Source: Escherichia phage UFV-AREG1. Taken from it: DNA of 64,000 nt. Under the pieces are notes generated by a model. That model had not been told where the DNA came from, did not search any database, and worked only from the letters and a program-made list of their open reading frames with translations. Both the position numbers and the translations under genes were made by a program. This document shows positions 1 to 64,000 of the stretch, piece after piece (position 1 is the first letter of the stretch; the number at the start of each line of letters is the position of its first letter). The stretch lies in the sequence record KX009778; one strand, 5' to 3'.

Positions 1-11
1 AATTTTCCTTA

Positions 12-2189
12 TTAGGCCGCAAGGGCCTTCATAGTTTTAGCGATTTGGGAAACTTCATCATCACTTAAAGAGTTGCGATAACCGATGAAGTCGGAAACAA
101 TACGGAATTTCTTGGTAAACTCAGCAACCATTTTATCACTGTTTTTTGAAGCATTATTTGATAATACATCAAAAAGATTAGTTACTGTCCAGATGTCATG
201 ACCAATGGTATCTTTTCCACCATTAAAATATACACCGCGCAATGAACTAACTATATTAGCGAGTCGTGTATATTCTTCAGAAACTTCATCTGTGCTGAAG
301 TACTTCATCATAAAATCTAGTTCAGGATACTTGATAATTTTATCAATATATCGTTGAGCTGAACTTGAATAACCTACGTACTTATCATAATCTACATCAT
401 CAAAAGCATCTACATATAAATCGCGCAAAGCTTCAAAAATACATTGGCACTGACCGAGTTCTTTTACCTTTTTCTGCAAAAGCGGACGAATAACATAAAA
501 CTCATTAATGCCAATAATATTAGCCATACGAATCAAAATATTCATAGATGGATGACAAAGAGATGTAGTACCATCCATAGAGAAAATATCAGAACGATGC
601 ATATACGCTACATAACCAGTAATTTCATCTGCTTCTGATGTGAGCGTAAATAATTCCTCTTTTTCCCAGCGCCCGTCTTTAATTTCAAACTTAAATGCTG
701 TAGCAGCTTTAGGACGAGGAGCTTTACTTTTAACTACCTTTGGAATATAGCTTTTAACTAAAGCTTCAATTTCTGACAAATAATGAATGTTAACTTCATC
801 ACTTTCAAACATTGCCATAATATCAGGTAGTAAATCAATCTGCGATTCTACTTCTGGATTAATAAACAGAAGACGATCATTATGATGAATATTCAGAGTG
901 TTATTAAATTCACTATCATCTAATGCACGTGCTAATCCACGGACAATATTAACACGATTTTTAATATTATCAATAACGATATTAATTTTTGTTGTATTAA
1001 TGCCAAACAGACGATAACTTGATGCAACGGCTGAAGTTTCATGACTTTGCTTAATGCGTTTCAGTCGAGGGTCAAGATTTACTTCATACACAACCCCTGC
1101 ATTGCATAACTTACTGTCAGGTTCAAACATGCTCTGCATCTTTTTATATGACAGATTTTTAGTCGTAAATTTGACTGAATTGCTAATCATATAATCTCGA
1201 GCAGAATATCCCATCTTCATCAATTCACGGTATGTATGACGAGGAGATGTAGATTCTTTAAATCGTTTTACATCTTCATTAAATGCTTTCTCACTGAGTT
1301 CTTTAACTCGTTCAATAATATTTTTACGAGTACGATCATCTAATGAAAGAGCTTCGCGTGATGGAGCAATATCAAGTGAACCCATTGGAAACTTAATGTA
1401 ATTCACTTCATTGCGAATGCTTAGCCAGTTACGGTCTCTAATAACACCATCAATAGGATAAACAATACCACCGTAGATAGCATACAATCCACCACGATCT
1501 GGCCAATATCTTTCTGGATTTACGCCGTAATAGTCATCAAAATCCGGAAAATAATCAATTTCGCGGTCAAGACCATTAATGATAGCCAAATCTTTGAATG
1601 GTCGCATGATATAAGAAACTTCATAAGCAAAGTTTCTAAAGTCTTTTTCTTCAACTGGAACTACGATTTCAATACCAGTTTTATCATCTGGACCCATTTC
1701 TTTTACGAATGTAGGTTTAATCTGTGGACCATCACCATCCATGTAAGCTACATAACCACGAATTTCACCTTTATGATATGAAGTAATACTAAATGTATCA
1801 GTATAACTAAACGGAGATTTAGAACCTAAACCAAATCCACCAATGAAATCATTAGATTCAGCCTTAGATGAACTAAAGTATGAATTATACAACCCAGGAG
1901 AATTATCATCACCCTGAATATCAAAATCACTCATACCCGGACCAAAATCTCGGCAAACAAATCGTGGATCTAAACGTCCAGGAACTTGAATGATAAATTT
2001 TTCAGGATTTCCATTGAGAGCATGAGCATCAATCATGTTAGTAATTAATTCACGGACTACTGCACGAATCTTGTTTGTATACAAATCAGACGACAGAATT
2101 TTAAATACTTTAGGAGATGCTGTGATGCTAAATGCTTTTGATTTAGAACCATTACCAAGAATTGTTTCTTTTTCAGTGGTGATAATCAT
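12..2189 (-). CDS. rIIA: rIIA protein (membrane-associated, lysis inhibition / Rex exclusion)
   Basis: 725-aa ORF; N-terminus [16 protein letters not shown] and length match T4 rIIA as recalled; first gene of the T-even early cluster. Confidence 0.9.
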
Positions 2190-2199
2190 AATTTCCTCA

Positions 2200-2403
2200 T
2201 TAATTCATATTACGCTTAATAACTTCAGCAACTTCTAGTAATTCATCTTTAGTTGCAGTGTCGGATTGAATTTTATCTCTAATATCTTTAAAGCGGTTTT
2301 TAAACTCTTCGGCTTCTCCCATATCGAAAAAGCGTTGAATAATTCTATATTCTCGATGAACTGCTTTATCAAAAAGTTCTAAATTTACTTTATATGATTT
2401 CAT
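2200..2403 (-). CDS. small protein at rIIA.1 position
   Basis: 67-aa ORF immediately downstream of rIIA, own early promoter at 2429-2458; synteny with T4 rIIA.1. Confidence 0.55.
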
Positions 2404-2428
2404 TCCAATATCCTCATTTGCCCAATTA

Positions 2429-2458
2429 ATTATACCACATCCTTGTGGTAAAGTAAAC
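2429..2458 (-). promoter_or_regulatory. early sigma70-type promoter for rIIA.1
   Basis: minus strand reads GTTTAC-18-TATAAT (plus: ATTATA...GTAAAC). Confidence 0.55.
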
Positions 2459-4278
2459 TACTGACTCATCCATTCTTTGCGAAGGTCAGCATTATCTCCC
2501 ATGAGCATTTCAAAAAGCTCTTTCCAGTTCTCAGGAAGTTTAACAACATCATATACTGGATTTTGAATCATCTCACGATATTCAGATTTTTCTAAAGAGC
2601 CAAGTCCCTTAATATAACGGATGCTATGTTTAGGCAGAGCATCTTTGGCGCTCTCATATTCAGCGACTGTATAAAACCATTCTTGTTTTTTACCGACCTG
2701 AGCGATGATTACAGGAGTTTTGACAAAGCGAATTCTTCCTTGTTCAAACAGTTCTGGCCAATTACTAAAAAATCCGAGCAGAGAAGGATAAATGCTTCCT
2801 AGACCATCATGGTCAGCATCAGTCATAATAGCAATATTATGATAATTCAAGTTTTCAGCTTTTTCACCAAGAACTAGACCAGTGATTGCGCAAATATCAA
2901 ATAGTTCTTTGTTTTTAAGCATATCAGCATATGACATACCCCAACTGTTGAGAACTTTACCACGCAATGGATAACCACCATGAAGTTCTTTATCACGAAC
3001 ATCAATAAGATATCCGATAGCCGAATCACCCTCAGTCAGGAAAAGAGTAGTGTCAGCATCTTTACCACAAAGATTCGCTTTAATATGTTTATGAACCTTA
3101 GCTTTAGAAGCCTTTTTAGCTGCTTTAGTTTCTGCTGCCTTTTCTGCCGCCAATTTACGAGCCAAGGCAGCTTCAATAATTGGCATTAAAATTGCTTCAT
3201 TATTTAAAATAGCACGTGAAATCTTTTTAGCATCAAGCTGAATATGACTACGGATTTCACCAAATGGAGAAGTCAGACGCTCTTTAGTTTGAGAGTCAAA
3301 TCGCATGTTTTTCATATCACGAACAAACATAACGATAGTCAAACATTCTTTAACACGTGCTTTAGTTACATCAATTTTGAATTTACGTTTGATTTGTGGA
3401 ATAAGGTCTTCACAAATATCATCCATAACGCAGTCAATGTGATGGCCACCATTCTTAGTGTGAATGTTATTCACATAAGTTAATTGACGAAATCCATCCG
3501 GTGAACGACCAACCGCAATAGAACAATTTTCTTGTTCTTGAACAATAGCATGTTCATCATACTGTCGTGCATATTTCTTAAAATTGCCCTGAACCTTTTT
3601 ACCATTAAAGGTAAATTGAATATCAGGATAAACAACAGCAAGTGTCTGGAGACGATCTAGTGTAATGTCAAGATAAACTTGAGATAGCTCATTAGTTTCA
3701 AATGACATAAAATCAGGAATGAAAGTAACACGAGTTCCTTTCCATTTTCCAGGAATAGTTTCCCAGGATTTATTTTCCATGCCATTTGAACAACGAACTA
3801 CAATATTATTTTGACCATCGCCAGTTTCACCGACAAACATCACAGAAAAAATGTTAGTTAAACTAGAACCAACACCATTCATACCACCGGTGACGCGTTC
3901 TTTATCATCACCAAAGTTACCACCTGCTTTTGGAATAGTCCAAGCAGCAACTGGGCCAGGAATTTCTTCACCGGTAGGTGTTTTAACCATCGCTTGTGGA
4001 ATACCGCGACCGTTATCTTCAACTGTTACCTGATTATTTTTAATGGTAACATTAATTTTATTTGCGAATTTAAACTTAGTACGAATACCTTCATCTACTG
4101 AGTTATCGATAATTTCATCAATAAGCTTAACAAGACCAGGTACATACTGAACACTTTCCCATTTACCAAACAGAAAGCGCTCATGCATTTCATTAGCTGA
4201 AGAGCCAATGTACATGCCGCTACGCTTTTTGATATGTTCAATATCGCTCAGAATTTTAATTTCATTCTTAATCATCAC
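2458..4278 (-). CDS. 39: DNA topoisomerase II large (ATPase) subunit, uninterrupted gp39 plus gp60-equivalent
   Basis: 606 aa; GyrB-like ATPase N-terminus MMIKNEIKILSDIEHIKKRSGMYIGS; C-terminal part continues in frame with sequence that T4 encodes in separate gene 60. Confidence 0.9.
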   Translation of the reverse strand: MMIKNEIKILSDIEHIKKRSGMYIGSSANEMHERFLFGKWESVQYVPGLVKLIDEIIDNSVDEGIRTKFKFANKINVTIKNNQVTVEDNGRGIPQAMVKTPTGEEIPGPVAAWTIPKAGGNFGDDKERVTGGMNGVGSSLTNIFSVMFVGETGDGQNNIVVRCSNGMENKSWETIPGKWKGTRVTFIPDFMSFETNELSQVYLDITLDRLQTLAVVYPDIQFTFNGKKVQGNFKKYARQYDEHAIVQEQENCSIAVGRSPDGFRQLTYVNNIHTKNGGHHIDCVMDDICEDLIPQIKRKFKIDVTKARVKECLTIVMFVRDMKNMRFDSQTKERLTSPFGEIRSHIQLDAKKISRAILNNEAILMPIIEAALARKLAAEKAAETKAAKKASKAKVHKHIKANLCGKDADTTLFLTEGDSAIGYLIDVRDKELHGGYPLRGKVLNSWGMSYADMLKNKELFDICAITGLVLGEKAENLNYHNIAIMTDADHDGLGSIYPSLLGFFSNWPELFEQGRIRFVKTPVIIAQVGKKQEWFYTVAEYESAKDALPKHSIRYIKGLGSLEKSEYREMIQNPVYDVVKLPENWKELFEMLMGDNADLRKEWMSQ

Positions 4279-4330
4279 TTATCCTCGTTTGGTTTCGGGA
4301 ATATTATACTCCAGTAATCATAAAGCTAAA

Positions 4331-4342
4331 GGCCCGAAGGCC
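4331..4342 (-). terminator. GC stem-loop with CGAA/UUCG tetraloop (terminator or RNA stability element)
   Basis: GGCC-CGAA-GGCC directly after lipoprotein gene stop. Confidence 0.45.
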
Positions 4343-4344
4343 TT

Positions 4345-4614
4345 TTATTTAAAACGGATAGTCGAATCCTTGAAGAATAAACCAGAACATACTGTTCCTT
4401 CTACTTTCTGCCCAGTAGGTCCAACAGCACGAAATCCAGTGTGTTGGAAATCATTTTCAGAGCAACCGAACCAGTTATATCCAGTGATTTCAATATTAGT
4501 AAAACCGCTTGAAGATAAAACTTTGGTTGCATTATCAGCATCAGTACATCCTACTAAAGATACTGCTAATACTAATGCTGCAATAGAACGATTAATATAT
4601 TTCATAATTTTCAC
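4345..4614 (-). CDS. putative lipoprotein
   Basis: 89 aa; signal peptide followed by lipobox LVGC (MKIMKYINRSIAALVLAVSLVGCTD). Confidence 0.55.
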   Translation of the reverse strand: MKIMKYINRSIAALVLAVSLVGCTDADNATKVLSSSGFTNIEITGYNWFGCSENDFQHTGFRAVGPTGQKVEGTVCSGLFFKDSTIRFK

Positions 4615-4982
4615 TTAAATTTAATGGCTTGAAGAAGACTAATAATTCTCAAGCGACTTCTTTCATCTTTAACTGTAAAAGAAAGAGGGTCACCAGATTT
4701 CATAGTAATAGTACATTCAAAATCAAAATCTTCGGGAACTTCTTCGAATAGGTCAAATTCTTCATCATAAATTAGAACATTACTCTGAAAACTGTGAAGA
4801 ATTTTTCCATCATTTCCAGATGCTGTACTAATCATTGTAACATTATTACCTTTCATATCTTCAACGATAAATTCGCTTGTAGATATTACATTACTAATAG
4901 AACCATTCCTATAAATAGCAGAAAATAGATATTTCTTTTCTTCACCTTCGCGAATACGATACTTCTTACCGATTTTAAACAT
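4611..4982 (-). CDS. hypothetical protein
   Basis: 123-aa ORF, start/stop overlap with neighbours (ATGA-type coupling). Confidence 0.5.
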   Translation of the reverse strand: MFKIGKKYRIREGEEKKYLFSAIYRNGSISNVISTSEFIVEDMKGNNVTMISTASGNDGKILHSFQSNVLIYDEEFDLFEEVPEDFDFECTITMKSGDPLSFTVKDERSRLRIISLLQAIKFK

Positions 4983-4984
4983 AA

Positions 4985-5161
4985 TTACCCTTTAAGTAAG
5001 TCGTAAAAACCGCCATTCACATGCTTAGGAGCAGAAGGCCGACGAGTAGACAGACGATGACATTTAGGACAAACATCATTTTCTCGTTCAGAAATCTTTT
5101 TAATTTTTTCATATTCATGCCCGCAATCTTCGGATTGGCATTTATAATCATACATTGGCAT
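4985..5161 (-). CDS. small zinc-ribbon protein (CxxC...CxxC)
   Basis: 58-aa ORF below the 60-aa cutoff of the track; my translation MPMYDYKCQSEDCGHEYEKIKKISERENDVCPKCHRLSTRRPSAPKHVNGGFYDLLKG; fills the gap between flanking genes exactly. Confidence 0.45.
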   Translation of the reverse strand: MPMYDYKCQSEDCGHEYEKIKKISERENDVCPKCHRLSTRRPSAPKHVNGGFYDLLKG

Positions 5162-5163
5162 AA

Positions 5164-5583
5164 TTATTCCTTAAAGTGTGCTTTCAACATCTGATACAAG
5201 GACCATGCCTGTTCATTATTTTCAATAGTAACTTTCATGACCGGGAATTCTGTGAAATCTTCTATTTGTTCTTGCTCTTCCTGCTTTTGCTCTTCGGACG
5301 CTTGATATGGATTTCCAACTTCGTCAAAGAACTCTGCTTCATTCGTGGAGAGCCAGATAAAGTTTTCATCAAGGATATCACCGCCTGTTGCGTATCCAAC
5401 CGTGCCAGTAGATGTCACAATTTTAGTAGGACGACTGAGATGGTCAACATCTAAAATTTTAAAAGGTTCCATACCTAAACGTCGTGCGTAGATTCCGTTA
5501 TCAGTATGGTCTTTAATAAAAGCTTCTTGAGCTTGTTTATTTTTAAATTGATACCATTTATTAACTTCAAATCTAATAGCCAT
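5164..5583 (-). CDS. hypothetical protein
   Basis: 139-aa ORF with acidic low-complexity stretch [10 protein letters not shown]. Confidence 0.55.
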
Positions 5584-5798
5584 TAATAAATTTCCTTCCA
5601 GTAAGTTGTACCGTCTTCAGTGATTTCACGGAATACACCATAAATCGGTTGTTTATCACCAACCTTTTCATACACATAAACCGAAGTCAAGTGAGTAAAC
5701 TTGATGGTGTGTTCCTTTTGAACTACTACCAAATCTGGATCGAATAATACATCTTCAAATTCGTCATTAGTACAATTCTGAACAATTTTACGTTTCAT
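5583..5798 (-). CDS. hypothetical protein
   Basis: 71-aa ORF, stop/start overlap with neighbour. Confidence 0.45.
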
Positions 5799-5811
5799 TA
5801 CAATTTCCTCA

Positions 5812-6081
5812 TTAATTAAACAGTGGAGCGATGCGTTTCAGAAGAGTAGCAGCACCTTTGGCGAATTTTACATCATGAAAAACAGTTTCTTCTTCCGTTA
5901 CAACACGAGCTTTAATGTTTTCACAATCCCAATTTTTGCGAACAATCTTCAAAAGCTGCAGTAAATCTTTACATTCAGCAATATCGATAACACATCCACG
6001 AGAATCTTCCATTATCGCACGATAACCGTAAGCCATACCATAATCGTTGAAAGATTGCTCGATGATAATTAAGTTTTCCAT
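5812..6081 (-). CDS. hypothetical protein
   Basis: ORF 5812-6093; start moved to second ATG (MENLIII) because the first ATG lies inside the shared GGAGAATAAAATG leader. Confidence 0.45.
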   Translation of the reverse strand: MENLIIIEQSFNDYGMAYGYRAIMEDSRGCVIDIAECKDLLQLLKIVRKNWDCENIKARVVTEEETVFHDVKFAKGAATLLKRIAPLFN

Positions 6082-6178
6082 TTTATTCTCCAAGTTGTTT
6101 TCTGTATCAGTAGTTGATATTGATATAGTACCATAATCAACTACTGATGTATATAGTTTTATGAAAAAATTTTAAACT

Positions 6179-6667
6179 TTATGCATAGAGAGCATTGCTA
6201 TAGTGTTTAATCCAACTTTCAGGAATGACTTTGTATGTTCCTAAAAATACCACATTGTATAACTTAACGCCATCTTCTACCCATTGATCGGTAATATATC
6301 CACACATAGCACGAGTATAAGCAGCCTTTCCATCATCTTTGATAAATTTAAATTCGCAAGGAGCAATGAACTTAATAGCTTGACCGAGTTTCCACTTAAA
6401 GTCTACGCCTACATGCGAAGTATCAATCGTTTCAATTCCTTTAGCAGGAACAGCTTTCAAAAACGCAGATTCAAGAAATTTCGCACGAACATAGCCAAAC
6501 TGAGGTTTAGACTTTCCATCTTTAGGAATGATACGCACTTTTACTTCAGAATCTTCATCTTTAACGCCATGTTTAAGCTGAATGCTTACAATTTCGACCA
6601 ATTTTCCTGCTGCTTTAGAGCGGGATTTATCAGATACACGAGCTAATTCACCAATATTAATAATCAT
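6179..6667 (-). CDS. MotB-position protein (possible DNA-binding early protein)
   Basis: 162 aa, same length as T4 MotB and same position upstream of dexA; early promoter at 6712-6741; paralogous to 6741-7151. Confidence 0.55.
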   Translation of the reverse strand: MIINIGELARVSDKSRSKAAGKLVEIVSIQLKHGVKDEDSEVKVRIIPKDGKSKPQFGYVRAKFLESAFLKAVPAKGIETIDTSHVGVDFKWKLGQAIKFIAPCEFKFIKDDGKAAYTRAMCGYITDQWVEDGVKLYNVVFLGTYKVIPESWIKHYSNALYA

Positions 6668-6711
6668 AGTTATTTCTCACTTGTTAAAAAGATTTTATAC
6701 TCCGCGGGACC

Positions 6712-6741
6712 ATTATATTCTGGTCCCAAGAGTTTGTAAAC
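6712..6741 (-). promoter_or_regulatory. early promoter for MotB-position gene
   Basis: minus strand GTTTAC-18-TATAAT. Confidence 0.55.
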
Positions 6742-7151
6742 TAGCTTACACGAACATTAATCACTGCGCTGCGGGGAACTACGGAGTACTCTCCAGCATG
6801 AACTACATTAAGAAGTTCAACGCCATCTTCAATCCACTGGTCAGTTACCCAACCGCCAATCGGATTCGCGAATGGACGACGAATATAAACTGCCTTACAC
6901 AACAAATCAGTCGGGTCTTCAGGTTTTTCAATTTCTGTCAATAGACTAAAATCTTTTTCATAAATAATAAGCGGTGATACCATTCCATAATAGTTTCTAA
7001 TTTCAATATACATCATACCGATAAGAATTCCGCTATTAACACTAATAACAGTAAAAGGATATCCGCCAGTTAAACCAAGAAGTTCACAAAACTTATTATG
7101 AGCTGTATTAGACAGTACCGAAAAATTCTTAATTTCATCAAATTTTTTCAA
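6741..7151 (-). CDS. paralog of the MotB-position protein
   Basis: 136 aa; shares motif DQWIEDGVELLNVVHAGEYSVVP with DQWVEDGVKLYNVVFLGTYKVIP in 6179-6667. Confidence 0.5.
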   Translation of the reverse strand: MKKFDEIKNFSVLSNTAHNKFCELLGLTGGYPFTVISVNSGILIGMMYIEIRNYYGMVSPLIIYEKDFSLLTEIEKPEDPTDLLCKAVYIRRPFANPIGGWVTDQWIEDGVELLNVVHAGEYSVVPRSAVINVRVS

Positions 7152-7188
7152 TTAATAAACAGCATTATTTTTAATCATAATTTTCTCT

Positions 7189-7692
7189 TTAATCTAAGGT
7201 AATAAAGCCTTTTAATTCGGCATGGGATTTGCGGAACATTACTTGGTGCCCACCAATGATAACTTCATCTTCAGGAACTTCGTATACAGCAAGATAAAAT
7301 CCTTTAGAAGCTAATTCTTCACGCTCTTCTCGTGTGAACCATCTCATCATATCATATTCACTAGCGAAAGCAAAATGATAAAGAGCTATAAACCATCCTG
7401 GAATATAGTGATCTACGCCTACATATTCCTCTTTCTCAAATTTAGTATTAATTGCTATATTAGCATTTTTAACTAATAATTTGTCTTCGCGCGGAAGAGG
7501 AATTCTTTTGTTATCATTACTATGATGTGTAAAATTAGGTCTATCATAACCTACGTGTAATAACCACTCTTCGCTCCATGAATCTATTATACTCCTGTAT
7601 GGCGTTATTTGAACACAAAGATTTCGACGTATTGTTATAGCATCTTCACAATTAAGAATACTAAACGATGATTCAACACGGTAAATTTTCAT
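7189..7692 (-). CDS. hypothetical protein
   Basis: ORF 7189-7731; start moved to MKIYRVESS, preceded by GAGGA RBS and early promoter 7720-7749. Confidence 0.55.
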   Translation of the reverse strand: MKIYRVESSFSILNCEDAITIRRNLCVQITPYRSIIDSWSEEWLLHVGYDRPNFTHHSNDNKRIPLPREDKLLVKNANIAINTKFEKEEYVGVDHYIPGWFIALYHFAFASEYDMMRWFTREEREELASKGFYLAVYEVPEDEVIIGGHQVMFRKSHAELKGFITLD

Positions 7693-7719
7693 TTTATTAT
7701 CCTCAGTAGCTATGGTGTT

Positions 7720-7749
7720 ATAATACCACAACTAACCGAGGAAGTAAAC
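7720..7749 (-). promoter_or_regulatory. early promoter
   Basis: minus strand GTTTAC-18-TATTAT, 20 nt upstream of RBS/ATG of 7189-7692. Confidence 0.55.
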
Positions 7750-7755
7750 AACTTT

Positions 7756-8439
7756 TTATCGTTTTGTTGGAAGAGATAGAGGATCGCACTCTTCCTCTGA
7801 CGGAGCATCTTCAAGACCCATAGCATATCGCAAAGCATACTTCATCATCAGGATGTCTTTCGCACAATCATGAATAGAATCATGCGCAACGAATCCATCT
7901 AAAGTTCCCTTTGGAAGAGGACATGTAGTCATATCACGAACAAGCAGAAGTGCTTCAATTCTGGTACGAATATCACGCTGATTCCAGAATTTACAAGGTT
8001 CTAACTTAAACGTATCAAGCTCATTCTCAGAAACGCCATTAAGACGTTGAATATCGCGAATGAGATCGACTAAAATTGGAAAATCAAACGACATTCCACG
8101 GCACCAACCTTGAGATTTCCAAGGATCGATATTATGCGCATTGATGTAATCATTAAATTTTGCAATACCATCGATAGTGCTTACATCTTCATCTGATGGT
8201 GCAATATTTTTTCGAGCTTCAGGAGATTGATTTTTCCACCATTCGATAGTGCTTTTAGTAAAAAGACGATGTCCCTTTTGGCTTTTTAAATCAAACTTGA
8301 TTTTAATGCCGCGTGAAACTAATTCATCAAAGGATTCAACTACTTCTGGATTAGGGTCAAAGGCAATAACAGCCAAATCAATAACAGCTGCCTTTTCACC
8401 GCTTCCCATTGTTTCAAAATCTATAATAAAATCAAACAT
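7756..8439 (-). CDS. dexA: exonuclease A (DnaQ-like 3'-5' exonuclease)
   Basis: 227 aa as T4 DexA; Exo I motif IIDFETMGS at N-terminus; synteny upstream of dda. Confidence 0.85.
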   Translation of the reverse strand: MFDFIIDFETMGSGEKAAVIDLAVIAFDPNPEVVESFDELVSRGIKIKFDLKSQKGHRLFTKSTIEWWKNQSPEARKNIAPSDEDVSTIDGIAKFNDYINAHNIDPWKSQGWCRGMSFDFPILVDLIRDIQRLNGVSENELDTFKLEPCKFWNQRDIRTRIEALLLVRDMTTCPLPKGTLDGFVAHDSIHDCAKDILMMKYALRYAMGLEDAPSEEECDPLSLPTKR

Positions 8440-8714
8440 TAAATTTTCCTCGCTAAATCGCGAATTTGACCTACAGTATAATCTTGGATATAAACTTTAT
8501 TAATGGGCTCATCAATAAATTTTGCCATAGATTCAATATCTTTTTGTATCTCTTCAAGACTGTATACTATCTTTAAAGCTTTTTCGCGAATAGTAACATT
8601 ATCAGGTCCTGAATTTTCTTGAATGACAGCTTTAACATTTGTCATAAGAGATTTAAACTGATGCAAACTTAATTCAATCATTAATAACCGCCTTATAAAG
8701 ATGGCTAATTTCAC
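8439..8714 (-). CDS. hypothetical protein (dexA.1 position)
   Basis: 91-aa ORF, synteny. Confidence 0.5.
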   Translation of the reverse strand: MKLAIFIRRLLMIELSLHQFKSLMTNVKAVIQENSGPDNVTIREKALKIVYSLEEIQKDIESMAKFIDEPINKVYIQDYTVGQIRDLARKI

Positions 8715-8934
8715 CTAAAACATAATCACTGATTGTAACAGTTTTCACTTCACCGCAAAAGAATTCTAATGCAATCAAATCTCGTTCAATTTCTTCCAAT
8801 TGAAGCATTAACTTTCCCGATTCAATTTTCACGTTTTTGCGATTTTTACTATAAGCTATTTCATAAATTTCGCTCACTTTATCTTGAAGTAGATAAAACT
8901 GGTCTTTAGTTATTTCCACGAATAGCTTCCTCAA
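8674..8934 (-). CDS. hypothetical protein (dexA.2 position)
   Basis: 86-aa ORF, synteny. Confidence 0.5.
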   Translation of the reverse strand: MRKLFVEITKDQFYLLQDKVSEIYEIAYSKNRKNVKIESGKLMLQLEEIERDLIALEFFCGEVKTVTISDYVLGEISHLYKAVIND

Positions 8935-8940
8935 ATTTAA

Positions 8941-10260
8941 TCATACGTAAAACACATCATAACGACCACGTGTTACACCAACATAAAGAAGCTGCTGAGC
9001 TAGTTCAGCATCTGCATAATGAATACAAGGCGTATAAATGAAAGCACGGTCTACAGACATACCCTGAGCTTTATGGAATGTTGATGCAGGAAGTGCTTTC
9101 ACTTTACTAAACTGTGATTTAGCATCCCAAAAATCACTCCACGGAGCTTTTCCACCTTTATTCCAATTTTTGTAAGTTTCTGCCGTTTTACCTAAAAACA
9201 GGTTAAACTTATATAGCTCTTCATCAGATGAAATTATTTTAATCTTTTCACGATAATATTCATCATCGCCGTAAGTTTCTACTGTTAAATCCCAATGACG
9301 AATTAGATATTCTCCAGGAACACCACGAGCTTTAACAAACGTTGATGTATACTCTGCTTCTATAATACGAACTAATTGTCCATTATTAAAAATAATTTCT
9401 GATACAGGCTTTCCATCAATTTTATATGTTTTAATTAATGGTTCCTGCATTACAATAATTTCACCGACAATAAAATCTTTATCAGTTTCAAAAATCTTTT
9501 TACGAATAATGCTATTTAACTTGTCAACGGATTTATTCGTAAATGCCATTACGCGATTTTCAAACAAATCATCTAGTGATTTGACGATTGAAAAATAATT
9601 TACCATAAAATCGCGTAAAGCGGTATCACCAGTAAATCCACGTACTCCATGCCCGTCAACAACTTTATCATAAATCCACTTACCGTTGCGAACATCAGTA
9701 GCTACATCAATAATAGGAGCATTACTGCGTTTAACTTCAGTAAGTTCACACTGATAAAAATCTTTGTGTGTAAAGAATGGACTGATATAAGCAGTATTTT
9801 CTCCTGGATCAACAGGTCTAATTTGCTTATTATCACCTATTCCAATTATAGTACACCAAGGTGGAATAGTTGAAAGCAGAATTTTAAATAGCTTTCTATC
9901 ATACATTGACACTTCGTCGCAGATTAATACCCTGCATTTAGCTAAATCTGGTACTTCCTTCTGTTCAAAAAGAACGTTTTCTTCATACGTAACTGGGTTA
10001 ATTTTAAGAATACTGTGAATAGTACTCGCTTCTTTCCCCGACAGTTTTGAAAGAATCTTTTTAGCTGCATGTGTAGGAGCTGCCAAAATGATACCAGTTT
10101 CGCCTGTTGATATTAAAGCTTCAATGATGAACTTAGTAAGAGTAGTCTTACCAGTACCAGCAGGTCCATTAATAGTTACATGATGTTTCTTTTCTTTAAT
10201 AGCCCTCATAACGATGTTAAAGGCATTTTTCTGGCCTTCTGTCAAATCATCAAATGTCAT
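8941..10260 (-). CDS. dda: Dda DNA helicase (SF1B)
   Basis: 439 aa; MTFDDLTEGQKNAFNIV N-terminus, Walker A GPAGTGKTT; matches T4 Dda as recalled. Confidence 0.9.
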   Translation of the reverse strand: MTFDDLTEGQKNAFNIVMRAIKEKKHHVTINGPAGTGKTTLTKFIIEALISTGETGIILAAPTHAAKKILSKLSGKEASTIHSILKINPVTYEENVLFEQKEVPDLAKCRVLICDEVSMYDRKLFKILLSTIPPWCTIIGIGDNKQIRPVDPGENTAYISPFFTHKDFYQCELTEVKRSNAPIIDVATDVRNGKWIYDKVVDGHGVRGFTGDTALRDFMVNYFSIVKSLDDLFENRVMAFTNKSVDKLNSIIRKKIFETDKDFIVGEIIVMQEPLIKTYKIDGKPVSEIIFNNGQLVRIIEAEYTSTFVKARGVPGEYLIRHWDLTVETYGDDEYYREKIKIISSDEELYKFNLFLGKTAETYKNWNKGGKAPWSDFWDAKSQFSKVKALPASTFHKAQGMSVDRAFIYTPCIHYADAELAQQLLYVGVTRGRYDVFYV

Positions 10261-10568
10261 CGGAAAGTCCCTGCAATTGGAATACTAACAATACGCCCAG
10301 TATCTAGAATTCGTTGATATAATCTTTGTGTATCTACATCAGGCTTAACATGTTTAACTTCTATTTTATTAAACCAAAACTTGCGTGGAGTCTCAACTAG
10401 TCTTGGAATTCCCATACCTAAAGCTAGTTTATATTGGTCTTTGAGAGTAGTAAAAACTCTATCAGCAATCTCTCTTTCAAAAAACACAGCAGGACGATGT
10501 TCATCAAGCGGAACTGGCGCCGTAAATCCGTCTTTGTCTCGGTAAACTATCGCATATACATAAACCAT
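10257..10568 (-). CDS. hypothetical protein (dda.1 position)
   Basis: 103-aa ORF overlapping dda start by 4 nt. Confidence 0.55.
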   Translation of the reverse strand: MVYVYAIVYRDKDGFTAPVPLDEHRPAVFFEREIADRVFTTLKDQYKLALGMGIPRLVETPRKFWFNKIEVKHVKPDVDTQRLYQRILDTGRIVSIPIAGTFR

Positions 10569-10569
10569 A

Positions 10570-11325
10570 TTATCCTCGGATAAGTTTAAAAAATGAACAA
10601 TTTAGCGGGTATCCTCTTTTCAGTTTAAGTTTATCAATAAAAGACAAGTTTTGATACCGCTCTACACCTTGAATAATTTTATCACACATATCATATTGCA
10701 TTTCTGCTTCTGACAACTTTTTCACAATTTTCCAATCCGAGCCTTTAAGAAGAACGTTCAGTTTAACAACTTCAGCGCCTTCTGCTATGCGAGAACCATC
10801 AATACGAGCTTTAAGTGCTATAATCCTTAGCTTAATGTCAGAGGTCTGTTTTGATTTAGAAAGCTGAGAAATGTGTTCAATTCGATTTTCACGCTTTTTC
10901 TGTATAGCTTTAATTTGATTATAAGTCTTTTTGATTTTAGCCCATTTCTTTTCATCTAAATTTAGTTTATGAACTTTTTTCGCAGATGAACGACCAATTC
11001 GCAAAGCAAATAAATCCCGTTTTTCAATCAACTCTTCTAAAGTATAATCAGAACGAAATGTATTATACTTTTTCTTTACTGCAATAACATTCCCTTTAAT
11101 GTATCCAATGTTATTATCAAAACGTTCTAATGATAATTTCTCTCCTTCAATACGATTATCAAAAGGTTCTCCTGAATAGGCACAAACTTTTTGATCTAAA
11201 ATATTCTTAATGTAATTGAAGTCTAAGTTAAAATCTTTAGAACGTCTTTTTGCAGATGCCTGAGTGTGCTCTAAACGACGTTTAATTTTACGAATTTGAT
11301 TATTAGACATATTATGCAGTTTCAT
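10570..11325 (-). CDS. Srd-position protein (possible sigma-related early protein)
   Basis: 251 aa, basic; position between dda.1 and modA as T4 srd; early promoter 11361-11390. Confidence 0.5.
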   Translation of the reverse strand: MKLHNMSNNQIRKIKRRLEHTQASAKRRSKDFNLDFNYIKNILDQKVCAYSGEPFDNRIEGEKLSLERFDNNIGYIKGNVIAVKKKYNTFRSDYTLEELIEKRDLFALRIGRSSAKKVHKLNLDEKKWAKIKKTYNQIKAIQKKRENRIEHISQLSKSKQTSDIKLRIIALKARIDGSRIAEGAEVVKLNVLLKGSDWKIVKKLSEAEMQYDMCDKIIQGVERYQNLSFIDKLKLKRGYPLNCSFFKLIRG

Positions 11326-11360
11326 ATTTTTCTCACATCTTACGGGCGATTGACTACTAT

Positions 11361-11390
11361 ACTATAACATTTTTACCTTAGCTTGTAAAC
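11361..11390 (-). promoter_or_regulatory. early promoter for srd-position gene
   Basis: minus strand GTTTACA-17-TATAGT. Confidence 0.55.
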
Positions 11391-11447
11391 AACTTTATGC
11401 AAAAATGCTTTAAAAATTTCATGGTATAATGAATCTAAGTCCTTCCA

Positions 11448-12050
11448 TTATAGATTAAATCCTTCAAAATCAAGAGTATAGATAGTGTATGTTGAATACT
11501 TTTTATACTCATATCTATCTGCAATTCTAAATACACTTCCAGCTGGTATCATTACTTCTTGTTCATCTGAAACTAATTCCATATTACGATAACGATGGCT
11601 ATCCGGAAACTTAAAGTTTGGATTGTATTCTTTACAGCGTAGAGCTTTTATAGCATACTCCTGGAAATTGAACACCATAGGAGCTTTGAATTCAAAAATA
11701 ACTTGTGTGTTATACTCTAAACCTGAAGCAAAATGCAGAGCTATATTTTTATCATATGAAGCTGATACGACTTTATCAAATGTAATAATATCAATTCCTT
11801 GATTTAACACCTGCTTAGTCTCAGCTGGAACACCTCTCCAAAGAGGTTTATCGTTTGGAACCAAACGAGATTTGATTATTTCATTTAACCAAGTATGGTC
11901 ATCTGGTTTGTTGGTAATACAATGAATTAAAAGTTCAATTTCAGATAAATTAAACCCTTCAGAAAGTAATTCTTCACGAATAGAAGCACGCACCGATGCA
12001 TCCATTGATTTGATTTTAAAATCTTTTAATTGCATTGCTGAATATTTCAT
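11448..12050 (-). CDS. modA: ADP-ribosyltransferase ModA
   Basis: 200 aa as T4 ModA; ART-like R / S-x-S / E elements (LWRGVP, SASYD, QEVMIPAG); synteny. Confidence 0.75.
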   Translation of the reverse strand: MKYSAMQLKDFKIKSMDASVRASIREELLSEGFNLSEIELLIHCITNKPDDHTWLNEIIKSRLVPNDKPLWRGVPAETKQVLNQGIDIITFDKVVSASYDKNIALHFASGLEYNTQVIFEFKAPMVFNFQEYAIKALRCKEYNPNFKFPDSHRYRNMELVSDEQEVMIPAGSVFRIADRYEYKKYSTYTIYTLDFEGFNL

Positions 12051-12682
12051 TCAACTACCTCAATATCATACACTTTAAATGTTCCAAATGAATCATGTAA
12101 TTTTTCTTTTGAAATAGAAGTTATTTTATACTTTCCAATTGGAATCATCCATTCTTGTTCACGCACAATCATCATTAAGTTATCAGTACGTTCTGAATCT
12201 AATCCATCAGTATCTTCATATGTATACTTAAACTCAGTATTAGGAGAAGAAAGTATAATATCGCTGATATGGTCAGAGTAATTAAAAGCTTTATCAGTTT
12301 TTAAGCGAAGTACTATTTCAGTGAAATATTCAGCATAAGAAAAAGAACACGCTGTATGCAAACTAGTAGTAAATGAATCTACTCTGTTCGTTGAAAACAC
12401 TTCTCCAACTTGTAAATCTTTAATGAGTTCTTTTGTCGATTTTGATATACCACGATATAGCTGATAAGGCGATTTAGTTAAATGTTTTTTAACGATTTTA
12501 TTCAACTGCTGATGAAGAGCTTCATTCTTTTTGGCTTCCATACATTGCCAAAGAACTGACTGTTCAAAGTCAGTAAATTTTTCACAGACCTTTTTATACA
12601 TATCATATTGAAAATCAACGCTTTCAGCTTTTATAGATAACTGTTCAACATCTACAAGATTAATAATCATGATAGCCTCCAT
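12047..12682 (-). CDS. modB: ADP-ribosyltransferase ModB
   Basis: 211 aa; ART-like elements (LYRGIS, STN..TTS, EQEWMIPIG); adjacent to modA; early promoter 12697-12726. Confidence 0.7.
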   Translation of the reverse strand: MEAIMIINLVDVEQLSIKAESVDFQYDMYKKVCEKFTDFEQSVLWQCMEAKKNEALHQQLNKIVKKHLTKSPYQLYRGISKSTKELIKDLQVGEVFSTNRVDSFTTSLHTACSFSYAEYFTEIVLRLKTDKAFNYSDHISDIILSSPNTEFKYTYEDTDGLDSERTDNLMMIVREQEWMIPIGKYKITSISKEKLHDSFGTFKVYDIEVVE

Positions 12683-12696
12683 ATACTTCAGAAGCT

Positions 12697-12726
12697 ATCA
12701 TATCATTGTTAGGAAGGAAAGTAAAC
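12697..12726 (-). promoter_or_regulatory. early promoter for modB
   Basis: minus strand GTTTAC-18-TATGAT followed by GGAGG RBS. Confidence 0.55.
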
Positions 12727-12737
12727 AACTTTTTGAA

Positions 12738-12920
12738 TTATTTTGCCCAGGGAGCCCAGGGCGGAGGGTCAAGATGGTATGAAGCTAGTTCTTCTAGAAG
12801 AGCATCTGGAGCTTCAATTCCATAATTCTGTAATACTATACGGTATTCTTTCTTATAATCACTAGAATCATTCTGGATATTCGTAGAATGATTATCTTCT
12901 AACATCTCAAATAAATCCAT
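12738..12920 (-). CDS. hypothetical small protein
   Basis: 60-aa ORF. Confidence 0.4.
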   Translation of the reverse strand: MDLFEMLEDNHSTNIQNDSSDYKKEYRIVLQNYGIEAPDALLEELASYHLDPPPWAPWAK

Positions 12921-12928
12921 ATTAATTC

Positions 12929-13399
12929 CTAGCGATAAAAACCAAAATAACGATTAGTTTCAATAATCTTTCTTTCTTCTTCGGACATTCTCCAGCGTAG
13001 TCCAACATCAAAATGAGCCCAGACCATCTTAACAAATGCATTTATATCTTTAATATCTTCAATAATGAATGTTTTACTTTTAAAAGGTTGACTCGCTAAT
13101 TTAACTTTATCGTCTTCAAACAGGTCAAAAAGACCATATTCATGAGCTCTTTTATAGCCTTTGATAGTTAAAGCCTCAGAAGAAGAAAATGGTGAATCAG
13201 TATTCTGCAAAATATCTTCAGTATGCTTTATAATTAGGATAACATTTTCTGGATATTTTCTTTCTTTTATATCTTTAATTAAAATATCCGGATTTTCTGC
13301 TAAAGGAATAATTAATGAGCACTCTTTATCAAGTGTATTTACCGATTTACCTTCTTTAGACATAAATTCTATTGAATAATGTTTTGCTACTTCAATCAT
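12929..13399 (-). CDS. hypothetical protein
   Basis: 156-aa ORF. Confidence 0.5.
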
Positions 13400-13552
13400 G
13401 TGATTTCCTCTTGCCTACTAATGGGCCGTCAGGAATTTTGTTTTCCTGGATATATTTCTCATTTTCTTCCATCATTTTACTGCCAATTTTAAGAAGCAAA
13501 TCCAACGCTTCATTTGCTTTAGCCTTGGCCTCTTCTAACGTCATATCTTTGT

Positions 13553-13756
13553 TCACGATTTATCCCCGTAGATGTCTCTCATCAATTTAAGCGCTGAGCG
13601 TTCTAATTTCTTTTCTTTCTCAGCACTAATCATTGATTTCATCCATTCTTCTGATTCGTTCTGCATTTCTTTATTTGCCTGTTCAACCCAACCATCATCA
13701 ATGTACATTGAGTTTGGTCTATTGAACCATTCAAACATTTTCTTCAGAACTTTCAT
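13553..13756 (-). CDS. hypothetical small protein
   Basis: 67-aa ORF. Confidence 0.4.
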
Positions 13757-14228
13757 TTACTTTACCCAAAACAACAGTAGGAGCATCATCAAATTCATGA
13801 ATTTTTAGCAAATTTGGATGTAAACTATTCCATACAGAAGAAATAAAGTATGATAACGCATCTTCACTCGCAATTATAAATTTATTTCCTTTATCTATTT
13901 TCCAACTATATAATGAATCATACGAATAGAAAGATAAAGGTTTATCATTATATTGTTCTGCGCTAACATTAATGTATTCGGATTTAGTAAATGCTTCAAT
14001 TGCTCTAAATGGAATATTTGGTACAGTTTCAATGATACCAATCTTTTTAAGTTTTATTTCAGCATCTTCTGGAACTGGCATTGAAACGAAATTTTCTACG
14101 AGATACATTGGGTCACAATAACCCTTATCAATCATTACTGCTACGGTAATTGGAACGTCTTTAGCAAACGACATACTATTACTGCTAATATACATTTCAA
14201 ACAAAATTGCTTCCATAATTTTCCTCAA
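13731..14228 (-). CDS. hypothetical protein
   Basis: 165-aa ORF. Confidence 0.5.
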
Positions 14229-14566
14229 TCACAAGACGTAGATGAACAACTAGAATCACAAGAACTTCCACATGAATCGCCCGTCCATACATGAACAGGA
14301 ACATTAGTATCATATGAATCAGAACTAGACTGTGTATTCTGTGCATTAGATGATGTAGTAGGTACTGACCAGCGCCAAGGATTTTTATAATATTCTTGGG
14401 CTTCTTCATAAGTCATAGTAACTGCTTCTACTGTTCCATCTCCCATATAAACATATTCAACTACAGTTAAAGGAAGATAGTCATTTGAAATAGGAACTAC
14501 ACCTTCTCCAGGAGTCGTAGAGAAAAAATCTGTAAAGAAATTTTTAAACCAATTAAAGATAAACAT
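14225..14566 (-). CDS. hypothetical protein with Cys/Ser-rich C-terminal tail
   Basis: 113 aa ending [18 protein letters not shown]. Confidence 0.5.
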
Positions 14567-14772
14567 TACAAAAAGCCTCTTTTGAATTCGACCTGCTTCT
14601 CACCATAATCATATCGAATCTCTGCGTTAAATTCAACAGAACCATCTGCGTACATCATAAATGAATGCACAACAACTTCTGTAGACCATGGTTGCAATTC
14701 ATATTTCTTCATTACATGCCGTGAAATGATAATATCTAAATCTTCATTTGGTTTAATCCAACGATTTAACAT
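14566..14772 (-). CDS. hypothetical small protein
   Basis: 68-aa ORF with early promoter 14799-14828. Confidence 0.45.
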   Translation of the reverse strand: MLNRWIKPNEDLDIIISRHVMKKYELQPWSTEVVVHSFMMYADGSVEFNAEIRYDYGEKQVEFKRGFL

Positions 14773-14798
14773 AGTGCTCTCCTCTATAAGATAATTCT

Positions 14799-14828
14799 AT
14801 TATACCATACTCATTTTGATATGTAAAC
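14799..14828 (-). promoter_or_regulatory. early promoter (part of stem-loop/promoter cassette)
   Basis: minus strand GTTTAC-18-TATAAT directly downstream of stem-loop 14844-14861. Confidence 0.55.
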
Positions 14829-14843
14829 CGGTAAAATGAAAAA

Positions 14844-14861
14844 GGACTCCCGAAGGAGTCC
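14844..14861 (-). terminator. stem-loop terminator downstream of soc
   Basis: GGACTCC-CGAA-GGAGTCC; on minus-strand RNA the loop is UUCG and a U-run follows. Confidence 0.6.
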
Positions 14862-14870
14862 TTAAATTAT

Positions 14871-15128
14871 TTAACCACCTACACCAGGTGTAGGTGTAAC
14901 AGTCCAAAGACCTTCATTAGCAGTGATCCATTCAGTACGCTGATTTTCTTCATATACTGTAGAATATGCTGCTTTTTCAGAAGGGAATGTCTGATAATGA
15001 GCACCAGAAATTTTGTGAACATCAGAATAAAGAGGGAAAGCTACAGAAATTTCTTTACCCTGAATTGTACCACCATCAACTGCTTGGTCAAATGTTTTGA
15101 TATTAACATAACCGCGAGTACTAGCCAT
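14871..15128 (-). CDS. soc: small outer capsid protein Soc
   Basis: 85 aa; MASTRGYVNIKTF...SVAFPLYSDVHKISGAHYQTFPSEKAAYSTVYEENQRTEW matches T4 Soc as recalled; late promoter TATAAATA upstream; stem-loop downstream. Confidence 0.9.
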   Translation of the reverse strand: MASTRGYVNIKTFDQAVDGGTIQGKEISVAFPLYSDVHKISGAHYQTFPSEKAAYSTVYEENQRTEWITANEGLWTVTPTPGVGG

Positions 15129-15144
15129 GTAATTCTCCTTTTAT

Positions 15145-15354
15145 TTAAATTACATGATTATTTATAATAAATTCTCGCGGAACGTTAAAATACCCGATTT
15201 TAGTTAATATAACAACATCACCGTTAATAATTACCGGAGAATAATCTTCTGGAGCATTAAATTTCCAATGGGCTCTAATATTATATCCATCAGAACCAAA
15301 TGCTCGACTAGCCGGTCTCCCGGCTTTTTGCCATGCATAAAAATCAAATTTCAT
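15145..15354 (-). CDS. hypothetical small protein
   Basis: 69-aa ORF. Confidence 0.45.
   Translation of the reverse strand: MKFDFYAWQKAGRPASRAFGSDGYNIRAHWKFNAPEDYSPVIINGDVVILTKIGYFNVPREFIINNHVI
15159..15166 (-). promoter_or_regulatory. late promoter TATAAATA for soc
   Basis: exact TATAAATA on minus strand about 30 nt upstream of soc ATG. Confidence 0.55.
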
Positions 15355-15545
15355 TTTGAATGCTCTATAATTAATTTTAAAGCTTCTTCACTGACAAAAA
15401 TTTCGTCAGGACCTTCTATAACTTCAACCATACGAAGTTGATTAGTTAAGAGCTCACACACGAGCTCTTTGTTATAATCTTTAAATAGCTGGTCAATACG
15501 TTTCTTATGGGCTTTCTTAAGCTGGCGCTTATTTAAACGAGCCAT
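15351..15545 (-). CDS. hypothetical small protein
   Basis: 64-aa ORF. Confidence 0.45.
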   Translation of the reverse strand: MARLNKRQLKKAHKKRIDQLFKDYNKELVCELLTNQLRMVEVIEGPDEIFVSEEALKLIIEHSK

Positions 15546-16063
15546 TAATAACCTCGGTCTTGACGGGCGAAATTTTCGGCATTTTTCAGGTAATAAAGTT
15601 TAAAGATTTCTTCTGCTGACATTCCAAGAGCAATAAATTTATTCATGAAAAAATGAAATTGGTCAATAAGTTCAAATTTAATTTCAAGCTGATCTTCGGG
15701 AGATAAATCTTGAATTTTCTTGGATTGCATTTCAGAGTAACGTTTCTTCCAAGGTTTCCATACAGCAGAAGCTTCTTTTTCGCCATTACTCATACCACCG
15801 AGAGAAGTATATAGCTCGCGAGTTTCGTCTGCGATATAATCGTCTTGGTTTCGCAGCCAAGCAAGAACTTCTCCTGCAGTTTCAAGTGAATCAGGATGAC
15901 GATTTGTTTCTGGTTTATCATTAGCCAAACGAATCTGTAAATGCCGCTGCATATCAAGCATAACCTGCAGTGGGTCAATATTGTGCATAATATTCTCAGC
16001 ATATGCACGATTTGCTTTATCAACACCTTCGATCAAATGAGCACATTCATTAAAGTAAGCCAT
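15545..16063 (-). CDS. 56: dCTPase / dCTP pyrophosphatase gp56 (MazG-like)
   Basis: ORF track gives a 203-aa version; true start taken at MAYFNECAHLIEGVDKA (172 aa), matching T4 gp56 as recalled and preceded by an RBS. Confidence 0.85.
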   Translation of the reverse strand: MAYFNECAHLIEGVDKANRAYAENIMHNIDPLQVMLDMQRHLQIRLANDKPETNRHPDSLETAGEVLAWLRNQDDYIADETRELYTSLGGMSNGEKEASAVWKPWKKRYSEMQSKKIQDLSPEDQLEIKFELIDQFHFFMNKFIALGMSAEEIFKLYYLKNAENFARQDRGY

Positions 16064-16134
16064 TATTTTTCCTTTCAATTCATGGGTTAGTAGATTAATT
16101 ATACAATAAATATATAAAGCAATAAGGAGGACAT

Positions 16135-16335
16135 ATGGTACAAAAATTAATGGCACTTGTTAATGCCATAAAAGGTAATAAAAAACGTATAGCTTTTACT
16201 ATTTCTGCTATGGTAGGAATTTTACTCTGGAACTTTATTTTATCACCAATTGCAATTGCGCATGGTGTTAATATTCCAGTAGTTACTCTTGATACATTTG
16301 TAGATTTAGCATTTGCTTTAGTTGGGTTGATTTAA
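16135..16335 (+). CDS. plus-strand hydrophobic small ORF (possible membrane peptide)
   Basis: 66 aa; AAGGAGG 4 nt upstream of ATG; lies in the 56-61 intergenic interval and overlaps the gene 61 stop by 4 nt. Confidence 0.3.
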   Translation: MVQKLMALVNAIKGNKKRIAFTISAMVGILLWNFILSPIAIAHGVNIPVVTLDTFVDLAFALVGLI

Positions 16336-17360
16336 ATCTTAGCATATTTAGATAGCCGCATTTTAGCCATCAACCCCTGGGCAATATTATTTTTCATATA
16401 TTCCATAATTTGTTCAGGGGTTGCACCTTCCTTTCTAATCATATCATTGACATCTTTTGATTTCCAGGGAGATTTATCCCAAAACATAACCCTTTCTCCT
16501 GCATCAACTAATTTAGTCATTCGCTTGATAGTGTCAGGGTGACGAGGTTCATTATCTAAAACCCACACTCGTCTATCTTTAAATGGAACAACTTCTAGGT
16601 CTAATTGACCACCCGTAATAGCTATACCATTTTCAATAAAAAGTGAATCTATAGGTCCTTCTAGAACATATACATCACCATCTTTAACTCGTTCGACACC
16701 ATAAATTTTTGTTGCCTCAGGATAAGCTTTAATGGTGATATATTTTTGAGGAGCATCTTTCTTTAATGCACGTCCTTGAAAAGACTCAGCTTTTCCGTTA
16801 GCATTATAAATTGGAATAACAAGACGAGGCTCAGAAATTTCCTTTTTGTATGTTCCCGGTGCGATGCTATTAACTAATTTAGGCCATTCGGTTGTAAACC
16901 AAAGATATTTCCATTTATCCTTTGGAATACAACGAGCTTTTACATATTTTATAATTGGATGGTCTTCCGCCAGTTTATCTAATCTAACACATGACGGAAG
17001 AGATTTAATTATTTTCTTCTCAGGTTGTTTAGGAAGTTCTTTAGGTTTTTCTACTGGACGACTTTTACCTTTTTCTTTTCTTATTTCAAAGATATACTCA
17101 CGATATAAATCAGGTTCAAACTCCTTTAAATATATTCCGATTGGTGCATGATAGTTACAGTTATAACAATGAATATTTCCTTCATTATTATCGCCATAAT
17201 ACCATCCACGAGCTTTATTCTGGTCGGTTTTTGAATCTCCACAAACAGGGCATCTAAACCGCAATTTAAAAGTTGAACTATTATTTACTTGTGTGAATTT
17301 AGGTAAATGAGCTAATGCACGGTATGCAAACTCATTATCAATCCAAGGTATTGATGACAT
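16332..17360 (-). CDS. 61: DNA primase gp61
   Basis: 342 aa as T4 gp61; zinc ribbon CPVCGDSKTDQNKARGWYY...CYNC; TOPRIM-like core. Confidence 0.9.
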   Translation of the reverse strand: MSSIPWIDNEFAYRALAHLPKFTQVNNSSTFKLRFRCPVCGDSKTDQNKARGWYYGDNNEGNIHCYNCNYHAPIGIYLKEFEPDLYREYIFEIRKEKGKSRPVEKPKELPKQPEKKIIKSLPSCVRLDKLAEDHPIIKYVKARCIPKDKWKYLWFTTEWPKLVNSIAPGTYKKEISEPRLVIPIYNANGKAESFQGRALKKDAPQKYITIKAYPEATKIYGVERVKDGDVYVLEGPIDSLFIENGIAITGGQLDLEVVPFKDRRVWVLDNEPRHPDTIKRMTKLVDAGERVMFWDKSPWKSKDVNDMIRKEGATPEQIMEYMKNNIAQGLMAKMRLSKYAKI

Positions 17361-17362
17361 TT

Positions 17363-17527
17363 TTACTCTTCTTTTTCTTTAGATTCCTCTTTTTTCTTTT
17401 TAGGAATCTGTTCAGGACCTTTATTTACTACAGCGCCCGACGTTGTTCCAGTAGAGATATTTTCAGGATTACCACCTGAATCTCCAGCTACCATATCTTC
17501 TTTAATAAATTCTTTATATGTTTTCAT
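17363..17527 (-). CDS. small acidic/lysine-rich protein with CTS-like N-terminus
   Basis: 54-aa ORF not in track; my translation MKTYKEFIKEDMVAGDSGGNPENISTGTTSGAVVNKGPEQIPKKKKEESKEKEE. Confidence 0.4.
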   Translation of the reverse strand: MKTYKEFIKEDMVAGDSGGNPENISTGTTSGAVVNKGPEQIPKKKKEESKEKEE

Positions 17528-17528
17528 A

Positions 17529-17885
17529 TTAACCTCTATTCATAAAAGCATTAAAAATTTGGTCATCAATAGAAGGTGCAGCGATATTTTCTGCATCATT
17601 TAGCAAATCATTAATTTCATCAGATAGCATAACACATGTACCTTTATTTCCTGTAATTGTTACTGCGCAATTACGAACGTTTTCTTTATTAAATTTTAGG
17701 TTAATATTTTCGTAATGAAAATCCTTTAATGCTGAATATATTTTTAAAATAAAATTGTCTTTTACTACAATAAACCCAACCTCACTATTAAAACGTGGTT
17801 CATGGAAACTGTAATAAACCTTTTCATCTATAAAATCGTATGAAATTTTTTCCATTTTTAAATATGAAAATTCAGAACTATACAT
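17529..17885 (-). CDS. hypothetical protein
   Basis: 118-aa ORF. Confidence 0.5.
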   Translation of the reverse strand: MYSSEFSYLKMEKISYDFIDEKVYYSFHEPRFNSEVGFIVVKDNFILKIYSALKDFHYENINLKFNKENVRNCAVTITGNKGTCVMLSDEINDLLNDAENIAAPSIDDQIFNAFMNRG

Positions 17886-17897
17886 ATTAACCTCTAA

Positions 17898-18191
17898 TTA
17901 CTCACCTACCACTTCAGCGATGATATTTTTATTATTGAAGTTTTTATCACAATACAGAACGTAATTATACTGCATTACACCACCAGACTTAAGCTGTTTT
18001 TGTACTTCAGCTTTCATTTCAGGGCGATCACGCTCAACGATATTCATAATATCCGCTTCAATTTGAGTTTCAACTTCAGTCTGATCCGCAGTCATAGACC
18101 ATTCACACAAATCTTTATCATATCCTGCCATAGCAGGCTGAGCAGCACAAGAAGCCAAAGCAAAAATTGTAGCAAAGATAAATTTTTTCAT
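17898..18191 (-). CDS. sp: Spackle periplasmic protein (superinfection exclusion / lysozyme inhibitor)
   Basis: 97 aa with signal peptide MKKFIFATIFALASCAAQPAMA; matches T4 Sp as recalled; early promoter 18220-18249. Confidence 0.8.
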   Translation of the reverse strand: MKKFIFATIFALASCAAQPAMAGYDKDLCEWSMTADQTEVETQIEADIMNIVERDRPEMKAEVQKQLKSGGVMQYNYVLYCDKNFNNKNIIAEVVGE

Positions 18192-18219
18192 GATAATCTC
18201 CTCAGTAGTTTATGTTTAT

Positions 18220-18249
18220 ATAGTATCTCAATTTCCAATAAAAGTAAAC
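18220..18249 (-). promoter_or_regulatory. early promoter for sp
   Basis: minus strand GTTTAC-18-TACTAT. Confidence 0.5.
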
Positions 18250-18251
18250 AG

Positions 18252-18509
18252 TTATTTTAAAACTTCTGCGTAATCACATGTTACAAACTGTTTCTCTAGC
18301 TTAACGATCTTACGAAAATACCTTTTACACTGACGAATCTGCCTCTTCGTAGGGCGAACAGCAAACTTAATAAATTCCACTCGACCAAATGGAGGGTTTT
18401 CTTCTGTTGGAATATCTAACACCAATTCCCACGTATCTGCAATAAGTGCTTTGAATTGCGTATTTTTCCTGACGTTATACGGAGTAGGTTTAAATAAAAC
18501 AATATGCAT
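18252..18509 (-). CDS. hypothetical protein
   Basis: ORF 18252-18551; start moved to MHIVLFKPT preceded by GAGGA, abutting dmd stop. Confidence 0.45.
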   Translation of the reverse strand: MHIVLFKPTPYNVRKNTQFKALIADTWELVLDIPTEENPPFGRVEFIKFAVRPTKRQIRQCKRYFRKIVKLEKQFVTCDYAEVLK

Positions 18510-18510
18510 A

Positions 18511-18693
18511 TTATCCTCGGCAATCCACTTCACACACTTTCTTGTCATCAATGAAAGCTTTAACTAATGCTTTATTAACTTCAGCATATTGAGTAGTAGC
18601 CCATTGAACGTCATCTTTCATCATTGTGATTTCTTTAGTAAACATGCTTTCATTCTTAAACCACCCCATAAAAACTACCTTTACCAATTCCAT
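18511..18693 (-). CDS. dmd: Dmd antitoxin (discriminator of mRNA degradation; inhibitor of RnlA/LsoA)
   Basis: 60 aa; MELVKVVFMGWFKNESMFTKEITMMKDDVQW matches T4 Dmd as recalled; directly downstream of gene 41. Confidence 0.7.
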   Translation of the reverse strand: MELVKVVFMGWFKNESMFTKEITMMKDDVQWATTQYAEVNKALVKAFIDDKKVCEVDCRG

Positions 18694-18722
18694 AACAATC
18701 TCCTCATTTAACCAACAAGACT

Positions 18723-18752
18723 ACTATACCATAGTCTTGTCAGCTTGTAAAC
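18723..18752 (-). promoter_or_regulatory. early promoter for dmd
   Basis: minus strand GTTTAC-18-TATAGT; -10 embedded in palindrome CAAGACTA..TAGTCTTG. Confidence 0.5.
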
Positions 18753-20179
18753 TAAAATTTTAATTCATTTGCCAAAGCATCTAACTGAGCTCGAGTGGAT
18801 TCATTTCTTTGATAACGATTCTGCTCAGCCTGAATCTGTTGTGAACCTGCTACTTCGTTCACTTCAGTTGGAGTAGAATCTTGTTCAATTTCTACCCATT
18901 TCTGATTTCCCTTTTGAACACCCATCAAAAACTTATTCCATTTGTTCTTATCACCATATCGTGATTTGATTTGCTTAATGAGTTGTTGTTCAGCAGCTGC
19001 TAGCTCCTCGGTTTCAATGACCGCAAGCATAAAATCGGCTGTTGCTGGAAGACCAGCAGATTCTGCAATATCGCTCATGTTAACATCAGAAGAATCCCAA
19101 GCTTGTTTACCAACCTGTGCTGCAGTCCAAAGAACAGTTTCGGTTTCAACAGCCAGAGCACGCAATTCCTCTGCAATAGCTTTAACAGTTGTGTAACTAT
19201 TTTCTGAATAAACTCTAATGCGGCAAGATTTACAAATACCTAGATAGTCGACAATAATGATTGTTGGAACAAAATTCTTTTTGAGCTTCAATTCATTCAA
19301 GAGAGACCTGAATGTATTAGCGTCTGCTCCACCAGTAGGATACTGTTTAACGATTAAACGGCCGAGAGTAGATTTCTCACGCCATTTTTCCATTTTTCCT
19401 TTATACTCAGCGTAAGAAATATGTCCATCATCAATGTCATCAAGAGAAACATCAAGCATATTAGCATCAATACGCTTAGCACAGACTTCTTCTGCCATTT
19501 CCATGGAAATATAAAGAACATTATGTCCGAGCTGTAAATAATCTGCCGCTAATGAACACAATCCTAATGATTTACCAACGTTAACGCCAGCCATTAAAAC
19601 GTTCAGTGTTCCAGTTTCAGCTCCGCCTTTCGTAATTTTGTTTAGAATTCTGAGTTTAAATGGAACCTTACGAGCTTTATTCATATAAGATAGCCAACGT
19701 GCTTCGTAGTCATCCATCCAATCATGACCAACGTAACTATCAAATGAAATTGATAATGCTTGGCGCATGATGTCAGGAATAGCACCAACATCCGGCATTT
19801 TCTTATTTCGTTTTTCCGGAGGAAGCTCAGCATTAGTTTGAATTTCGATTATTTTAGACGTAGCATTAAACATCGCCCTTTGCTGAACATATTTTTCTGT
19901 TTCTTTTATTAACCAACTGTGGTCTTCTGGAGAATCAGCTAGTTTTGAAATAAGTGTTTTTACACCAGAATATTCTGTTTCAGTAAATGAACTATTTTCT
20001 AATGCAACATTTAACGCATTAATAGATGGAACGCTATGGTACTCATTAACATGAGATTTAATTAATTTGAATGTATTTTTAGCTGGACCACTTTCAAAAT
20101 ATTCTGAATCCATATATGGCCAAACTTTTGAAAAATAAGCTTGATCAAATATGAGATGAGAAAGAATAATTTCTACCAC
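18752..20179 (-). CDS. 41: replicative DNA helicase gp41 (DnaB-like)
   Basis: 475 aa as T4 gp41; Walker A GVNVGKS; synteny with 61. Confidence 0.9.
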   Translation of the reverse strand: MVEIILSHLIFDQAYFSKVWPYMDSEYFESGPAKNTFKLIKSHVNEYHSVPSINALNVALENSSFTETEYSGVKTLISKLADSPEDHSWLIKETEKYVQQRAMFNATSKIIEIQTNAELPPEKRNKKMPDVGAIPDIMRQALSISFDSYVGHDWMDDYEARWLSYMNKARKVPFKLRILNKITKGGAETGTLNVLMAGVNVGKSLGLCSLAADYLQLGHNVLYISMEMAEEVCAKRIDANMLDVSLDDIDDGHISYAEYKGKMEKWREKSTLGRLIVKQYPTGGADANTFRSLLNELKLKKNFVPTIIIVDYLGICKSCRIRVYSENSYTTVKAIAEELRALAVETETVLWTAAQVGKQAWDSSDVNMSDIAESAGLPATADFMLAVIETEELAAAEQQLIKQIKSRYGDKNKWNKFLMGVQKGNQKWVEIEQDSTPTEVNEVAGSQQIQAEQNRYQRNESTRAQLDALANELKF

Positions 20180-20188
20180 ACTTACTCC

Positions 20189-20545
20189 TTAAAAGAATTT
20201 AAATTTTTTCTTTGACCTTTTATTAAATGCATCTTGTAGTTGCATTGTAATACATTTTTCTACATGAGGAGCTAACTCAGCTTTTCTTTCTTGGTCAAGA
20301 ACAGCAAAGTCCATTACAACCTTTCCATCAACCCAATCCAGTTTAGTTACATACACTATATGTGTAGAACCATCTTCTAGTTTAATGACAATCTCCTGGA
20401 TAACATTTTCCATAGCAGATTTAATTATCTTAAGAGACTCATTAAAAAGACGTTCTTTTCTTTCTTCTTCCCCCTCCGAAGAGGGGGATTCATCGATAAT
20501 TTCTAAATCTAAATCATCTTTATTCATTAAATTCTTCCATATCAC
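20189..20545 (-). CDS. gene 40-position protein
   Basis: 118 aa between 41 and uvsX; synteny only. Confidence 0.5.
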   Translation of the reverse strand: MIWKNLMNKDDLDLEIIDESPSSEGEEERKERLFNESLKIIKSAMENVIQEIVIKLEDGSTHIVYVTKLDWVDGKVVMDFAVLDQERKAELAPHVEKCITMQLQDAFNKRSKKKFKFF

Positions 20546-21701
20546 TTAACTGCTCGAGGTCAGTTTCTAAATCAGCAGCTGATTTACTTTTACTTTCTGG
20601 AGATTTAAATTTTTCAACCTTTGAGTTAATCAATTCATCAACTTCAGCTTCAACAATTTCATTACTATCAATAGCACCTAACTGATAAGCACGTTTAATA
20701 GCATCTCGGAATGGTTGATGCTTAAATAAAGGACCCCAGAATGTAGTGCAGTTGGTATCTTTTGCACGCCAAGATTTTTCTTCGCGAATCATCTCACCGG
20801 TTTCTTCATCAAGAAATTCACGAGCATACCAACCATTCTTAGGTTTTACCACGAATCCTAATTCTAGAGCCATATCTAACAATCCAGAATAAGGATCGAT
20901 ACCACCGTCAAATTTAACATCAATAAAGAATTTACTTTTTTCTTTAACGGTACGAGATTTTTCTACATTTAGAACAAATTGATACCCCTGAAGATCAGAA
21001 CCATCTTTAATCTGACGTTTACCGATAATGAATACAGTATCAGCCGAATACATTACGCCTGTACCACCTGTCATCACGGTTTTACTAAACATTTCAATTG
21101 TTTCAATTGTATGGTTAACCGCAACACATGGAATATTTTTAATGCTAAAGTAAGGAGTAACAATACGGAATAATGACTTCAGTGATTTAGCACGAGTCAT
21201 ATCTGCCACAGATTTTTCATTCAAGGCATCTTCCGTTTCTTTCTTAGAAGCCATATTACCAATTGAGTCGATGAATACAATAACCTTTTCACCACGCTCA
21301 ATAGCTTCAAGCTGGTTCACCATATCAATTTTCAGCTGTTCAACTGACTGAATCGGCGTATGAATTACTCGTTCCGGGTCAACTCCCATGGATCGCAAAT
21401 AAGCTGGAGTAATACCAAATTCACTATCATAGAATAGACAAACCGCGTCAGGATATTTGTTCAAATATGCCGCAACCATAGTCAAAGACATATTTGATTT
21501 AAAGTGTTTAGAAGGCCCTGCGAAAATAGTTAAACCAGACTGCATGCCGCCATCAATCGCACCAGAAATAGCAATATTAAGCATTGGGATTTTTGTACGG
21601 ATTACATCCTTTTCATTAAAGAATTTAGATGTAGTCAGTTCAGCAGTCATTTTAGAAGTGGAAGCTTTAATCAAACGGGATTTTAAATCTGCAATAGACA
21701 T
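20520..21701 (-). CDS. uvsX: UvsX recombinase (RecA/Rad51 family)
   Basis: 393 aa; N-terminus MSIADLKSRLIKASTSKMTAELTTSKFFNEKD and Walker A region match T4 UvsX as recalled. Confidence 0.9.
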   Translation of the reverse strand: MSIADLKSRLIKASTSKMTAELTTSKFFNEKDVIRTKIPMLNIAISGAIDGGMQSGLTIFAGPSKHFKSNMSLTMVAAYLNKYPDAVCLFYDSEFGITPAYLRSMGVDPERVIHTPIQSVEQLKIDMVNQLEAIERGEKVIVFIDSIGNMASKKETEDALNEKSVADMTRAKSLKSLFRIVTPYFSIKNIPCVAVNHTIETIEMFSKTVMTGGTGVMYSADTVFIIGKRQIKDGSDLQGYQFVLNVEKSRTVKEKSKFFIDVKFDGGIDPYSGLLDMALELGFVVKPKNGWYAREFLDEETGEMIREEKSWRAKDTNCTTFWGPLFKHQPFRDAIKRAYQLGAIDSNEIVEAEVDELINSKVEKFKSPESKSKSAADLETDLEQLSDMEEFNE

Positions 21702-21778
21702 TCATTTTTTCCATAGGCATCATTATATTTTCCTCACTGGTTAAAGATAGAGTAATTATAACACAATAAATTTAGGCA

Positions 21779-22627
21779 TTAATCAACTGCTATCGGATGA
21801 ATAGCATTAAACTTATGAAATGCTTCTGATTTTTCTTTACGTGAAACACACATGCGAAGAACCTTTAATGGCTCGTCTTCTTCACCCAACGATTTTCGTT
21901 TTTCAATATTCAACGTTTTCCAACGAGCTTGCTCTGGAAATTCTTTATTGATTTGCTCAAGCGCTCTATTATGTTTAGAATTACTACGAATTGAACTGCA
22001 CCCACCAGGAGCTTGTGCTTTTCCAGATACAACCAGATATTTGAACAAGGCCAAATGCGGATAACCTTGATTAATTAAATTGAGAAATGCATACATATCT
22101 TCACATAAATCAATTTTTCCATACCCAATTTGTTCTGTCGTAAGTTTTCCGAGGTCATACCATGTATTCGTGAATCCATATGAATTTTCACGATAATTAC
22201 CCCAAGATGAAGTAATTTTAAAAATTGGTAGGCGAGCATGACCATGATAATACCCGCAATCCATGGCATCTTCAACGTATTGAATCAATTCATAGAACTG
22301 TTCACGAGTCAATTGATTGACTTTATCCACACAACGACGGTCATCTCTTTTTCGCATTGAACTCATACGAATAGTAGTATCATCGTCAATCATCCAGATT
22401 CGTTGACCTGCATACATATCAGTAATTGCTTTACGAGTACCGGCAATTCCGTTTACATCATCAGGAATAGTTATAATTTTAGCTCTAGACCCATAGGCAT
22501 CATAATAAGCTTTTTCTTCATGTTCACGCACTACAATATGGGGTTCATAATCAGTCGGAAACATATCAAGGGCAGAAACTGCCCCGACACGCTGATAACT
22601 TGGAATTACGAATTGAATCATTTCCAC
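21779..22627 (-). CDS. GT-A-fold glycosyltransferase, candidate hmC-DNA glycosyltransferase
   Basis: 282 aa with DXD motif (WMIDDDTT); occupies the slot between uvsX and gene 42 where T4 has beta-gt, but no similarity to T4 beta-gt as recalled. Confidence 0.6.
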   Translation of the reverse strand: MEMIQFVIPSYQRVGAVSALDMFPTDYEPHIVVREHEEKAYYDAYGSRAKIITIPDDVNGIAGTRKAITDMYAGQRIWMIDDDTTIRMSSMRKRDDRRCVDKVNQLTREQFYELIQYVEDAMDCGYYHGHARLPIFKITSSWGNYRENSYGFTNTWYDLGKLTTEQIGYGKIDLCEDMYAFLNLINQGYPHLALFKYLVVSGKAQAPGGCSSIRSNSKHNRALEQINKEFPEQARWKTLNIEKRKSLGEEDEPLKVLRMCVSRKEKSEAFHKFNAIHPIAVD

Positions 22628-23358
22628 TCACCTTTATAGTCTTTTTTCACAATATGAGTTTCGCCAGTATTCCACCAATGATCAACCAAGTAAAAATGAC
22701 GAGAATATACATGAAGACTTCCGACATTCCATATAATAGAACCTGCTTCATACTGACGAGTTGAATCGCCGGCATTCAAATCAGATACTAATTTATCTAA
22801 TACGTATTTTTGCCATGCATAATCATTACGGAATCCGAAGACCACGTCATTTGAGCGCATGCTTACTACTGCATTGACTTTCTTATCACGAATCAGGTAC
22901 TGTACTGTATTAGTACACATGAAATCTGACATACCATCTTTATTGTAGTCAAATTGCATGGATGGACGAGTATAAATCATGATACCACGTCGAGAATCAG
23001 GATTTTGACCAAGTTCAGCTAAACACATATCATATTGAGCATAGTTATCTTCTGACCAAATAGCCCAACCATAATTCGAGTTAATTTCGCCTTTAGAAGA
23101 TGCTACCTGCTGCCAAATCTTTGGTGTTTCACCTGGAATATCTTTAACAAACAAGCTCTTAGATTTATACCATTCAAGTTCACGCTGAATGTATTCATCA
23201 TTAAGAGCACCAAAAATAAACGGTTCATCTGCTACAAATGATGCGCCAATAATTTCAATAGTTTTAACACCAGTTTTATCAACTACGAAATCTTTTTCTT
23301 TTAATGCAAGCCCCAAATGAAGACGGATTTCTTCAACTGTCATAGAGTCACTAATCAT
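22618..23358 (-). CDS. 42: dCMP hydroxymethylase gp42
   Basis: 246 aa as T4 gp42; thymidylate-synthase-like fold; synteny. Confidence 0.9.
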   Translation of the reverse strand: MISDSMTVEEIRLHLGLALKEKDFVVDKTGVKTIEIIGASFVADEPFIFGALNDEYIQRELEWYKSKSLFVKDIPGETPKIWQQVASSKGEINSNYGWAIWSEDNYAQYDMCLAELGQNPDSRRGIMIYTRPSMQFDYNKDGMSDFMCTNTVQYLIRDKKVNAVVSMRSNDVVFGFRNDYAWQKYVLDKLVSDLNAGDSTRQYEAGSIIWNVGSLHVYSRHFYLVDHWWNTGETHIVKKDYKGEWK

Positions 23359-23511
23359 TTAAACCTCAATTGATACATTCATATTTAACTTGTAACAGTA
23401 ATAAACCCCAACCTAAAATAATAGTTGGAATCATAAGAGGAACCGTTACACTATAGTATATACTTATTATAATCATCAAGATTAAAAGCAACACTGCTAT
23501 AATTTTGCTTT

Positions 23512-23763
23512 TCATTCCTTCTCTCTGATGATAATTACCTGATTTGGTTGTGCAGACTTTTTAGTTTCACCAGCAATTGACCAAATAAATGTAATAAACC
23601 AACCAATAATTGACCAGTTAAACAGTAAAGATGTGAAAAAGATTCCTACTGTCGATTTTGACCCACGCATCAAGGCGATAAACCACGGAAGCATGTATAT
23701 AATAATAGCCAACACGCCTGAAACTAAAACCATAAAAATTGAACCTGCTACTAAAGTTTCCAT
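23512..23763 (-). CDS. imm: Imm superinfection immunity membrane protein
   Basis: 83 aa, two predicted transmembrane helices; size and position as T4 Imm. Confidence 0.75.
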   Translation of the reverse strand: METLVAGSIFMVLVSGVLAIIIYMLPWFIALMRGSKSTVGIFFTSLLFNWSIIGWFITFIWSIAGETKKSAQPNQVIIIREKE

Positions 23764-23770
23764 CTTTTCC

Positions 23771-24151
23771 TCACTTAGTCAAATTTTTTACGCATGAATT
23801 ATAAGAATTCACTACATACTCCATCGGAGCATTTTTACCGGTACGCCATTGGTAATTATTAGCCCAATTTGCCCAAAGCTCGGCGCAGTAGTTTTCAATT
23901 TTTTCTTCGCGTGTAATTACATCCGAATTACGATATGCTTGAGCAGATTCATCTGGACGAATAGCTTCGTCAAAATTTGCCTGCATTTGTTCTACTGTTT
24001 GCTTTGGAGCTTCTTTATAACACTTGACATTAGGATTATAAAATTTGCTTGAACAGTTTACAATTTTTCCTTCATCAGACTGATTTACTACCGGTCCTTG
24101 AGCTACACAACCAGTAAGACATAATGCAATAACCAAAATAGCGATTTTCAT
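23771..24151 (-). CDS. putative lipoprotein
   Basis: 126 aa; signal peptide with lipobox LTGC (MKIAILVIALCLTGCVAQG). Confidence 0.5.
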   Translation of the reverse strand: MKIAILVIALCLTGCVAQGPVVNQSDEGKIVNCSSKFYNPNVKCYKEAPKQTVEQMQANFDEAIRPDESAQAYRNSDVITREEKIENYCAELWANWANNYQWRTGKNAPMEYVVNSYNSCVKNLTK

Positions 24152-24161
24152 AATAATTTCC

Positions 24162-24398
24162 TCAAATGCAAGTAGTAATTACTCCAGTAGTGCTTATGCA
24201 GATATTACCCATTTGCACACCTAAAGACCCATTTGTATTCACATGAAGATTATCATCAATTTTAACTGATATTTTACCATTAGTGTGAATAACGGTGCTA
24301 GATTCAATCACAGGTTGAGTATCATTTTCAACACTAACAAATGGAACTGCTGCTAATGCAACTAAACACACTGCTAAACATCCCATAACAATTTTCAT
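24162..24398 (-). CDS. small secreted protein
   Basis: ORF 24162-24410; start moved to MKIVMGCLAV (signal peptide); first ATG lies in the shared GGAGAATAAAATG leader. Confidence 0.5.
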   Translation of the reverse strand: MKIVMGCLAVCLVALAAVPFVSVENDTQPVIESSTVIHTNGKISVKIDDNLHVNTNGSLGVQMGNICISTTGVITTCI

Positions 24399-24419
24399 TT
24401 TATTCTCCAAATCTGTATC

Positions 24420-24462
24420 AGTTGATAGTTGTATAGTACCACAGAGGAACAGTCTTGTAAAC
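24420..24462. repeat. 43-bp dispersed repeat (promoter cassette), second copy at 50173-50215
   Basis: AGTTGATAGTTGTATAGTACCACAGAGGAACAGTCTTGTAAAC identical at both loci; partial third copy at 51614-51657. Confidence 0.8.
24433..24462 (-). promoter_or_regulatory. early promoter (cassette copy)
   Basis: minus strand GTTTACA-17-TACTAT; 43-bp identical to 50173-50215. Confidence 0.55.
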
Positions 24463-24549
24463 AGTTTTGTGAAAAATTTTTAGGGAATTCTAAAGGTCCA
24501 GAATCATCTGTTTTTCATAAGTATAGATTTATATTACTTGTATGAAAAA

Positions 24550-24565
24550 GGGACCCGGAGGTCCC
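24550..24565 (-). terminator. stem-loop downstream of gene 43
   Basis: GGGACC-CGGA-GGTCCC. Confidence 0.5.
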
Positions 24566-24578
24566 TAGATTTATTCTA

Positions 24579-27275
24579 TCAGCCAAACAGGAAGTCTAAC
24601 GAAGCTTTTTCTTCATAGTCCATACCAGCCGATTCACACATGCCCGCAAGCGGTTTAACAAACGATTTTTGGAACAAAGTTGAGTAGTCAATCCAAGACA
24701 GTACATCAGAACGAATTTCTTTTGGAAGTTCTGTACCCGACGGCCAAGCAATGCACTTGTCACCAAATGGATTTCCCTCACGTAATGGAAGAACCATTAC
24801 CTTATTTCCATCCAAAATTGGAGCTACACCTAAACCGTTAACAGCTCGACGATAAGTTAGCACACCACGAATATGGAACGGACATTTAAATCCTGGCCAA
24901 CCTTTATCATCATATTTCGCTATATCGTTCGCAGTTTTTACTTCAGCAATAACTTTATAATCAAGTTGACGATATTCTTTCTCAAAGTTCTTATAGTATT
25001 CTTGGACAGACTCTTCGCCTTCCTGAAGAATGCGACGAATACTTTCTTCGAGAGCTTCTTGCACTGCTTTTGGTGTTGAACTCTGCTGAGTTTCCATACC
25101 CATGATTTTTAGATGTGGTTCAGCAAATCGCTTATCTTCCATATCATAAACGTTCAGAGCATAACGTTTTTTCGCTTTCCAAAATCCACCGACACCCTTT
25201 GAACCAAGCGGAGGACAAGAAATAGCTTCACGGTCCATATGCATCAGATGCTCGCGGTTATTCATATAATCACATAACTCACGATATGCAACATCAATCA
25301 TAGGTTCCATCTTTTTCTTACCAAACTGATTCATGAATTCAACTAAATCATTTTGTTCTTTAAAGCGGTCAAGACCTACTTTTTCAATTACTTTATCTAC
25401 ACAAACATATACCGAATCAGTATCACCTGCTGCGATGAAATCTTCACCATCAGTTCCACACACTTTATTCAGATATTCATTAATTTTACGAGCAATCCAC
25501 TGAATACCAACTTGACCAAAAATTGTGATAGCAGTAGCATTTCGCAAATCATAGTAACGGAAATGAATATTACCAAGAGCACCATAAAGACTGTTGATAA
25601 GAATTTTACGGTTCAGCTGATTTGTGTTAGCAAGTGTAGCTGCTTTTTCACATTCTTCGATCAGACTATTAAGAACAGATTCAGTGTAATTCGATAATTC
25701 GTTTAAGAAATCATCACTGAACTTAACATATCGTTCAACTTCTGGTTTAGTTGAGCAAGACCCTGCACCTTTCATAATAATCTTTTTAATAGCTTCGGCA
25801 TTCATTTCTTCGGCGAACATTTTCTTTTTCCAATCTTTACGCTGGAAAAATACTTTAGCGATTTCCTTTGGAATGATACCTTCTTGATGCTTATCATACA
25901 TCCATCCATTCGGAGAACAAGAATATTCATCACTCGGTTTAGGAGCTGTTCCTGCGATATATTCATGAATTGGATGAACTTTAAACTGACCACGAATAGT
26001 CTCAGGACTAATGTTAACCTGACGAATAATGCTCGGATACAGAGACGTCAAGTCAAAACTCATAATATATCGACGAGCAATTGGTTTAGGTTCAAATACA
26101 AATGCACCCGGAAAACTTTGTTTAACGTGCGAACCTTGTTGAGGAATAACCTTGTGTTCACTTTTCAGTGAGTTAAAAATAATAGCATCCCAAGTTTTAA
26201 TAGGACTCATTACACCAGAAAAAGGCATTTTAGCGTAATAAGACATACTTAAAACTAGATCAATAAACCCGCGAATTTTATCAATTGCTTGAACTGATTC
26301 TACGTCAATGATGTTATAACTGATGTATCGTTGATGATTAGTCTCACGAAGTTTATTAATAGGACCGTCGTATGGTAATTTGCCCTTTTTGGTTTCATGT
26401 TGAGCAACTGATTCCAAAGAGAATGACGGCAAATTAGTAAATGCGAATTTCTTGTACAAATCTAAATAATCAAGAATAGATACGCCATCAATAGAATAAA
26501 TTTCTTTGCTACCGTACACATTTTGAATTAGTTTAGATTTTACTCGACCGATTGGAGAGAAGCGTTTCATACTACGTTCACCGAGAACCATTTTAACGCG
26601 ATTCATGATATACGGAACGTCAAATCCCTCAATATTCCAACCAGTAAAAATAGCAGGTCGTTTCTGTTCCCAGAGATTGATATATTCCATGAGCATATCA
26701 CGCTCATTATCGAATGGCATATAAATTACTCGGTCAAGAATTTCTTGAGGAACTTCATCACCACCTTCACAGTCAAGCTTAGCAGCTAGCTTTGCATCCC
26801 ATTTTGATACTGAACCATACATTGAATTCAAAAGGTCGAAAACATAAAAACGATCATCAATTGAATCGTAATGAGTGATAGCATCAATTTCATATTCAGC
26901 TTTCATTGGGTCAGGAAATTTATCACCAGTAACCTCAATGTCACAGTTAGCTACACGAACAAATTTTCGGTCATAAACAATTTCTGAACCGTATGTATCA
27001 CTGATATAAGCGAGTTTAAAATCGTTCATACCGAGAGCTTCGAGACCGATGTCTTCCATTCGTTTCATCCAATCTCGAGCATCTTTCATTGATGGAAATT
27101 TTTGAGGAGCGCAGTTTTTACCATAGATGTCTTTGTACTTTGACTCTTCCTTACAATGCCTAAACATAGTTGGAAGATATTCTACTTCACGAGTACGTTC
27201 ATTTCCATTTTCATCAATATAACGCTCAACAATGTTATTTCCGACTGTTTCAATAGAGATATAAAATTCTTTCAT
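24579..27275 (-). CDS. 43: DNA polymerase gp43 (family B)
   Basis: 898 aa as T4 gp43; exonuclease and polymerase motifs (e.g. YGDTDS) present. Confidence 0.95.
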   Translation of the reverse strand: MKEFYISIETVGNNIVERYIDENGNERTREVEYLPTMFRHCKEESKYKDIYGKNCAPQKFPSMKDARDWMKRMEDIGLEALGMNDFKLAYISDTYGSEIVYDRKFVRVANCDIEVTGDKFPDPMKAEYEIDAITHYDSIDDRFYVFDLLNSMYGSVSKWDAKLAAKLDCEGGDEVPQEILDRVIYMPFDNERDMLMEYINLWEQKRPAIFTGWNIEGFDVPYIMNRVKMVLGERSMKRFSPIGRVKSKLIQNVYGSKEIYSIDGVSILDYLDLYKKFAFTNLPSFSLESVAQHETKKGKLPYDGPINKLRETNHQRYISYNIIDVESVQAIDKIRGFIDLVLSMSYYAKMPFSGVMSPIKTWDAIIFNSLKSEHKVIPQQGSHVKQSFPGAFVFEPKPIARRYIMSFDLTSLYPSIIRQVNISPETIRGQFKVHPIHEYIAGTAPKPSDEYSCSPNGWMYDKHQEGIIPKEIAKVFFQRKDWKKKMFAEEMNAEAIKKIIMKGAGSCSTKPEVERYVKFSDDFLNELSNYTESVLNSLIEECEKAATLANTNQLNRKILINSLYGALGNIHFRYYDLRNATAITIFGQVGIQWIARKINEYLNKVCGTDGEDFIAAGDTDSVYVCVDKVIEKVGLDRFKEQNDLVEFMNQFGKKKMEPMIDVAYRELCDYMNNREHLMHMDREAISCPPLGSKGVGGFWKAKKRYALNVYDMEDKRFAEPHLKIMGMETQQSSTPKAVQEALEESIRRILQEGEESVQEYYKNFEKEYRQLDYKVIAEVKTANDIAKYDDKGWPGFKCPFHIRGVLTYRRAVNGLGVAPILDGNKVMVLPLREGNPFGDKCIAWPSGTELPKEIRSDVLSWIDYSTLFQKSFVKPLAGMCESAGMDYEEKASLDFLFG

Positions 27276-27335
27276 AGATATTCCTTAGTTTATAGCCCGA
27301 GTTATTAGGCTCTTGATATATTATACTCCAATTAA

Positions 27336-27349
27336 GGGGCCGAAGCCCC
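27336..27349 (-). terminator. stem-loop with UUCG-type tetraloop upstream of gene 43
   Basis: GGGGC-CGAA-GCCCC. Confidence 0.45.
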
Positions 27350-27353
27350 TTGC

Positions 27354-27575
27354 TTAAATTAGTACTATTTGTCGGGTGAAAATTGTCAATCCATCTACAT
27401 TAATTGACTTAACGACTGCAGTAAAGTGTTTTTGTTCTGGGTGAATTAATTTTTGAAATTCTACCTGAAATTTTAGTTGGAGGTTTTCTGGTAAATCAAA
27501 AAGTGTTTCTGTCGCAGAAAGATTATATTTTTCTTTAAGAGACGCCATGTATTCTTGCGGAGTTATAGCAGTCAT
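27354..27575 (-). CDS. hypothetical small protein
   Basis: ORF 27354-27617; start moved to MTAITPQEY so that it abuts the regA stop. Confidence 0.4.
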   Translation of the reverse strand: MTAITPQEYMASLKEKYNLSATETLFDLPENLQLKFQVEFQKLIHPEQKHFTAVVKSINVDGLTIFTRQIVLI

Positions 27576-27576
27576 A

Positions 27577-27945
27577 TTAATTACCAATCGTATATTTAGG
27601 AACGAGTTTCCATTCATGTTTTTGCTTAAAAGAAATAACTCGGAAGTTATTAGTTAAATCTTTCATAAAAGTTCTTTGACCTGGAGCGATTTCAATCAGT
27701 CCCCAATCTTCTAACAGCCATGCAATCGAATCACGACGAACTTCATCTTCTTCTGTCATTTCAACTTGACGACCATCCATACGAAGCATTTCTTTAAAAT
27801 GAACGATATAGTATAGTCCTTTTTTCTGGAGAATATGACAGGATTGATACAGAACTTTATCTTTATTATTAGCAATTCCCATACGAGTCAGAGTTTCTTT
27901 AACTTTCAGAAAATCTTCAGGTTTTTTAAGAGTAATTTCAATCAT
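27577..27945 (-). CDS. regA: translational repressor RegA
   Basis: 122 aa as T4 RegA; position between 62 and 43. Confidence 0.85.
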   Translation of the reverse strand: MIEITLKKPEDFLKVKETLTRMGIANNKDKVLYQSCHILQKKGLYYIVHFKEMLRMDGRQVEMTEEDEVRRDSIAWLLEDWGLIEIAPGQRTFMKDLTNNFRVISFKQKHEWKLVPKYTIGN

Positions 27946-27946
27946 T

Positions 27947-28510
27947 TTACCATTCCAATGCTAGTTTTTTGAGTTGTTTCTGTTCTTTTACATTCTTAGT
28001 CACTTCTTTCAAAAAATCATCCGTGACTAAACCTTTTAGTTCTTTTAATACTAAAGGAAGTTTTCCATTTTTAGTAAGAATTGATTTATAGTTAATTGCA
28101 TCGTTTGTATTAACTTGATACCGCTTAGCAAGTAACTTAATAATCAATACTTCAGTAGAATCTTCGACCAGTTTTGCCCATTTACCATATCTTTTACCCC
28201 GAGGAACAGCAGCCATCAGATAATTAAAATGGGCTTCATCGCTTAAACCTGATCCAATTAAATTCATAGCATATACAGCTGGCATGCACTCAGGAAATTG
28301 TGATAATGCATTCTCAACCATGTATTTTGAATAATCTTTTTGAGCAATAGAGCATTTAGTTTTATTATTAATAGCTCCAATTATTTCAAAAAATTCATTT
28401 TCAGCTTTTTCTTTAAAAGAATCAGCAGCAGATTGGACAGCTGTCCAATCTTTTGAATACCAAGCAACTTGATGCTCGTTTAATTGAATATCATCTTCAA
28501 ATAAGCTCAT
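27947..28510 (-). CDS. 62: clamp loader small subunit gp62
   Basis: ORF 27947-28531; start at [22 protein letters not shown] gives 187 aa as T4 gp62. Confidence 0.85.
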
Positions 28511-28511
28511 A

Positions 28512-29471
28512 TCACTTCCACTGCATTTCACATGCCAATTGAATGAAAAGATATGCTAAATGTAATTCCGTATTAGCCGCAATTCCATGATACTGGTTAT
28601 TTTCACCAACAATTTCATACATACGAATAATACTCTGTGGAGTTACACGTGAATAAATTTCTTCGGCAAGTTTACCTACGAACCACGAATAATCAGCTGC
28701 ATATTTTGGTGCTAAAGCTCTGAGCTGTTTAACATCTTTATTTTTGAGAGACTCAAGAACATCATCAATAGCACCACGATCGTTAGTAACCAGTGATAAA
28801 ATACCAGCATCCAAAACACCTTTAGATGAATAACTATCGAGCTCGCCAATAGTTTTACGAAAATCAGGAAAATTCTTTTTAACCAAAGCTGCTACAACTT
28901 TCATATCAGCTATAGCAATTCCTTCATGCTTACAGATTTCAGTCAACCGACGAATCATCTGCTTCATCATTTCAATTTTATCTTCATCGGTCGGTTGACC
29001 GAATGTGATAACTCGACAGCGTGACTGAAGCGGTTTAATAATACCATCAATATTGTTAGCAGTAATAATAATACTACAGTTTGAACTATAAGCTTCCATA
29101 AAGGAACGAAGATGTCGCTGAGACTCTGCTAACCCTGAACGGTCAAATTCATCAATAACGATTACTTTTTGACGACCATCAAATGAAGCTGCGCTAGCAA
29201 AATTAGTCAAAGGACCGCGAACGAAATCAATTTTACAATCTGACCCATTCACAAACATCATATCAGCATTTACGTCATGACACAATGCTTTTGCTACGGT
29301 TGTTTTACCTGTTCCTGGAGAAGGAGAATGAAGAATAATATGTGGAATCTTACCTTTACTTGTAATAGATTTAAAGGTTTCTTTATCAAAGGCGGGAAGA
29401 ATACATTCATCGATAGTAGATGGACGATATTTCTGTTCAAGAATGTGTTCTTTTTCATTTACGGTAATCAT
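28512..29471 (-). CDS. 44: clamp loader ATPase gp44 (AAA+)
   Basis: ORF 28512-29486; start at MITVNEKEH gives 319 aa as T4 gp44; Walker A SPGTGKTT. Confidence 0.9.
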
Positions 29472-29504
29472 AATTTCCTCATTCAAGTTTTAGTGTAAAT
29501 TAAA

Positions 29505-29516
29505 GGGCCGAAGCCC
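29505..29516 (-). terminator. stem-loop with UUCG-type tetraloop between genes 44 and 45
   Basis: GGGC-CGAA-GCCC. Confidence 0.45.
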
Positions 29517-29520
29517 TCTA

Positions 29521-30207
29521 TTAAAAATCGTGGGTAGAATCAGCTTCAAGAGCTACTACATAATTCGCATGTTCACCTTCAAATTTAGCAGCGCCTTGTT
29601 TACCTTTTGCCCAGAGCAGAAGTTTATAATTTCCTGGTTGCATTTTCATATTTGCCATATTGATAATGAAATTAAATGTATTTTCACCATCATAATCACC
29701 AAGAGTCAAAGAATATTTAACACGGGTCAAAGCAGAATCTTCTACTTTATTAAAACCGTTAATTACGATTTTACCTTCTTTTACTGTGATAGCAATTGTA
29801 TCAATCTGCAGACCACGAGATACACGCAACAGTTGTTGAAGGTCTTCAGCTTTAATTTCAGTAACAACAGATGCTACCGGGAATGGAATTGGTTTATTAG
29901 GAGCAACTACTGTACTCGGATCGGCTGCTGGCCAAAAAATTGTTGAACGAGCATCAGCAATTTTAATATTTCCATCTTCTGACTGGGAAATTTCTGCATC
30001 ATCATTAACTAGAGACAGAATACCGAGAAAACCGTTCAAATCGTAAATTGCTACATCAAAATCAATAACGTCAGAAATATTTGCTTCCGCATAAGTTGTA
30101 CCATTAACTGCACGAGTCATAATAAATTGACCAGATTTAAGCATAATACCAGAGTTAATAGTAGCGAAATTTTTAAGCAGAGCAGTAGTATCTTTAGACA
30201 GTTTCAT
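29521..30207 (-). CDS. 45: sliding clamp gp45
   Basis: 228 aa as T4 gp45; synteny with 44/62. Confidence 0.9.
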   Translation of the reverse strand: MKLSKDTTALLKNFATINSGIMLKSGQFIMTRAVNGTTYAEANISDVIDFDVAIYDLNGFLGILSLVNDDAEISQSEDGNIKIADARSTIFWPAADPSTVVAPNKPIPFPVASVVTEIKAEDLQQLLRVSRGLQIDTIAITVKEGKIVINGFNKVEDSALTRVKYSLTLGDYDGENTFNFIINMANMKMQPGNYKLLLWAKGKQGAAKFEGEHANYVVALEADSTHDF

Positions 30208-30262
30208 GTAATTTCCTTCAATTCAAATGAGATTTAATTTTATAACTAATTTAATAAAGCAA

Positions 30263-30652
30263 TTAACGATTAAAATCAGCCGCAATTGTTTCCGCAACAA
30301 TTTGAGCAGCAACAATTAGACGTTCATCTGCGTTACCGCAATAATCATCTTCAAGGCGTTCACCGCATGAAGTCATAATAAATTTAGCACCGGCGTTTAG
30401 GGATTCTGTAGTATGTTTGCGCATCAGTTCAATCCATTTATCACTTACTTCACGATCGATAGCTTCATAATATGCATGACGAGCAGGTGCAGATTTAATT
30501 TTGTTCTGAATAACTTCCATTGCGTTATCAGAAAGAGACAAAACCCATGCTCGACGAATTTTATTTTGGTTTTGTGGATTTGATTCAGAACGCACGTGTT
30601 TTGGCTGAATATCTTTTACGTCAACAGTATAATTCACAGTAATTTTAGTCAT
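30263..30652 (-). CDS. rpbA: RNA polymerase binding protein RpbA
   Basis: 129 aa as T4 RpbA, between 45 and 46; synteny. Confidence 0.65.
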
Positions 30653-30661
30653 AATACACCT

Positions 30662-30850
30662 TTAGTCATAATAATCAGTAACAGTCCAAGCTTCATTTCT
30701 GTTGGACATTATTTTCGTATATTCTGATTTAAATGCATTCTTAAGCATATATTCAGTAACTATATGCTCTTCATTAGAAAAATTATTTCTCAGAATATAT
30801 CGTTTTATTTCAGGAATAGTTAATAGATGCTGTCCAGTTGAATATTCCAT
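30662..30850 (-). CDS. hypothetical small protein
   Basis: 62-aa ORF. Confidence 0.45.
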   Translation of the reverse strand: MEYSTGQHLLTIPEIKRYILRNNFSNEEHIVTEYMLKNAFKSEYTKIMSNRNEAWTVTDYYD

Positions 30851-30905
30851 ATTTTTCCTCCATAGAGATTATACTCTAATAAATTAAAGCATAATCTCTT
30901 ATAAA

Positions 30906-32588
30906 TTAAACCATTACAGTAAATCGACCAACTTTCTTCATTTGAAGATGCTGACCATATTCTTGTGGGTCATGGTCTTTATGCGAAATTATAAAAACAT
31001 TAGTATTTTTCATTGAATTTATAATATTAGCTACACCTTTAATACCTTCGGCATCAAATGACCCATCAAACACTTCATCGAGTATTAATGTACTAATACT
31101 AACACCAGATACAATAGAAGCAATATCACGCCAAGTAAATAAAAGAGCAATATCAATTCTTGCCTTTTCACCTTCACTGAATGAAGCATAACTAAAATCT
31201 TCACGACCACGGGATTTAATTGTCTCATTAAATTCTTCATCTAATGTAAACACATAATCCGCTTCCATTATTTTAAGATAATGGTTAATCTGCTTATTAA
31301 ATAATGGAATGTACTTTTTAATAATAGCACCTTTAATACCAGAATCTTTGAGCATATCAGTCAAAATTCCTCGGTGGTATTTTTCCATTACTAAATTAGT
31401 TTTTGTCTTAACAATTTTATCAAGTTCTTCTTGAAGCAGTGCTATTTCATCAGCATGGTCAATAAACTCAGAAGATGCTTTTTCTATAGCCGCTTTAACC
31501 TTTTTAGCTTTATCTACTGCTGCGATCAGAGATTGCTTTTTATTGCGAATATCATTTGCCAACGACTGCTGGGTTTTAATATTATCTCGGTATTCATCAA
31601 CAAGAACTTTTAAATTATCACGATGTGTTGAAAGCTGTTCAAACGAATGCGTGCATTCAGAAACTTTATCTTTAATTTTAGAAACAACTTTATCACCGGA
31701 ACTTAATTGTGACAAACAGGTTGGACATAATCCACCTTCGTGATACATATTAATGACTTTATTATACGAGTCAATTTTTGATTTAATTAAAACTGCTTCT
31801 TGACCGATTTTATTAAATGCATCAGTCGGGTCTTCATCCAAAACAATATTAACTAATCTTTCGTTAGCTTCTTCTATTTCCGATTTTAGTGTTCTAGCTT
31901 CTTTTGCCAAATCATCATACATATTTTGCAGACGAGTAAGATTGTCACCTGTTAATTTTTTCTGACGTTCAACGTTATCATTATATATTTTAATTTGTTG
32001 GATAATACTATCTTTTTTAACATCAAGCACTTGGTTTTGTGAATTTAATTCACGTATTAGTGCTTTATTAAGCTTATCCATTTCAGCTAATGTTCCTACC
32101 TCAAGCAGGTCTTCCACAAGCTTTCTTCGCGCAGGGGTCGACAAACCCATGAAAGGGGTATACCCTGCTGTACCAAGGACAACAATCTGCTTGAAACTGG
32201 CATATGACATTCCGATAAGCTGTTCAAATTCTGCTTGGAAATCTTTACTGCTGGCAGATTCATTAAGACGTGTACCGTTAACGGTGATTTCAAAAACGTT
32301 CGGTTTTTGTCCTCTTTTGATATAGTACTTTTTCTCATCATATTCCATCCACAGTTCAACTAAAAGTTCTTTCTTATTTGTGCTGTTTATTAATTGACCT
32401 TTCTTTACATCACGAAATGGCTTGCCAAAAAGCCCAAATGTGATGGCTTCTAACATAGTAGACTTACCACCGCCATTTCGTCCAGTAATAAGAGTTTTTT
32501 GAACCTTATCTAGTTGAATGTCAATAGGATTTCCACCTACTGACATTATATTTTGATACCTAACTCGGTTTAGTTTAAAATTCTTCAC
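30906..32588 (-). CDS. 46: recombination nuclease subunit gp46 (Rad50/SbcC-like ATPase)
   Basis: 560 aa as T4 gp46; Walker A GRNGGGKST, long coiled-coil middle, C-terminal signature region. Confidence 0.9.
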   Translation of the reverse strand: MKNFKLNRVRYQNIMSVGGNPIDIQLDKVQKTLITGRNGGGKSTMLEAITFGLFGKPFRDVKKGQLINSTNKKELLVELWMEYDEKKYYIKRGQKPNVFEITVNGTRLNESASSKDFQAEFEQLIGMSYASFKQIVVLGTAGYTPFMGLSTPARRKLVEDLLEVGTLAEMDKLNKALIRELNSQNQVLDVKKDSIIQQIKIYNDNVERQKKLTGDNLTRLQNMYDDLAKEARTLKSEIEEANERLVNIVLDEDPTDAFNKIGQEAVLIKSKIDSYNKVINMYHEGGLCPTCLSQLSSGDKVVSKIKDKVSECTHSFEQLSTHRDNLKVLVDEYRDNIKTQQSLANDIRNKKQSLIAAVDKAKKVKAAIEKASSEFIDHADEIALLQEELDKIVKTKTNLVMEKYHRGILTDMLKDSGIKGAIIKKYIPLFNKQINHYLKIMEADYVFTLDEEFNETIKSRGREDFSYASFSEGEKARIDIALLFTWRDIASIVSGVSISTLILDEVFDGSFDAEGIKGVANIINSMKNTNVFIISHKDHDPQEYGQHLQMKKVGRFTVMV

Positions 32589-32848
32589 AAAAGATTCCTT
32601 TTAATGTATCTTTTAGACCATTCTATCATATCATCATAATCTAAAAAGTATTCATCAAATTCAGCCATGCAAACAACACCTTGTGCTGCTTTTGATGTGA
32701 TATAAATTATTCCAACATATCTAGAATCTTCTTCGGTGTAATCAATATTTGCTATGAATTCATCATTAATGTCAAATGTCGAAAACTTCACAGTATGCAT
32801 CCTTAATACAAGATACAGCCATATCTTGTAATGATTTAGGTGTGTCAT
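32585..32848 (-). CDS. hypothetical small protein
   Basis: 87-aa ORF between 46 and 47; start uncertain. Confidence 0.35.
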   Translation of the reverse strand: MTHLNHYKIWLYLVLRMHTVKFSTFDINDEFIANIDYTEEDSRYVGIIYITSKAAQGVVCMAEFDEYFLDYDDMIEWSKRYIKRNLL

Positions 32849-33035
32849 TATCTAAAATGTTGAAGTTAAAAGATACAGCCCAGTCAGTGCAGACCGTGAC
32901 CTTTTTAATACAATTATCTTCAACCTCTAATGGTTCAAACCAATATTCAATAATTTCTTTATGCCCAATATCATCTTTTACTTCGCATTCAAAATGCTGA
33001 CTCATCATAACATTTTTAAATTCATCAAAAGTCAT
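32772..33035 (-). CDS. hypothetical small protein
   Basis: 87-aa ORF between 46 and 47, overlapping 47 stop. Confidence 0.4.
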   Translation of the reverse strand: MTFDEFKNVMMSQHFECEVKDDIGHKEIIEYWFEPLEVEDNCIKKVTVCTDWAVSFNFNILDNDTPKSLQDMAVSCIKDAYCEVFDI

Positions 33036-34051
33036 TGTGTTGCCTCTACATATAGCTGGTTTGCATATTGAATAAGTGCTTCACGGTCAGAATCAGTGAT
33101 GTCTGGAATTGCATTAATGTATTCTTCCATCAACGTCTGAAGAGATTGAACTTCAACTTCTTCACTGTCATCTGACTCGACAGAGTTATCAATTTTTGAC
33201 ACAACTCGTAATGAATGCACAACTTTTTCTAGTTCAGATTCGAACTTCGTTAGATTTTTGTCTACTTCAGTTACTATAACACGTACTGATAGATTTGTAA
33301 AATCTTTATAGTCAATTTTTCCTTTAAATGGATAATGAATTCTACGATGCCAGGTAGTATTGTTTGGAATAAATTCCATTCGTTCTGTTTCTGTATCAAA
33401 CATCCAGAACCCACGAGGGTCATTCTCGTCACCTGCAGTTAGTGTCCATGGTGTCCCAATATATCTGACGTTAGCAGCCTCAGAGATAGTATGGAAGTGA
33501 CCAGACCACACTTCTTTATAAGTCTTAAGGAAATCAGGTTCAAGACCGTGAGATTTCATTCCTTTATAAAAATAAAATCCGTTCAGTTCCCAGTGACCAA
33601 CACAAAAAGAAGCAGATGAAGTTTTGATATGCTCAAGAATTTCACCAGTATTTTCTTCACACATCCAAGGAATTAAATCAATCAAACATCCGTCAAAATC
33701 TACTGTAGTAGGCTTATCATACACTTTAACATTAGGATATTTAGCCAAAAGCTCAGTAGAGGCATTTGGAGTTAAAGTATTTTTAAAGTGCATATCATGG
33801 TTTCCTACAACAGTATGTAGGGTAATACCAGCATCATCAAGCATTTGAACTATTTCACGAGCAAACTCCATAGTTTTATGCGTGATTGCTTTTCGCACAT
33901 CAAAAATATCGCCGTATTGAATCCAGGTAGTAATTCCATTTTTCTTAGAATATTCTATTGCTTGTTTAATTCCATCCAACTGAATAGATTGAACCCACTC
34001 ATCATCGGCTTTAACGCCTAAATGCCAATCACCTAAATTTAAAATTTTCAT
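33032..34051 (-). CDS. 47: recombination nuclease subunit gp47 (Mre11/SbcD-like phosphoesterase)
   Basis: 339 aa as T4 gp47; calcineurin-like phosphoesterase motifs (GDWH, GNHD, GHWE). Confidence 0.9.
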   Translation of the reverse strand: MKILNLGDWHLGVKADDEWVQSIQLDGIKQAIEYSKKNGITTWIQYGDIFDVRKAITHKTMEFAREIVQMLDDAGITLHTVVGNHDMHFKNTLTPNASTELLAKYPNVKVYDKPTTVDFDGCLIDLIPWMCEENTGEILEHIKTSSASFCVGHWELNGFYFYKGMKSHGLEPDFLKTYKEVWSGHFHTISEAANVRYIGTPWTLTAGDENDPRGFWMFDTETERMEFIPNNTTWHRRIHYPFKGKIDYKDFTNLSVRVIVTEVDKNLTKFESELEKVVHSLRVVSKIDNSVESDDSEEVEVQSLQTLMEEYINAIPDITDSDREALIQYANQLYVEATQ

Positions 34052-34211
34052 ATATCAAGAACCGTCATTGAAATGCAAAATAAAATTATTGAAATAAACC
34101 CATCTGGTGTGCTAAAGAACCCAATCCAACATGCTCTAGTGAATAGATAAAATGCAAGAAAAAGTATCACATATCCAAGAAATATCATTATATCAAACTC
34201 CGTATAAAGCT

Positions 34212-34229
34212 AAAGGGCCGAAGCCCTTT
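34212..34229 (-). terminator. stem-loop terminator downstream of a-gt
   Basis: AAAGGGC-CGAA-GCCCTTT overlapping the a-gt stop codon. Confidence 0.55.
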
Positions 34230-35430
34230 ATTTTGTAATAATGTCAAACTGTTCTTTAAAGCAGAAGCTTGAATCTTGATGCTGATACAAAAATTCATAT
34301 GCTTTTTCTCGCTCATGATCATAAAGAGCTCGGTCAGATGACAGTTCTTTAATACGTTCAAATGTTGATTCCATATCATTTTCATCAAACCAAATGATAC
34401 CGCTATCATGCGAGGTCAAAGGAGTATTATCAACACGGAATTTTAAATTTTCGCCAGTAGATTTCCAAAATACTGGAATTGTTCCACACGCGCCAAGCTC
34501 GAGATGAGTATATTCTAAAGAACGTTGTAGATATTTTTTGTCCAACTTACTCAGCTGATAACCAAATCCGGATTTACTCATGCGTTCAAGCATTTCGCTA
34601 TTTACATAACGGTCAAGAATTTGCGTTGGCAAATTAGGAGCAATTTTAATTTGGTCTACTTGATGAAGACGATAATACTCGTATGGAATTCCTTTTTCTT
34701 TAATAGGAATGAACGCTGGAGAACGTTCCAGACCTTCCATAATAGTACTTAGTCCTGCAGGTTTAAGATGTTTTTCGTGAAAATCAAACATCTGATAAAA
34801 ACCTTTCCATGTAGTCGTACGACCAATCCAACGGTTGATATTCATGTTAATTTCAGAAACATCTTTCCAGTAGGTTGACCGAACCTTCGCAATATCCATA
34901 GGAGGCTGAAAGTTATATACTGTCGGTGCTTCTTCAATATCATCAAACAGAGAAACAGTTTCTGGATACCACTCTTTCATCAGAACTTTATTAAAATCAC
35001 CATTATCAGAATGGCTAAAAATAACATCAGCTCGACGAACAGTTTCTTCTAATCCCAAATTTCGACGCAAAGAAAGAGAAGAATGGTCATGTTGATAAAC
35101 TACAACACGAACAGAAGGTTTAATGTTATCAATAATTTTTTTATAGTTATTAATAGTGTCTTCTTCAACCGAAGTAGCAGGAACTGAATTGATAATTAGA
35201 ATATCACAATCATTTACCAGCTTAAGTGTTTTATCATATTCTTTTGCCAATAAAACCGGAATTGAAAATGATTTATAATCATGCGCGCAGTTACGAGTAA
35301 ATGATTTATCTTTAGCATAAACCAAAGTTACTTCATGACCATTTTTAATAAACCAATCACGCTGCTCAAGAGAAAATTTAGTTACACCGCAACCTTCAAG
35401 ACCTCGAGCCATAAAAATACATACTTTCAT
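34228..35430 (-). CDS. a-gt: DNA alpha-glucosyltransferase
   Basis: 400 aa; MKVCIFMARGLEGCGVTKFSLEQRDWFIKNGHEVTLVYAKDKSF nearly identical to T4 alpha-gt as recalled. Confidence 0.9.
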   Translation of the reverse strand: MKVCIFMARGLEGCGVTKFSLEQRDWFIKNGHEVTLVYAKDKSFTRNCAHDYKSFSIPVLLAKEYDKTLKLVNDCDILIINSVPATSVEEDTINNYKKIIDNIKPSVRVVVYQHDHSSLSLRRNLGLEETVRRADVIFSHSDNGDFNKVLMKEWYPETVSLFDDIEEAPTVYNFQPPMDIAKVRSTYWKDVSEINMNINRWIGRTTTWKGFYQMFDFHEKHLKPAGLSTIMEGLERSPAFIPIKEKGIPYEYYRLHQVDQIKIAPNLPTQILDRYVNSEMLERMSKSGFGYQLSKLDKKYLQRSLEYTHLELGACGTIPVFWKSTGENLKFRVDNTPLTSHDSGIIWFDENDMESTFERIKELSSDRALYDHEREKAYEFLYQHQDSSFCFKEQFDIITK

Positions 35431-35481
35431 TTAATATCCTCATTGTTTTTGGTTTATTTTACCAAAAATTTATAAAGCAAT

Positions 35482-35500
35482 ATAGGAGCCGAAGCTCCTA
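35482..35500 (-). terminator. stem-loop with UUCG-type tetraloop
   Basis: TAGGAGC-CGAA-GCTCCTA upstream of a-gt. Confidence 0.45.
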
Positions 35501-35671
35501 TCCACATAATACGCCATACAGAGGCTCGTTAGAACTTTTAAATTTTATGCGCTTATATGTTATAGTTCCTTCTGCTTTAGCTTTATCATGAGACTCTTTA
35601 AAGCGTCTCATCATTTCCTCTTTAGAGGAACGAATTTTATTATAATCTATTTCAGAAGTCTGGATGTTCAT
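35498..35671 (-). CDS. hypothetical small protein
   Basis: 57-aa ORF not in track (MNIQTSEIDYNKIRSSKEEMMRRF...); stem-loop overlaps its stop. Confidence 0.4.
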   Translation of the reverse strand: MNIQTSEIDYNKIRSSKEEMMRRFKESHDKAKAEGTITYKRIKFKSSNEPLYGVLCG

Positions 35672-35674
35672 CTT

Positions 35675-35881
35675 TCACAGTTGCCACCATTTTTTGACTT
35701 GATAAGAATCAACCCACACTTTCATATTAGGGTCTGCTCTTACAATAGGAGGATTAACTTCTTTAATTGAACTATCATGGTATTCTTTTTCAGAAATTTT
35801 CACACAAAGATGACCATTCAAAGATTCAGTAAATCCTGCATTAATTTTAAGACGCTTGAATTTTACGTGTGTAAGCATCAA
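35675..35881 (-). CDS. hypothetical small protein
   Basis: 68-aa ORF. Confidence 0.45.
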   Translation of the reverse strand: MMLTHVKFKRLKINAGFTESLNGHLCVKISEKEYHDSSIKEVNPPIVRADPNMKVWVDSYQVKKWWQL

Positions 35882-36164
35882 TCATATCCTCAATCTGTGA
35901 TCTAGTAGTCTTCCAAAGAATACTAATGAGTTCATCGTTATATGGCTGTTTTAGAATATCCCGACTTTTCTTGATAGCATATTCGTATTGAGCAAAATTA
36001 TTGTTTTCAGCTGCAATCTGAGCGTGCTTATAAAGACGATTCAGTTCGCGTTTGTTTTTAGACAATAACTTATTTGCTTTTCTTTCTGCTTCAAGACGGT
36101 TCTTTTCTTCAATAGAAGAAATAAGCTTTTCCACTTCATCATTAATTTCGGGTTTATCAGTCAT
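35847..36164 (-). CDS. hypothetical protein
   Basis: 105-aa ORF. Confidence 0.5.
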   Translation of the reverse strand: MTDKPEINDEVEKLISSIEEKNRLEAERKANKLLSKNKRELNRLYKHAQIAAENNNFAQYEYAIKKSRDILKQPYNDELISILWKTTRSQIEDMIDAYTRKIQAS

Positions 36165-36165
36165 A

Positions 36166-36411
36166 TTATTTCTCTAATATAAAATAAAAATCATCATCTG
36201 TTAAATGATACCGATAGTTTAATTCTACACCATTAGATTTAAAAGCGGTATCATACGGATTTTCTGGATCAATATCAATGTCAAGAGCTAAAACTTCCCT
36301 GAGATACATTTTAAGTAAATAGGGAATAGCTTCAACTTCAGGTATTTCTTCCAAGAATCCGGAGAGGTTAATCGTTAGCCTCATATAAAAAATCCAAACT
36401 AGGAGAATCAT
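36166..36411 (-). CDS. hypothetical small protein
   Basis: 81-aa ORF overlapping gene 55 stop. Confidence 0.45.
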
Positions 36412-36925
36412 CTACAACACTTTTCTTTTCAGCCCCCGGTGTTCTATAGGTTGATTCTTCGTAATGCGTCATTTTATCATAGATGTCTTGAATAAAAGTT
36501 TCATCTACTAACGCAACCATATCGTCGTCACGACTGTCATAGACATTGTGAACGAAGTAACTATATTTCTTTGCAACTTCCTTACGTTCTTTTTTAATAC
36601 GTTGGACGAATGCATTAAAACAAGCTTGAGTTATATATGCATGTGGGTTTTTATATTTCGTTTCATCAAAATTATGAAGCCCCTTAATAGAAGCTTCTAT
36701 ACCATCTGCAATCATTTCTTGTTTCCAAGACTGGGTGTATCCTGAAAAGTTGAAACGTTTAGATAAGCCTTCTGCAATAAGCATAATGGCTAATCCGATA
36801 GTATCATTCTGACGAACTACTTTATTTGGGTCTTTATTATTTGCTAATTCTGTTTTCCAATCAATAATAGCTTGTAAAAGCTCTTTATTGTTTACGTAAT
36901 TATATTTAGGCTTAGTTTCTGACAT
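36368..36925 (-). CDS. 55: late-transcription sigma factor gp55
   Basis: start at [24 protein letters not shown] gives 185 aa as T4 gp55. Confidence 0.85.
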
Positions 36926-37003
36926 TTTCACCTCTTAGCTCAATTCATAGATCTATTATATCATAATATTTGAAGATCTATCTTAAAGCACAGAGGATAT
37001 CAG

Positions 37004-37273
37004 TTATCTAAGTAAGCAGTATGCTTGGAACACTTTCTCCATCATCTTTTTAAATTCATGAATATCTATATAATGACTAGTTAAATCAGCATGATATAAA
37101 AAGTCTAAAAACTTTTCATGTGTGCTAACATATTCACTTTCATTTAATTCAGAAACATGACTTTCCCAATATCCAACACCAGTCTTATTTGGGAAAAATG
37201 AAATTTTCATGCATTGATCAACATAGAAAATGCCATAATTTTCAATAGTAATAGAAATATTAATAAATTTCAT
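37004..37273 (-). CDS. hypothetical protein
   Basis: 89-aa ORF. Confidence 0.45.
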   Translation of the reverse strand: MKFINISITIENYGIFYVDQCMKISFFPNKTGVGYWESHVSELNESEYVSTHEKFLDFLYHADLTSHYIDIHEFKKMMEKVFQAYCLLR

Positions 37274-37485
37274 GCATTCATCAACTTAGCCGCTCCAAGA
37301 GCTGCATCTAGTGAATCAAATTGGTCAACGTATTCAATCAATTCGCCGTAATTGGCATATAACCACCATTGGCTAAATTCATACTCAAGGATGAATCCAT
37401 TTCCTTCAATTTGAGTTAAACCATTGCCGTTTGTATTTACTTCATACCCAGCGAGACGCAAATCGTTAATAAGAGCTTCGTTCAT
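37270..37485 (-). CDS. hypothetical small protein
   Basis: 71-aa ORF. Confidence 0.45.
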   Translation of the reverse strand: MNEALINDLRLAGYEVNTNGNGLTQIEGNGFILEYEFSQWWLYANYGELIEYVDQFDSLDAALGAAKLMNA

Positions 37486-37487
37486 AA

Positions 37488-37814
37488 TTATACCTTAGTA
37501 ATTTTCAGGTCTGCAAATTTTTTCTTGCGTTGATTTTTCATGCGACGAATAGTTTTATCGGAAATTTCATGCTTTTGATAAGCTTTAGATTCTACACCAA
37601 AAGCTTTAACATCAAATTCTGACAAGATATATTGAACCAACAATTCACGGATAGTATTACGTCCAATCTTCTGATCATTCTGTTTCATCGTCTGATGAAG
37701 CTCTTTTTCCCATTTATCCAAAATTTGAGGAGTTACAATATCGCCTTTTTCTAGCAAAGAAACTACTTTATCATATGCGTAAGAATTGATGGCGTTTTTA
37801 ATTTGAATAGTCAT
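37488..37814 (-). CDS. hypothetical protein
   Basis: 108-aa ORF, basic C-terminus. Confidence 0.5.
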   Translation of the reverse strand: MTIQIKNAINSYAYDKVVSLLEKGDIVTPQILDKWEKELHQTMKQNDQKIGRNTIRELLVQYILSEFDVKAFGVESKAYQKHEISDKTIRRMKNQRKKKFADLKITKV

Positions 37815-37852
37815 ACATTATTCTCAATTACGTTAAAATTTTATTATCCAAA

Positions 37853-37868
37853 AAGGGCCGAAGCCCTT
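37853..37868 (-). terminator. stem-loop with UUCG-type tetraloop
   Basis: AAGGGC-CGAA-GCCCTT. Confidence 0.45.
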
Positions 37869-38067
37869 AGCTAAACTTTTTGGCACCCTTCCAGCCTTCA
37901 TACATCATTGCGGCTGATATTAATATTGCTCCTGAGCAACTTGAATATTTGTGATTCCAAAACCAGTTTAGAAAAACTTCGTCATCAATACCTTGGGCTA
38001 TCATATTTTCAAAGAACTGACGACGAGCTTCGGCAATTCGCTGCGATAATTTAGATTCAGGATTCAT
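37867..38067 (-). CDS. hypothetical small protein
   Basis: 66-aa ORF. Confidence 0.45.
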   Translation of the reverse strand: MNPESKLSQRIAEARRQFFENMIAQGIDDEVFLNWFWNHKYSSCSGAILISAAMMYEGWKGAKKFS

Positions 38068-38283
38068 TTAAATTTTCCAGTTACCATTTTCATCAATAAA
38101 TTTAATCCAGTCATTTACTGACCACTTAGTTGTATCACCTTTTGGAGTAACATTTAAAGTGTATAACCCCTGCTTAAAAAGCATTCGTTTGATATTCATA
38201 TTTTCCTCAGCTGTAACGATAACACTCGTTTGATTTACGTTTAGCAACTCGTTGAGAAGTATTATAATCAAAATCATCGTCAA
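38068..38283 (-). CDS. hypothetical small protein
   Basis: 71-aa ORF. Confidence 0.45.
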   Translation of the reverse strand: MTMILIIILLNELLNVNQTSVIVTAEENMNIKRMLFKQGLYTLNVTPKGDTTKWSVNDWIKFIDENGNWKI

Positions 38284-38500
38284 TGTAAACTGATTTTTTC
38301 AACTTTCTTACTTCACCGCGTAATTGACGATTTAGCTCATCTTTAACTTCTGAATCAATACCTTTCATTCTACGCCATTTATCTGAGCGAAAAATGTTTT
38401 CAACCATATCTTTATGACTTACACCATCAGGAGCTTTACGCTTTCCGAAATAGTCATAATCACGTACTTTTAAATCTTTACGACGATACGTTTTACCCAT
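38207..38500 (-). CDS. hypothetical basic protein
   Basis: ORF 38207-38545; start moved to MGKTYRRKDLK, overlapping upstream stop (ATGGGTAA). Confidence 0.45.
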   Translation of the reverse strand: MGKTYRRKDLKVRDYDYFGKRKAPDGVSHKDMVENIFRSDKWRRMKGIDSEVKDELNRQLRGEVRKLKKSVYIDDDFDYNTSQRVAKRKSNECYRYS

Positions 38501-38669
38501 GGAGTTTAATTTCCTTAGCAACTGAACTAAATACAGCACGATCACAAACCATGCGTTTGTTCCATTTAATCACAGTATAATTAACATCTAGATCATCGAC
38601 TGCTGTAACAATAACGATATGTCCGTTAACACGATAGTACTGGTCAATTTTAATCTCTTTATCAACCAT
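38493..38669 (-). CDS. hypothetical small protein
   Basis: 58-aa ORF not in track (MVDKEIKIDQYYRVNGHIVIVTAVDD...), GAGGAA RBS, early promoter 38700-38729. Confidence 0.4.
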   Translation of the reverse strand: MVDKEIKIDQYYRVNGHIVIVTAVDDLDVNYTVIKWNKRMVCDRAVFSSVAKEIKLHG

Positions 38670-38699
38670 ATCAATTCCTCAAAGGTAATTCATGTGTTA

Positions 38700-38729
38700 A
38701 TAATACCACGGTTTGAACTTGTTGTAAAC
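38700..38729 (-). promoter_or_regulatory. early promoter
   Basis: minus strand GTTTACA-17-TATTAT. Confidence 0.5.
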
Positions 38730-38810
38730 AACTTTGTGAAAAATATTTTAGGGAATGATAAGAAAGGAACGATAGCTTAGAATGGTAATATACAGAATGT
38801 AAGAAAGAAA

Positions 38811-38824
38811 GGCCCAGAGGGCCC
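38811..38824 (-). terminator. stem-loop downstream of glutaredoxin-like gene
   Basis: GGCCC-AGAG-GGGCC. Confidence 0.45.
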
Positions 38825-38827
38825 GTC

Positions 38828-39151
38828 TTAATCTTCTATGATATCTCTATCATATCCAAGTGAAATGAGAGTTTCTTTGAAGTGTTTAATGTTCTTTTGT
38901 CTAGAATCATTAATGAAAATGACTGGATAACGAATGTTAAGAGATGTGAATCCAGCGCGTTTAGCAAGAGATACAATCAGTGGACGATCATACTCAATCT
39001 TACCATTATTTGTAAGAACTTTATAGAAAGTAAAAGGAGCATTGAGCTCCTTTAGAAGTTTTGTAACTGATTGACATCCAGGACAACGACCTACTTCATC
39101 TGGAATTCCATAGACTTCAATCTTATTCTTTAAGTTCGAGTTTTGTTCCAC
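38828..39151 (-). CDS. glutaredoxin-like protein (NrdH position)
   Basis: CPGC redox motif (RCPGCQSVTKLL); likely GTG start at 39151 with AAGGA RBS rather than the 150-aa track ORF. Confidence 0.55.
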   Translation of the reverse strand: MEQNSNLKNKIEVYGIPDEVGRCPGCQSVTKLLKELNAPFTFYKVLTNNGKIEYDRPLIVSLAKRAGFTSLNIRYPVIFINDSRQKNIKHFKETLISLGYDRDIIED

Positions 39152-39434
39152 GAGAAATAATTCCTTGGTAAGCCCAATAAGGAGGATTAACAGAATCCTC
39201 ACCAGAGTTTTCTTCAGGAAAATAAACCTGGATAACAAATCCAGACGCATCAAAGGTAAAATAAACCGTAGGTAGTTCACCTAACAATTCGGCACGAGTA
39301 TTAATTTCTTCGAGATCTCGTTCACGTCCAGCCCAAAAACTAGGATTTAGACTACATTCGTAAAAATAATAGTCATTACCGAACATATCAAAACCCTTCC
39401 AACTCTCTACCACATACCGCTCAAAACTAATCAT
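39123..39434 (-). CDS. hypothetical protein
   Basis: 103-aa ORF. Confidence 0.45.
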   Translation of the reverse strand: MISFERYVVESWKGFDMFGNDYYFYECSLNPSFWAGRERDLEEINTRAELLGELPTVYFTFDASGFVIQVYFPEENSGEDSVNPPYWAYQGIISRGTKLELKE

Positions 39435-39436
39435 AA

Positions 39437-39652
39437 TTAAGCCTTTTTATCAAGAACAGAATTCAGCTTGTTAGTAATTTTATCCAGACGCTCATTAAAC
39501 TCACTAGAAGATAAGCCCTTTTCTGGAGAAATTAAACTAATAACGAAAAATATAGCAATAAAAGGAATAAGGAAAATAGCTCCAACTGCCATAAACAGAA
39601 AGAATGTTACAGTTGTAAGAAAATCAGCTAAACCTTTACGAAATTTATACAT
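39437..39652 (-). CDS. small membrane protein
   Basis: 71 aa with one long hydrophobic helix. Confidence 0.45.
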   Translation of the reverse strand: MYKFRKGLADFLTTVTFFLFMAVGAIFLIPFIAIFFVISLISPEKGLSSSEFNERLDKITNKLNSVLDKKA

Positions 39653-39767
39653 ATTTTACCCTTAATTAATTAACAAAGCATTGATAAGTACTAAACTATA
39701 TTGGGAATAAAATTCTGGACCAAAATGAAAAATCATATCATTTATAGTATCCATAATGCAATTCAAT

Positions 39768-40238
39768 TTAATCATGTTTCCACACCCCATCGGTATTTGA
39801 CCAAAGTCGCTGATTATCTGATCCTCGCCACAGCTTTTTAGTCGGAAGATTTTTCTCATACTTCCCATCAATAATAACATCAACATATTTAAGCATTTCT
39901 AGTTGTTTAATATCTTCAAACTTATATCCTGTCCACAACCAAATGCTTTTATTGGGATAAAGATTTTTTACTGTTTGAACCACAGAGTGAATCACGTCTC
40001 TGTTATCAGGATAAAGAGGGTCACCTCCGGTTATAGTTAATCCTTCTATATAATCATTATTCAAACATTCAATCAATTGTTCTAGTGTTTCACCAGTAAA
40101 TGGAATACCATTTCTAGCATTCCATGTTGATTTATTATAACACCCTTCGCATTTATGCAAACATCCAGTAACGAAAAGAACTGTCCTGCATCCAGGACCA
40201 TTAACAAAGCAGCACGGGTATATTCTGTCATAATTCAT
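39768..40238 (-). CDS. nrdG: anaerobic ribonucleotide reductase activase NrdG (radical SAM)
   Basis: 156 aa as T4 NrdG; Cys cluster CRTVLFVTGCLHKCEGC. Confidence 0.85.
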   Translation of the reverse strand: MNYDRIYPCCFVNGPGCRTVLFVTGCLHKCEGCYNKSTWNARNGIPFTGETLEQLIECLNNDYIEGLTITGGDPLYPDNRDVIHSVVQTVKNLYPNKSIWLWTGYKFEDIKQLEMLKYVDVIIDGKYEKNLPTKKLWRGSDNQRLWSNTDGVWKHD

Positions 40239-41067
40239 TTATATATTTCCAATTATAGCCTTCAACACTTTTACGTTCGCCATTTAAACATTTTAAAATA
40301 TTTCCTTTGCTAGAAATATTAAAATATTTTGCTGCGTCTGGTATATAATTAAATGTTTTTAAAAGAACACCATCTTTATATGCGCCAAATAAATTAAGAG
40401 TATATTTTTCTCGAAGACGCTGATGTTTCCTTTTCATAACCTCAGGATTTGCATACGCCAACTTCAATGAATTTCTGTGTTTTTCTTTTACTTCAGGTTT
40501 TTGCATTGCTAACTTAGTTAGCCTGGAAATTTTATTTCTAACTTCGTCAGTTTTCATTGCATTTGACAAATTTAATAAAGTTTTATTTCTAACTTCAGGT
40601 TTTTGCATTGCTAACTTAGTTAGTTCTCTATGTCTTTTTCTAAAATCGTCATCCTTCCATATATTTTTCGATAATTTTGACATAGAGCGGTGAAATAATT
40701 CCTTTTCACTGGAATACAATTTAAAAATTTCATCCAATTCATCCGCATTAAATCTATCGGTATTCGAGTTTATCATTCTATGAAAGGCATAACACATTTT
40801 ACTATTGCTTGTTTTAGCTAAATAGTAATGAGCTAACGCATGGTCATAATATGACAAATTAACAATATTCCATTTATCTGTTTTATATTCAGGAAATATA
40901 GATTTGGGAAGCACGTGATGTGCTTCCGTTTTTCCTTTTATTTTAGGATTATTATAATTTTTTGTTATCAAATCAACATATGACAATAGTAAATCATTAT
41001 TTTCTTCAAATATTAAAGCTAATTTATCATTCACAAAATCGCAAGGATAAAATCTATCATAATTCAT
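40228..41067 (-). CDS. HNH homing endonuclease
   Basis: 279 aa; HNH-type motif AHHVLPKS...N...HALAHY; repeated LTKLAMQKPEV helices; inserted between nrdG and nrdD (the slot T4 mobC occupies). Confidence 0.7.
   Translation of the reverse strand: MNYDRFYPCDFVNDKLALIFEENNDLLLSYVDLITKNYNNPKIKGKTEAHHVLPKSIFPEYKTDKWNIVNLSYYDHALAHYYLAKTSNSKMCYAFHRMINSNTDRFNADELDEIFKLYSSEKELFHRSMSKLSKNIWKDDDFRKRHRELTKLAMQKPEVRNKTLLNLSNAMKTDEVRNKISRLTKLAMQKPEVKEKHRNSLKLAYANPEVMKRKHQRLREKYTLNLFGAYKDGVLLKTFNYIPDAAKYFNISSKGNILKCLNGERKSVEGYNWKYINEL
40491..40623. repeat. 31-bp perfect direct repeat inside HNH endonuclease gene
   Basis: CTTCAGGTTTTTGCATTGCTAACTTAGTTAG at 40491-40521 and 40593-40623; encodes repeated LTKLAMQKPEV helix. 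Confidence 0.8.
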
Positions 41068-42881
41068 TGGTGTTTAACCCTATGCATGATTTCTTTATTT
41101 TTACCGAGATTAAATCCGCGTTCATTCGGATTTCCCAAATAACCACATGTTCTTCTTATTGTGTTCATCTTTTTAGGATCAGTTTCTCCACAGATAGAAC
41201 AAACAAATCCGTTTTCAGTAGGAGTCATTTCATGGGTACTTCCGCATGTAAAACACTTATCTACTGGCATATTAACACCAAAATAATCTAAATACTGTGC
41301 AGCATAATCCCACACGGCCTCAAGACCTTTTAAGTTATTTTTCATATCTGGAAGTTCAACATAAGAAATGTGACCGCCGGTCGCAATGAAATGATATGGC
41401 GCTTCACGAGAAATCTTTTCAAACGGAGTAATATTTTCTTCTACTGAAACATGGAAACTGTTAGTGTACCAGCCTTTATCGGTAACATCTTTTACACTTC
41501 CATATTTTTCTGTATCAAGTTTACAGAAGCGATAACAAAGGTTTTCAGCAGGAGTCGAATATAAACTAAAAGCAAATCCAGTTCTTTCAGTCCACTGTTT
41601 AAGATGAGCATTCATTTTAGTTAAAATTTCTTGTCCAATATCACGACCGACAAGAATATTCAATTCGTGAATACCAATGTATCCTAGGGACACTGAACTT
41701 CTACCGTTTTTAAATAACTCAATTATATCGTCATCAGGTTTAAGACGAACCCCGAATGCACCTTCTTGGTAAAGAATAGGAGCAACAGTTGCTTTAACTC
41801 CTTTTAAGGAACTAATTCTACACATCAAAGCTTCAAAACATAAATCCATTCGTTCATTGAACAATTCGATAAATTTCTGTTCATTGAACTGTGTTCCAAT
41901 ATAAGAATCTAATGCGATACGAGGAAGATTCAGTGTTACAACACCAAGATTATTACGTCCATCAAGAATTTCATTACCAGTCGAATCTTTCCATACGCTC
42001 AAGAAACTACGGCAACCCATTGGAGAAACCGGAACTGAAGAACCAGTAATAGCTTTATTATTCTTAACCGAAATAATGTCAGGATACATTCTTTTGCTTG
42101 CGCACTCTAGAGCAAGCTGTTTAATATCATAGTTCGGATCGTTTTTATAAAGATTAACACCTTCTTCAACAAACATAACAAGCTTAGGAAAAATAGGAGT
42201 TATCCCATCACGACCAAGACCTTTAATACGATTTTTCAGAATTGCTTTCTGAATCATTCGTTCAGTCCAGTCAGTTCCCGTACCAAATGTAATTGTTACA
42301 AAAGGCGTTTGCCCGTTTGAACTAAAAAGAGTATTTACTTCATATTCATAAGCTTGGAATGCATCGTATACATCTTTTTCTGTTTTAGATTGAGCATAAT
42401 TCAACGCATCAGCGATTTGCCATTTTTCTGCATCCTCAATATGTTTTGCATAGGTGCGTTTAACATAAGGAGAAAGTACTTTATCTACATTAGCAAAAGT
42501 CGTTCCGCCGTATTGATGGGAAGCAACCTGTGCAGTAATTTGTGCCATAATTGCGGTAGCAACTCCAATTGATTTAGGAGTTTCAATCTGTGCATTACCT
42601 AGCTTAAATCCGTTTTCAAGCATTCCTTTTAAATCTACTAAACAGCAATTAGTAAATGGAAGAGCAGGGGAATAATCAATATCGTGGAAATGGATAATTC
42701 CGCTTTCATGCGCTTTCATAATAAAAGACGGGACCATATTTTTGGCAATGTGTTTAGACACAATACCAGCCATAAGGTCCCGTTGAGTTGGAAAAACACG
42801 AGAATCTTTATTAGCATTCTCGTTTAAAAGGTCTTTATTAGTTTTATGAATCAATCCTTCAATTTCTTTTTCAATTGTCAT
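41064..42881 (-). CDS. nrdD: anaerobic ribonucleoside-triphosphate reductase NrdD
   Basis: 605 aa as T4 NrdD; C-terminal glycyl radical motif RTCGYLG; Zn-binding Cys pairs. Confidence 0.9.
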   Translation of the reverse strand: MTIEKEIEGLIHKTNKDLLNENANKDSRVFPTQRDLMAGIVSKHIAKNMVPSFIMKAHESGIIHFHDIDYSPALPFTNCCLVDLKGMLENGFKLGNAQIETPKSIGVATAIMAQITAQVASHQYGGTTFANVDKVLSPYVKRTYAKHIEDAEKWQIADALNYAQSKTEKDVYDAFQAYEYEVNTLFSSNGQTPFVTITFGTGTDWTERMIQKAILKNRIKGLGRDGITPIFPKLVMFVEEGVNLYKNDPNYDIKQLALECASKRMYPDIISVKNNKAITGSSVPVSPMGCRSFLSVWKDSTGNEILDGRNNLGVVTLNLPRIALDSYIGTQFNEQKFIELFNERMDLCFEALMCRISSLKGVKATVAPILYQEGAFGVRLKPDDDIIELFKNGRSSVSLGYIGIHELNILVGRDIGQEILTKMNAHLKQWTERTGFAFSLYSTPAENLCYRFCKLDTEKYGSVKDVTDKGWYTNSFHVSVEENITPFEKISREAPYHFIATGGHISYVELPDMKNNLKGLEAVWDYAAQYLDYFGVNMPVDKCFTCGSTHEMTPTENGFVCSICGETDPKKMNTIRRTCGYLGNPNERGFNLGKNKEIMHRVKHQ

Positions 42882-43351
42882 TTTAAACTCTTTCTAAGCT
42901 GCTTCTTGAATGAAGCTATTAACTGTGTTTTTGTGTCAGATTCATTATATTCAAATCCTCTTTGAAGCATCTCGGCCATCATTTCCTCTTTTCCTAAACG
43001 AGAAAATTCCTTTGATTTATCTCCAACAAAGTTAGGGTGAATATTATTTTGGGTGTAATCGGATTTTAAATAAGTAAGTAAATTTTCTAACCATTCAAGA
43101 TAATCAACACCTTGTCCCTTTAAGCCAGAACGATTAAATTTGTGCTTCATTTGACCTTCTGCGGCATTACAGAGATTACAAAGCAATCCACGTACCTTTC
43201 CTGCTTTTGGTCCATTTAATTCATGGTCATGGTCGAGGTGATTAGCTTGAACATCAGGATTTAGTTCTCGTTGGCAAATTAAGCATTTACCGTTTTGTGC
43301 ATCATAAAATTTCTGTTTTTCTTCTTTATATAATTTGCCAGTCAATAACAT
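42878..43351 (-). CDS. 49: endonuclease VII (Holliday junction resolvase) gp49
   Basis: 157 aa as T4 gp49; Zn-binding CLICQ...CNLCN and HLDHDHELNG catalytic region. Confidence 0.85.
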   Translation of the reverse strand: MLLTGKLYKEEKQKFYDAQNGKCLICQRELNPDVQANHLDHDHELNGPKAGKVRGLLCNLCNAAEGQMKHKFNRSGLKGQGVDYLEWLENLLTYLKSDYTQNNIHPNFVGDKSKEFSRLGKEEMMAEMLQRGFEYNESDTKTQLIASFKKQLRKSLK

Positions 43352-43392
43352 AATAAACCCTTACCTTAAATAGATAAGGGTATTTATTATTT

Positions 43393-43896
43393 TCAAGTAT
43401 TGTAAAACATTTGATTCAATCGCTTATATTGCCGAATCTTTTGGTCAGAAAAAGAAATTTGGGTTTCAAGCCATTCAATATATTCTGCCGCAGCTTGCAT
43501 CAAATTTCCTTCATAGCCATCGTTATTTTCTTGTGCAGCTAATTTAGCTAATGCGTATGGAATACGTTCACCTTGAAAATCGGCTTTAGGCTTCTGAACA
43601 ACTTGATTAGTTCTCTCTACAACTTCTTCAATTTCACCATTTTCTACTGATTCAGTATTCCACAAGCACCAATACGTAGTTGGCTTATCGTAGATGTTAA
43701 TAATCTTTCTATCAGAAAGTTCAATTTCAATAATTCCAGTATCAGGTTCTATATCATCTTCACATTCTTTTGCAAGTTCACGAACTTTAAAGACAGTACC
43801 TGCACTAAGTTCCGGCCAGTAATTACATAGCTCTTTATCAGCACGATTAATTCTAAACCACTTATCTACTGTAATCATGTCCCATCTCCATATCAA
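43393..43896 (-). CDS. hypothetical protein (pin position)
   Basis: 167-aa ORF between gene 49 and nrdC; synteny only. Confidence 0.45.
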   Translation of the reverse strand: MIWRWDMITVDKWFRINRADKELCNYWPELSAGTVFKVRELAKECEDDIEPDTGIIEIELSDRKIINIYDKPTTYWCLWNTESVENGEIEEVVERTNQVVQKPKADFQGERIPYALAKLAAQENNDGYEGNLMQAAAEYIEWLETQISFSDQKIRQYKRLNQMFYNT

Positions 43897-44000
43897 TTAA
43901 GTCATTTATTGTAGGTTCATTATATACTGTTTCTTCATCAGTGTAAACCGGTTCTTCCGGCTCTGGCTCTACAGTTTCCCATCTAGCCGCCCACCAAGGT

Positions 44001-44210
44001 TTAACCCCGAAGCTTATTAAGTTCTTCATAATCAATCCAGGATTCTAATCCTGATGGCAAATCAGATTCAATTTCCCAAAGAAGTTCTTCAATTTTCTGA
44101 AGACGATCTAGTTCTTCGGCTGGAATAGTAACCATTGACGGAGCTCGTGATACATTAATATCGTAAATCATATTTACCCCAGTTTGACCATGCAATCGCC
44201 GTATTTCCAC
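44001..44210 (-). CDS. hypothetical small protein
   Basis: 69-aa ORF. Confidence 0.4.
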   Translation of the reverse strand: MEIRRLHGQTGVNMIYDINVSRAPSMVTIPAEELDRLQKIEELLWEIESDLPSGLESWIDYEELNKLRG

Positions 44211-44389
44211 TTAGAAATAGACTTTTCACCGTTAGAATAATAAACTTCGAGTTTAGCACGATTATTTTTAATTTGAATAACCTTTGCTGTCATCAAAGTT
44301 CCATACCCATAGTAAACTGCAACTTCATCACCTACATATACCGCGCTTCCGCGGTAATCGTGAATATAGTCAGTTCCTTCAAGCATCAT
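44174..44389 (-). CDS. hypothetical small protein
   Basis: 71-aa ORF. Confidence 0.4.
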   Translation of the reverse strand: MMLEGTDYIHDYRGSAVYVGDEVAVYYGYGTLMTAKVIQIKNNRAKLEVYYSNGEKSISKWKYGDCMVKLG

Positions 44390-44649
44390 TTAAAATATTC
44401 TCGCAGTTGGTCAAATCCACCAATATGACTTCCATCAGGAGCAAATACCTGAGGCATTGTCAAGCCGATTTGAGTATCACGACCTAGTTTCGTTAGAAGC
44501 TCAGCGATTTTCTCATCATCAAAAACACCTTTTTCCGGCATAATGTTGATAAATTCAAATGGCTGTTTCTTCACGGTCAAAAGACGTTTTGCATTATCGC
44601 AATACACACATTTGTGGATGTTGCTATCATAGCCATATACTTTAAACAT
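44386..44649 (-). CDS. nrdC: thioredoxin/glutaredoxin NrdC
   Basis: 87 aa as T4 NrdC; CVYC redox motif (MFKVYGYDSNIHKCVYCDNAKRLL). Confidence 0.8.
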   Translation of the reverse strand: MFKVYGYDSNIHKCVYCDNAKRLLTVKKQPFEFINIMPEKGVFDDEKIAELLTKLGRDTQIGLTMPQVFAPDGSHIGGFDQLREYFK

Positions 44650-44650
44650 A

Positions 44651-44893
44651 TTATTCCTTAATTCCTAGTACTTGTTTAAAAGTCTCGTCGTAATCAAGAC
44701 TTTGGCCCGTTTGTTCTTTATGTTTGTATATAATATCACTTACTTCTGATAGCATATTTTTATATGAACGAGTTAAAGCAGATTTAAGCACGCTGTATCT
44801 ATCAGGAAATTTACCATGTTCATTATAATAAGCTATTGCTAATTCACGGACTGCCTTTTCAGCAGCCTCCATATATTCTTTACGCTTGGTCAT
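44651..44893 (-). CDS. hypothetical small protein
   Basis: ORF 44651-45052; start moved to [13 protein letters not shown] so overlap with upstream gene is short. Confidence 0.4.
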
Positions 44894-45197
44894 TTTCTTC
44901 TCGGTCAAATCGGTGTTTACAATGGCGGCATTTATAACGAAGATTACTAGTCTGCCAATGGACCAATTGCACCTGTTCAGTTCCACATTCAGGGCAATTA
45001 GGAACGTTTTTAGAAGCCCTTTCGCGACGTTTAACCATAGCCATAATGGCATCCCATGCTGGAGGTTTAAAATCTAAATCGTCACAACCATGAATCTTTC
45101 CACGCATTTCCATATCATCTTCCTCACCAGCCATAATAATTTTAATTAAACTGGAATTACTTGAAGCTGCAATGTCTTCTAATAGACGCTTTTTCAT
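44880..45197 (-). CDS. zinc-ribbon protein
   Basis: 105 aa with CPECGTEQ...CRHCKHRF. Confidence 0.5.
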
Positions 45198-46123
45198 TTC
45201 AATACCTCAATAGCATTACGTAAACCATTTGCTTTTGCATTAAGAGCTTTTAACAATTTGGTGTGTTCTGCAATTTGGGCTTCAACTTCAATTAAGCGAG
45301 CATTGAGATATTCACGTTCTTCGCTCAGGTTATCAACCTTTTCTACTTTAGGTTCTTTTACAATTGGCTTGTATGTATTAGGGTTCTTCAGTTTAATTAG
45401 AATGCGTGAGCTGTATAACATTGAACCATTATCTTCGGTTTCGTCATACATTTCCACTACGTCCATCATCTCCACCATCGTGCAGAGTTTATAAGACAAC
45501 GAACGAATAGTTTTGTTGTGCTTATTAATTTCTCTAGCTGTCATGGTGCCGAGATTACGTGAGTAATAATAAGGAACCTGGATATTAATTAATACTGATG
45601 AACCACCTGGCTTGTGTGTTACTTCATCAGCAATAACCCAGTCCTTAACATGAACTGTATTTGTACGGTCATCACCCGCGGTAAACAGTTTGCGAGCATG
45701 CTTAAAAAGCATATTCACTTGGTCATTGAATTGACAGGCGAATTTATCAGCAAATTTAGTTTCAGGAATGGTAGATAACCAATCAGCCAAGTGGGTCTTT
45801 TTAACATCGTTAACAATAGTAAATTCAACCAAATCGGTTATAGATGTCGCAGATTTAATGAAGCTCGGCTTCATAAAGTTTTTAATGTTATCACTAGCTA
45901 CAGTAGAAGATAACAGACGAGAACGTTTAAACCATTGAAGCAAATTGCCTAACGAATGAGAATAAGCGTTTTGAGTATCTTTACAGATATGATTTTCCTG
46001 GCCAACATATTGAAGGAAATCACGAAGAATATTATTGATTACTGCTCTGTGCCCGATCTGATAATTACGATGTTTAGTAATAAGACTGTCAAAATAATCA
46101 ATATAATGTTTACGAGTTTTCAT
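45194..46123 (-). CDS. coiled-coil-tailed family protein, member 1
   Basis: 309 aa; starts MKTRKHYIDY; C-terminal heptad-like helix [44 protein letters not shown]. Confidence 0.55.
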   Translation of the reverse strand: MKTRKHYIDYFDSLITKHRNYQIGHRAVINNILRDFLQYVGQENHICKDTQNAYSHSLGNLLQWFKRSRLLSSTVASDNIKNFMKPSFIKSATSITDLVEFTIVNDVKKTHLADWLSTIPETKFADKFACQFNDQVNMLFKHARKLFTAGDDRTNTVHVKDWVIADEVTHKPGGSSVLINIQVPYYYSRNLGTMTAREINKHNKTIRSLSYKLCTMVEMMDVVEMYDETEDNGSMLYSSRILIKLKNPNTYKPIVKEPKVEKVDNLSEEREYLNARLIEVEAQIAEHTKLLKALNAKANGLRNAIEVLK

Positions 46124-46175
46124 ATTCTTCTCACTTGGTTAATGGTTTATACTCCGAGCCATCCTTGGCTTTAAA

Positions 46176-47177
46176 TTACTTAATTAACTGTAAAGCTTGT
46201 TCCAAACGATCAAGACGATTAACAGATTCTTCCCAAATCCTTTTAGCCTGCTCATATTCTTTCTGCGCTTTATTAGAAATTTCTAGAACTTCTTTATAAG
46301 CTTTTTCTAGTGCAATAACTTCTGGACGAATTTCTACCGGTTCAGGAGAATCATCAAGATTATCCATTAGTTCCTCAAGGGTAGTTTCTTCTTTAGGAGT
46401 ATTCACAATTTCATCACATTTTTGTTGGTAAATTTCTTTATCAGTCGGTGAGTACGCACACTTTACTTCACGAAGACTAACTACAATTTTATATCCTTCC
46501 CAACCGCATATATTCTTAAAAGGATATGTATGAATATTTTCTACTGTTTCCATACAAAGTAATGCGGTTTCTAATTGACGAGTTATAGTGCTAGCAATTG
46601 AGAAAAATTTATTAATGTTCTTTTGGTTAGTTTCTGGTGTAAAAAATCCATAATTCACAAAAATAGATACTTTATTTTTATCAAGTTCATATTCTTTTAT
46701 GATAATCATATCAGAAGCCAAAGGATGAATTTGACGATAATCGCCATAACATAATTTAGAAGCTGATTTTAGAATCTGTCCTTTGAAAAGCCTGAAATTA
46801 CTAATCCAACGACGAGTAAAAATATTCTCAGGGTCTTCTTTATTATTAAGATGATAAGAATTAACATCACCGAACCAATTATATCCTACTACATCTTTGG
46901 TTCGTTTAATTTCTTTCCCAAAATTACCAAGAATATCCCGATTAACCAAATATGAAAGAAGACGAGACTCTTTAAAGGTTTTCTTGATAACATCTTTATC
47001 TACACGACTAGAAATTTTACGAATTTCATGAATAAATTTAGTAGAAGAAACAATACCTGCATCAACACTATTGAGCCATTGATTGATAATAGAAATAACG
47101 CTATTTTGACCAAACATCGGTATAGCTTTATCATCAATAACACTATTGAATGATTTGATATATTCGTTACGAGTCAT
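46176..47177 (-). CDS. coiled-coil-tailed family protein, member 2
   Basis: ORF 46176-47228; start at MTRNEYIKSF after GAGGAG RBS and promoter 47206-47235; C-terminal helix ...ALEKAYKEVLEISNKAQKEYEQAKRIWEESVNRLDRLEQALQLIK. Confidence 0.55.
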   Translation of the reverse strand: MTRNEYIKSFNSVIDDKAIPMFGQNSVISIINQWLNSVDAGIVSSTKFIHEIRKISSRVDKDVIKKTFKESRLLSYLVNRDILGNFGKEIKRTKDVVGYNWFGDVNSYHLNNKEDPENIFTRRWISNFRLFKGQILKSASKLCYGDYRQIHPLASDMIIIKEYELDKNKVSIFVNYGFFTPETNQKNINKFFSIASTITRQLETALLCMETVENIHTYPFKNICGWEGYKIVVSLREVKCAYSPTDKEIYQQKCDEIVNTPKEETTLEELMDNLDDSPEPVEIRPEVIALEKAYKEVLEISNKAQKEYEQAKRIWEESVNRLDRLEQALQLIK

Positions 47178-47205
47178 ATTAATCTCCTCAGTAGAAAGTA
47201 AGAAC

Positions 47206-47235
47206 ATTATACCACATCCTTGTGGCAAAGTAAAC
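47206..47235 (-). promoter_or_regulatory. early promoter for coiled-coil family member 2
   Basis: minus strand GTTTAC-18-TATAAT; spacer CCACAAGGATGTGG also found in promoter 2429-2458. Confidence 0.55.
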
Positions 47236-48260
47236 TAGTTCAGTGCATTTAGTGCATTGTTCAGTTTAGAACGTTGCTTTGTCAGATTTTGAACCCTTGA
47301 CTGAGCTTGTTCTAACACCTTTTCAGCTTCTAGCACTTCATTTGTCGCTTTAACGAGTTCATCATCTACTGCCTTAAGAGACTTCTCAATCGCGTCAGCG
47401 TGCCATTTTTCTACAGGTTTAAAATTTGAATTTTCAGTAGGAAGAAAACTCACTTTATTAAGTTTACATGCATCTATATTGCTTGAGCTATACATCCAAA
47501 ATTTAGGATCGTTTGATGAGTAATTGGATAAATTTAAATTTAAGTTATCTTGCACTTCCTGCTTTTTCTCTTGCGTGACTTCGTCCTTTCTCAAAAAATC
47601 GTATTTAAATGAAACGATCATATCAAGTTCATACGTTGTTGTGTCTAATTTAAATCGTTCAAAACGAGGTAAAATCTTAGATTGAACAGCAGCAACAACA
47701 TCCATATACTTAAATGCTTCTGTCAACTGCGATTTAAGGCATTCGCAAATTGAAAGAGAATTTTTTGTATTAGGTTTAAAGCTAATTCGTGCAGTTCTAT
47801 TATTTTCTTTAAATGGTCTTACTTCCATCTGAAGAGTATAACCATCAAATTTCAGATTCTTTAAGTTAATATCAGAACCTTTTAATCGACTAGCCGTAGA
47901 CAAAATTTGCTTTAATTGTTTACGGAATAGAGCAATAAATCTCCATTCAAGACGATAATGATTTGGATTAAAAAATCCTGTTGATAAATCAACCTTACTC
48001 TGACCAACGCCTTGAACAAATAGAGGATTTTTATAATCAATAGTTTTACAGAAATCGGTGAGCTGCTCACGAGCAGTCATTTGTGTAATATACCCCGCTT
48101 TACTAAAATGACGTAACCATTCACTGCTATTCATATACTTAAAGTGAATGGAACTATTAACTCTATCAGGGTCTAAATTATTTTGGCACAAAAATGTCAT
48201 AACATTACGGGTATAGCTGGCATTACGAACCATATCTTCAATTTGAGAACGAGTTTTCAT
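47235..48260 (-). CDS. coiled-coil-tailed family protein, member 3
   Basis: 341 aa; starts MKTRSQIEDM; C-terminal helix ...ELVKATNEVLEAEKVLEQAQSRVQNLTKQRSKLNNALNALN. Confidence 0.55.
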   Translation of the reverse strand: MKTRSQIEDMVRNASYTRNVMTFLCQNNLDPDRVNSSIHFKYMNSSEWLRHFSKAGYITQMTAREQLTDFCKTIDYKNPLFVQGVGQSKVDLSTGFFNPNHYRLEWRFIALFRKQLKQILSTASRLKGSDINLKNLKFDGYTLQMEVRPFKENNRTARISFKPNTKNSLSICECLKSQLTEAFKYMDVVAAVQSKILPRFERFKLDTTTYELDMIVSFKYDFLRKDEVTQEKKQEVQDNLNLNLSNYSSNDPKFWMYSSSNIDACKLNKVSFLPTENSNFKPVEKWHADAIEKSLKAVDDELVKATNEVLEAEKVLEQAQSRVQNLTKQRSKLNNALNALN

Positions 48261-48268
48261 GGTATTCC

Positions 48269-49159
48269 TTAAGATTTAAGTAAATCAACAATTTTAATTA
48301 ACTTTTCACGCTCAGATTTAGCTTTACTACTCAATCCAGATAGTCTGAAAATTTCATCATCATATTGTTGAATAGAAATATTCAGCTCTTCAATTTGCTT
48401 ATTAAAATAATCAATTTGTTCAGAATGTTTTTCGTTACTACGAACTGGTACAGGTTTTGTAGGCAATTTAGTTGAACTAGATTCATCCGGGCGATAAATT
48501 AAAATACAACTTGAACCAATAGGGCATTTTGCACCAGATGAATATTCTAATGTTCCAGCTTCTTTTAAAACTTCAAAAGCTAAACAGAGATGATGTCCCA
48601 TATTAACATAATCTGTAGAGTGAGCTCTGATGTAATAATCATCTCCACGAATACTAAATTTAAAGCATTTAAGGTCTTCTGTATTATTGGTCTTAAAAAT
48701 CATTTGTTTATCTAGACCTTTAGCTAATCGAGCGCCCAATGCTAATAATCGTCGTTGATTTTCCCACAAATCCGCAATCATTTGGTCGAATGATAATTTC
48801 GGCATTAGTCGACCATAAAGGTCATATCCTTTATTATAATTACGAAGGATTTCACTCGCGTTAATACGAGACAATGCTCCAATTTTATTAAGGGCTTTCA
48901 TAATACGATTAGATAAACTCATTCCAGACCCGTTTGTTCGCTGTAAATGTTTTTCTAATCCAAATCCAATATCAACTTTAAACTTATCTAAAATTTCAGC
49001 ATGAACATCTTTGTCGATAACATTCAAATCCAAAGTTGGGTTAAATCTATGAAAAAATTTATCTGGCTCTCCACGACGAAATACAGTCCATTCATTCATC
49101 ATTTTTTTATTAACTAAAGATTTAATTACTGTATTGACATTATTAATTACTACTGACAT
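48269..49159 (-). CDS. coiled-coil-tailed family protein, member 4
   Basis: ORF 48269-49195; start at MSVVINNVNT after GAGGA RBS; C-terminal helix ...QIEELNISIQQYDDEIFRLSGLSSKAKSEREKLIKIVDLLKS. Confidence 0.5.
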   Translation of the reverse strand: MSVVINNVNTVIKSLVNKKMMNEWTVFRRGEPDKFFHRFNPTLDLNVIDKDVHAEILDKFKVDIGFGLEKHLQRTNGSGMSLSNRIMKALNKIGALSRINASEILRNYNKGYDLYGRLMPKLSFDQMIADLWENQRRLLALGARLAKGLDKQMIFKTNNTEDLKCFKFSIRGDDYYIRAHSTDYVNMGHHLCLAFEVLKEAGTLEYSSGAKCPIGSSCILIYRPDESSSTKLPTKPVPVRSNEKHSEQIDYFNKQIEELNISIQQYDDEIFRLSGLSSKAKSEREKLIKIVDLLKS

Positions 49160-49166
49160 ATTTTCC

Positions 49167-49574
49167 TCACTCAATTTCAATTTTACTAAATACACAGAAT
49201 ATGATTGAACAGACTACATAAGCACCACACACAGATTGAACTAATACCATCCCAAAGAACCAAACAATATTATCAAACAGTGTCTGTTTTACGTCGAAAG
49301 GACGTAAACTTACAGTAATATTATCACCTTTTTCTATTGAAGAATACATCTCTGGGGAAATATATTCACTAAATCTATAACCGTCTTTGAGTTCATATAC
49401 AGCAATAAACGATAAACTAGACCCCTTTCCTTGTGTTCCTGTAATGGTATTAACTACAGTAACATCATAATCTTTATAATGCATATAATCATTAATTGCG
49501 TAATAACCGTATGCAACTACTACACATAAACAACATATCAATAAATTCAATCTTTTAATTATCAACTGTTTCAT
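49167..49574 (-). CDS. membrane protein
   Basis: 135 aa with N- and C-terminal hydrophobic helices. Confidence 0.5.
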   Translation of the reverse strand: MKQLIIKRLNLLICCLCVVVAYGYYAINDYMHYKDYDVTVVNTITGTQGKGSSLSFIAVYELKDGYRFSEYISPEMYSSIEKGDNITVSLRPFDVKQTLFDNIVWFFGMVLVQSVCGAYVVCSIIFCVFSKIEIE

Positions 49575-49629
49575 AATAATCTCAATTAAAAGGGCTTAGA
49601 ACCATTATACCATCCTTGGTATAAAGCGG

Positions 49630-50157
49630 TTATGCGAGTACCGTCTTTAACCGTTCTTCAAACTTCCGAAGAGTATTTTGGCGTTCAGCTCTTTGCTTTT
49701 TGTAAGTTTCAATACGCTCTGAAATGAGAGTGTATCGTTCATTTACTGATTCTTTCATAAAATCAGGAATTTCACGAGAAGCTTTAATCTCATCAAATTT
49801 ATCAATAACAGCTTGCTCTTCAGCAATTAAGTTATCATACATCAAAATATCTTTCTTGATGAACTCAATATCTTCTTGAGTTACACGAGATAATTTAGAT
49901 GCTTTATCCTTTTTGTACTGTTCGTTAGTATCACGAGACCAGTGTAATGTACGATTTTTATTCGTATTTTTGTAAATTTCTACAATACCAATCTCATCAA
50001 TAATAACGATCCAATTCCAACGGGATTTGTAAATTTGTCCTCCATCAACTGTGATTTCACCTCCGATTGAGATGTCATTAAAGAACTTGCTTTGTGCTTC
50101 TGATTTAAATTTACCATCATTGTAATTTACCAGGTTGAAAATATCTTTAGCGTTCAT
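49630..50157 (-). CDS. hypothetical protein
   Basis: 175-aa ORF; promoter copy 50186-50215 upstream. Confidence 0.5.
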   Translation of the reverse strand: MNAKDIFNLVNYNDGKFKSEAQSKFFNDISIGGEITVDGGQIYKSRWNWIVIIDEIGIVEIYKNTNKNRTLHWSRDTNEQYKKDKASKLSRVTQEDIEFIKKDILMYDNLIAEEQAVIDKFDEIKASREIPDFMKESVNERYTLISERIETYKKQRAERQNTLRKFEERLKTVLA

Positions 50158-50185
50158 TTTCTGTTCCTCCGTAGTTGATAGTTGT

Positions 50186-50215
50186 ATAGTACCACAGAGG
50201 AACAGTCTTGTAAAC
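50186..50215 (-). promoter_or_regulatory. early promoter (cassette copy)
   Basis: minus strand GTTTACA-17-TACTAT. Confidence 0.55.
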
Positions 50216-50217
50216 CA

Positions 50218-50532
50218 CTAAAAGAAACTTCTTTCACAATTTTTTCCACTAAACCATGCGCTGACCGCTTTCTTAGTCTCAGGAGCAGTGTTATCCATAA
50301 ACCATTCAAAGGCAGCCTTTTTATGATTCTGGAGGGCTTCTCGGGCTTTAATCTGCTCACGGTCTATTAACACTAACATATGAGCCTTTCTTGTCACCAA
50401 GGGCTTCTTATGATTCTTGGAGTATTCCCAGTCATTTGTCCAACGCATTGTCGTTGCGAACTGAAATACTGCTTCTTTAATTTTAGTTTCGTAAATTTCA
50501 CGAGCCTTTGAGTATAACATCATTACCTCCAT
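50218..50532 (-). CDS. hypothetical protein
   Basis: 104-aa ORF. Confidence 0.45.
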   Translation of the reverse strand: MEVMMLYSKAREIYETKIKEAVFQFATTMRWTNDWEYSKNHKKPLVTRKAHMLVLIDREQIKAREALQNHKKAAFEWFMDNTAPETKKAVSAWFSGKNCERSFF

Positions 50533-50621
50533 TTATCAGTTTAATTCTAGTCATCTTTTTGATGGCAGTCCATATAATCTATTTCTGAACTGCCTTTTTA
50601 TCTTAGAAGGCCTCTTATGAA

Positions 50622-51590
50622 TTATTTCAGAAGAGTAACCTCAGCGATTTCTTCCCAACCGTTTTTGTCGGTCATAATAAAGTCAGCAAGATAAAGAGCA
50701 GTACGCAGTGAAACATTGCGTAAACGATTAACATTGACTTTCATCCATGATAATGCTTTATAAGTTTCTTCATCAGAAAGACCGCGCTTTTGCATCATGT
50801 CGGTTGAAAGAATAACATCTTCAACCCTGACCATAATTTCTTCATTAGTGTGAACACCCAAATCCAAATAAACTGAGCGGGACACCAATGCTTGTAAATG
50901 TGGAGCAAGTTTAGTACCACGGTCTAATTCGCGGTCAATGTCAACGTTTGTGATAAAAACAATCGTTCCTTTAAATTCAAACTCACGCTCAATGCCTTTT
51001 TCTTCTAAGTAAGAAGACGCAGTACTCCAGCAGACTTTACGGGTCTCTCCAGTGTCCAGAGCGGCTTTTAGAAGATTAAGAATGTCCATATCAGAGAAAA
51101 CATCCACATCATCAATCAAAAGGACAGAATTCTCTTCACGATTATTCCAAAGCTGCTCATAAAGACCAATACCAGAGATTTTACCATTAATGCTTTTATA
51201 TTCAATGTATCCAATATCATTTGCTTTATTTAAAGCTTTATCTAAAGAATACGTTTTACCAATACCTGCTGCGCCAGAGATAATTAATGAACGAATATTT
51301 CCATTAATAATACCATTCGTCATCATTCCCATAACATTAAATCTTTTATTAATGCGGGTTTTCATATCTTCATATGATTCTTTAACTTCTTCAACTTTTA
51401 CACCATCATATGAAATATCTGATTTGTAAACCCAAACACCGCGACGTTTACCGTCAATTTCAACAAAAACTTTACCATCTCCTTGTGCATCTACCGGAGC
51501 ATTATCTGGGAACCATTCGCCTAAGAGCTCAAAAGTTCCAGAGATTTCTTTACCGAAGTAGATACCCTTATTGATAGTTACAGTTTTCAT
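50622..51590 (-). CDS. P-loop NTPase (AAA-like ATPase)
   Basis: Walker A GAAGIGKTYS and Walker B LLIDDVD; start moved to MKTVTINK behind shared leader; promoter 51628-51657. Confidence 0.6.
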   Translation of the reverse strand: MKTVTINKGIYFGKEISGTFELLGEWFPDNAPVDAQGDGKVFVEIDGKRRGVWVYKSDISYDGVKVEEVKESYEDMKTRINKRFNVMGMMTNGIINGNIRSLIISGAAGIGKTYSLDKALNKANDIGYIEYKSINGKISGIGLYEQLWNNREENSVLLIDDVDVFSDMDILNLLKAALDTGETRKVCWSTASSYLEEKGIEREFEFKGTIVFITNVDIDRELDRGTKLAPHLQALVSRSVYLDLGVHTNEEIMVRVEDVILSTDMMQKRGLSDEETYKALSWMKVNVNRLRNVSLRTALYLADFIMTDKNGWEEIAEVTLLK

Positions 51591-51627
51591 TTTATTCTCC
51601 AAATCCGTATCAGTAGTTGATAGTTGT

Positions 51628-51657
51628 ATAGTACCATAAAGCTTTATGCTTGTAAAC
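51628..51657 (-). promoter_or_regulatory. early promoter for P-loop ATPase gene (cassette copy)
   Basis: minus strand GTTTACA-17-TACTAT, stem-loop 51685-51709 just upstream. Confidence 0.55.
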
Positions 51658-51684
51658 CGTTTTGTGAAAAAATTTTTGAAAATA

Positions 51685-51709
51685 AAAGGGGGACCTCTAG
51701 GGCCCCTTT
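51685..51709 (-). terminator. extended stem-loop (cassette)
   Basis: AAAGGGG...CCCCTTT with inner pairing, followed by promoter 51628-51657. Confidence 0.5.
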
Positions 51710-51717
51710 GTGTTGAT

Positions 51718-52203
51718 TTATTCCATTTCTACTATGTGCATGTTCTTTTTGCTATCAAAATATATGTTTTTAACTATTAACTCAGAATTAATTGGCAGTA
51801 AAAACTCTCTTTCATAATCTACCATGCAAAGATTATCATAAAGCTTGTTAAGCTTATCATCGTCAGTTTGACCAGATTCTTCAATTGCGATTAAATTTTC
51901 TAAAATGTCAATCATAGCAGTCGAATAGTCGAAAACGTTTGCATTTTTTAACACTACTAAAACATTAGTCATATAGCGTTCTGCCGCAAACGTTTCAGCT
52001 ATATGAGACTCACTGCTAAAGGAAGTTATTCTTTTAAATTTGATTCTCCTATTAACTTCAAACTTATAAGATAGCACTTCCTCTATTGTAAGTCCTCTAA
52101 AAAGTGTGTCTTTAATCTCAAGTTTGTCTTTAATGTAATCATTAACACGCTTATGATTAAAATCATTAATTTTGTTGCCAAGGCATTGCATTAAAATATG
52201 CAT
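51718..52203 (-). CDS. hypothetical protein
   Basis: 161-aa ORF flanked by stem-loop/promoter cassettes. Confidence 0.5.
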   Translation of the reverse strand: MHILMQCLGNKINDFNHKRVNDYIKDKLEIKDTLFRGLTIEEVLSYKFEVNRRIKFKRITSFSSESHIAETFAAERYMTNVLVVLKNANVFDYSTAMIDILENLIAIEESGQTDDDKLNKLYDNLCMVDYEREFLLPINSELIVKNIYFDSKKNMHIVEME

Positions 52204-52249
52204 TGTATTCTCCTCAATTTTTAAAGAGCAATTAATTAACTACACATAT

Positions 52250-52279
52250 ATTATAATATGCTTTGCGGCAGAAGTAAAC
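52250..52279 (-). promoter_or_regulatory. early promoter (cassette)
   Basis: minus strand GTTTAC-18-TATAAT, stem-loop 52308-52325 just upstream. Confidence 0.5.
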
Positions 52280-52307
52280 AACTTTGTGGCGTCATTTTAA
52301 ACAAAAA

Positions 52308-52325
52308 GGGAGCCCGAAGGCTCCC
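52308..52325 (-). terminator. stem-loop with UUCG-type tetraloop (cassette)
   Basis: GGGAGCC-CGAA-GGCTCCC directly after NTase-fold gene stop. Confidence 0.55.
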
Positions 52326-52327
52326 TA

Positions 52328-53341
52328 TCATTTATAATAACTTCGGTGGTTTTCAAGATAAACCTTCTCAAGGAAATCATCCCAAAAACCCATGTCTACT
52401 TTTTGCTGCATACCGTTCTTAGAAGCTTCAATGGATGCTGCTTCTACTTGATCGACCACATCTTCCAAAAACTCTTGAACAGTTTTAAATGGATGTTTAC
52501 CCAGCTTCACGTCGAGAATAAACGGAGCATCTTGAAGTGGATAGACTAAGTCACCAGTTTTGTAAATTTCCAATAGTTGGAGTCCACCACGACAAGCATG
52601 ACTCAATGCTTTCCAGTCAATACCTTCATTCGCTTCAGCCTTACGAGCACGTTCACCGTATTCGGCATCAAGTTTATTCAAAGACTGCTTAAGCTCAATA
52701 AGAGAAAGTGTTGTCTGATATTTACGACCCAACACAGTGTAGAACGTTTGTGGACCGGTTTTCTCATGATTATGGAATACCCATTCACAGAATTCGTTCT
52801 CTGGAAGACGATGCTTAATATCTTCAACTTTAGTGCGACGTTGCTTAATGGAACCGTCTTCTTGGTAATCAACCCATTGCTCAGGGATTTGATTAACTAC
52901 TTTCAATACATCACGCAATGCGGCCAAACGAGAACCCTTAACACCATATTTAGAAGCTTGCTTGCGGACATATCCTAAATAGGATTTCATGTTAGTCGTA
53001 TAAAAACGAGAACGATTGTCTTGAATAAACTTCCATACATCAGGCAAATCAGATTTAACTACCAGTTCAGGTGGAGTGTGAAGCATATCCAATGCTACAG
53101 TTTCACCATCTGCTGCTAATTTAAAGAAATATTTAAGACTGTATAGTTCATGGTCAATATCATCTTTAGTGTTTTTAGATGATGTGTTGTTCGTGTTTTT
53201 ACTCATATGCTCTTTAACATTTCCGATAAGAATATCACGAGCAGGAGGAACAAAGATTTCTTTAAAATCTACATCAGATTCTGGAGTAGAAGTTCCATAA
53301 AGATGACTACCAAAATAGCTTTTCATTACTGTTTTCATCAT
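52328..53341 (-). CDS. nucleotidyltransferase-fold protein (Pol-beta-like NTase superfamily)
   Basis: 337 aa; N-terminal GS-x(9)-DxD signature (YFGSHLYGTSTPESDVDF) typical of minimal NTase fold; function unknown. Confidence 0.55.
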   Translation of the reverse strand: MMKTVMKSYFGSHLYGTSTPESDVDFKEIFVPPARDILIGNVKEHMSKNTNNTSSKNTKDDIDHELYSLKYFFKLAADGETVALDMLHTPPELVVKSDLPDVWKFIQDNRSRFYTTNMKSYLGYVRKQASKYGVKGSRLAALRDVLKVVNQIPEQWVDYQEDGSIKQRRTKVEDIKHRLPENEFCEWVFHNHEKTGPQTFYTVLGRKYQTTLSLIELKQSLNKLDAEYGERARKAEANEGIDWKALSHACRGGLQLLEIYKTGDLVYPLQDAPFILDVKLGKHPFKTVQEFLEDVVDQVEAASIEASKNGMQQKVDMGFWDDFLEKVYLENHRSYYK

Positions 53342-53790
53342 TCAGCCTTATATTCAATAACAGGACACACTTTAGCTTTACGGGCTTTTAAAAATTCGAC
53401 GATAATAGATTTCTTAGGTTGAATAGGAGGTAAACCTTTATACGCCCTATCAATATTTTCTACATGTAAAGCATAATCCTTTTTCCATTTATAATCTTTA
53501 TATTTTTCACGCAGTTGTGCAGGAATAACAAATGAACCAATAATAAGTAAAACAAGCAAAATGGCAAGTATAAATGCTGATGGAATAAGAGTCCATAAAC
53601 TACCAAAAATAAGCCAACGTTGTAAACTTTCTGCGCAGATAATAGTTAGACCTGCGAGTATAGTACATCCGAAAAAAAGAAACGAAAAATGTAGGAATAA
53701 CAATAGACCAAAAATACGCGCATAGTGTCTTAGGTCGTTTCCATTCATCATTAAACATTTTGAATAATTTATAGTGCCAAGAGCTTTCAT
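53338..53790 (-). CDS. membrane protein
   Basis: 150 aa, multiple hydrophobic helices. Confidence 0.45.
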   Translation of the reverse strand: MKALGTINYSKCLMMNGNDLRHYARIFGLLLFLHFSFLFFGCTILAGLTIICAESLQRWLIFGSLWTLIPSAFILAILLVLLIIGSFVIPAQLREKYKDYKWKKDYALHVENIDRAYKGLPPIQPKKSIIVEFLKARKAKVCPVIEYKAE

Positions 53791-53802
53791 TAATAATCAT
53801 AA

Positions 53803-54324
53803 TTATCCTTTCATTGAAGGTGTAACGGTTGTTAAATACTTAATCATAGCTTCAGCTTCTGATTTTGATAATGAAATTTCTCCATTGTTTTGACGAATAG
53901 AAATAAAATCCGGATGACGGTCACCGCCCGCTTTCAAAACACACATATAGGTATCAGTTTCATCTTCAATATTTGAAATAATTGAAGCAGTTCCGCATGA
54001 ATGCGGTTTTTGATAAATCAATACGGCTTTTCTTCCACCGTTTGACTGTTCATAAACTTTTAACACATCAAACAAATCACTTCTTTTATCAATAGCTAAG
54101 ATGTTATTTTCATCTTCAATGTTAAATCCTTCGGATACTTCATAAAGCGTCACCCATAAATCACCTATATCGATAGTAGCATTTACTTTTCCATGACTTT
54201 CAAGAGCACGGCAAATTTTCTTGATTTCGTCATAACTCATTTTAATAATATCATCTCCTTGAATAAGGAAGATGTCATTTTTAAATTCAACACGAATTAA
54301 ACCACTTTCACTTGAAATAAACAT
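53803..54324 (-). CDS. hypothetical protein, tandem paralog A
   Basis: 173 aa; C-terminus KYLTTVTPSMKG and GFNIEDENN motif shared with neighbour. Confidence 0.5.
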   Translation of the reverse strand: MFISSESGLIRVEFKNDIFLIQGDDIIKMSYDEIKKICRALESHGKVNATIDIGDLWVTLYEVSEGFNIEDENNILAIDKRSDLFDVLKVYEQSNGGRKAVLIYQKPHSCGTASIISNIEDETDTYMCVLKAGGDRHPDFISIRQNNGEISLSKSEAEAMIKYLTTVTPSMKG

Positions 54325-54330
54325 ATTTCC

Positions 54331-54888
54331 TCACTTTGAAATCATAGTTGGAATGACAGAATCAAGATAAGTCTTTAGCGCAATAGCTTCGTCTTTGGTA
54401 AATGTGACAATATGTGATCGAAAATCGTCAATTTGGCGAATAGTTAAGACATCTCCCTCTTCATAACATTTTGATACATTTAAAAGAGTTTCATCATTCT
54501 GATTGCAAGCGTTAGTAATAATAGCATTGCAATTTTTGAGCCATTTTAAACTATGTTTTCTTTCATTAGAATAATAAAAATATTTAATCTTAGCTATAAA
54601 ATTATCCCAATTATTAATTGATAAGCATATCGACTCGCTTTCAATATTAAATCCTGGGCATAAAGAATAAAAATGAATTTTATGCTCATCATTAATGTTT
54701 ACAATTTTATCAGTATAAGGTTTTTCAATTTGGGTTAAATGAATAATTTCGCTAGGCGTAAAATATAGCATATCGTCTTCTTGCGTCAAACGATACATAT
54801 TATTTACTTTTTCTATAGCCAATTCACCAAAAAGTGAACTAACTTCTAATACTAATCGTTTCATATTGATTCTCTTTGACTCACTCAC
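54331..54888 (-). CDS. hypothetical protein, tandem paralog B
   Basis: 185 aa; C-terminus TYLDSVIPTMISK and GFNIESES motif shared with neighbour. Confidence 0.5.
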   Translation of the reverse strand: MSESKRINMKRLVLEVSSLFGELAIEKVNNMYRLTQEDDMLYFTPSEIIHLTQIEKPYTDKIVNINDEHKIHFYSLCPGFNIESESICLSINNWDNFIAKIKYFYYSNERKHSLKWLKNCNAIITNACNQNDETLLNVSKCYEEGDVLTIRQIDDFRSHIVTFTKDEAIALKTYLDSVIPTMISK

Positions 54889-55023
54889 AATTACATACTC
54901 CTTTGAATAATATCAATAATATTGTTCACCAAATTATAAGTAAACATTGGGTAATTATATTGAATCATCACATACACAACAAACAAAACTTTCATTCTCT
55001 TCTCCTTGGCAGTTGGCAAAATT

Positions 55024-55053
55024 ACTATACCATAACCTTGCCAACTTGTAAAC
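55024..55053 (-). promoter_or_regulatory. early promoter
   Basis: minus strand GTTTACA-17-TATAGT. Confidence 0.5.
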
Positions 55054-55218
55054 CATTAAATGACGTTTTCAATAAAATTCTGGAGTTTTGTGTGAGCATC
55101 AACCATGATTTTCATTTCTTCCTTTGCGAAAGCTATACCTCTTTCCCGAGAAGAACGCTCATAGTCAGAAACTGCATTAGCATATTCTTCAATTAGCTTC
55201 ATTAAAAACATCTGCTTT

Positions 55219-55413
55219 TCAGTTTTCATTATTCCACCTAATCATTTCAAGATATTGAACTAACTTAGCTTTGGATTTATCCAAATCCTTTTTAGCCGCT
55301 TCTATACCATCGTATGAATATCCTTCACAATGCTCAACTGCCAATTGGTATGAATCTATTTCAATATCACGTGCTAATTTAATGATTTTTTCAAACTGTT
55401 CACGTGTTAGCAT
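55219..55413 (-). CDS. hypothetical small protein
   Basis: 64-aa ORF. Confidence 0.4.
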   Translation of the reverse strand: MLTREQFEKIIKLARDIEIDSYQLAVEHCEGYSYDGIEAAKKDLDKSKAKLVQYLEMIRWNNEN

Positions 55414-55415
55414 AC

Positions 55416-55619
55416 TTAAACTCTCGTATTATGATCGATAATTTCATCAAGAAACATATCTAAAGCTTCTACAGCATTATCAACTTTAGCTTCAAGTTCT
55501 TCAGCGCCTTTATTTGCAATGCCTGCCGAAAACCAAGCAAAGTCACTAAGTTCCTCGTCTGCTTTGCGAATTAAAGCTACCAATTCTTTAATTTTATCTG
55601 CTTGTTCGATACTAATCAT
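55416..55619 (-). CDS. hypothetical small acidic protein
   Basis: ORF 55416-55655; start moved to [17 protein letters not shown] overlap with upstream stop. Confidence 0.4.
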   Translation of the reverse strand: MISIEQADKIKELVALIRKADEELSDFAWFSAGIANKGAEELEAKVDNAVEALDMFLDEIIDHNTRV

Positions 55620-55807
55620 TATTCCACCACATATGAAAGAGAGAATATTGCACACGCCATATGAGTTGCAGCTTCATCACACATATCATAACGTTTCTTA
55701 AGAAGTTCTACAAGCTCTTCACTGGTAACTTCATCCATGTCGACGAAAAAATCACCATTAATGATGACGTAGATATTTCCTTCTTGATTAAGTGCTTCAA
55801 TTTTCAT
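55619..55807 (-). CDS. hypothetical small protein
   Basis: ORF 55619-55852; start moved to MKIEALNQ after GAGGAG RBS and promoter 55836-55865. Confidence 0.4.
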
Positions 55808-55835
55808 GATGTTCTCCTCTTTATCTGATGGTTGT

Positions 55836-55865
55836 ATAGTATCACAGCTCAAATGGAAAGTAAAC
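55836..55865 (-). promoter_or_regulatory. early promoter (cassette)
   Basis: minus strand GTTTAC-18-TACTAT, stem-loop 55881-55898 just upstream. Confidence 0.55.
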
Positions 55866-55880
55866 CGGTAAAATGAAAAA

Positions 55881-55898
55881 AGTCTCCCGAAGGAGACT
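55881..55898 (-). terminator. stem-loop with UUCG-type tetraloop (cassette)
   Basis: AGTCTCC-CGAA-GGAGACT, preceded by same GTAAACCGGTAAAATGAAAAA context as at 14823-14843. Confidence 0.55.
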
Positions 55899-55902
55899 AA
55901 TG

Positions 55903-56289
55903 TTATTCGAGGGAAAGAAGATATTTACTTTGATAAAACATTCCAGTAATATCATCTATCGTGCTTTGAATGGCTGGAGGCATTTCTTTGTAAATGCTGT
56001 TAGATTGGTCTAATATGCGATCAATCATTTTAATTGTGTCGGTAGGAAGTTTACTGGCATCCGGAATTGACGGCGTGTATTTTCTACCAGAATACCCCAA
56101 ATATTGCTCACCAAATTTATCAATCAAATCTGGTAACTCAGAGAAAATAAAATCGTATGCTTTGTGTCTAGCATAACTTTTAGTTTCAAAATGCGCAGAA
56201 TGAAAATAAGCTTGTGCGGCCATTAATAAACCTAAGTATTCATCTGCCTTTGAAGGTTTTCCACTTTGTGAAAAGTCGCTGAATTTCAT
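55903..56289 (-). CDS. hypothetical protein (rI.-1 position)
   Basis: 128-aa ORF immediately upstream (genome order) of rI; synteny. Confidence 0.5.
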
Positions 56290-56579
56290 TCAGTCTCCAA
56301 TTTAATGTTCATAATTCTAGCGTATGATTGTGCCATCTCCGCGCCTCGCTCTATACATTCAAAATCGGAAGAGCACGGGTCATTTTTATAGGTCGTTCTC
56401 ATAAAACTATAGAATTGTTCAGACGATTCTACGCTTTTATTTTCAAAAAGTGTATAAACGTGCCTAATACCAGATTCCATAAATTTATCAAAATGAGGAT
56501 CGACATTCGCTTCAATCGATGGAGATAAAACAAATGACAATCCTAGCATGGCAAAAAGTGCCGTTGCTTTTAAGGCCAT
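56286..56579 (-). CDS. rI: lysis inhibition regulator RI (periplasmic antiholin)
   Basis: 97 aa; MALKATALFAMLGLSFVLSPSIEANVDPHFDKFMESGIRHVY matches T4 RI as recalled. Confidence 0.85.
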   Translation of the reverse strand: MALKATALFAMLGLSFVLSPSIEANVDPHFDKFMESGIRHVYTLFENKSVESSEQFYSFMRTTYKNDPCSSDFECIERGAEMAQSYARIMNIKLETE

Positions 56580-56591
56580 AAAGGCCTCCTA

Positions 56592-56804
56592 TCATTTTTG
56601 TCCTGTATTTACTTTATGCCGGTGCACGGCCTTAACTTTATCAAGGTATTTTTCAAAATTTCGCAATCTAGTATAGTCTGCCGGAGATTGGTTGAGTGAT
56701 ACTTCTCGACGCAAAGCTGAAATGATATTTCCAACTTCCCTACGAATTTCATCTAATTGAAGAACAGTAAGATTGCGAAGTTGCTTTTCAGTTAATTGCA
56801 GCAT
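56592..56804 (-). CDS. hypothetical small protein (rI.1 position)
   Basis: 70-aa ORF between tk and rI. Confidence 0.45.
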
Positions 56805-56846
56805 ATATACCCCTTTAGTTAGATAAACCTATTTATAACTTTTACA

Positions 56847-57428
56847 CTAACCGAGCTTTTTAGTTAATTCATTCCAATGTTTTCTGCACAAAGAAACATA
56901 AATTTCATCACCAATACAGATTTGATTACCTTCTTTAACTGGTGTTCCATCTTCCATTAATCGAGCCGTCATAATAGCTTTTTTACCGCAATGACAAACT
57001 GCCGTTAGTTCAATAAGTTTATCTGCAATCGCCAAAAGTTCTTTAGAACCTTCAAATAATTTTCCAGCGAAATCAGTCCTTAGTCCATAAGCCATAACAG
57101 GAACATTATATGTATCAACAATTCGGCTTAATTGATGCACCTGTTCAGTTTTTAAAAACTGAGCTTCATCTACAAATACGCAATGAATATCTTTTTGTGC
57201 TTCAGCCCATTTATAGAACTCGAAAATATCCATATCATCTGTAATAATATTCGCTTCCTGTTTAATTCCAATGCGAGAAACGACTTCACAGACAGAATCG
57301 CGAGTATCAATAGCAGGTTTAAGAACTAATACACTCATTCCGCGTTCTTTATAATTATGCGCAGCAGTCAAAAGAGAAGCAGATTTTCCAGCATTCATTG
57401 CTGCATAAGTAAAAATTAAACTCGCCAT
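56847..57428 (-). CDS. tk: thymidine kinase
   Basis: 193 aa; MASLIFTYAAMNAGKSASLL P-loop and CHCGKKA zinc site match T4 Tk as recalled. Confidence 0.9.
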   Translation of the reverse strand: MASLIFTYAAMNAGKSASLLTAAHNYKERGMSVLVLKPAIDTRDSVCEVVSRIGIKQEANIITDDMDIFEFYKWAEAQKDIHCVFVDEAQFLKTEQVHQLSRIVDTYNVPVMAYGLRTDFAGKLFEGSKELLAIADKLIELTAVCHCGKKAIMTARLMEDGTPVKEGNQICIGDEIYVSLCRKHWNELTKKLG

Positions 57429-57429
57429 C

Positions 57430-57618
57430 TTAGTCCTTAGTTAAATTTTCTAAATATGTTTCTAAATCATTTTCAGCTTTATCGATAGATTTTACTAATT
57501 CGTAGTATGTTTCAGCATCTCCATAATCCGAAGCCAATTCAAAAGATAAATCTCGTTCTAAACTAATAATTTCGCTGATTAAAAATCGTATTTCATTCTT
57601 TTGTTCGCGAGTAATCAT
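57430..57618 (-). CDS. hypothetical small acidic protein
   Basis: 62-aa ORF. Confidence 0.4.
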   Translation of the reverse strand: MITREQKNEIRFLISEIISLERDLSFELASDYGDAETYYELVKSIDKAENDLETYLENLTKD

Positions 57619-57821
57619 AAGGAATCTATATAATCAATAAGTTCTTGTTCTTTATCGTCTAAATCTTTACACAGTTCTTCATATTCATCGGTATTAAAAG
57701 GACCGCATTCATCACAAACTTTTTCCAATTCATTGTTTTTATCCATAACTTCATGAATAAGAGAAAACAGTCGGTCTTTTTGTTCTTTACTTAAACTCAT
57801 AACCATGTCACCTTTAAGCAA
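57615..57821 (-). CDS. hypothetical small acidic protein
   Basis: 68-aa ORF. Confidence 0.4.
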   Translation of the reverse strand: MLKGDMVMSLSKEQKDRLFSLIHEVMDKNNELEKVCDECGPFNTDEYEELCKDLDDKEQELIDYIDSL

Positions 57822-58009
57822 TATTCTTCTACGTGTTGTTTACGTTTATTTTTATCTATAAAAGTATATTCAACATATTCGCCGATATACCATTTATCGG
57901 TGTTGTGTTGACTTTTTATAGGGCATTTAGTTACTCGTGTTTCGGTCCAGTGTCGAATAATTTCCGCTTTATTTTTAGGATCAAACGGATGCGGGTAATG
58001 TACTTTCAT
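57797..58009 (-). CDS. hypothetical small protein
   Basis: 70-aa ORF. Confidence 0.4.
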   Translation of the reverse strand: MKVHYPHPFDPKNKAEIIRHWTETRVTKCPIKSQHNTDKWYIGEYVEYTFIDKNKRKQHVEEYCLKVTWL

Positions 58010-58460
58010 AATCCACCACTATTAAATCAATATCAGGAGTAAACATGTCGATTAATTTAGAAACCTTATCCCAATCACCGCCAGCAATACCACAACCTAT
58101 GCGTGGAATGTAAATTACTGGTTTAAACAAAAGGGTTTCTGCCTGTAGATTTAATTCTATCATGCAGTTTACTAAAGCACCATAATCAAGATTAGGACCC
58201 GGTTCGTATTGTGTATACAGGTTATAGCATATACCAAATCCTGTAGGATTATGTTTAAAAACAATAGACATATCGCCTAATTTATCACGAGAACCGTACT
58301 CAGTAGTGGTTTTATCTATTTCTAAAATTTTAGGATAGGCTCTTGCTAATTGACCCGCTACACCTGAACCCATAGTATGAAAACAGTTGCACCCGTGCGC
58401 AATAATATTACCTTGAAGAAATAGGGCGACAATATCGCCCTTGATATATTTTACAATCAT
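57981..58460 (-). CDS. macro-domain protein (ADP-ribose binding/processing), tk.4 position
   Basis: 159 aa; macro-like N-terminal pattern GNIIAHGCNCFHTMGSGVAGQLARAYP. Confidence 0.6.
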   Translation of the reverse strand: MIVKYIKGDIVALFLQGNIIAHGCNCFHTMGSGVAGQLARAYPKILEIDKTTTEYGSRDKLGDMSIVFKHNPTGFGICYNLYTQYEPGPNLDYGALVNCMIELNLQAETLLFKPVIYIPRIGCGIAGGDWDKVSKLIDMFTPDIDLIVVDYESTLPASV

Positions 58461-58798
58461 CTAGTACTCAATCCTCGATTATAAGAATCTACCAAACGGT
58501 CAACCATTGAATGACAAGCGGCTTTATCTTTCTCCTCCGCAACTGAACATTCTAAGGTATTCCACTTTTTAGCATATCGTTTTAATAAAGTATCGTTCTT
58601 GTATCTACTTGTTTTATCTCTTTCTCCGTCTTTATATGCATATATTAATTTCTGCGCAAATTCAGCTTGGCATGCTTTATTTTTCCCACAATAATCCGCG
58701 GCAGTACGGTTTACATACTCTCTAACTTCAGAATATGATATATCTGCTAACGCAGAAAATGAAATTAATCCTACACATAAAACCAAAATTTTAGTCAT
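58457..58798 (-). CDS. secreted protein (vs position)
   Basis: 113 aa with signal peptide MTKILVLCVGLISFSALA; synteny. Confidence 0.45.
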   Translation of the reverse strand: MTKILVLCVGLISFSALADISYSEVREYVNRTAADYCGKNKACQAEFAQKLIYAYKDGERDKTSRYKNDTLLKRYAKKWNTLECSVAEEKDKAACHSMVDRLVDSYNRGLSTR

Positions 58799-59336
58799 TT
58801 ACTATTTCCAAAAGTTTATTATTTTTAAGGTAGTTAGCCTTTTCTAGGACTTCAGAAGCATATTTAGAACCAGCTTTAACATTCCATCCCGAGTTATAAG
58901 AGGATATAGCTTTTCTTATATCACCCTTATGTATATTTAACCAATAAGAAAGTTCAATGTACGCCCAGGAAGCTGAATTGGACCGTTTATTCAACATTCT
59001 TTTTATTTCGGCATCGGTCATATTATAACCAAGTTCCTTAACTCTTGCTCGCATGGTCGGCAAATAATTTTGGAACATTCCGTAGGCATGATGCTTTGGT
59101 TTAGATTTTAAATTAACTCCGGCAGAGCTTTCTTGCCATAAAATAGCAGCCATTATATGACCTAATCCGCTTTTATGGATATTTTTGTGTGTTTTATATT
59201 TTCCATCCTTAGAAAATTGTTCCCCGAATTGATACGCGTAACGCATGTTATCGAGTTGGACATTACTGAAAGTATGCTCGGAGCTATGCGCCATCATTGA
59301 AATGGCCAATAGACCAGCGAGTAGTGCTTTTCTCAT
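58791..59336 (-). CDS. secreted lytic-transglycosylase-like protein (SLT domain)
   Basis: 181 aa; signal peptide MRKALLAGLLAISMMAHS; SLT-like catalytic segment AAILWQESSAG. Confidence 0.6.
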   Translation of the reverse strand: MRKALLAGLLAISMMAHSSEHTFSNVQLDNMRYAYQFGEQFSKDGKYKTHKNIHKSGLGHIMAAILWQESSAGVNLKSKPKHHAYGMFQNYLPTMRARVKELGYNMTDAEIKRMLNKRSNSASWAYIELSYWLNIHKGDIRKAISSYNSGWNVKAGSKYASEVLEKANYLKNNKLLEIVND

Positions 59337-59343
59337 GCTTACC

Positions 59344-59805
59344 TCATTGAGTTTTAATTACTGCTTTAGAAGCCTTTCCTGGTAAACGACGACTGTTGAT
59401 AATGGCCATCCTACATTGAAGTGACGGGTCTTTGAACTTCGCATTGGGTTTACAAACTGTAAATCCAAGCCAAAGATTTCCATCTGTGATTTCTAAACGC
59501 CCAGGACGATATTCAACCCCATCAATAAAATCCTCGTCAATGTCAGGACGCGGAGGCATACTCAGGAATTCATTAACTTCTAAAACATGGTCTTTTATTT
59601 TATGGAATAATTCAAAAACATATGTCTCATCAATCTCCCGTTGAATTGCACGATCAAGAAGATGCTGAGAATATTTTAGATGAAACGATGAGACCCCTGC
59701 TGCTTTTGATGCCTCACGAATCTCATTGTTAATTTGACGAAACTCCGACTCAAAGTGACGACGGAGCTTATTTCGACGGATAAAAACTTCTGTGTTGATA
59801 GTCAT
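59344..59805 (-). CDS. regB: RegB endoribonuclease
   Basis: 153 aa; MTINTEVFIRRNKLRRHFESEFRQINNEIREA matches T4 RegB as recalled; early promoter 59833-59862. Confidence 0.85.
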   Translation of the reverse strand: MTINTEVFIRRNKLRRHFESEFRQINNEIREASKAAGVSSFHLKYSQHLLDRAIQREIDETYVFELFHKIKDHVLEVNEFLSMPPRPDIDEDFIDGVEYRPGRLEITDGNLWLGFTVCKPNAKFKDPSLQCRMAIINSRRLPGKASKAVIKTQ

Positions 59806-59832
59806 GTTATTCTCCTCTTAACTGATAGAAAA

Positions 59833-59862
59833 ATTATACCACAGTCAAGAGGAAAAGTAAAC
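59833..59862 (-). promoter_or_regulatory. early promoter for regB
   Basis: minus strand GTTTAC-18-TATAAT then GAGGAG RBS. Confidence 0.55.
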
Positions 59863-59864
59863 AG

Positions 59865-60185
59865 TTATTCTTTAAATCTAATCAATTTATTCATAGACTT
59901 TGTAACTTCTGCACGAACCTCATGCAGGTTTTTAAGCTGTTCAAGACGCTGCTCATAGTAAGCAATTTCATCTTCTTCGAGACAGTCCTGTGAATCTTCT
60001 TTAAGATAACGTGCATAGTCCTGGAAAGCTTTACGGACTACTTCTTGGAAGTCATCAAGACTTTGAATTTTCTTAGGAGCAACAGATACACGACGAGGGG
60101 CAGTATAATACTCATAACCAAACCCTGCGCTTAATTGAGCCATTAATATTTTTCCTCTGGTTGGAACACAGCACGACAAGCCCAC
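59865..60185 (-). CDS. hypothetical protein (vs.3 position)
   Basis: 106-aa ORF. Confidence 0.45.
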
Positions 60186-60409
60186 ATACTGGCTTCTTTG
60201 AGTTTCGTTTTAGCAATAGTTAACTGATCGAGGCTTTCAGCATAATTCTTTGCGAATTCACAGTCTTCACAATTATCCAGTGCTTCCCAGAATTCATCAT
60301 ATAAAGCATCAAAGATAAGTCCTAAACGAACTTCAGCGTCTTTGATAGCATTCACCTTACCGATTTTCTCTTCAGTGTGCGGCTTATAACCTTTAATGTC
60401 TTCAATCAT
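60143..60409 (-). CDS. hypothetical small protein (vs.4 position; candidate Acb2-like cyclic-nucleotide sponge by synteny only)
   Basis: 88-aa ORF; position corresponds to T4 vs.4. Confidence 0.45.
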
Positions 60410-60623
60410 ATTCTACTTCCTCACCAGTACCCAAATCATATTCAACTAAACGAATAGGTTCATGAATGCCATATCCTTGAACAGAAATTTCTGTCGTAGG
60501 ATAAATTCCATCAATATCACCCATATTCCACGCTTCGTTAAATTGCTGTTCGCCTGAATTACTAAACCACTCGGCGAAAGCATTTAGCACATCTTTAGAA
60601 CCTTCAATAATTATCTTTGCCAT
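60402..60623 (-). CDS. hypothetical small acidic protein
   Basis: 73-aa ORF. Confidence 0.45.
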   Translation of the reverse strand: MAKIIIEGSKDVLNAFAEWFSNSGEQQFNEAWNMGDIDGIYPTTEISVQGYGIHEPIRLVEYDLGTGEEVEYD

Positions 60624-60985
60624 TACAAACTCTTGGTGAATGTACGAGCGATAACGTCGCGCTGCTGTTCCGGAGTCAGAGAGTTAAAGCGAACTGCATA
60701 ACCGGATACACGGATGGTCAGCTGCGGATATTTTTCCGGATGCTTAACTGCATCTTCCAGAGTTTCACGACGCAGAACGTTAACGTTCAGATGTTGACCA
60801 CCTTCAACTTTAACTGTAGGCTGTTGCTCAATTTCAATTTCACGGGCATGCAAACCGTAGAAAATTTCTGGGTCTACAAAAGAGTCCTCTTTAAAGGTTT
60901 TAGAGACAATAATTCGTGCTTGAATACCATCTTCAAAATAAATAGTACCTTTATGTGTGCCTTCAAGAATTTGATATGCTTTCAT
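60623..60985 (-). CDS. autonomous glycyl radical cofactor (GrcA/YfiD-like spare part for pyruvate formate-lyase)
   Basis: 120 aa; C-terminal glycyl radical motif [13 protein letters not shown]. Confidence 0.75.
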
Positions 60986-60992
60986 ATAAACC

Positions 60993-61373
60993 TCAATTAG
61001 AAAATAAATTTATCCAAGATTGTTCTTTAATTAAAAATGGCTCAGAATCATATGCCATTAAACTCTGCGTGATTAGTCCTTTAAAAGGTCCATCAATAAA
61101 TTCCATGGTAAAATATGGAATTTTATTCATTAGCCGTGCATTAGGAGCAGTACATAAAACTCTGCATCCTTTGAATACACCCTTTTGTAATTTGTATTGC
61201 TTGGGATAAAATTCGCTCAAAATGTTATTATTTGCTAAAATTTCAAAATGATTCACCAATTTATTTTTAATAGTTTTTGGCGAAAAATAAAGATATTCGA
61301 AAAGCTGTGTGTCTGTCATCATTGCATTCCGATTACGAAAAACTGTGGACGAGTAATACCACCAATACAACAT
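60993..61373 (-). CDS. hypothetical protein
   Basis: 126-aa ORF. Confidence 0.45.
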
Positions 61374-61858
61374 TTAATATTACAGCAGCAGTGTACAGTG
61401 TCAATATGGACACTATAAATCTTATCCATATCAGGAGATTTGACAGGCTCGTCAATTATATACAAAATTCGCGAAAGCGATAAACCTCTGAACTTGCTTC
61501 CTTTATTACCTATAAAACTACGCACAGAATCAGTAAATAAACGAAAACGTATATCATCATTAGAATAACGCGAAAATTCCTTTTTAATGTTATTTGCAGA
61601 AATTTTAGCGTAAGCTGAAGTATTAGAAAGAACAATAACTGTTCCACCGTCATACAACCAATTAGCGGCAAAATTAGTTACTGCAGTTGATTTACCAGAT
61701 TGACGTCCACCATCTAGTCGAAGTGTGCAATACTGCTTAAGTAAGTCTTCAAATGGCGGGATATATTCGTTTTTACAAATTTCTTCTACTCTAGCGTCAG
61801 AATGGTGTGTAAAAGCATTCATCAGGGATAGATAAGGACCAGTTAAAAATGTTCTCAT
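61319..61858 (-). CDS. P-loop-containing protein
   Basis: 179 aa with Walker A-like GGRQSGKST. Confidence 0.5.
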   Translation of the reverse strand: MRTFLTGPYLSLMNAFTHHSDARVEEICKNEYIPPFEDLLKQYCTLRLDGGRQSGKSTAVTNFAANWLYDGGTVIVLSNTSAYAKISANNIKKEFSRYSNDDIRFRLFTDSVRSFIGNKGSKFRGLSLSRILYIIDEPVKSPDMDKIYSVHIDTVHCCCNIKCCIGGITRPQFFVIGMQ

Positions 61859-62010
61859 TTCTTCTCTCTAAATTTGGGCCATTCCATGGCGCATGAATTG
61901 TCCATTTCTGTATTTACCCATTACCGCACTTGGGCTCGACCTTATTACAGGTTGGCGGGAATCCCTCACAGAATCATGAGGTCCAGCTTGTTCCCATATT
62001 TCTTATTTGC

Positions 62011-62484
62011 TTATTTGAATGATTTAACGTACTGAATAGAACCTTTACTATTCACAAAGGCAATTTTACCATTTTTGTTATACATGGTAGCAGTACGCTG
62101 ATAGCCATAAGTTTGTTTACCAGATTGATAACCAACTAATGCGAAATTATCTTCACCCATTTTATTCTGTTTAGCGCGAATACGTTCATGGCCATGTGCC
62201 ATAAGAACCTTAGCATCACCAGTTGCAATGGATCGACGAGTTTTTTCATCTTCAACTGTATTAACAAAATCGTCAAATGAATCAAATTTAGCATGAGATT
62301 TATTATACAGTTTTCCATCTACTGCATAATTATATCCTTGTACATCCATCTCAACTTCTGTACCATCATCCAATACAGCAGTGATTTTCTGACCTTTTTT
62401 AAATTTCAAAAGATCAGTAAAAGATTCAGCAATAATTTGAGAATTAATAGCTGCTTCAGTGATAAATTCTTGATATGTTTTCAT
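62011..62484 (-). CDS. internal protein (head-packaged) with capsid targeting sequence
   Basis: 157 aa; N-terminus MKTYQEFITEAAINSQIIAE resembles the CTS of T4 IPI/IPII/IPIII; lies in the IP locus upstream of e. Confidence 0.7.
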   Translation of the reverse strand: MKTYQEFITEAAINSQIIAESFTDLLKFKKGQKITAVLDDGTEVEMDVQGYNYAVDGKLYNKSHAKFDSFDDFVNTVEDEKTRRSIATGDAKVLMAHGHERIRAKQNKMGEDNFALVGYQSGKQTYGYQRTATMYNKNGKIAFVNSKGSIQYVKSFK

Positions 62485-62538
62485 ATGTTTCCTTTAAATA
62501 TTTTAATTAGTAATTTGTCTCTTCAAGCAACTGTGAAT

Positions 62539-62568
62539 ATACTATCACAATTCTAGGAGAAAGTAAAC
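62539..62568 (-). promoter_or_regulatory. early promoter for internal protein gene
   Basis: minus strand GTTTAC-18-TAGTAT. Confidence 0.5.
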
Positions 62569-62572
62569 AACT

Positions 62573-63541
<969 letters not shown>

Positions 63542-63560
<19 letters not shown>

Positions 63561-63904
63561 TCACTCACAAACTCTTTCATTGATTCATTTTCAATATAAG
63601 ACATGTAGCTATTATATTCTTTTAATTGTATTTTGTAATCCTTTTTTCTTTGCCAATTTATTTTAAAATTATCATAATGAAAATATAACATGGTACCAAA
63701 GAATGAAAATAATGAAATAATTTTAGTATAGTGAAGTTCACTCCAAACTTCTGTTATATTTACTGTGCCGTCGATGTTTAAAATAAGACAGTCAATTAAC
63801 AATCCAAAAAGACTACCCGCAAGAGCTGCAGCCAACGCCACAGCAAAAATTAAAAATGACTCAGGAAGCGAATATTTGACTTTATTTAGTTTTGGCTTTT
63901 GCAT
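63542..63904 (-). CDS. membrane protein
   Basis: 120 aa with two hydrophobic helices. Confidence 0.45.
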
Positions 63905-64000
63905 CGTGATTCCTTAACAAATTTCATAATTTCATCAAATTCATATGCAGCAAGTTTAAGCTGGTGTTCCTTTTTAATCTTTTTACACTGCGCTTTCCAA
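63886..64000 (-). CDS. partial ORF (C-terminal fragment, continues beyond window)
   Basis: open frame from window edge ending ...KFVKESRCKSQN, stop overlapping next start. Confidence 0.3.
   Translation of the reverse strand, partial: WKAQCKKIKKEHQLKLAAYEFDEIMKFVKESRCKSQN

What the first reader, a model, noticed from the sequence alone, without database searches (positions are those of the whole stretch)
6179..7151. Tandem paralogs at the motB position
Two adjacent genes (162 and 136 aa) share a conserved block D-Q-W-(I/V)-E-D-G-V-x-L-x-N-V-V...Y-x-V-(I/V)-P and each has its own early promoter. This suggests a duplicated early host-takeover gene; T4 MotB has been linked to DNA binding.
Basis: partly seen in the sequence, partly recalled or inferred. 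Interest (0 to 1): 0.4.

Follow-up and report, generated by a model that had tools for sequence, protein, structure and literature searches.

The report
T4 motB and motB.1 share a domain
The two neighbouring genes are the known T4-type early genes motB and motB.1, whose shared C-terminal domain was already published in 2021, so the finding is real but ordinary; in this phage motB.1 is also cut by a premature stop codon.

Summary
The window is a Tequatrovirus (T4-like phage), 99.8% identical to Escherichia phage slur02/slur04. The 162-aa ORF (6179-6667, minus strand) is MotB itself (Pfam PF17613, E 9e-111). The 136-aa ORF (6741-7151, minus strand) is MotB.1, the gene just upstream.

The shared block is real: BLASTP E 5e-12, z = 18.7 against shuffles, profile-profile probability 98%. 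Homology is confined to the C-terminal ~60-75 residues. The N-terminal domains show no detectable similarity.

Son et al. 2021 already described this shared domain and suggested a duplication. Kim et al. 2025 described the MotB.1 N-terminal domain as LSm-like.

Two details of the finding are wrong:
- Only motB has its own early promoter (TTTACA-17-TATAAT, 6712-6740). The motB.1 ATG lies 10 nt after the motB.2 stop, so motB.1 is served by the promoter upstream of motB.2 (7720-7748).
- The 136-aa ORF is an artefact. The canonical gene has 145 codons starting at ATG 7178, and here it carries an ochre codon at codon 9.

My models show the shared domain as an SH3/Tudor-like barrel, not the published OB-fold. 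The T4 reference motB.1 (119 aa) carries an extra G that is absent from the other T4-type records. Novelty: already known. Interest: low.

The parts
6179..6667 (-). motB coding sequence (162 aa plus stop). It encodes a basic (pI 9.3) two-domain protein with a KOW-like N-terminal barrel and the shared C-terminal barrel.
   Evidence: ORF list. Pfam PF17613 at 367 bits over 1-162. PHROG 1671. 99% identical to P0121. T4 and slur02 annotation. AF2 model with pLDDT 80.5. pI.
6182..6403 (-). Shared C-terminal domain of MotB (residues 89-162). It contains DQWVEDGVKLYNVVFLGTYKVIP and a ~15-residue insertion relative to MotB.1.
   Evidence: CTD alignment A4. DSSP strands 97-109, 115-131, 134-141, 144-149, a 3-10 turn, then 153-156.
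6712..6740 (-). Early promoter of motB: TTTACA-17 nt-TATAAT.
   Evidence: 11 of 12 sigma-70 match. Exact match to the T4-type early consensus TTTACW-N17-TAYWAT, which has 16 matches in the window, all on the minus strand, against 0.34 expected. The consensus is from PMC4122927. Both hexamers are the same in T4 and slur02; one spacer base just before the -10 is A here and G in both.
6699..6733 (-). Stable hairpin (GGGACC...GGTCCC core) straddling the -10 box of the motB promoter, in the motB.1-motB spacer.
   Evidence: RNA fold -20.2 kcal/mol, z = -3.5. The GGGACC/GGTCCC core is the same in T4. No T-run follows, so it is not a canonical terminator.
6741..7178 (-). motB.1 gene as defined in relatives (145 codons plus stop), interrupted here at codon 9.
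   Evidence: Alignment with slur02 and T4. Translations. slur02 annotates this span as 'putative MotB.1'. PHROG 2333 E 6e-64.
7152..7154 (-). In-frame ochre codon (TAA) at codon 9 of motB.1. slur02 and T4 have CAA (Gln) here.
   Evidence: No record in the phage collection exceeds 99.5% identity over 6650-7250. The exact 136-aa product is not on record.
6741..7151 (-). It is the part of motB.1 after the ochre codon, starting at a TTG with no Shine-Dalgarno sequence.
6744..6920 (-). Shared C-terminal domain of MotB.1 (residues 78-136 of the ORF), EDPTDLLCK...DQWIEDGVELLNVVHAGEYSVVPRSAV. It is acidic (pI 4.75).
   Evidence: Alignments A3 and A4. Pfam motB match at 95-130. DSSP strands 87-90, 98-108, 111-118, 121-126, a 3-10 turn, then 130-132. 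pI.
7189..7692 (-). motB.2 (167 aa from ATG 7692). Its stop lies 10 nt before the motB.1 ATG, so the two genes form one transcription unit.
   Evidence: PHROG 1106, function unknown.
7720..7748 (-). Early promoter TTTACT-17 nt-TATTAT upstream of motB.2. It is the nearest consensus early promoter that can serve motB.1.

Best explanation
These are the T4-type early genes motB and motB.1.

Shown here:
- Each protein is predicted as two small beta-barrels joined by a linker.
- The two proteins share one homologous C-terminal domain (the C-terminal part of Pfam PF17613, about 40% identical).
- That domain is fused to unrelated N-terminal domains. MotB has a basic KOW-like barrel. MotB.1 has the barrel published as 'LSm-like'.
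- The shared domain is modelled as an SH3/Tudor-like barrel (b1-b2-b3-b4, 3-10 turn, b5). The conserved block forms strands b2 to b4.
- motB has its own early promoter. motB.1 is co-transcribed with motB.2.
- In this phage motB.1 has an ochre codon at codon 9.

Taken from papers:
- MotB binds DNA tightly and non-specifically, co-purifies with H-NS and StpA, alters H-NS footprints, de-represses H-NS-silenced genes when over-expressed, and doubles burst size.
- Deleting motB.1 changes neither burst size nor latent period in the laboratory.

Inferred:
- The pair arose by duplication of the C-terminal module followed by domain shuffling, not by a simple whole-gene tandem duplication.
- MotB's DNA affinity comes mainly from its basic N-terminal domain and basic insertion. 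The shared barrel, with its invariant D-x-W-x-E stripe, more likely has a structural or partner-binding role.
- motB.1 is probably a null or strongly reduced allele in this phage.
For: Identity:
- Pfam, PHROG and the annotation of T4 and slur02.
- 99.8% DNA identity to slur02.

Shared domain:
- BLASTP E 5e-12, hhalign probability 98%, z = 18.7, CTD alignment A4 with invariant F, D, W, E, L, N, V, V.
- N-terminal-only profiles are unrelated.
- Chimeric architectures occur in other phages: P0118, P0230, P0233, P0236, P0239, P0242 and P0243 have a KOW-like N-terminus with a DPTDLL-type C-terminus.

Fold:
- AF2 models with pLDDT 80.5 and 78.9.
- Foldseek against viral models links the MotB.1 model to MotB models.

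Charge: MotB +7, pI 9.3. MotB.1 -3, pI 5.35.

Promoters.

Ochre codon.

Literature: PMC6070864, PMC7827196, PMC12152347.
Against: - Son et al. 2021 assigned the MotB C-terminal domain to the OB-fold by HHpred.
- Which MotB domain binds DNA has not been measured.
- The full-length hhalign alignment also ran through the N-terminal halves. This may reflect very remote common ancestry, or the chimeric sequences in alignment A3.
- Whether the ochre codon abolishes MotB.1 is not known. Reinitiation at the adjacent TTG, or a base-calling error in the source assembly, cannot be excluded.
Confidence: 0.85

Rival explanations
1. Whole-gene tandem duplication: motB and motB.1 descend entirely from one ancestral two-barrel gene, and the N-terminal halves have diverged beyond sequence recognition.
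For: - The genes are adjacent and on the same strand.
- Both N-terminal domains are predicted as small beta-barrels of similar size.
- The full-length profile alignment extended over 116 columns, including the N-terminal halves.
- Son et al. 2021 suggest one gene may have arisen by duplication of the other.
Against: - N-terminal-only profile comparison gives probability 0.6%.
- MotB.1's N-terminus groups by structure with GoF and Frd.2, not with KOW domains (PMC12152347).
- Several phages combine a KOW-like N-terminus with a MotB.1-type C-terminus, and others stack two or three N-terminal modules before one C-terminal domain (P0231, P0235). This points to modular shuffling.
Confidence: 0.2
2. 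In this phage motB.1 is a dead gene, so the locus holds one functional gene (motB) plus a decaying relative rather than two working paralogs.
For: - Ochre codon at codon 9, where slur02 and T4 have CAA.
- The only start codon right after it is a TTG without a Shine-Dalgarno sequence.
- The lost residues include the conserved N-terminal 'I-x-I-x-x-T-Y-x-L-K' segment.
- Deleting motB.1 in T4 changes neither burst size nor latent period.
- Deletion remnants of motB.1 exist in other phages (P0245, a 43-aa fusion of the motB.2 start to the MotB.1 tail; the RB69 29-aa peptide).
Against: - The rest of the ORF is intact and identical to slur02 at protein level, so the lesion is very recent or is a sequencing error.
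- Termination-reinitiation at the abutting TAA-TTG is possible.
- The protein family is otherwise well conserved. Among 228 cluster representatives, only the T4 reference protein has a truncated tail.
Confidence: 0.5
3. The shared block is a chance or low-complexity motif with no common ancestry.
For: None beyond the shortness of the most obvious motif.
Against: E 5e-12, z = 18.7, Pfam score above the gathering cut-off, hhalign probability 98%, and the same predicted strand order in both models.
Confidence: 0.01

Closest known systems
T4 MotB (Pfam PF17613 'motB, modifier of transcription'; PHROG 1671)
   Same: The 162-aa ORF matches the model end to end (367 bits) and is 99% identical to the common Tequatrovirus MotB cluster. 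It has the same position between motB.1 and cef, and its early promoter hexamers match those of T4.
   Different: Nothing of substance. My model shows the C-terminal domain with SH3-like topology rather than the HHpred-based OB-fold assignment of Son et al. 2021.
T4 MotB.1 (PHROG 2333; 'Category 2' MotB homologs of Son et al. 2021; LSm-like fold family of Kim et al. 2025)
   Same: Same position directly after motB.2, 98% identical to 145-aa proteins of close relatives, and the same N-terminal and C-terminal domain pair.
   Different: This copy has an ochre codon at codon 9. The T4 reference protein (119 aa, P39415) ends inside the conserved block because of an extra G. That G is absent from the 13 other T4-type records, which encode or align to a 143-aa protein.
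SH3-like small beta-barrels (Tudor, PWWP, chromo, and KOW domains of NusG/Spt5)
   Different: Sequence identity is only 9-23%. No aromatic cage or KOW signature was tested. This is a resemblance of fold only, not family membership.
PeSL promoter/stem-loop cassettes of T4-like phages (Arbiol 2010; Comeau 2014)
   Same: The intergenic spacers around motB carry the T4-type early promoter consensus together with stable hairpins. A ~110-nt promoter/leader cassette is repeated at three places in the window.
   Different: These cassettes are context, not part of the paralogy itself. I did not test whether they mediated the domain shuffling.

Membership tests
Pfam PF17613 (MotB) | Score above the curated gathering cut-off (25 bits) | tested here: met
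   MotB scores 367.3 bits over 1-162. MotB.1 scores 32.9 bits, but only over profile positions 118-153.
Pfam PF17613 (MotB) | Full-length match including the N-terminal KOW-like domain | tested here: not met
   This applies to MotB.1; MotB meets it. The MotB.1 N-terminus does not match the model, and N-terminal-only hhalign gives probability 0.6%. MotB.1 is therefore a partial, domain-level member.
MotB (functional definition, Patterson-West 2018; Son 2021) | Tight non-specific DNA binding, co-purification with H-NS and StpA, and toxicity in E. coli | not testable with these tools
   Known for T4 MotB. The window's MotB is nearly identical, so the same function is inferred. MotB.1 is acidic (pI 5.35), so the same activity should not be assumed for it.
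T4 early genes | Own early promoter matching TTTACW-N17-TAYWAT upstream of the gene | tested here: met
   Met for motB at 6712-6740. Not met for motB.1: there is no match between 7179 and 7719, and the nearest is 7720-7748 upstream of motB.2.
MotB.1 / PHROG 2333 | Profile match over N- and C-terminal domains, position after motB.2, and an intact ~143-145 codon frame | tested here: inconclusive
   The profile match (E 5.8e-64) and the position are met. The reading frame is broken by TAA at codon 9.
LSm-like fold proteins of Tevenvirinae (GoF, MotB.1, Frd.2; Kim 2025) | N-terminal five-stranded bent antiparallel sheet | tested here: inconclusive
OB-fold, cold-shock DNA-binding type (published assignment for the MotB C-terminal domain) | b1-b2-b3-helix-b4-b5 topology and structural matches to OB-fold proteins | tested here: not met

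The most novel reading that the evidence does not exclude
The shared C-terminal barrel may be an SH3/Tudor-like partner-binding module, not an OB-fold DNA binder. Its invariant acidic-aromatic stripe (D-x-W-x-E on strand b2) would dock both proteins onto one common basic partner, for example H-NS/StpA or a polymerase-associated protein. The interchangeable N-terminal barrels (KOW-like, LSm-like, 'Category 4') would supply different nucleic-acid or target specificities. T4-like phages would then carry a small modular toolkit aimed at the host nucleoid.
Probability: 0.15. Interest if true: 0.45.

Novelty: already known. Interest (0 to 1): 0.1.

Why it matters
The main point is settled literature and adds nothing new. 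MotB and MotB.1 share a C-terminal domain and may derive from a duplication (Son et al. 2021).

Three by-products could be useful to people working on these proteins:
- The T4 reference sequence used to define 'MotB.1, 13.8 kDa, 119 aa' carries an extra G that is absent from the 13 other T4-type records. Native T4 MotB.1 is most likely 143 aa with a complete C-terminal barrel. This affects constructs and models built from NC_000866.
- The shared domain looks SH3/Tudor-like rather than OB-fold in AlphaFold2 models. Together with the acidic charge of MotB.1, this questions whether that domain is the DNA-binding part.
- A natural ochre allele of motB.1 in this phage fits the reported dispensability of the gene.

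Tried and rejected
- **Third copy in the window.** A six-frame motif scan and tblastn with both proteins found only the two known copies. The weak hit at 52853-53059 (E 0.019) lies inside a 337-aa unrelated ORF and was dismissed as chance.
- **Relatives outside T4-like phages.** An exhaustive HMM search of 1.84 billion representatives with the C-terminal profile gave only 34 hits. The long multi-stretch hits (the one I read, P0246, is built of Ig-like 'YQWQKNGVSLTN' repeats) were dismissed as false positives. No new family link emerged.
- **Source of the ochre allele.** An 81-nt query around the ochre codon returned nothing, probably because of low-complexity masking or word size. A 601-nt query showed that no record exceeds 99.5% identity. 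An exact-protein look-up of the 136-aa product found nothing.
- **Promoter annotation.** The AF158101 record lists only CDS features in this stretch.
- **Full-length homology.** The full-length hhalign alignment running through the N-terminal halves did not hold up in N-terminal-only comparisons.

Full report
**What is at the coordinates.** A 3-kb stretch around them is 99.8% identical to Escherichia phages slur02, slur04, slur11 and slur13. It is more than 90% identical to hundreds of Tequatrovirus genomes. Gene order matches T4: dda, dexA.2, dexA.1, dexA, motB.2, motB.1, motB, cef, goF. The 162-aa ORF matches Pfam PF17613 'motB' end to end (367 bits) and PHROG 1671, so it is MotB itself. The 136-aa ORF matches PHROG 2333 (E 6e-64) and corresponds to the slur02 gene annotated 'putative MotB.1'.

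**Is the shared block real?** Yes.
- BLASTP aligns MotB 114-151 with MotB.1 86-128 at 22/43 identities, E 5e-12.
- The Smith-Waterman score is 110, against 27.7 +/- 4.4 in 2000 shuffles (maximum 53; z = 18.7).
- The Pfam motB model hits MotB.1 at 32.9 bits, above its 25-bit cut-off, over profile positions 118-153.
- The PHROG models cross-hit.
- hhalign of family alignments gives probability 98%, E 6.5e-14.

An alignment of 26 C-terminal domains from both families shows invariant F, D, W, E, L, N, V and V, and nearly invariant L, G, Q, G and G. MotB also carries a ~15-residue insertion in the first hairpin.

**How far the homology extends.** It is limited to the C-terminal 60-75 residues. Profiles built from the N-terminal domains alone show nothing (hhalign probability 0.6%). 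By contrast, the MotB.1-type and 'Category 4' N-termini are weakly related to each other (probability 62%, E 8e-5).

Other phages carry chimeras. Some have a KOW-like N-terminus (MKINDRVYVS..SRSKVAGE) fused to a DPTDLLC-type C-terminal domain. Others have two or three N-terminal modules before a single C-terminal domain. I therefore read the pair as domain-level paralogs produced by duplication of the module plus shuffling, not as a plain whole-gene tandem duplication. This is an inference.

**Already published.** Son et al. 2021 (PMC7827196) state that T4 MotB and MotB.1 share a conserved C-terminal domain but have different N-terminal domains. [quoted passage not shown] Kim et al. 2025 (PMC12152347) describe the MotB.1 N-terminal domain as an LSm-like barrel shared with GoF and Frd.2. 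They report that a motB.1 deletion in T4 changes neither burst size nor latent period, and that a motB.1 amber mutant plates normally. Patterson-West et al. 2018 (PMC6070864) show that MotB is toxic, binds DNA, co-purifies with H-NS and StpA, and doubles burst size. The central observation is therefore known.

**Structure.** AlphaFold2 with family alignments gave a MotB model (pLDDT 80.5) and a MotB.1 model (pLDDT 78.9). Each shows two small beta-barrels joined by a linker; the MotB linker is of low confidence. In both C-terminal domains the order is four strands, a 3-10 turn, then a fifth strand, which is the SH3-like arrangement. The conserved block forms strands 2 to 4.

**Distribution.** A profile of the shared domain was searched against 1.84 billion representative proteins. 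It found 34 proteins at E <= 1e-3 and 23 at E <= 1e-10. The credible hits seen are proteins of 43-251 aa. The long multi-stretch hits look like false positives; the one I read (P0246) is built of Ig-like repeats. The domain family is therefore very small. I did not determine the source organisms of the newly found representatives.

**Charge.** MotB is basic (net +7, pI 9.3; N-terminal domain +5). MotB.1 is acidic (net -3, pI 5.35; C-terminal domain pI 4.75). I infer that the shared barrel is unlikely to be the electrostatic DNA-binding element. MotB's DNA affinity more likely comes from the basic KOW-like domain and the basic insertion. This has not been tested.

**Promoters.** The T4-type early consensus TTTACW-N17-TAYWAT (PMC4122927) occurs 16 times in the window, always on the minus strand, against 0.34 expected. 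One match sits directly upstream of motB (6712-6740, TTTACA-17-TATAAT; its hexamers are the same in T4). The next sits upstream of motB.2 (7720-7748). There is none upstream of motB.1, whose ATG (7178) follows the motB.2 stop by 10 nt. A weaker sigma-70-like site lies inside motB.2 (7586-7613, 10 of 12). The claim that each gene has its own early promoter therefore holds for motB only.

**The motB.1 reading frame.** In slur02 and T4 the gene starts at the ATG equivalent to 7178. In this window codon 9 is TAA instead of CAA (7152-7154). No phage record is more than 99.5% identical over 6650-7250, and the 136-aa product is not on record. The allele therefore appears private to this phage. It may be a null allele, a low-level reinitiation product lacking the conserved N-terminal segment (which I infer forms the first strand of the N-terminal barrel), or a sequencing error.

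**A side result on T4 itself.** The T4 reference (AF158101 = NC_000866) has GGATTGGAAGATGG where this window, T4T and MT984581 have GGATTGAAGATGG. The extra G shifts the frame inside the conserved block, giving ...DQWIGRWR* and the annotated 119-aa protein.
- Only the two reference records match the query at 100% over its full 271 nt.
- Thirteen other T4-type records match at 99.6% over a 270-nt span, which is consistent with a one-base gap (eleven labelled T4 or T4T, plus RB55 and RB59).
- The gap was checked directly in T4T and MT984581, which annotate a 143-aa MotB.1 with a complete C-terminal domain.
- Among 228 cluster representatives, only the T4 reference protein has a truncated tail.
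- A search for the word 'frameshift' found it in neither Son 2021 nor Kim 2025.

**Verdict.** Novelty is 'already known' and interest is low. The corrections (no own promoter for motB.1, ochre-interrupted frame, homology limited to one domain) and the side results (T4 reference frameshift, SH3-like rather than OB topology) are minor refinements.

Noticed in passing
window 7152-7154 (minus strand): motB.1 carries an in-frame ochre codon (TAA) at codon 9, where slur02 and T4 have CAA. No record in the phage collection shares it.
   Followed up: yes
L002 (T4 NC_000866) about 3292-3310, equivalent to window about 6835: The T4 reference motB.1 has an extra G inside the DQWIEDG codons, giving a truncated 119-aa protein. 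Thirteen other T4-type records (eleven labelled T4 or T4T, plus RB55 and RB59) match over one base fewer, and the two checked directly encode 143 aa. This is probably an error, or a private mutation, of the reference sequence.
   Followed up: yes
window 6063-6173, 24392-24482, 51572-51676 (minus strand): A ~110-nt cassette (A/T-rich stretch, early promoter, leader, GGAGAATAAAATG start) is repeated at about 75% identity at three places. It resembles the PeSL promoter/stem-loop cassettes described for T4-like phages.
   Followed up: partly
window 6106-6148 (minus strand): A 13-bp perfect inverted repeat (ATCAGTAGTTGAT...ATCAACTACTGAT) lies just downstream of motB. RNA fold -20.2 kcal/mol, z = -5.1. 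It overlaps the degenerate promoter of the next ORF.
   Followed up: partly
window 5812-6081 (minus strand): A small ORF (89 aa from the ATG at 6081 annotated in slur02; PHROG 3720, function unknown) sits between motB and cef. T4 has no annotated gene in its ~170-nt spacer there.
   Followed up: partly
window 6699-6733 (minus strand): A stable hairpin (GGGACC...GGTCCC, z = -3.5) straddles the -10 box of the motB early promoter; its stem core is the same in T4. GGAG follows it. Its role is not known; it could affect read-through transcript stability or processing.
   Followed up: partly
window, whole, minus strand: All 16 exact matches to TTTACW-N17-TAYWAT lie on the minus strand (expected 0.34). 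They give a ready map of candidate early promoters for the 64-kb window.
   Followed up: no
proteins P0245, P0231, P0235 (other phages): P0245 (43 aa) fuses the motB.2 N-terminus to the last 29 residues of MotB.1 and is probably a deletion remnant. P0231 and P0235 (about 250 aa) stack several N-terminal modules before one shared C-terminal domain.
   Followed up: no
window 7586-7613 (minus strand): A sigma-70-like site, TTCAAA-16-TATAAT (10 of 12), lies inside motB.2. It could be a secondary promoter for motB.1, but it does not match the T4 early -35 consensus.
   Followed up: no

Follow-up and report, generated by a model that had tools for sequence, protein, structure and literature searches.

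T4-type phages carry promoter-early stem-loop cassettes (PeSLs), which have been proposed to mediate modular gene shuffling (Arbiol et al. 2010, PMC2839356). Promoter and terminator activities were measured using reporter fusions for RB49/phi1 PeSLs only, and mini-circles were found in RB49/phi1 (PMC2839356); the description was extended to T4 and PST by Comeau et al. (2014, PMC4122927), with the promoter consensus TTTACW-N17-TAYWAT. T4 early promoters are UP/-35/TGn/-10 promoters (PMC2988021), and CUUCGG hairpins occur on the T4 sense strand (Tuerk et al. 1988, as cited and re-counted in PMC7165471). In the Hendrix/Juhala model, as outlined in PMC2839356, a moron is a gene that has been inserted between two others together with a promoter and a terminator of its own. 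Homing-endonuclease indels in T4-like phages also give presence/absence polymorphism at gene boundaries (PMC2988022).

The window, the whole 64,000-nt stretch of Escherichia phage UFV-AREG1 (KX009778) analysed here, comes from a T4-like coliphage of the genus Tequatrovirus and represents its early-gene region; many Tequatrovirus records match it at 96-97% identity. Gene mapping by tblastn of T4 proteins together with ORF calls gives a T4 gene map with every gene on the minus strand. A preliminary description had located at least five hairpin-promoter cassettes here and likened them to the published promoter-early stem-loops, and it was correct on both counts: the five loci (P1 to P5, Table 1) are where it placed them, sensible only when read on the minus strand, and the element is the already known PeSL, of which the window adds one clean example.

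Anatomy of the five cassettes

All five loci sit between genes and run, on the minus strand, from a stop codon through a GC-rich hairpin with a U-run, an A/T-rich spacer, an early promoter, a 5'UTR and a Shine-Dalgarno sequence to an ATG. This arrangement is that of PeSLs (Arbiol 2010; Comeau 2014 for PST/T4 and nt-1/KVP40), in which an intergenic stem-loop and A/T-rich region precede a sigma-70-like early promoter, SD and ATG, and the PST/T4 consensus is the same motif as that in the window. The RB49 elements differ in typically having poly-G/poly-C stems that overlap the -35 or -10, whereas the stems in the window are mostly C(UUCG)G and lie upstream of the promoter.

Table 1. Cassettes P1 to P5 and two neighbouring ORFs in the window, with their parts.
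Feature	Coordinates	Strand	Position or product	Hairpin	Hairpin 3' end to G of GTTTAC (nt)	-35	-10	Other parts
P1 cassette	14773..14870	-	between soc (stop 14871-14873) and mrh.2 (ATG 14772)	14842-14863, AAGGACTCC-UUCG-GGAGUCCUU, -15.4 kcal/mol, z -4.4	13 (spacer)	GTTTAC 14823-14828	TATAAT 14799-14804	SD GAGGAG
P2 cassette	24399..24578	-	between gene 43 (stop 24579-24581) and extra 78-aa ORF	24549-24566, perfect stem, UCCG loop, z -2.1	86	24457-24462	TACTAT 24433-24438	family-B 5'UTR
P3 cassette	51591..51717	-	between ADP-ribosyltransferase ORF (stop 51718-51720) and nrdC.10 (ATG 51590)	51685-51709, imperfect stem GGGGCC-CUAGA-GGUCCCC, loop not UUCG	27 (A/T spacer)	51652-51657	TACTAT 51628-51633	U-run
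P4 cassette	52204..52327	-	between nrdC.11 (stop 52328-52330) and ADP-ribosyltransferase ORF (ATG 52203)	52307-52326, AGGGAGCC-UUCG-GGCUCCCU, -19.0 kcal/mol, z -4.7	27 (spacer)	52274-52279	TATAAT 52250-52255	U-run
P5 cassette	55808..55902	-	between rI.-1 (stop 55903-55905) and mobD.5 (ATG 55807)	55881-55898, AGUCUCC-UUCG-GGAGACU, -10.8 kcal/mol, z -2.75	15 (spacer)	55860-55865	TACTAT 55836-55841	U-run
Module cargo ORF	51718..52203	-	161-aa ModA-like ADP-ribosyltransferase (PHROG 832, E 7e-24)					
ORF-a	24162..24398	-	78 aa, PHROG 4189; just downstream of P2 promoter					

The promoters at all five loci match GTTTAC-N18-TA(C/T)(T/A)AT, as had been proposed. A looser motif, GTTTAC-N16-19-TANNAT, has 19 matches in the window against 1.24 expected from shuffles (~15-fold), 18 of them on the minus (coding) strand, and sense-strand UUCG hairpins with stems of at least 5 bp number 10 against 0.27 expected (~40-fold). 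That AT-rich sequence matches loose consensus patterns by chance might be argued from a generic sigma-70 scan, which found about as many sites in the window (100) as in shuffles (85.9), but this explanation is refuted, and its probability is negligible, given the strand-specific excess of the T4 early motif, the excess of UUCG hairpins and the conservation of cassettes between genera, where orthologous sites show compensatory changes. Six stem pairs are 100% paired in 10 orthologous and paralogous copies, and three of the six show compensatory double changes, a score that none of 500 shuffles equalled.

At each locus a run of 4-6 T directly follows the stem, as in a Rho-independent terminator, and an independent terminator scan backs the anatomy. 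The tetraloop is less uniform than the UUCG type first described: C(UUCG)G is present at P1, P4 and P5 and the UNCG variant C(UCCG)G at P2, but P3 has neither, and its hairpin is not separable from shuffles (z -1.3; 29 of 200 fold equally well). A spacing of 20-30 nt between hairpin and promoter had also been claimed; from the distances in Table 1 it is true at P3 and P4 and nearly so at P1 and P5, but fails at P2 (24.5k), where conserved sequence separates the hairpin and its U-run from the -35. At P1, P4 and P5 a stable stem-loop (z -2.75 to -4.7) adjoins the promoter, 13-27 nt upstream of it; P2 shows this feature only loosely because its hairpin lies so far upstream.

From these features we infer, with high confidence, that each of the five loci combines a terminator hairpin with a phage early promoter downstream of it, at the border between early transcription units. 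The Rho-independent-type hairpin, usually a very stable C(UUCG)G stem-loop with a U-run, would end or attenuate the upstream mRNA and would probably stabilise it (soc, gene 43, the ADP-ribosyltransferase ORF, nrdC.11 and rI.-1), and the T4 early promoter (A/T-rich UP-like spacer, GTTTAC -35, TGn, TAnnAT -10) would restart transcription for the next gene. The primary role of the cassette would be regulatory, with selection on RNA structure and promoter keeping it in place. The cassettes illustrate how small early genes of T4-like phages would be insulated as separate transcription units, which is of use in annotation (operon boundaries) and in phage engineering (natural insertion sites).

The ten sense-strand UUCG hairpins, which include three of the five loci, recall the T4 intercistronic C(UUCG)G hairpins (Tuerk et al. 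1988); unlike the cassette, which is a subset only, the plain hairpin is a wider T4 feature. An early promoter follows only three of the ten, and the other seven are mostly without a U-run. Hairpins and early promoters also co-occur no more often than under independent placement: of the 44 intergenic gaps that are 40 nt or longer, seven have both elements, nine just a promoter and nine just a hairpin, and in 19 neither is present (Fisher p=0.33).

Repeated sequence and gene-content breakpoints

Like PeSLs, which are repeated in the genome with conservation over up to ~100 nt, the cassettes recur within the window. Its largest direct-repeat families are early-promoter regions, and the repetition is seen in families D1, D2, D4, D5, D6 and D20 and in pairwise alignments of 85-95 nt. 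The 21-mer GTAAACCGGTAAAATGAAAAA, noticed earlier at 14823-14843 and 55860-55880, is exact at both (two copies against 0.01 expected), and the likeness of P1 and P5 reaches past it, over 36 nt at 94% (D20) and ~85 nt with gaps. P2 aligns with P3 across ~90 nt, the UP region and 5'UTR being common to both, and the 30-mer that spans the -35 and -10 of P2 recurs exactly at 50186-50215; P2 matches the promoter at 50215 perfectly over 42 nt. Because they recur as 40-95-nt near-identical stretches, the cassettes can supply recombination homology. In this secondary role, the copies within the genome would serve the phage recombination machinery, and a promoter-ORF-terminator unit could then be inserted, deleted or transferred between phages with its neighbours undisturbed.

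The cassettes as a class did not mark gene-content breakpoints significantly better than other gene boundaries in the window. When aligned to five non-redundant relatives, a small panel of low power with gene junctions called by a heuristic, two of five cassette junctions held breakpoints against 27 of 117 other gene junctions (p=0.34), and early-promoter junctions were not significantly enriched in this five-relative panel either (5/19 against 24/103, p=0.49). Locus by locus, the proposal that cassettes mark breakpoints and flank differentially present ORFs applies to the P3/P4 module, a clean single event, and loosely to P2, where the ORF-a junctions lie at the SD/ATG, but it fails at P1 and P5, where neither junction has a breakpoint in the panel. 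The P1 junction is conserved in 431 records, and a Dhakavirus has it too, its stem showing a compensatory change; that of P5 is intact in 498 records at 95-99% identity. Paralogous to one another, P1 and P5 occupy fixed, conserved positions, so that cassettes are permissive exchange sites and not reliable breakpoint markers, and gene-content variation is not predicted by cassettes alone. In having two of five cassettes evolutionarily fixed and no significant enrichment of breakpoints, the window set departs from published PeSLs, which are associated preferentially with hyperplastic regions and breakpoints.

These results bear on a rival account in which the elements serve regulation alone and recombine only incidentally. 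A compact genome has few intergenic gaps, which terminators and early promoters would simply share; microhomology or illegitimate recombination would produce indels at any position, with selection sparing only those that end at gene boundaries, and the P3/P4 module would be one such survivor and not the outcome of a cassette-driven mechanism. We regard this account as possible but doubtful. Gene-junction zones of any type make up 11.8% of the window yet hold 30 of its 52 breakpoints, and the account is also in keeping with the lack of significant enrichment in both cassette breakpoints and hairpin-promoter co-occurrence. Insertions of homing endonucleases or introns, together with short-repeat indels at ordinary gene starts, account for many of the breakpoints. 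Homing-endonuclease-type differences from T4 in the window region comprise mobA, segF, segA, mobB, mobC, I-TevII and mobD; short repeats were used at 24.4k, where the microhomology ATGAAAAT is found at both start codons, at e.2 in T4, which is flanked by a ~22-nt gene-end/SD/ATG repeat, and in ORF009, an internal microhomology deletion.

The ADP-ribosyltransferase module flanked by two cassettes

Gain, loss or transfer of a cassette-bounded unit is demonstrable once in the window, at a 612-nt module bracketed by P3 and P4 that carries an ADP-ribosyltransferase ORF. The module is missing from T4, PST, Ec_MI-02 and Shfl2, four independent panel genomes that share a breakpoint at 51690 (P3); the same breakpoint is seen in RB59, which belongs to the same species as T4. 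The P4 breakpoint lies at 52295-52303, between hairpin and -35, and the junctions overlap by 8-16 nt. In the interval from nrdC.11 to nrdC.10, T4 has just one cassette, and the window and T2 have hairpin-promoter-ORF-hairpin-promoter, the arrangement of Arbiol's Figure 3, in which an ORF between two cassettes is matched by a single cassette elsewhere and the crossover falls in the A/T-rich region. The crossover zones of the P4-P3 event would lie in the U-run/UP-element segment.

Only 42 records contain the ORF, among them T2, Moon (Moonvirus) and STML-198 (Gelderlandvirus). In the two other genera the module is 92-93% identical and its flanking genes only 68-75%; in STML-198 the 92.4% identity covers 51698-52288 only, with flanking genes at 75% and 68%. 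Identity steps up from 9 nt upstream of the -35 (52288) and down again within, or directly beyond, the terminator hairpin. This pattern of identity indicates that the module has moved between genera, and cassettes would offer one route for gain, loss and inter-genus transfer of accessory genes without harm to neighbours. The incidental account is at odds with the position of this step, inside conserved cassette segments and not at just any intergenic spot, with the occurrence of the same 5'UTR before unrelated ORFs in different phages, and with the mini-circles whose crossovers fall inside PeSLs (Arbiol 2010, PMC2839356). It is also at odds with the T2 copies of the two module-flanking cassettes, which align over ~95 nt with a ~30-nt near-perfect core. 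We infer homologous recombination between cassettes as the mechanism; homology-driven excision is plausible in T2 and weak in the window, since P3 and P4 there have only ~16 nt in common.

As a promoter-ORF-terminator unit between two conserved genes, the module resembles a moron. Morons, however, are not thought to move via conserved flanks, whereas the module is flanked by repeated regulatory cassettes supplying homology. Homing-endonuclease indels differ in mechanism, which is double-strand break and repair, and the cassette-bounded module contains no endonuclease gene.

A comparable change took place downstream of P2, at the start of the next gene. ORF-a is not in T4, PST or Ec_MI-02 and is in Shfl2 and 320 records, and T2 carries an unrelated ORF in its place, so that this site at 24.4k has three states among relatives and is an insertion hot spot. 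Its junctions lie at the SD/ATG, ~40-50 nt downstream of the -10 and away from the hairpin.

Hairpins and an unlikely integron-like mobility

The cassettes might instead be dedicated, integron-like mobile elements, the conserved hairpin being a site for a specific recombinase or DNA-binding protein at which ORF cassettes are excised and integrated as mini-circles. The idea was put forward as a possibility by Arbiol et al., who reported that mini-circles are encapsidated (PMC2839356), and the module is a self-contained promoter-ORF-terminator unit in three genera. We nevertheless consider it highly improbable. The hairpin sequences differ among cassettes yet co-vary to keep pairing, which points to selection at the RNA level and not to a DNA recognition site; crossover zones fall in the A/T spacer or at the SD/ATG, with no fixed position; and P1 and P5, with the most hairpin sequence in common, are the least plastic of the cassettes. 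No integrase-like gene is associated with the cassettes, and short homology suffices for T4 recombination (Singer 1982, as cited in PMC2839356).

The related proposal that the hairpin/UP-element segment is more than passive homology and forms the preferred entry of integron-like exchange, carrying self-expressed genes as mini-circles from one Straboviridae genus to another, with this third Mod-type ADP-ribosyltransferase as an example, is very unlikely; if true, the accessory genes able to spread would be predictable from cassette sequence. In the reading we prefer, the cassettes are regulatory and secondarily lend homology. The cargo ADP-ribosyltransferase, which has 28% identity to the window's own ModA, probably acts by modifying proteins of the host.

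Anatomy of the cassettes

All genes of the window lie on the minus strand, so the loci are to be read as the reverse complement, with the hairpin before the promoter. Read this way, the five loci (P1 to P5) share a single order: stop codon, hairpin with U-run, A/T-rich spacer, GTTTAC, 18 nt, TA(C/T)(T/A)AT, 5'UTR, Shine-Dalgarno sequence and ATG. The preliminary description of these loci is partly confirmed. Its promoter pattern is matched at all five, and the 21-mer it reported from the flanks of P1 and P5 is exact (two matches versus 0.01 expected) and sits within a 36-nt repeat of 94% identity (family D20); the UUCG-type hairpin is found at P1, P4 and P5 (stems of 7-9 bp) but not at P2 or P3, and the distance of 20-30 nt from hairpin to promoter holds approximately at four loci but not at P2 (Table). 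A looser pattern, GTTTAC-N16-19-TANNAT, gave 19 matches, 18 of them on the coding strand, versus 1.24 expected, and sense-strand UUCG hairpins number 10 in the window versus 0.27 expected. The promoter motif, these hairpins and the 21-mer are clearly non-random.

Table. Hairpins of the window and states of the insertion site downstream of P2
Feature	Coordinates	Strand	Hairpin to promoter (nt)	Description
Hairpin P1	14842-14863	minus	13	perfect C(UUCG)G stem, z -4.4
Hairpin P2	24549-24566	minus	86	UCCG loop, z -2.1
Hairpin P3	51685-51709	minus	27	imperfect, without UUCG loop, z -1.3, inseparable from shuffles
Hairpin P4	52307-52326	minus	27	perfect C(UUCG)G stem, z -4.7
Hairpin P5	55881-55898	minus	15	perfect C(UUCG)G stem, z -2.75
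Further C(UUCG)G hairpin	4328-4345	sense
Further C(UUCG)G hairpin	20469-20488	sense
Further C(UUCG)G hairpin	27334-27351	sense
Further C(UUCG)G hairpin	29504-29517	sense
Further C(UUCG)G hairpin	34211-34230	sense
Further C(UUCG)G hairpin	35482-35501	sense
Further C(UUCG)G hairpin	37853-37868	sense
P2-downstream site, empty	24152-24398			T4, PST, Ec_MI-02
P2-downstream site, ORF-a (PHROG 4189)	24152-24398			window, Shfl2, 320 records
P2-downstream site, unrelated ORF-b	24152-24398			T2

The element itself is already known. The preliminary identification of the loci as promoter-early stem-loop (PeSL) cassettes was right. The structure of the window cassettes is that of the published element, including the T4/PST promoter consensus (PMC4122927, PMC2839356). 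The preliminary interpretation as a whole is partly supported. The tetraloop hairpins correspond to a long-known T4 feature, the CUUCGG hairpins of intercistronic regions, according to the passage of PMC7165471 that cites Tuerk 1988. An Rfam gathering scan of the window gave no match, and an IMG/VR scan for the shared 21-mer returned just seven short stretches, no contig having more than two, which is too few for a study of context.

Hairpins, promoters and their repetition

Several observations bear on the function of the hairpins. The cassette hairpins carry U-runs and rank among the top terminator-like sites of 44-64 kb in an independent scan. The soc/mrh.2 junctions of T4, PST, Shfl2, T2, RB27 and a Dhakavirus all retain the P1 hairpin, double changes having turned C-G pairs into A-U; between P1 and P5 a pair is swapped from A-U to U-A. 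Across 10 hairpin copies 60 of 60 cells are paired, with compensatory changes at three of six pairs, and none of 500 shuffles reached this score. Pairing kept through compensatory changes indicates that the hairpins are under selection for RNA structure, as would be the case for terminators or for 3' hairpins that stabilise mRNA. Among the papers searched, none gave a genome-wide map of T4 5' and 3' transcript ends.

Hairpins and promoters do not pair above chance: among the 44 intergenic gaps that measure 40 nt or more, seven contain both, nine a promoter alone, nine a hairpin alone and 19 neither (p=0.33). An early promoter lies downstream of just three of the 10 UUCG hairpins. The other seven, mostly between replication genes and mostly missing a U-run, are likely mRNA-stabilising or processing elements rather than terminators. 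Conversely, the majority of the ~20 credible early promoters have no hairpin upstream. At early promoters with the -35 at 6741, 7749, 18752 and 55053, stems overlap the -10, an arrangement that Arbiol et al. 2010 (PMC2839356) treat as another PeSL subclass. Inverted repeats spanning or overlapping the -10 box occur at 6706-6727, 7707-7734, 18711-18744, ~55020-55050, 2433-2450 and 47210-47227, one example being GCTGACAAGACTA-TGGTA-TAGTCTTGTTGGT (-17.3 kcal/mol). The promoters of rIIA.1 (2429-2460) and nrdC.4 (47206-47237), 45 kb apart, are 97% identical over 32 nt that include the -35/-10 spacer (GTTTACTTT[A/G]CCACAAGGATGTGGTATAAT).

An unbiased repeat scan found that the largest direct-repeat families of the window are early-promoter regions. 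Part of this repetition arises because T4 early promoters share UP, -35, TGn and -10 elements plus an extra consensus (PMC2988021). P1 and P5 align over ~85 nt and are paralogous in each of the five panel genomes over ~45 nt (CTCC-TTCG-GGAG..TTTTTCATTT..G-GTTTAC-TTTCC). The UP region and 5'UTR are common to P2 and P3 over ~90 nt, the 5'UTR lying outside any promoter consensus, and a perfect 42-mer from -35 to +12 is common to P2 and the nrdC.8 promoter at 50215; P2 is thus a mosaic of two other promoters.

Gene content at the cassettes

The clearest gene-content difference lies between nrdC.11 and nrdC.10, where T4, PST, Ec_MI-02 and Shfl2 have one cassette and the window and T2 carry, in order, hairpin P4, a promoter, a 161-aa ORF, hairpin P3 and the nrdC.10 promoter. 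This difference of 612 nt has its boundaries at 51690 and at 52295-52303, and the junctions overlap by 8-16 nt. The ORF (51718-52203, minus) gave no match in a Pfam search and is a ModA-like ADP-ribosyltransferase by PHROG 832 (E 7e-24), with 28% identity to ModA by BLASTP; it is a third Mod-type gene of this kind. It occurs in just 42 phage records, and is 92-93% identical in nucleotides across Tequatrovirus, Moonvirus and Gelderlandvirus whereas the flanking genes are 68-75% identical, which indicates a recent transfer of the gene between genera. In the Salmonella phage STML-198 (Gelderlandvirus), 92.4% identity is limited to 51698-52288, versus 75% for nrdC.10 and 68% for nrdC.11. High identity begins 9 nt upstream of the -35 both there and in Citrobacter phage Moon (Moonvirus); it ends within hairpin P3 in STML-198 and continues ~20 nt into the next U-run/UP segment in Moon. 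The cassettes flanking the module in T2 align over ~95 nt with a near-perfect core of ~30 nt, and the window pair shares just ~16 nt. STML-198 also has a T4-type 5'UTR joined to another small ORF, and the alternative T2 ORF at the 24.4-kb site bears the 5'UTR of the nrdC.8 promoter. Together, the module boundaries, identity steps and 5'UTR swaps fit the PeSL model of Arbiol Figure 3, with the A/T-rich region as the site of crossover, and the module is one clean cassette-bounded case.

The site downstream of P2, from the gene 43 promoter region to imm.1, has three states among relatives and is an insertion hot spot, with junctions at two start codons instead of at the hairpin, and microhomology ATGAAAAT. 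In 498 records the P5 junction is unbroken, with 95-99% identity; the P1 junction is unbroken in 431. RB27 and a Dhakavirus looked as if broken at P1, but this was rejected: both have divergent mrh.2/soc alleles with gene order and cassette unchanged. Between regA and gene 43, a small ORF (27354-27575; Pfam PF25760, Phage_RB18_ORF43.1) equals PST ORF046. T4, T2, Shfl2 and Ec_MI-02 lack this ORF, which on its downstream side adjoins the UUCG hairpin at 27334-27351.

Distribution of breakpoints

The proposal that cassettes mark recombination breakpoints is borne out by one module (P4/P3), loosely by the 24.4-kb site, and is contradicted at P1 and P5. Chained blastn alignments of the window with T4, PST, Ec_MI-02, T2 and Shfl2 (RB59, of the same species as T4, was left out of the statistics) gave 52 unique boundaries of indels no shorter than 40 nt, 30 of them in gene-junction zones, which make up 11.8% of the sequence. 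Breakpoints occur at two of five cassette junctions (three if a boundary 2 nt outside the P2 zone is counted) versus 27 of 117 others (p=0.34), and at five of 19 early-promoter junctions versus 24 of 103 others (p=0.49), the junction classes being approximate since the gene caller was heuristic. Early promoters and breakpoints also show no joint rise per 8-kb bin in a hand count from coordinates. The cassette junctions have no demonstrable breakpoint enrichment in the window; this and the module example are both modest additions to a known element.

Many panel events are, by comparison with T4, insertions of homing endonucleases or introns, and some indels make use of short repeats situated at ordinary gene starts, as at 24.4 kb. 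The 455-nt e.2 segment of T4, absent from the window (63542-63571), is flanked by a direct repeat (T4 67472-67501 and 67957-67986) whose ~22-30 nt comprise gene end, SD and ATG (TGATTGCAGGAAATTAAAATGA), with neither promoter nor hairpin. An apparent insertion at 5874-6073, by a degenerate family-B promoter, was rejected as a cassette event on alignment: ORF009 (5812-6081, 89 aa, PHROG 3720) is intact in the window and T2, and a 200-nt internal microhomology deletion in T4 and PST leaves a small remnant ORF behind that promoter (T4 6482-6653).

With 14-34 kb and 40-64 kb as queries, megablast matched ~500 Tequatrovirus records that share 95-99% identity; no record is identical, and every match is split into several pieces. 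By tblastn of 129 T4 proteins, the window is colinear with T4 from rIIA to e.4, all genes on the minus strand, and is missing mobA, segF, dam, segA, b-gt, mobC, I-TevII, mobD, denV, ipII and ipIII. In the window, as in PST and T2, genes 39 and 60 are fused; this single gene (2458-4275) encodes a topoisomerase large subunit of 605 aa, and the T4 gene 60 bypass element is missing, as are 60.1 and mobA. nrdD is intronless and has no I-TevII (40228-41047 and 42343-42346). In place of T4 mobC, an HNH-type endonuclease-like sequence with just 27-32% identity to T4 MobB and MobD lies between nrdG and nrdD, and within this region is a 42-nt direct repeat (family D14; 40480-40521 and 40582-40623) of 90% identity and 102-nt spacing.

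Follow-up and report, generated by a model that had tools for sequence, protein, structure and literature searches.

We analyzed the interval between genes 56 and 61 in a stretch of 64,000 nucleotides from Escherichia phage UFV-AREG1 (KX009778), referred to below as the window. UFV-AREG1 is represented here by Tequatrovirus (T4-like) DNA, and over its first 25 kb the window shares approximately 96-97% identity with phages that include FelixPlatter and slur07.

Genes and signals between genes 56 and 61

The interval is short and contains a small ORF that is oriented opposite to its neighbors. Gene 56, which forms the left border, and gene 61 are separated by 268 bp (16064-16331), in agreement with a first-pass annotation that had reported approximately 270 bp between the start of gene 56 and the stop of gene 61. 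That annotation also described a hydrophobic ORF of 66 aa on the plus strand with an AAGGAGG ribosome-binding site, and we found both at this locus (Table 1). The strand of the ORF is opposite to that of all of the early and middle genes around it.

The ORF and its 5' signals overlap elements of both neighbors, as had been described. The ORF and gene 61 are arranged tail-to-tail and their stop codons share the sequence TTAA (16332-16335), an overlap of 4 nt. At the other end, the 5' signals of the ORF overlap the MotA-type promoter of gene 56 on the minus strand (16121 to 16098).

Table 1. Features in and next to the gene 56-gene 61 interval of UFV-AREG1 (positions in the window).
Feature	Position	Strand	Basis
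Gene 56 (dCTP/dUTP pyrophosphatase, 172 aa)	15545..16063	-	ORF list; phrog_173, E = 2.4e-44; annotation of relatives
Predicted MotA-type middle promoter of gene 56	16098..16121	-	Pattern scan; function inferred from sequence only
Late-promoter-like box AATAAATA	16105..16112	+	T4 late consensus TATAAATA with A at -13; activity predicted
Shine-Dalgarno sequence AAGGAGG	16124..16130	+	Sequence; 4 nt 5' of the ATG of the ORF
ORF for a predicted small membrane protein of 66 aa, ATG at 16135 to TAA (16333-16335)	16135..16335	+	phrog_2024
Terminator-like hairpin and T-run downstream of gene 61	16150..16169	-	Scan; within codons 6-12 of the ORF
Gene 61 (DNA primase, 342 aa)	16332..17360	-	phrog_47, E = 1.1e-106; annotation of relatives

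The minus strand of the same DNA contains two elements of familiar type. The predicted promoter of gene 56 consists of a MotA box, TGCTTTA (16121 to 16115), a spacer of 11 nt, and a -10 sequence, TATAAT (16103 to 16098), and together with the gene 56 leader it fills positions 16064-16121. An identical module in Yersinia phage fPS-2 is annotated as a 'predicted middle promoter' and drives a homing endonuclease, and the T4 equivalent is P(M)16.53, annotated with its mot-box in X01416. The hairpin downstream of gene 61 has a weak stem (8 pairs, 3 of them GC). A 'terminator' is annotated at its place in fPS-2. The hairpin is present in T4, is not evident in Mosigvirus or Gaprivervirus, and is confined to Tequatrovirus. 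We conclude that one real gene and a dense array of ordinary T-even phage signals account for all of the 268 bp.

The interval is shorter than that of T4 because dam is absent. The first-pass annotation had named dam among the T4 genes of this vicinity, and T4 does carry dam between genes 56 and 61. It had also found the interval to be shorter here and the window to have no Dam-like ORF, and our searches bore this out. The best tblastn match of T4 Dam in the window had an E value of 0.32, and a scan of the window for [DNS]PP[YFW] detected only two isolated motifs, NPPY at 39188 and NPPF at 18398, both in unrelated short ORFs. The question of whether dam is elsewhere in the genome had been raised as well. 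In FelixPlatter, the closest relative, a search of the remainder of the genome (approximately 100 kb, overlapping the end of the window) likewise gave no Dam homologue (best E = 0.78), and the positive controls, T4 and L012, gave 515-527 bits. Relocation of dam is ruled out for the window and for the FelixPlatter genome.

The ORF is not a replacement for dam. It had been described as occupying the interval instead of the T4 genes, but T4 has both dam and the ORF, with 64 of 66 aa identical to the protein from UFV-AREG1, and this rules out replacement. The order in T4 (NC_000866) is 56, dam, a 309-bp unannotated gap that contains the ORF, and 61. The T4 copy of the ORF is at 17738-17938 on the plus strand, is unannotated, and has the AAGGAGG and the 4-nt overlap with gene 61, as in UFV-AREG1. 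The dam cassette of T4 occupies a slot between gene 56 and the small ORF that is empty in UFV-AREG1. The flanks in UFV-AREG1 are not those of a clean deletion of T4 dam; the segment from 16088 to 16123 differs from both T4 flanks and matches the fPS-2 module.

The contents of this slot vary among T-even phages. It is empty in Mosigvirus, Gaprivervirus, and L020, in which gene 56 is directly beside the ORF. The slot contains dam and an ORF of 186 aa in L012, a homing endonuclease in fPS-2, and two or three small ORFs in L019 and L024. The contiguous, dam-less order of 56, ORF, and 61 was found in 293 phage records, and a T4-type Dam (at least 90% identity) in 182. Judging from these sequence records, the slot between the ORF and gene 56 is variable, the dam cassette is one of its optional occupants, and phages with the short layout are more common. 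The absence of dam from the window therefore needs no special explanation.

An origin-associated gene that was thought to be missing from the interval is not a separate gene. The candidate is 'gene 69', from the 1984 record X01416; when translated, it reads through gp56 and on into SegF. Gene 69 is thus an obsolete reading, a sequencing-era fusion of 56 and segF, and is ruled out as an additional missing gene. In T4, the annotated position of the origin oriA is within the 5' end of gene 56.

Conservation of the 66-aa ORF

The ORF belongs to a family that has already been catalogued. It matched phrog_2024 with an E value of 1.5e-31, with residues 2-66 aligned to profile positions 1-65 of 65. 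The phrog_2024 proteins of Tequatrovirus, including RB68_032 and YP_010070410.1 of phage G4507, are the same protein at the same position and on the same strand beside gene 61, with no difference from the ORF in UFV-AREG1, and the 66-aa protein of UFV-AREG1 is identical to deposited proteins from many phages. The phrog_2024 protein was first named RB32ORF030w (RB14/RB51). Automatic annotation labels the ORF 'hypothetical protein' in other T4 isolates and in most relatives; the reference records of T4 and T2 omit it. We found no published mention of the 66-aa ORF in full-text literature searching. The ORF is an already catalogued hypothetical protein, and in this respect the observation is ordinary.

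The ORF is widespread in T-even phages. Using tblastn, we found it in 691 phage records, and in 685 of these it was full length. The records comprise approximately 500 Tequatrovirus copies that are at least 90% identical and approximately 190 copies from Mosigvirus and Gaprivervirus that are 44-56% identical. Nearly all of the copies among the matches listed adjoin the primase gene.

The family appears to be restricted to one group of phages. When 1.84 billion representative proteins were searched exhaustively with a profile, only eight cluster representatives had E < 1e-3, all of the members were proteins from T4-like phages, and no homologues of phrog_2024 were detected outside the enterobacterial T-even group. 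Four distant representatives (P0077-P0080) correspond to T4-like phages whose hosts are Klebsiella, Citrobacter, Salmonella, and Enterobacter. We looked up all four, and in each case the gene is on a T4-like contig at the same site, between the gene 56 side and the primase, and on the same strand. Another member from the search, P0076, looks like a C-to-T-converted artefact of the sequence of the ORF.

The position of the ORF is also conserved. The ORF is tail-to-tail with gene 61 and on the opposite strand in the window, in G4507, T4, and Mosigvirus, and in the distant contigs; in Gaprivervirus and L024, one additional gene is between the ORF and gene 61. A comparison across T-even relatives had been proposed in the first-pass annotation as a check, and the ORF was conserved everywhere we examined. 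Based on these sequence comparisons, we conclude that the 66-aa ORF is a positionally fixed gene of enterobacterial T-even phages.

The pattern of variation indicates that selection acts on the protein. The ratio dN/dS (Nei-Gojobori) was 0.12-0.35 in informative pairs, and synonymous sites were saturated between genera. Some close pairs had values of 0.46-0.73, which rest on very few substitutions. The numbers of variable alignment columns at codon positions 1, 2, and 3 were 45, 21, and 56, respectively, so that third positions vary most. Two natural variants (P0025 and P0069) have in-frame deletions of three residues. Frame +1 was free of stops in 21 of 21 distinct sequences and was the sole frame open throughout; within Tequatrovirus and Mosigvirus, an antisense frame likewise has no stops, but it is closed in the other lineages. 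Among 13 diverse members, 16 residues are invariant, including W32-N33-F34, P38, G44, P48, V56-D57, and A61.

Two other causes of an open and conserved frame were considered and rejected. Conservation imposed by the overlap with gene 61 is ruled out, since the two share just 4 nt and the ORF is retained in phages that have another gene between them. In Gaprivervirus, that gene encodes a homing endonuclease and the ORF is intact, so conservation of the ORF is independent of the overlap with the primase gene. The possibility of a chance ORF in AT-rich DNA is ruled out by the conservation and the codon pattern. The ORF is present, conserved, syntenic, and under purifying selection, and its sequence signals are in place.

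Predicted late expression of the ORF

The ORF is preceded by a predicted variant of the T4 late promoter. T4 late promoters consist of an 8-bp box, TATAAATA, that is used by the gp55/gp33/gp45 system and does not require a -35 element. The box upstream of the ORF, AATAAATA, matches the late promoter TATAAATA at seven of eight bases and falls in the 11-nt spacer between the MotA box and the -10 sequence of gene 56, which are on the minus strand. An A at -13 is the commonest natural variant of T4 late promoters, found in 9 of 50 (PMC2988020).

A similar box is present upstream of the ORF in every lineage. In each of them, ATAAATA precedes the ATG by 22-41 nt, even though the flanks cannot be aligned. 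The 8-mer is AATAAATA in the UFV-AREG1 window and in Mosigvirus, GATAAATA in T4, L012, L013, L020, and L024, and CATAAATA in Gaprivervirus, L019, and L023. At -13, the consensus T is missing from the box in every lineage, and the predicted late promoter of the ORF may be weak for this reason. In Gaprivervirus, position -13 of the box overlaps the neighboring MotA box.

ATAAATA is otherwise avoided in the window. On both strands together, we observed 10 copies compared to 40.1 +/- 5.2 expected, a fourfold depletion. The avoidance of the box elsewhere in the genome is a feature shared with the T4 late genes that are located in early regions, such as soc. All five of the minus-strand copies are just upstream of ORFs, four of which have a clear ribosome-binding site of the GGAG type; soc is among these ORFs, as are ORFs of 164 and 157 aa. 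On the plus strand, ATAAATA is in the relevant upstream range for only 0.19% of positions.

The arrangement resembles that of soc-type late genes of T4 that are located in early regions, which likewise have a late-type box shortly upstream of a strong Shine-Dalgarno sequence and ATG. In the window, soc has TATAAATA 38 nt before its ATG, a box that is also annotated P(L) in X01416. The two cases differ in that the box of soc is the consensus TATAAATA whereas that of the ORF is the A(-13) variant, and in that soc is on the strand of its neighbors whereas the 66-aa ORF is on the strand opposite to its neighbors.

The signals for translation and termination were also compared among relatives. A Shine-Dalgarno sequence (GGAG or GGAGG) is upstream of the ATG in all of the homologous loci, with a spacer of 4 nt in UFV-AREG1 compared to 6 nt in T4. 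In L024, a canonical plus-strand terminator (9-bp stem, TTCG loop, and six T) spans the stop codon of the ORF; a scan of the window found no plus-strand terminator 3' of the ORF. A scan of the interval for sigma-70 promoters was uninformative (5 hits compared to 5.1 expected).

We propose that the ORF would be transcribed late by gp55-RNA polymerase from the variant late promoter AATAAATA at 16105-16112, that this promoter would be nested, in back-to-back orientation, within the middle promoter of gene 56, which is MotA dependent, and that translation would start from the strong Shine-Dalgarno site. The conserved box, its depletion, the placement of the other copies, the ribosome-binding site, and the terminator in L024 combine to make late, gp55-dependent transcription the best reading and the most likely one. 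We believe that the ORF is very probably an expressed protein-coding gene with late-type control.

Two alternatives dispense with a protein made late in infection or give it a lesser part. According to one, the ORF is not a gene, and the open frame is a by-product of the minus-strand terminator, the promoter of 56 or dam, and origin-related sequence. The minus-strand hairpin and promoter do overlap the 5' end of the ORF, the T4 and T2 reference annotations leave it out, and it is a short ORF in AT-rich sequence with many chance ORFs. But the minus-strand elements cover only the first approximately 35 nt of the ORF, and the hairpin is not conserved outside of Tequatrovirus. The frame, the length (60-68 aa), and the motifs persist down to approximately 27-33% identity with synonymous sites saturated, variation is highest at third codon positions, and gene callers and PHROGs recognize the ORF. 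We regard this explanation as extremely improbable.

According to the other alternative, what matters is the late plus-strand RNA, or transcription itself, either as antisense into gene 61 or by blocking the promoter of gene 56 as part of a late shutdown. In several lineages, the late box is inside or beside a minus-strand promoter, and in T4 transcription of both strands takes place, at distinct times, at several sites (PMC2988020). Since the scan of the window gave no plus-strand terminator after the ORF, transcripts of the ORF would run antisense into gene 61. In some lineages, however, another gene or a plus-strand terminator separates the ORF from gene 61, and thus antisense read-through into gene 61 is not conserved. 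The conserved, strong Shine-Dalgarno sequence also argues against this alternative, and selection on the protein is evident from the distribution of changes over codon positions, from dN/dS values below 0.35, from indels that keep the frame, and from residues that do not vary. An explanation in which RNA or transcription is what matters is very unlikely. A role for the RNA and a role for the protein are not mutually exclusive.

The predicted membrane protein and what it may mean

The product of the ORF is probably a small inner-membrane protein that spans the membrane once, with its N-terminus inside and its C-terminus outside, as judged by structure prediction and by the distribution of charged residues. 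From the N-terminus, the predicted 66-aa protein consists of an amphipathic helix, a cluster of basic residues, a transmembrane helix with the motif WNF...P...HG, and a short C-terminal helix that is acidic and hydrophobic. AlphaFold2, using an alignment of 13 sequences, predicted helices at residues 2-12, 16-42, and 52-63 (mean pLDDT of 75.6), and the most hydrophobic stretch of 19 residues is 23-41. Basic residues that flank a transmembrane helix predict its cytoplasmic side (the positive-inside rule). In eight of eight members examined, there are 4-6 Lys or Arg residues before the transmembrane helix (2-4 of them in the immediately preceding eight residues) and 0-2 after it, and the N-in/C-out single span is favored because these residues precede the helix. 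The C-terminal part has one or two conserved acidic residues in the same number of members examined (eight). The C-terminal 20 residues have a mean Kyte-Doolittle value of 1.99, hydrophobic enough for a second membrane segment, and the protein may instead form a hairpin of two segments.

With a single span, the amphipathic N-terminal helix and the Lys/Arg cluster would face the cytoplasm, the one transmembrane helix would contain the invariant W-N-F...P motif, and the approximately 25 C-terminal residues, with the conserved G...P...[DE] segment, would be at the periplasmic face. The product could then function late in infection at the cell envelope, where candidate processes would be the timing or the inhibition of lysis, exclusion, and membrane integrity. 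An envelope role late in infection is the most likely one given the predicted location in the membrane and the predicted late timing, which are what points to it. Our confidence in any specific envelope role is much below that in an expressed gene with late-type control.

Searches with the protein and its family detected no other relatives. The 66-aa protein had no match in Pfam at E <= 10, 13 family members had no match in NCBIfam, a profile search of PDB sequences gave no match, and a Foldseek comparison of the AlphaFold2 model to predicted viral structures detected family members only. The protein resembles the T4 antiholin RI, Imm, and the class II holins and pinholins (S21-68) in that these are also small, with one or two hydrophobic segments and a transmembrane region that is in part enriched in Ala, Gly, and Ser. 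For the 66-aa protein, late expression and a location in the envelope, which it would share with RI, Imm, and S21-68, are presumed. The likeness to RI, Imm, and holins is general and comes from prior knowledge of those proteins, with no match in sequence, profile, or fold in the above searches. Furthermore, the 66-aa protein does not have a sizeable periplasmic domain, in contrast to T4 RI, and it does not have the charged C-terminal tail that is typical of holins.

We considered whether the product could be like a holin or pinholin, a hairpin of two segments that permeabilizes the inner membrane. The protein is small, hydrophobic, and probably late. Its C-terminal 20 residues, given their hydrophobicity and two conserved acidic residues, could form a pore-lining segment, Ala, Gly, and Ser are abundant in the first hydrophobic segment of the Mosigvirus protein, and one family member, UniProt A0A482MZV5, is named 'Holin'. 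That label is on one entry compared to hundreds that are called 'hypothetical protein', and we consider it to be unsupported; the protein matched no holin model in Pfam, and none of 13 family members matched one in NCBIfam. Where a holin would have a charged, hydrophilic C-terminal tail, the protein ends in ...ALVGLI and has no Lys or Arg after the first transmembrane helix. The predicted C-terminal helix of 12 residues is too short to span the membrane, the neighbors are a dCTPase and a primase with no linkage to an endolysin or spanin, and the closest relative has its annotated T holin and spanins at other loci. A holin-like function is therefore unlikely.

The remaining point of interest is the omission from the T4 reference annotation of a gene that is conserved, probably late, oriented opposite to its neighbors, and predicted to encode a membrane protein. 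The most widely used reference records, those of T4 (NC_000866) and T2, do not include this gene, which approximately 900 T4-like genomes retain at a fixed site and which is under purifying selection. Because the reference annotations omit it, transcriptomic, proteomic, and knock-down studies that used the T4 and T2 annotations will have skipped the ORF. In addition, an opposite-strand and probably late gene among early replication genes, with a promoter that overlaps that of its neighbor, is a convenient test case for promoter interference in T4.

It is possible, although we hold this only tentatively, that the 66-aa protein is an unrecognized, lineage-wide part of the late envelope program of T-even phages, one that decades of T4 genetics would have missed because the T4 reference annotation omits it. 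If so, the protein could work with, or modulate, the systems for holin/antiholin, spackle/immunity, or membrane integrity, and the placement of a late promoter within the early or middle promoter of a neighboring gene might also serve as a temporal switch.

The 66-aa ORF in reference annotations and its reverse strand

The conserved 66-aa ORF between genes 56 and 61, predicted to encode a membrane protein, is missing from several reference annotations. There is no CDS for it in the T4 reference record, in which the 309 bp gap between dam and gene 61 is empty, and likewise none in the T2 records LC348380 and NC_054931. The ORF is called by automatic annotation of other T4 isolates.

One relative, P0076 (61 aa, from the representative protein library), is probably not a natural variant. 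Its differences from the Tequatrovirus protein were almost all those expected from C-to-T transitions (A to V, T to I, P to L, S to F, and H to Y). P0076 was probably assembled from reads that had undergone chemical or enzymatic conversion.

The minus strand opposite the ORF is also open in some lineages. Frame 2 had no stop codons in Tequatrovirus and Mosigvirus; in most lineages of Gaprivervirus and of distant phages, it was interrupted by one to three. This open antisense frame is most likely a by-product of hydrophobic codon composition.

Coordinates of the features described
Feature	Location	Strand	Remark
T4 copy of the 66-aa ORF	NC_000866.4 17738-17938 (L002, the T4 locus, 4239-4439)	+	conserved; no CDS in the reference record
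Antisense frame 2	window 16135-16332	-	
Homing endonuclease gene, Gaprivervirus-type locus	L006 2080-2847		
Homing endonuclease gene, Yersinia phage fPS-2	L027 1-330		
186-aa ORF	L012 841-1401 (IMG/VR contig UViG_2974787500_000001)	-	directly upstream of dam; in some Tequatrovirus genomes
69-aa and 64-aa ORFs	window 15145-15545	-	between soc and gene 56
118-aa ORF	window 17529-17885	-	between 61.1 and sp; partial match to Pfam AdfA (anti-DarT factor A)
ATAAATA	window 4911, 6960, 16106, 60938, 63490	+	
ATAAATA	window 15159, 43381, 56830, 63081, 63094	-	

Variable genes around the ORF

Homing endonuclease genes are inserted on one side or the other of the 66-aa ORF, depending on the lineage. In Gaprivervirus-type phages, the inserted gene separates the ORF from gene 61. 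In fPS-2, it separates the ORF from gene 56, and the promoter and leader module of the endonuclease gene is the one that drives gene 56 in the window. Of the two small ORFs between soc and gene 56 in the window, the 69-aa one matched Pfam DUF7422 (E = 1.2e-46). At this position, T4 has the homing endonuclease gene segF.

In L012, a dam-carrying Tequatrovirus contig, the stop of the 186-aa ORF overlaps the dam start by 1 nt. Its likeness to DpnII restriction endonuclease was weak and below threshold (16.8 bits versus a cut-off of 23); it may encode a dam-linked nuclease.

The 118-aa ORF matched AdfA only over profile positions 113-211 of 211, its C-terminal half. The corresponding ORF of T4 is the 208-aa 61.2, whereas in phage G4507 there are two ORFs, of 118 and 210 aa. 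Together, these observations suggest that UFV-AREG1 may carry a truncated or paralogous form.

Late-promoter heptamers in the window

ATAAATA, the core heptamer of the T4 late promoter, was 4-fold depleted in the whole window (10 observed versus 40 expected). All five minus-strand copies were upstream of ORFs. A GGAG-type ribosome-binding site was clear for four of these ORFs: soc (at 15128) and those of 157, 70, and 164 aa. Apart from the copy at 16106, upstream of the 66-aa ORF, the plus-strand copies had no convincing ORF downstream, and these four may be antisense late promoters.

What the first reader, a model, noticed from the sequence alone, without database searches (positions are those of the whole stretch)
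17363..17527. Small protein whose N-terminus mimics the capsid targeting sequence of internal proteins
An unannotated 54-aa ORF just upstream of gene 61 starts MKTYKEFIKE, very close to the MKTYQEFI(A/T)E capsid targeting sequence that directs T4 internal proteins into the prohead and is removed by the prohead protease. The rest is a Gly/Ser/Lys/Glu-rich low-complexity tail. It could be an additional packaged peptide, or a remnant of CTS cassette exchange.
Basis: partly seen in the sequence, partly recalled or inferred. Interest (0 to 1): 0.45.

Follow-up and report, generated by a model that had tools for sequence, protein, structure and literature searches.

The report
Free-standing copy of capsid protein's N-fist

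Summary
The ORF at 17363..17527 (-) is real. It is gene 61.1 of T4-like phages: annotated in public records, with no published function. Its first ten residues, MKTYKEFIKE, match the internal-protein capsid targeting sequence at 8 of 10 positions, including the four positions known to matter (4, 7, 8, 10). No such match appeared in 300 shuffles.

The rest is not low-complexity filler. Residues 2-38 are homologous to gp23 residues 57-93: the prohead-protease cut site (LTE|A) and the N-fist of mature gp23 (66-91). Support: BLASTP E 1e-8; a module HMM finds gp23 at E 1e-11; profile-profile probability 98%.

The family is under strong purifying selection (dN/dS 0.05-0.2). It lay upstream of primase gene 61 in all 44 loci examined. 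Most lineages carry a longer form with an extra helical N-domain. 96% of members keep a hydrophobic-x-Glu motif in register with the gp23 cut.

Best reading (about 0.4): a prohead-protease substrate that yields a 44-residue N-fist-like peptide with a charged tail. Rivals are a cytoplasmic gp23 mimic and a primase-linked role. Targeting, cleavage and presence in virions are untested, and the protein was not seen in one whole-cell proteome.

The parts
17363..17527 (-). Gene 61.1, 54 codons plus stop (TAA at 17363..17365)
   Evidence: ORF list. Annotated as 61.1 in RB14 and T4. PHROG 1823, E 7e-34. dN/dS 0.05-0.2 against relatives.
17498..17527 (-). Leader, residues 1-10 MKTYKEFIKE: resembles the capsid targeting sequence and ends in I-K-E, the predicted gp21 cut after Glu10
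   Evidence: 8/10 identical to IPII/IPIII and to Ip4, with 0 of 300 shuffles reaching this. Aligns with gp23 56-65, placing Y4/F7/I8/E10 on F59/F62/L63/E65. Hydrophobic-x-E is kept in 177 of 184 family members.
17414..17497 (-). N-fist-like module, residues 11-38 DMVAGDSGGNPENISTGTTSGAVVNKGP: paralogue of gp23* residues 66-93
   Evidence: BLASTP against RB14 gp23: 16/37 identical, ungapped, E 1e-8. In the PDB the family profile hits only T4 gp23, E 1.4e-5. The module HMM finds gp23 at E 1.2e-11 among 1955 ORFs, next best E about 1. hhalign probability 98.2%. N-fist = residues 66-91 (PMC7136217).
17366..17413 (-). Charged tail, residues 39-54 EQIPKKKKEESKEKEE. The Lys run is conserved and the remainder varies. 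The last codons also carry the ribosome-binding region of gene 61.
   Evidence: Family alignments show a K/R-rich run after G-P in nearly all members, while the end varies; the T6-type has a different 62-aa ending. The sequence GAAGAGTAAAAATG links 61.1 to 61.
17533..17536 (-). Shine-Dalgarno GAGG of 61.1, inside the last codons of the upstream AdfA-like gene
   Evidence: Read directly from the sequence: AGAGGTTAATATG.
16332..17360 (-). Gene 61 (DNA primase), the invariant downstream neighbour of the 61.1 family
   Evidence: PHROG 47, E 1e-106. In 44 of 44 IMG/VR loci the 61.1-family ORF lies upstream of gene 61 on the same strand.

Best explanation
The ORF is gene 61.1, a real protein-coding gene conserved in the non-cyanophage T4-like phages. 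[quoted passage not shown] The N-fist is the 25-residue N-terminal knot of mature gp23 that lies inside the unexpanded prohead and later clamps neighbouring capsomers on the outside. In this phage the protein has three parts: a 10-residue leader that has the pattern of the T4 capsid targeting sequence, an N-fist-like module, and a lysine-rich charged tail. Proposed mechanism: the leader takes the protein into the assembling prohead core, as the helical N-domain may do in the long forms of other lineages. The prohead protease gp21 then cuts after Glu10, in the same register as in gp23. This releases a 44-residue peptide, DMVAGD...KEE, whose N-fist-like part can bind what the gp23 N-terminus binds (scaffold or gp23 lattice) and whose Lys-rich part can bind DNA. 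Shown here: the homology to gp23, the register of the cut site, purifying selection, and the fixed position next to the primase gene. Inferred only: targeting, cleavage, and the peptide's location and partner.
For: Homology to gp23 53-101: BLASTP E 1e-8; PDB profile search hits only gp23; hhalign probability 98.2%, E 3.6e-14; a module HMM built only from 61.1-family sequences finds gp23 at E 1.2e-11. The cut site is in register: I8-K9-E10 aligns with L63-T64-E65, and 65 residues are removed from gp23 (PMC9546572). A hydrophobic-x-E motif is kept at that position in 177 of 184 unique family members, although the sequences upstream are unrelated (a short leader or a roughly 100-aa helical domain). 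This points to selection on the cleavage motif itself. The leader keeps CTS positions 4, 7, 8 and 10, which are the ones reported to control targeting and processing (PMC9026906). gp23 itself has F-x-x-F-L-x-E at the same positions. dN/dS is 0.05-0.2 with saturated dS. Early RNA timing is not an objection, because ipI, ipII and ipIII are also classed 'early RNA' in the same data set. The module is predicted to be disordered on its own (pLDDT below 50), like the gp23 N-terminus in unexpanded heads (PMC9546572).
Against: There is no direct evidence of packaging or cleavage. gp61.1 (P39228) is missing from a T4 whole-cell time-course proteome in which its neighbours gp61.2, Sp, gp61.4 and Dmd were quantified. 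It is not named in a paper that applied mass spectrometry to T4 heads, nor in the supplementary files held for it. No late promoter (TATAAATA) lies near the gene. The gene sits in the replication cluster, fixed next to the primase gene, and not in the internal-protein loci. The mature peptide of this phage would be slightly acidic, unlike the basic internal proteins. Some family members appear to start directly at the module with no leader (L047/L048). Published high-resolution head structures, as far as I could read them, report no unassigned N-fist-like density.
Confidence: 0.4

Rival explanations
1. Cytoplasmic mimic of the gp23 N-terminus. The protein is made early, stays outside the capsid, and occupies a partner that would otherwise meet nascent gp23 or the protease. 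The partner could be a host sensor of capsid protein or of protease activity, a chaperone step, or gp21 itself. On this reading the protein is a decoy or timing device.
For: Early RNA class. It sits in a run of early counter-defence or host-interaction genes: an AdfA-like anti-DarT gene next door, spackle and dmd. Bacterial CBASS enzymes are reported to sense gp21 through an exposed loop carrying an L-x-E-type motif (PMC12991175), so a surplus substrate could in principle blunt such sensing. The module is predicted disordered, as expected of a linear mimic.
Against: No defence system is known to read gp23 residues 53-93. By my residue count from remembered literature (not checked here), the Lit-activating Gol peptide lies at about 93-122, just outside the homologous stretch. 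gp21 is reported to act after prohead formation (PMC12991175, PMC9958956). The family is near-universal and syntenic, unlike typical accessory anti-defence genes. The protein was not detected in the infected-cell proteome, which argues against an abundant decoy.
Confidence: 0.25
2. Accessory of the replication machinery. The family works with primase gp61 or helicase gp41, for example through the Lys-rich tail on DNA and the helical N-domain on a replication protein. The gp23-like stretch is then an old domain capture with a different present use.
For: In 44 of 44 loci the gene is upstream of gene 61 on the same strand, with a gap of 230 nt or less in 40 of them and 2 nt in T4-type phages. RB43, Ac42 and the Mosigvirus phages RB69 and vB_EcoM_NBG1 show the same order. 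It is co-transcribed early with replication genes. The K/R-rich tail is conserved.
Confidence: 0.15
3. An upstream ORF that matters only for translational coupling or expression of gene 61; the peptide itself has no function.
For: The stop of 61.1 and the start of 61 are 2 nt apart, and the last codons of 61.1 hold the purine-rich stretch before the gene 61 ATG.
Against: Strong purifying selection acts on the amino-acid sequence. In long-form lineages the gap to gene 61 is 30-230 nt, so coupling is not general. The conserved part is the middle of the protein, not its 3' end.
Confidence: 0.03
4. A decaying remnant of recombination with an internal-protein gene (CTS cassette exchange), or a chance ORF.
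For: The first 24 nt differ from ipII/ipIII of T4 at one position, and the first 22 nt of T4's own 61.1 equal those of ipI.
Against: Those codons are simply the commonest ones for the same amino acids. The ORF is intact in about 1400 phage records and in 51 clusters at 50% identity. dN/dS is far below 1. The leader aligns with the pre-cleavage segment of long-form relatives and of gp23. No shuffle reproduced the match.
Confidence: 0.02

Closest known systems
T4 internal proteins IPI, IPII, IPIII, Ip4 and Alt (CTS-bearing prohead core proteins cut by gp21)
   Same: A 10-residue N-terminal leader with aromatic residues at positions 4 and 7, an aliphatic residue at 8 and Glu at 10 (8/10 identical to IPII/IPIII). 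I/L-x-E cleavage motif. Early-class mRNA, as for ipI-III. Small size.
   Different: It is not in the variable internal-protein loci but fixed next to the primase gene. The mature part is not a diverse basic anti-restriction protein; it is a conserved copy of a capsid-protein segment. Most relatives carry a helical domain of about 100 aa in place of the short leader. Packaging has never been shown.
[quoted passage not shown]
   Same: Homologous over about 48 residues (gp23 53-101), ungapped through the cut site and N-fist, with 10-19 of 34 positions identical in every lineage compared.
   Different: It lacks the whole HK97-fold body and the first 52 residues of the propeptide. It ends in a Lys-rich tail where gp23 continues into the N-arm. 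It is expressed early from the replication cluster. It gives no Pfam Gp23 hit.
gp24 vertex protein N-terminus (10-residue propeptide MAKINELLRE cut by gp21)
   Same: The same architecture at the N-terminus: a 10-residue propeptide with hydrophobic 4/7/8 and Glu10, followed by a flexible arm that rearranges on expansion (PMC9546572).
   Different: gp24 continues into a full capsid fold and has no N-fist motif.
Long-form gp61.1 of RB43, Ac42, KVP40-like, Mosigvirus and other phages (PHROG 2086)
   Same: The same C-terminal module, the same cleavage motif, the same Lys-rich tail and the same position upstream of gene 61.
   Different: These proteins carry a conserved helical N-domain of about 100 residues (pLDDT 76-86, no informative fold match). 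It is absent from this window and from the RB14 segments searched.

Membership tests
gp61.1 family (PHROG 1823 short form / PHROG 2086 long form) | Sequence match to the family profile over the whole protein | tested here: met
   PHROG 1823 E 7e-34 over residues 1-54. Residues 8-53 also match the C-terminus of PHROG 2086 at E 2.6e-16.
gp61.1 family (PHROG 1823 short form / PHROG 2086 long form) | Position upstream of primase gene 61 on the same strand | tested here: met
   Window: 2-nt gap. The same order holds in 44 of 44 IMG/VR loci and in RB14, T4, RB43, Ac42, RB69 and vB_EcoM_NBG1.
T4 CTS-bearing internal head proteins | N-terminal leader of about 10 residues with the CTS pattern (targeting residues 4 and 7) | tested here: met
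   MKTYKEFIKE against MKTYQEFIAE: 8/10, with Y4 and F7 kept. The roles of the positions come from PMC9026906.
T4 CTS-bearing internal head proteins | gp21 cleavage motif I/L-x-E at the end of the leader (processing residues 8 and 10) | tested here: met
   I8-K9-E10. Hydrophobic-x-E is present in 177 of 184 family members.
T4 CTS-bearing internal head proteins | Actual cleavage by gp21 | not testable with these tools
   Needs proteomics or an in vitro protease assay.
T4 CTS-bearing internal head proteins | Presence in proheads and virions, and ejection with the DNA | not testable with these tools
   No published detection was found. The protein is absent from one whole-cell proteome table and is not named in the T4 head mass-spectrometry paper or its held supplements.
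T4 CTS-bearing internal head proteins | Basic mature protein encoded in the variable internal-protein loci (near e, or near 57B) | tested here: not met
   The gene lies in the 41-61 replication cluster. By direct residue count the mature peptide of this phage has a net charge of about -2. Most relatives do have a strongly basic tail.
Major capsid protein Gp23 family (Pfam PF07068, HK97 fold) | Match to the family model or fold over the capsid domains | tested here: not met
   No Pfam hit at E up to 10. Only 54 residues long. Homology is limited to gp23 53-101.
Major capsid protein Gp23 family (Pfam PF07068, HK97 fold) | Homology to the cut site plus N-fist segment | tested here: met
   Automated pipelines already label some homologues 'major capsid domain-containing protein'.
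Gol peptide of gp23 (activator of the Lit protease) | Covers gp23 residues about 93-122 (range from my own recollection, not checked here) | tested here: not met
   The confident alignment ends at gp23 residue 93-95. The tail aligns only loosely up to residue 101.

The most novel reading that the evidence does not exclude
gp61.1 is a trans-acting N-fist. After cleavage in the prohead, the peptide docks on the gp23 lattice or scaffold at sites normally served by the gp23 N-terminus, and so influences head assembly, expansion or stability. [quoted passage not shown]
Probability: 0.15. Interest if true: 0.75.

Novelty: new variant of a known kind. Interest (0 to 1): 0.55.

Why it matters
T4 head assembly is among the best-studied assembly pathways, yet how proteins are recruited to the scaffolding core is still described as mysterious (PMC9958956). 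This gene is conserved across the enterobacterial, Acinetobacter, Aeromonas and Vibrio T4-like phages. It carries, on a 54-residue protein, the two gp23 features tied to that step: the protease site and the N-terminal segment that faces the core and later locks capsomers. If it is packaged and cut, it adds a component to the T4 head. It would also give a minimal natural substrate for studying core targeting and gp21 specificity. If it acts in the cytoplasm, it would be a capsid-protein mimic of a new kind. In either case it suggests that the targeting sequence used in T4 protein-delivery vectors derives from the capsid protein's own propeptide. The question can be answered with one mass-spectrometry run and one deletion mutant.

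Tried and rejected
1. Pfam on the ORF: no family at E up to 10.

2. Late promoter: no TATAAATA anywhere near the gene. The same data set classes the true internal-protein genes as early RNA, so timing does not discriminate.

3. Literature: four full-text searches found no functional study of gene 61.1, only gene tables. Two key papers, Miller 2003 and Chen 2017, are not held.

4. Proteomics: gp61.1 is absent from the whole-cell table. Nothing was found in the T4 head mass-spectrometry paper or its supplements. For a 54-residue protein this is inconclusive.

5. Concerted evolution with the phage's own gp23: identity averages 14.8 of 30 positions with the phage's own gp23 and 14.3 with other phages' gp23, permutation p 0.04 without phylogenetic control. 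This is too weak to claim co-evolution, so I treat it as an old paralogy.

7. Extra C-terminal domains of some fused relatives: no PHROG hit.

8. A recent cassette exchange with an internal-protein gene: rejected. Flanking DNA is unrelated, and the leader is conserved in diverged lineages.

9. The search for related loci with the full-family alignment failed for lack of a conserved stretch. A module-only alignment worked but sampled only members carrying M[VI]AGDSGG.

Full report
WHAT IS THERE

The window is a Tequatrovirus (T4-like) genome segment. A 751-base stretch around the finding matches hundreds of T4-like phages at 98-99% identity.

It has a GAGG ribosome-binding site. It starts 1 nt after the stop of the upstream gene and ends 2 nt before the ATG of primase gene 61.

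It is not unannotated in public records. It is gene 61.1: RB14ORF33 in RB14 and T4p034 / P39228 in T4, labelled 'hypothetical protein' in both. It is PHROG 1823 (E 7e-34). Full-text searches found no functional study, only gene tables.

THE LEADER

T4 ipII and ipIII begin MKTYQEFIAE and ipI begins MKTFKEF; I read these from the T4 record. The window's own internal protein Ip4 begins MKTYQEFITE (ORF starting at 62484 on the minus strand, PHROG 3155).

- The 61.1 leader matches these at 8 of 10 positions.
- These two are the only six-frame 10-mers in the window with at least 8/10 matches. No such match appeared in 300 shuffles.
- The review PMC9026906 reports that CTS residues 4 and 7 carry targeting, and residues 8 and 10 carry processing. 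All four are kept here. The differences lie at positions 5 and 9.
- I-K-E fits the I/L-x-E specificity of the prohead protease gp21 (PMC12991175).

The remainder is not low-complexity filler. Residues 2-38 align without gaps to gp23 residues 57-93.

- BLASTP against RB14 gp23 gives 16/37 identities and E 1e-8.
- A profile of close 61.1 relatives hits only T4 gp23 chains in the whole PDB (E 1.4e-5).
- A 32-position HMM built only from 61.1-family modules finds gp23 at E 1.2e-11 among 1955 six-frame ORFs. The next best hit has E about 1.
- A profile-profile comparison of the long-form family with 62 gp23 N-termini gives probability 98.2% and E 3.6e-14 over 48 columns, covering gp23 53-101.

The alignment places I8-K9-E10 on gp23 L63-T64-E65. 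That is the site where gp21 removes the 65-residue propeptide (PMC9546572).

Residues 11-36 correspond to gp23* 66-91, which is the N-fist (PMC7136217). The N-fist is an unusual 25-residue knot. It is disordered and points inward in the unexpanded head. After expansion it moves to the outer surface, contacts four subunits, and helps to form the Soc binding site (PMC9546572, PMC9958956).

Automated pipelines have noticed the similarity: some records call homologues 'major capsid domain-containing protein'. I found no discussion of it in the literature.

THE FAMILY

- tblastn finds homologues in 1395 phage records.
- A profile search of 1.84 billion representative proteins finds 51 clusters.
- Most lineages carry a long form of 120-180 residues. 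This is a conserved helical N-domain of about 100 residues followed by the same module and a Lys/Arg-rich tail. Examples are RB43, Ac42, KVP40-like phages and Mosigvirus.
- Mosigvirus belongs to the same subfamily (Tevenvirinae) as T4 and has the long form. In the RB69 reference the gene is split by a one-base deletion.
- T4-type phages have only the 10-residue leader. No trace of the N-domain remains in this window or in the RB14 segments searched.
- In all 44 IMG/VR loci found with the module pattern, the gene lies upstream of primase gene 61 on the same strand. In 40 of them the gap is at most 230 nt.
- The module is under strong purifying selection: dN/dS 0.05-0.2 with saturated synonymous sites.

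THE CLEAVAGE MOTIF

Of 184 unique family members that could be anchored, 177 have a hydrophobic residue (mostly Leu or Ile), then any residue, then Glu, immediately before the module. This holds even though the sequences further upstream are unrelated between short and long forms.

In gp23 these residues belong to the discarded propeptide. Their conservation in the 61.1 family is therefore best explained by selection for the cut site itself.

The gp23 family has F at P7, F at P4, L at P3 and E at P1. The CTS has Y, F, I and E at the same positions. The T4-type leader also aligns with the pre-cleavage segment of the Mosigvirus long form: IFKEL against TYKEF. I conclude that the leader is the retained end of a gp23-like propeptide segment and not a cassette borrowed recently from an internal-protein gene. 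This in turn suggests that the CTS itself descends from the end of the capsid protein's propeptide.

CO-OCCURRENCE WITH THE N-FIST

The more distant, cyanophage-like gp23 sequences lack the GDHGY..IA.G.TSG segment. They have a much shorter stretch between the cut site and the conserved VRRAxP motif. One record labels the 61.1 cluster 'non-cyanophages only'. The N-fist in gp23 and gene 61.1 therefore appear to occur in the same clade. I did not test independently whether cyanophages lack 61.1.

Identity between each phage's 61.1 module and its own gp23 is barely higher than with other phages' gp23: 14.8 against 14.3 of 30 positions, p 0.04, with no phylogenetic control. This points to an old duplication kept similar by selection, and not to ongoing gene conversion.

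HOW IT MOST LIKELY WORKS

My best reading (confidence about 0.4) has three steps.

1. The protein enters the prohead core, through the leader in T4-type phages and possibly through the helical domain in long forms.
2. gp21 cuts it after Glu10, in the same register as in gp23.
3. This leaves a 44-residue peptide. Its N-fist-like part can bind whatever the gp23 N-terminus binds, and its Lys-rich part can bind DNA.

The homology, the register of the cut site, the selection and the synteny are shown here. Targeting, cleavage, location and partner are inferred.

Evidence bearing on this reading:

- T4 61.1 mRNA is early class, but so are ipI, ipII and ipIII in the same data set. Timing is therefore no objection.
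- The protein is absent from that study's proteome table, although its four neighbours are present.
- It is not mentioned in a mass-spectrometry study of T4 heads.
- It lies in the replication cluster, not in the internal-protein loci.
- In this phage the mature peptide would be slightly acidic.

RIVALS

- A cytoplasmic mimic of the gp23 N-terminus acting as a decoy or timing device (0.25). The early counter-defence neighbourhood and the recent report that CBASS senses gp21 make this attractive. No known sensor reads this part of gp23, and the gene is far more conserved than typical accessory genes.
- A primase- or replication-linked role (0.15). This is supported only by the fixed synteny and the basic tail.
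- A mere coupling ORF for gene 61 (0.03).
- A decaying remnant (0.02).

The last two are contradicted by the selection data.

DEAD ENDS

The long-form N-domain folds as a helical bundle with moderate confidence. It has no informative structural neighbour. Pfam and PHROG give no function.

VERDICT

The ORF is a known but uncharacterised conserved gene. Its real interest is that it is a stand-alone copy of the capsid protein's cut site and N-fist. I found this described nowhere, and a single proteomics experiment can test it directly.

Noticed in passing
window 17529..17885 (-): The gene immediately upstream of 61.1 (118 aa) matches Pfam PF23813 AdfA, anti-DarT factor A (E 8.7e-8), but only the C-terminal half of the 211-position profile. 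T4's own gp61.2 is 208 aa. This phage, like RB14/RB32 (RB32ORF033c), therefore carries a short AdfA-like gene.
   Followed up: partly
window ORF starting at 62484 (-), about 62011..62484: Ip4, an internal virion protein (PHROG 3155, E 6e-102) with the leader MKTYQEFITE. It is the window's own bona fide CTS gene and served as an internal comparator.
   Followed up: yes
L003 7099..7662 (-) (RB14 record 67099..67662, RB14ncORF136c): A 187-aa 'hypothetical protein' begins MKTYAEFLTE, a CTS-type leader with an L-T-E site. It may be another internal head protein that is not annotated as one.
   Followed up: no
P0002 / P0004 (T6-type gp61.1, 62 aa): The module is the same, but the tail reads ..KKKKRNLKKKKSKNVINTLD instead of ..KKKKEESKEKEE. 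This looks like a frameshift in the A-rich run near the end of the gene, so the last 10-15 residues are dispensable or variable.
   Followed up: no
L132 692..1158 (RB69 record 17317..17783) compared with L133 692..1159: In the RB69 reference, the long-form gp61.1 is split into two annotated ORFs (RB69ORF032c and gp61.1) by a single missing A in an A-run. The related phage vB_EcoM_NBG1 has one intact 155-aa ORF. This is either a sequencing error or a real frameshift.
   Followed up: partly
P0037, P0053, P0058; L047 4001..4414 and L048 3988..4401: Some family members carry a CTS-like motif (KTFKEF, FKQFVE) after the Lys-rich tail, followed by an extra domain of about 100 aa with no PHROG hit. 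L047 and L048 seem to start directly at the module (MIAGDSGG) with no leader.
   Followed up: partly
BFVD hits A0A411BBR2 (672 aa), A0A1B1IT15 (913 aa), A0A7S5R3P1 (387 aa), A0A6J7WVK5 (396 aa): Much longer viral proteins align with the long-form gp61.1 model at 21-37% identity over 130-154 columns. The family region may therefore occur fused to larger proteins. I could not retrieve their sequences or contexts.
   Followed up: no
L118-L129 (distant, marine-type gp23 loci) compared with L050-L116: Distant T4-like gp23 sequences keep the L-x-E|A cut site but lack the roughly 12-residue GDHGY..IA.G.TSG insert that forms the N-fist. The N-fist therefore seems restricted to the clade that also has gene 61.1.
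   Followed up: partly
window 16135..16335 (+): A 66-aa hydrophobic ORF lies on the opposite strand between genes 56 and 61 (annotated RB32ORF030w in RB14). It looks like a small membrane protein.
   Followed up: no
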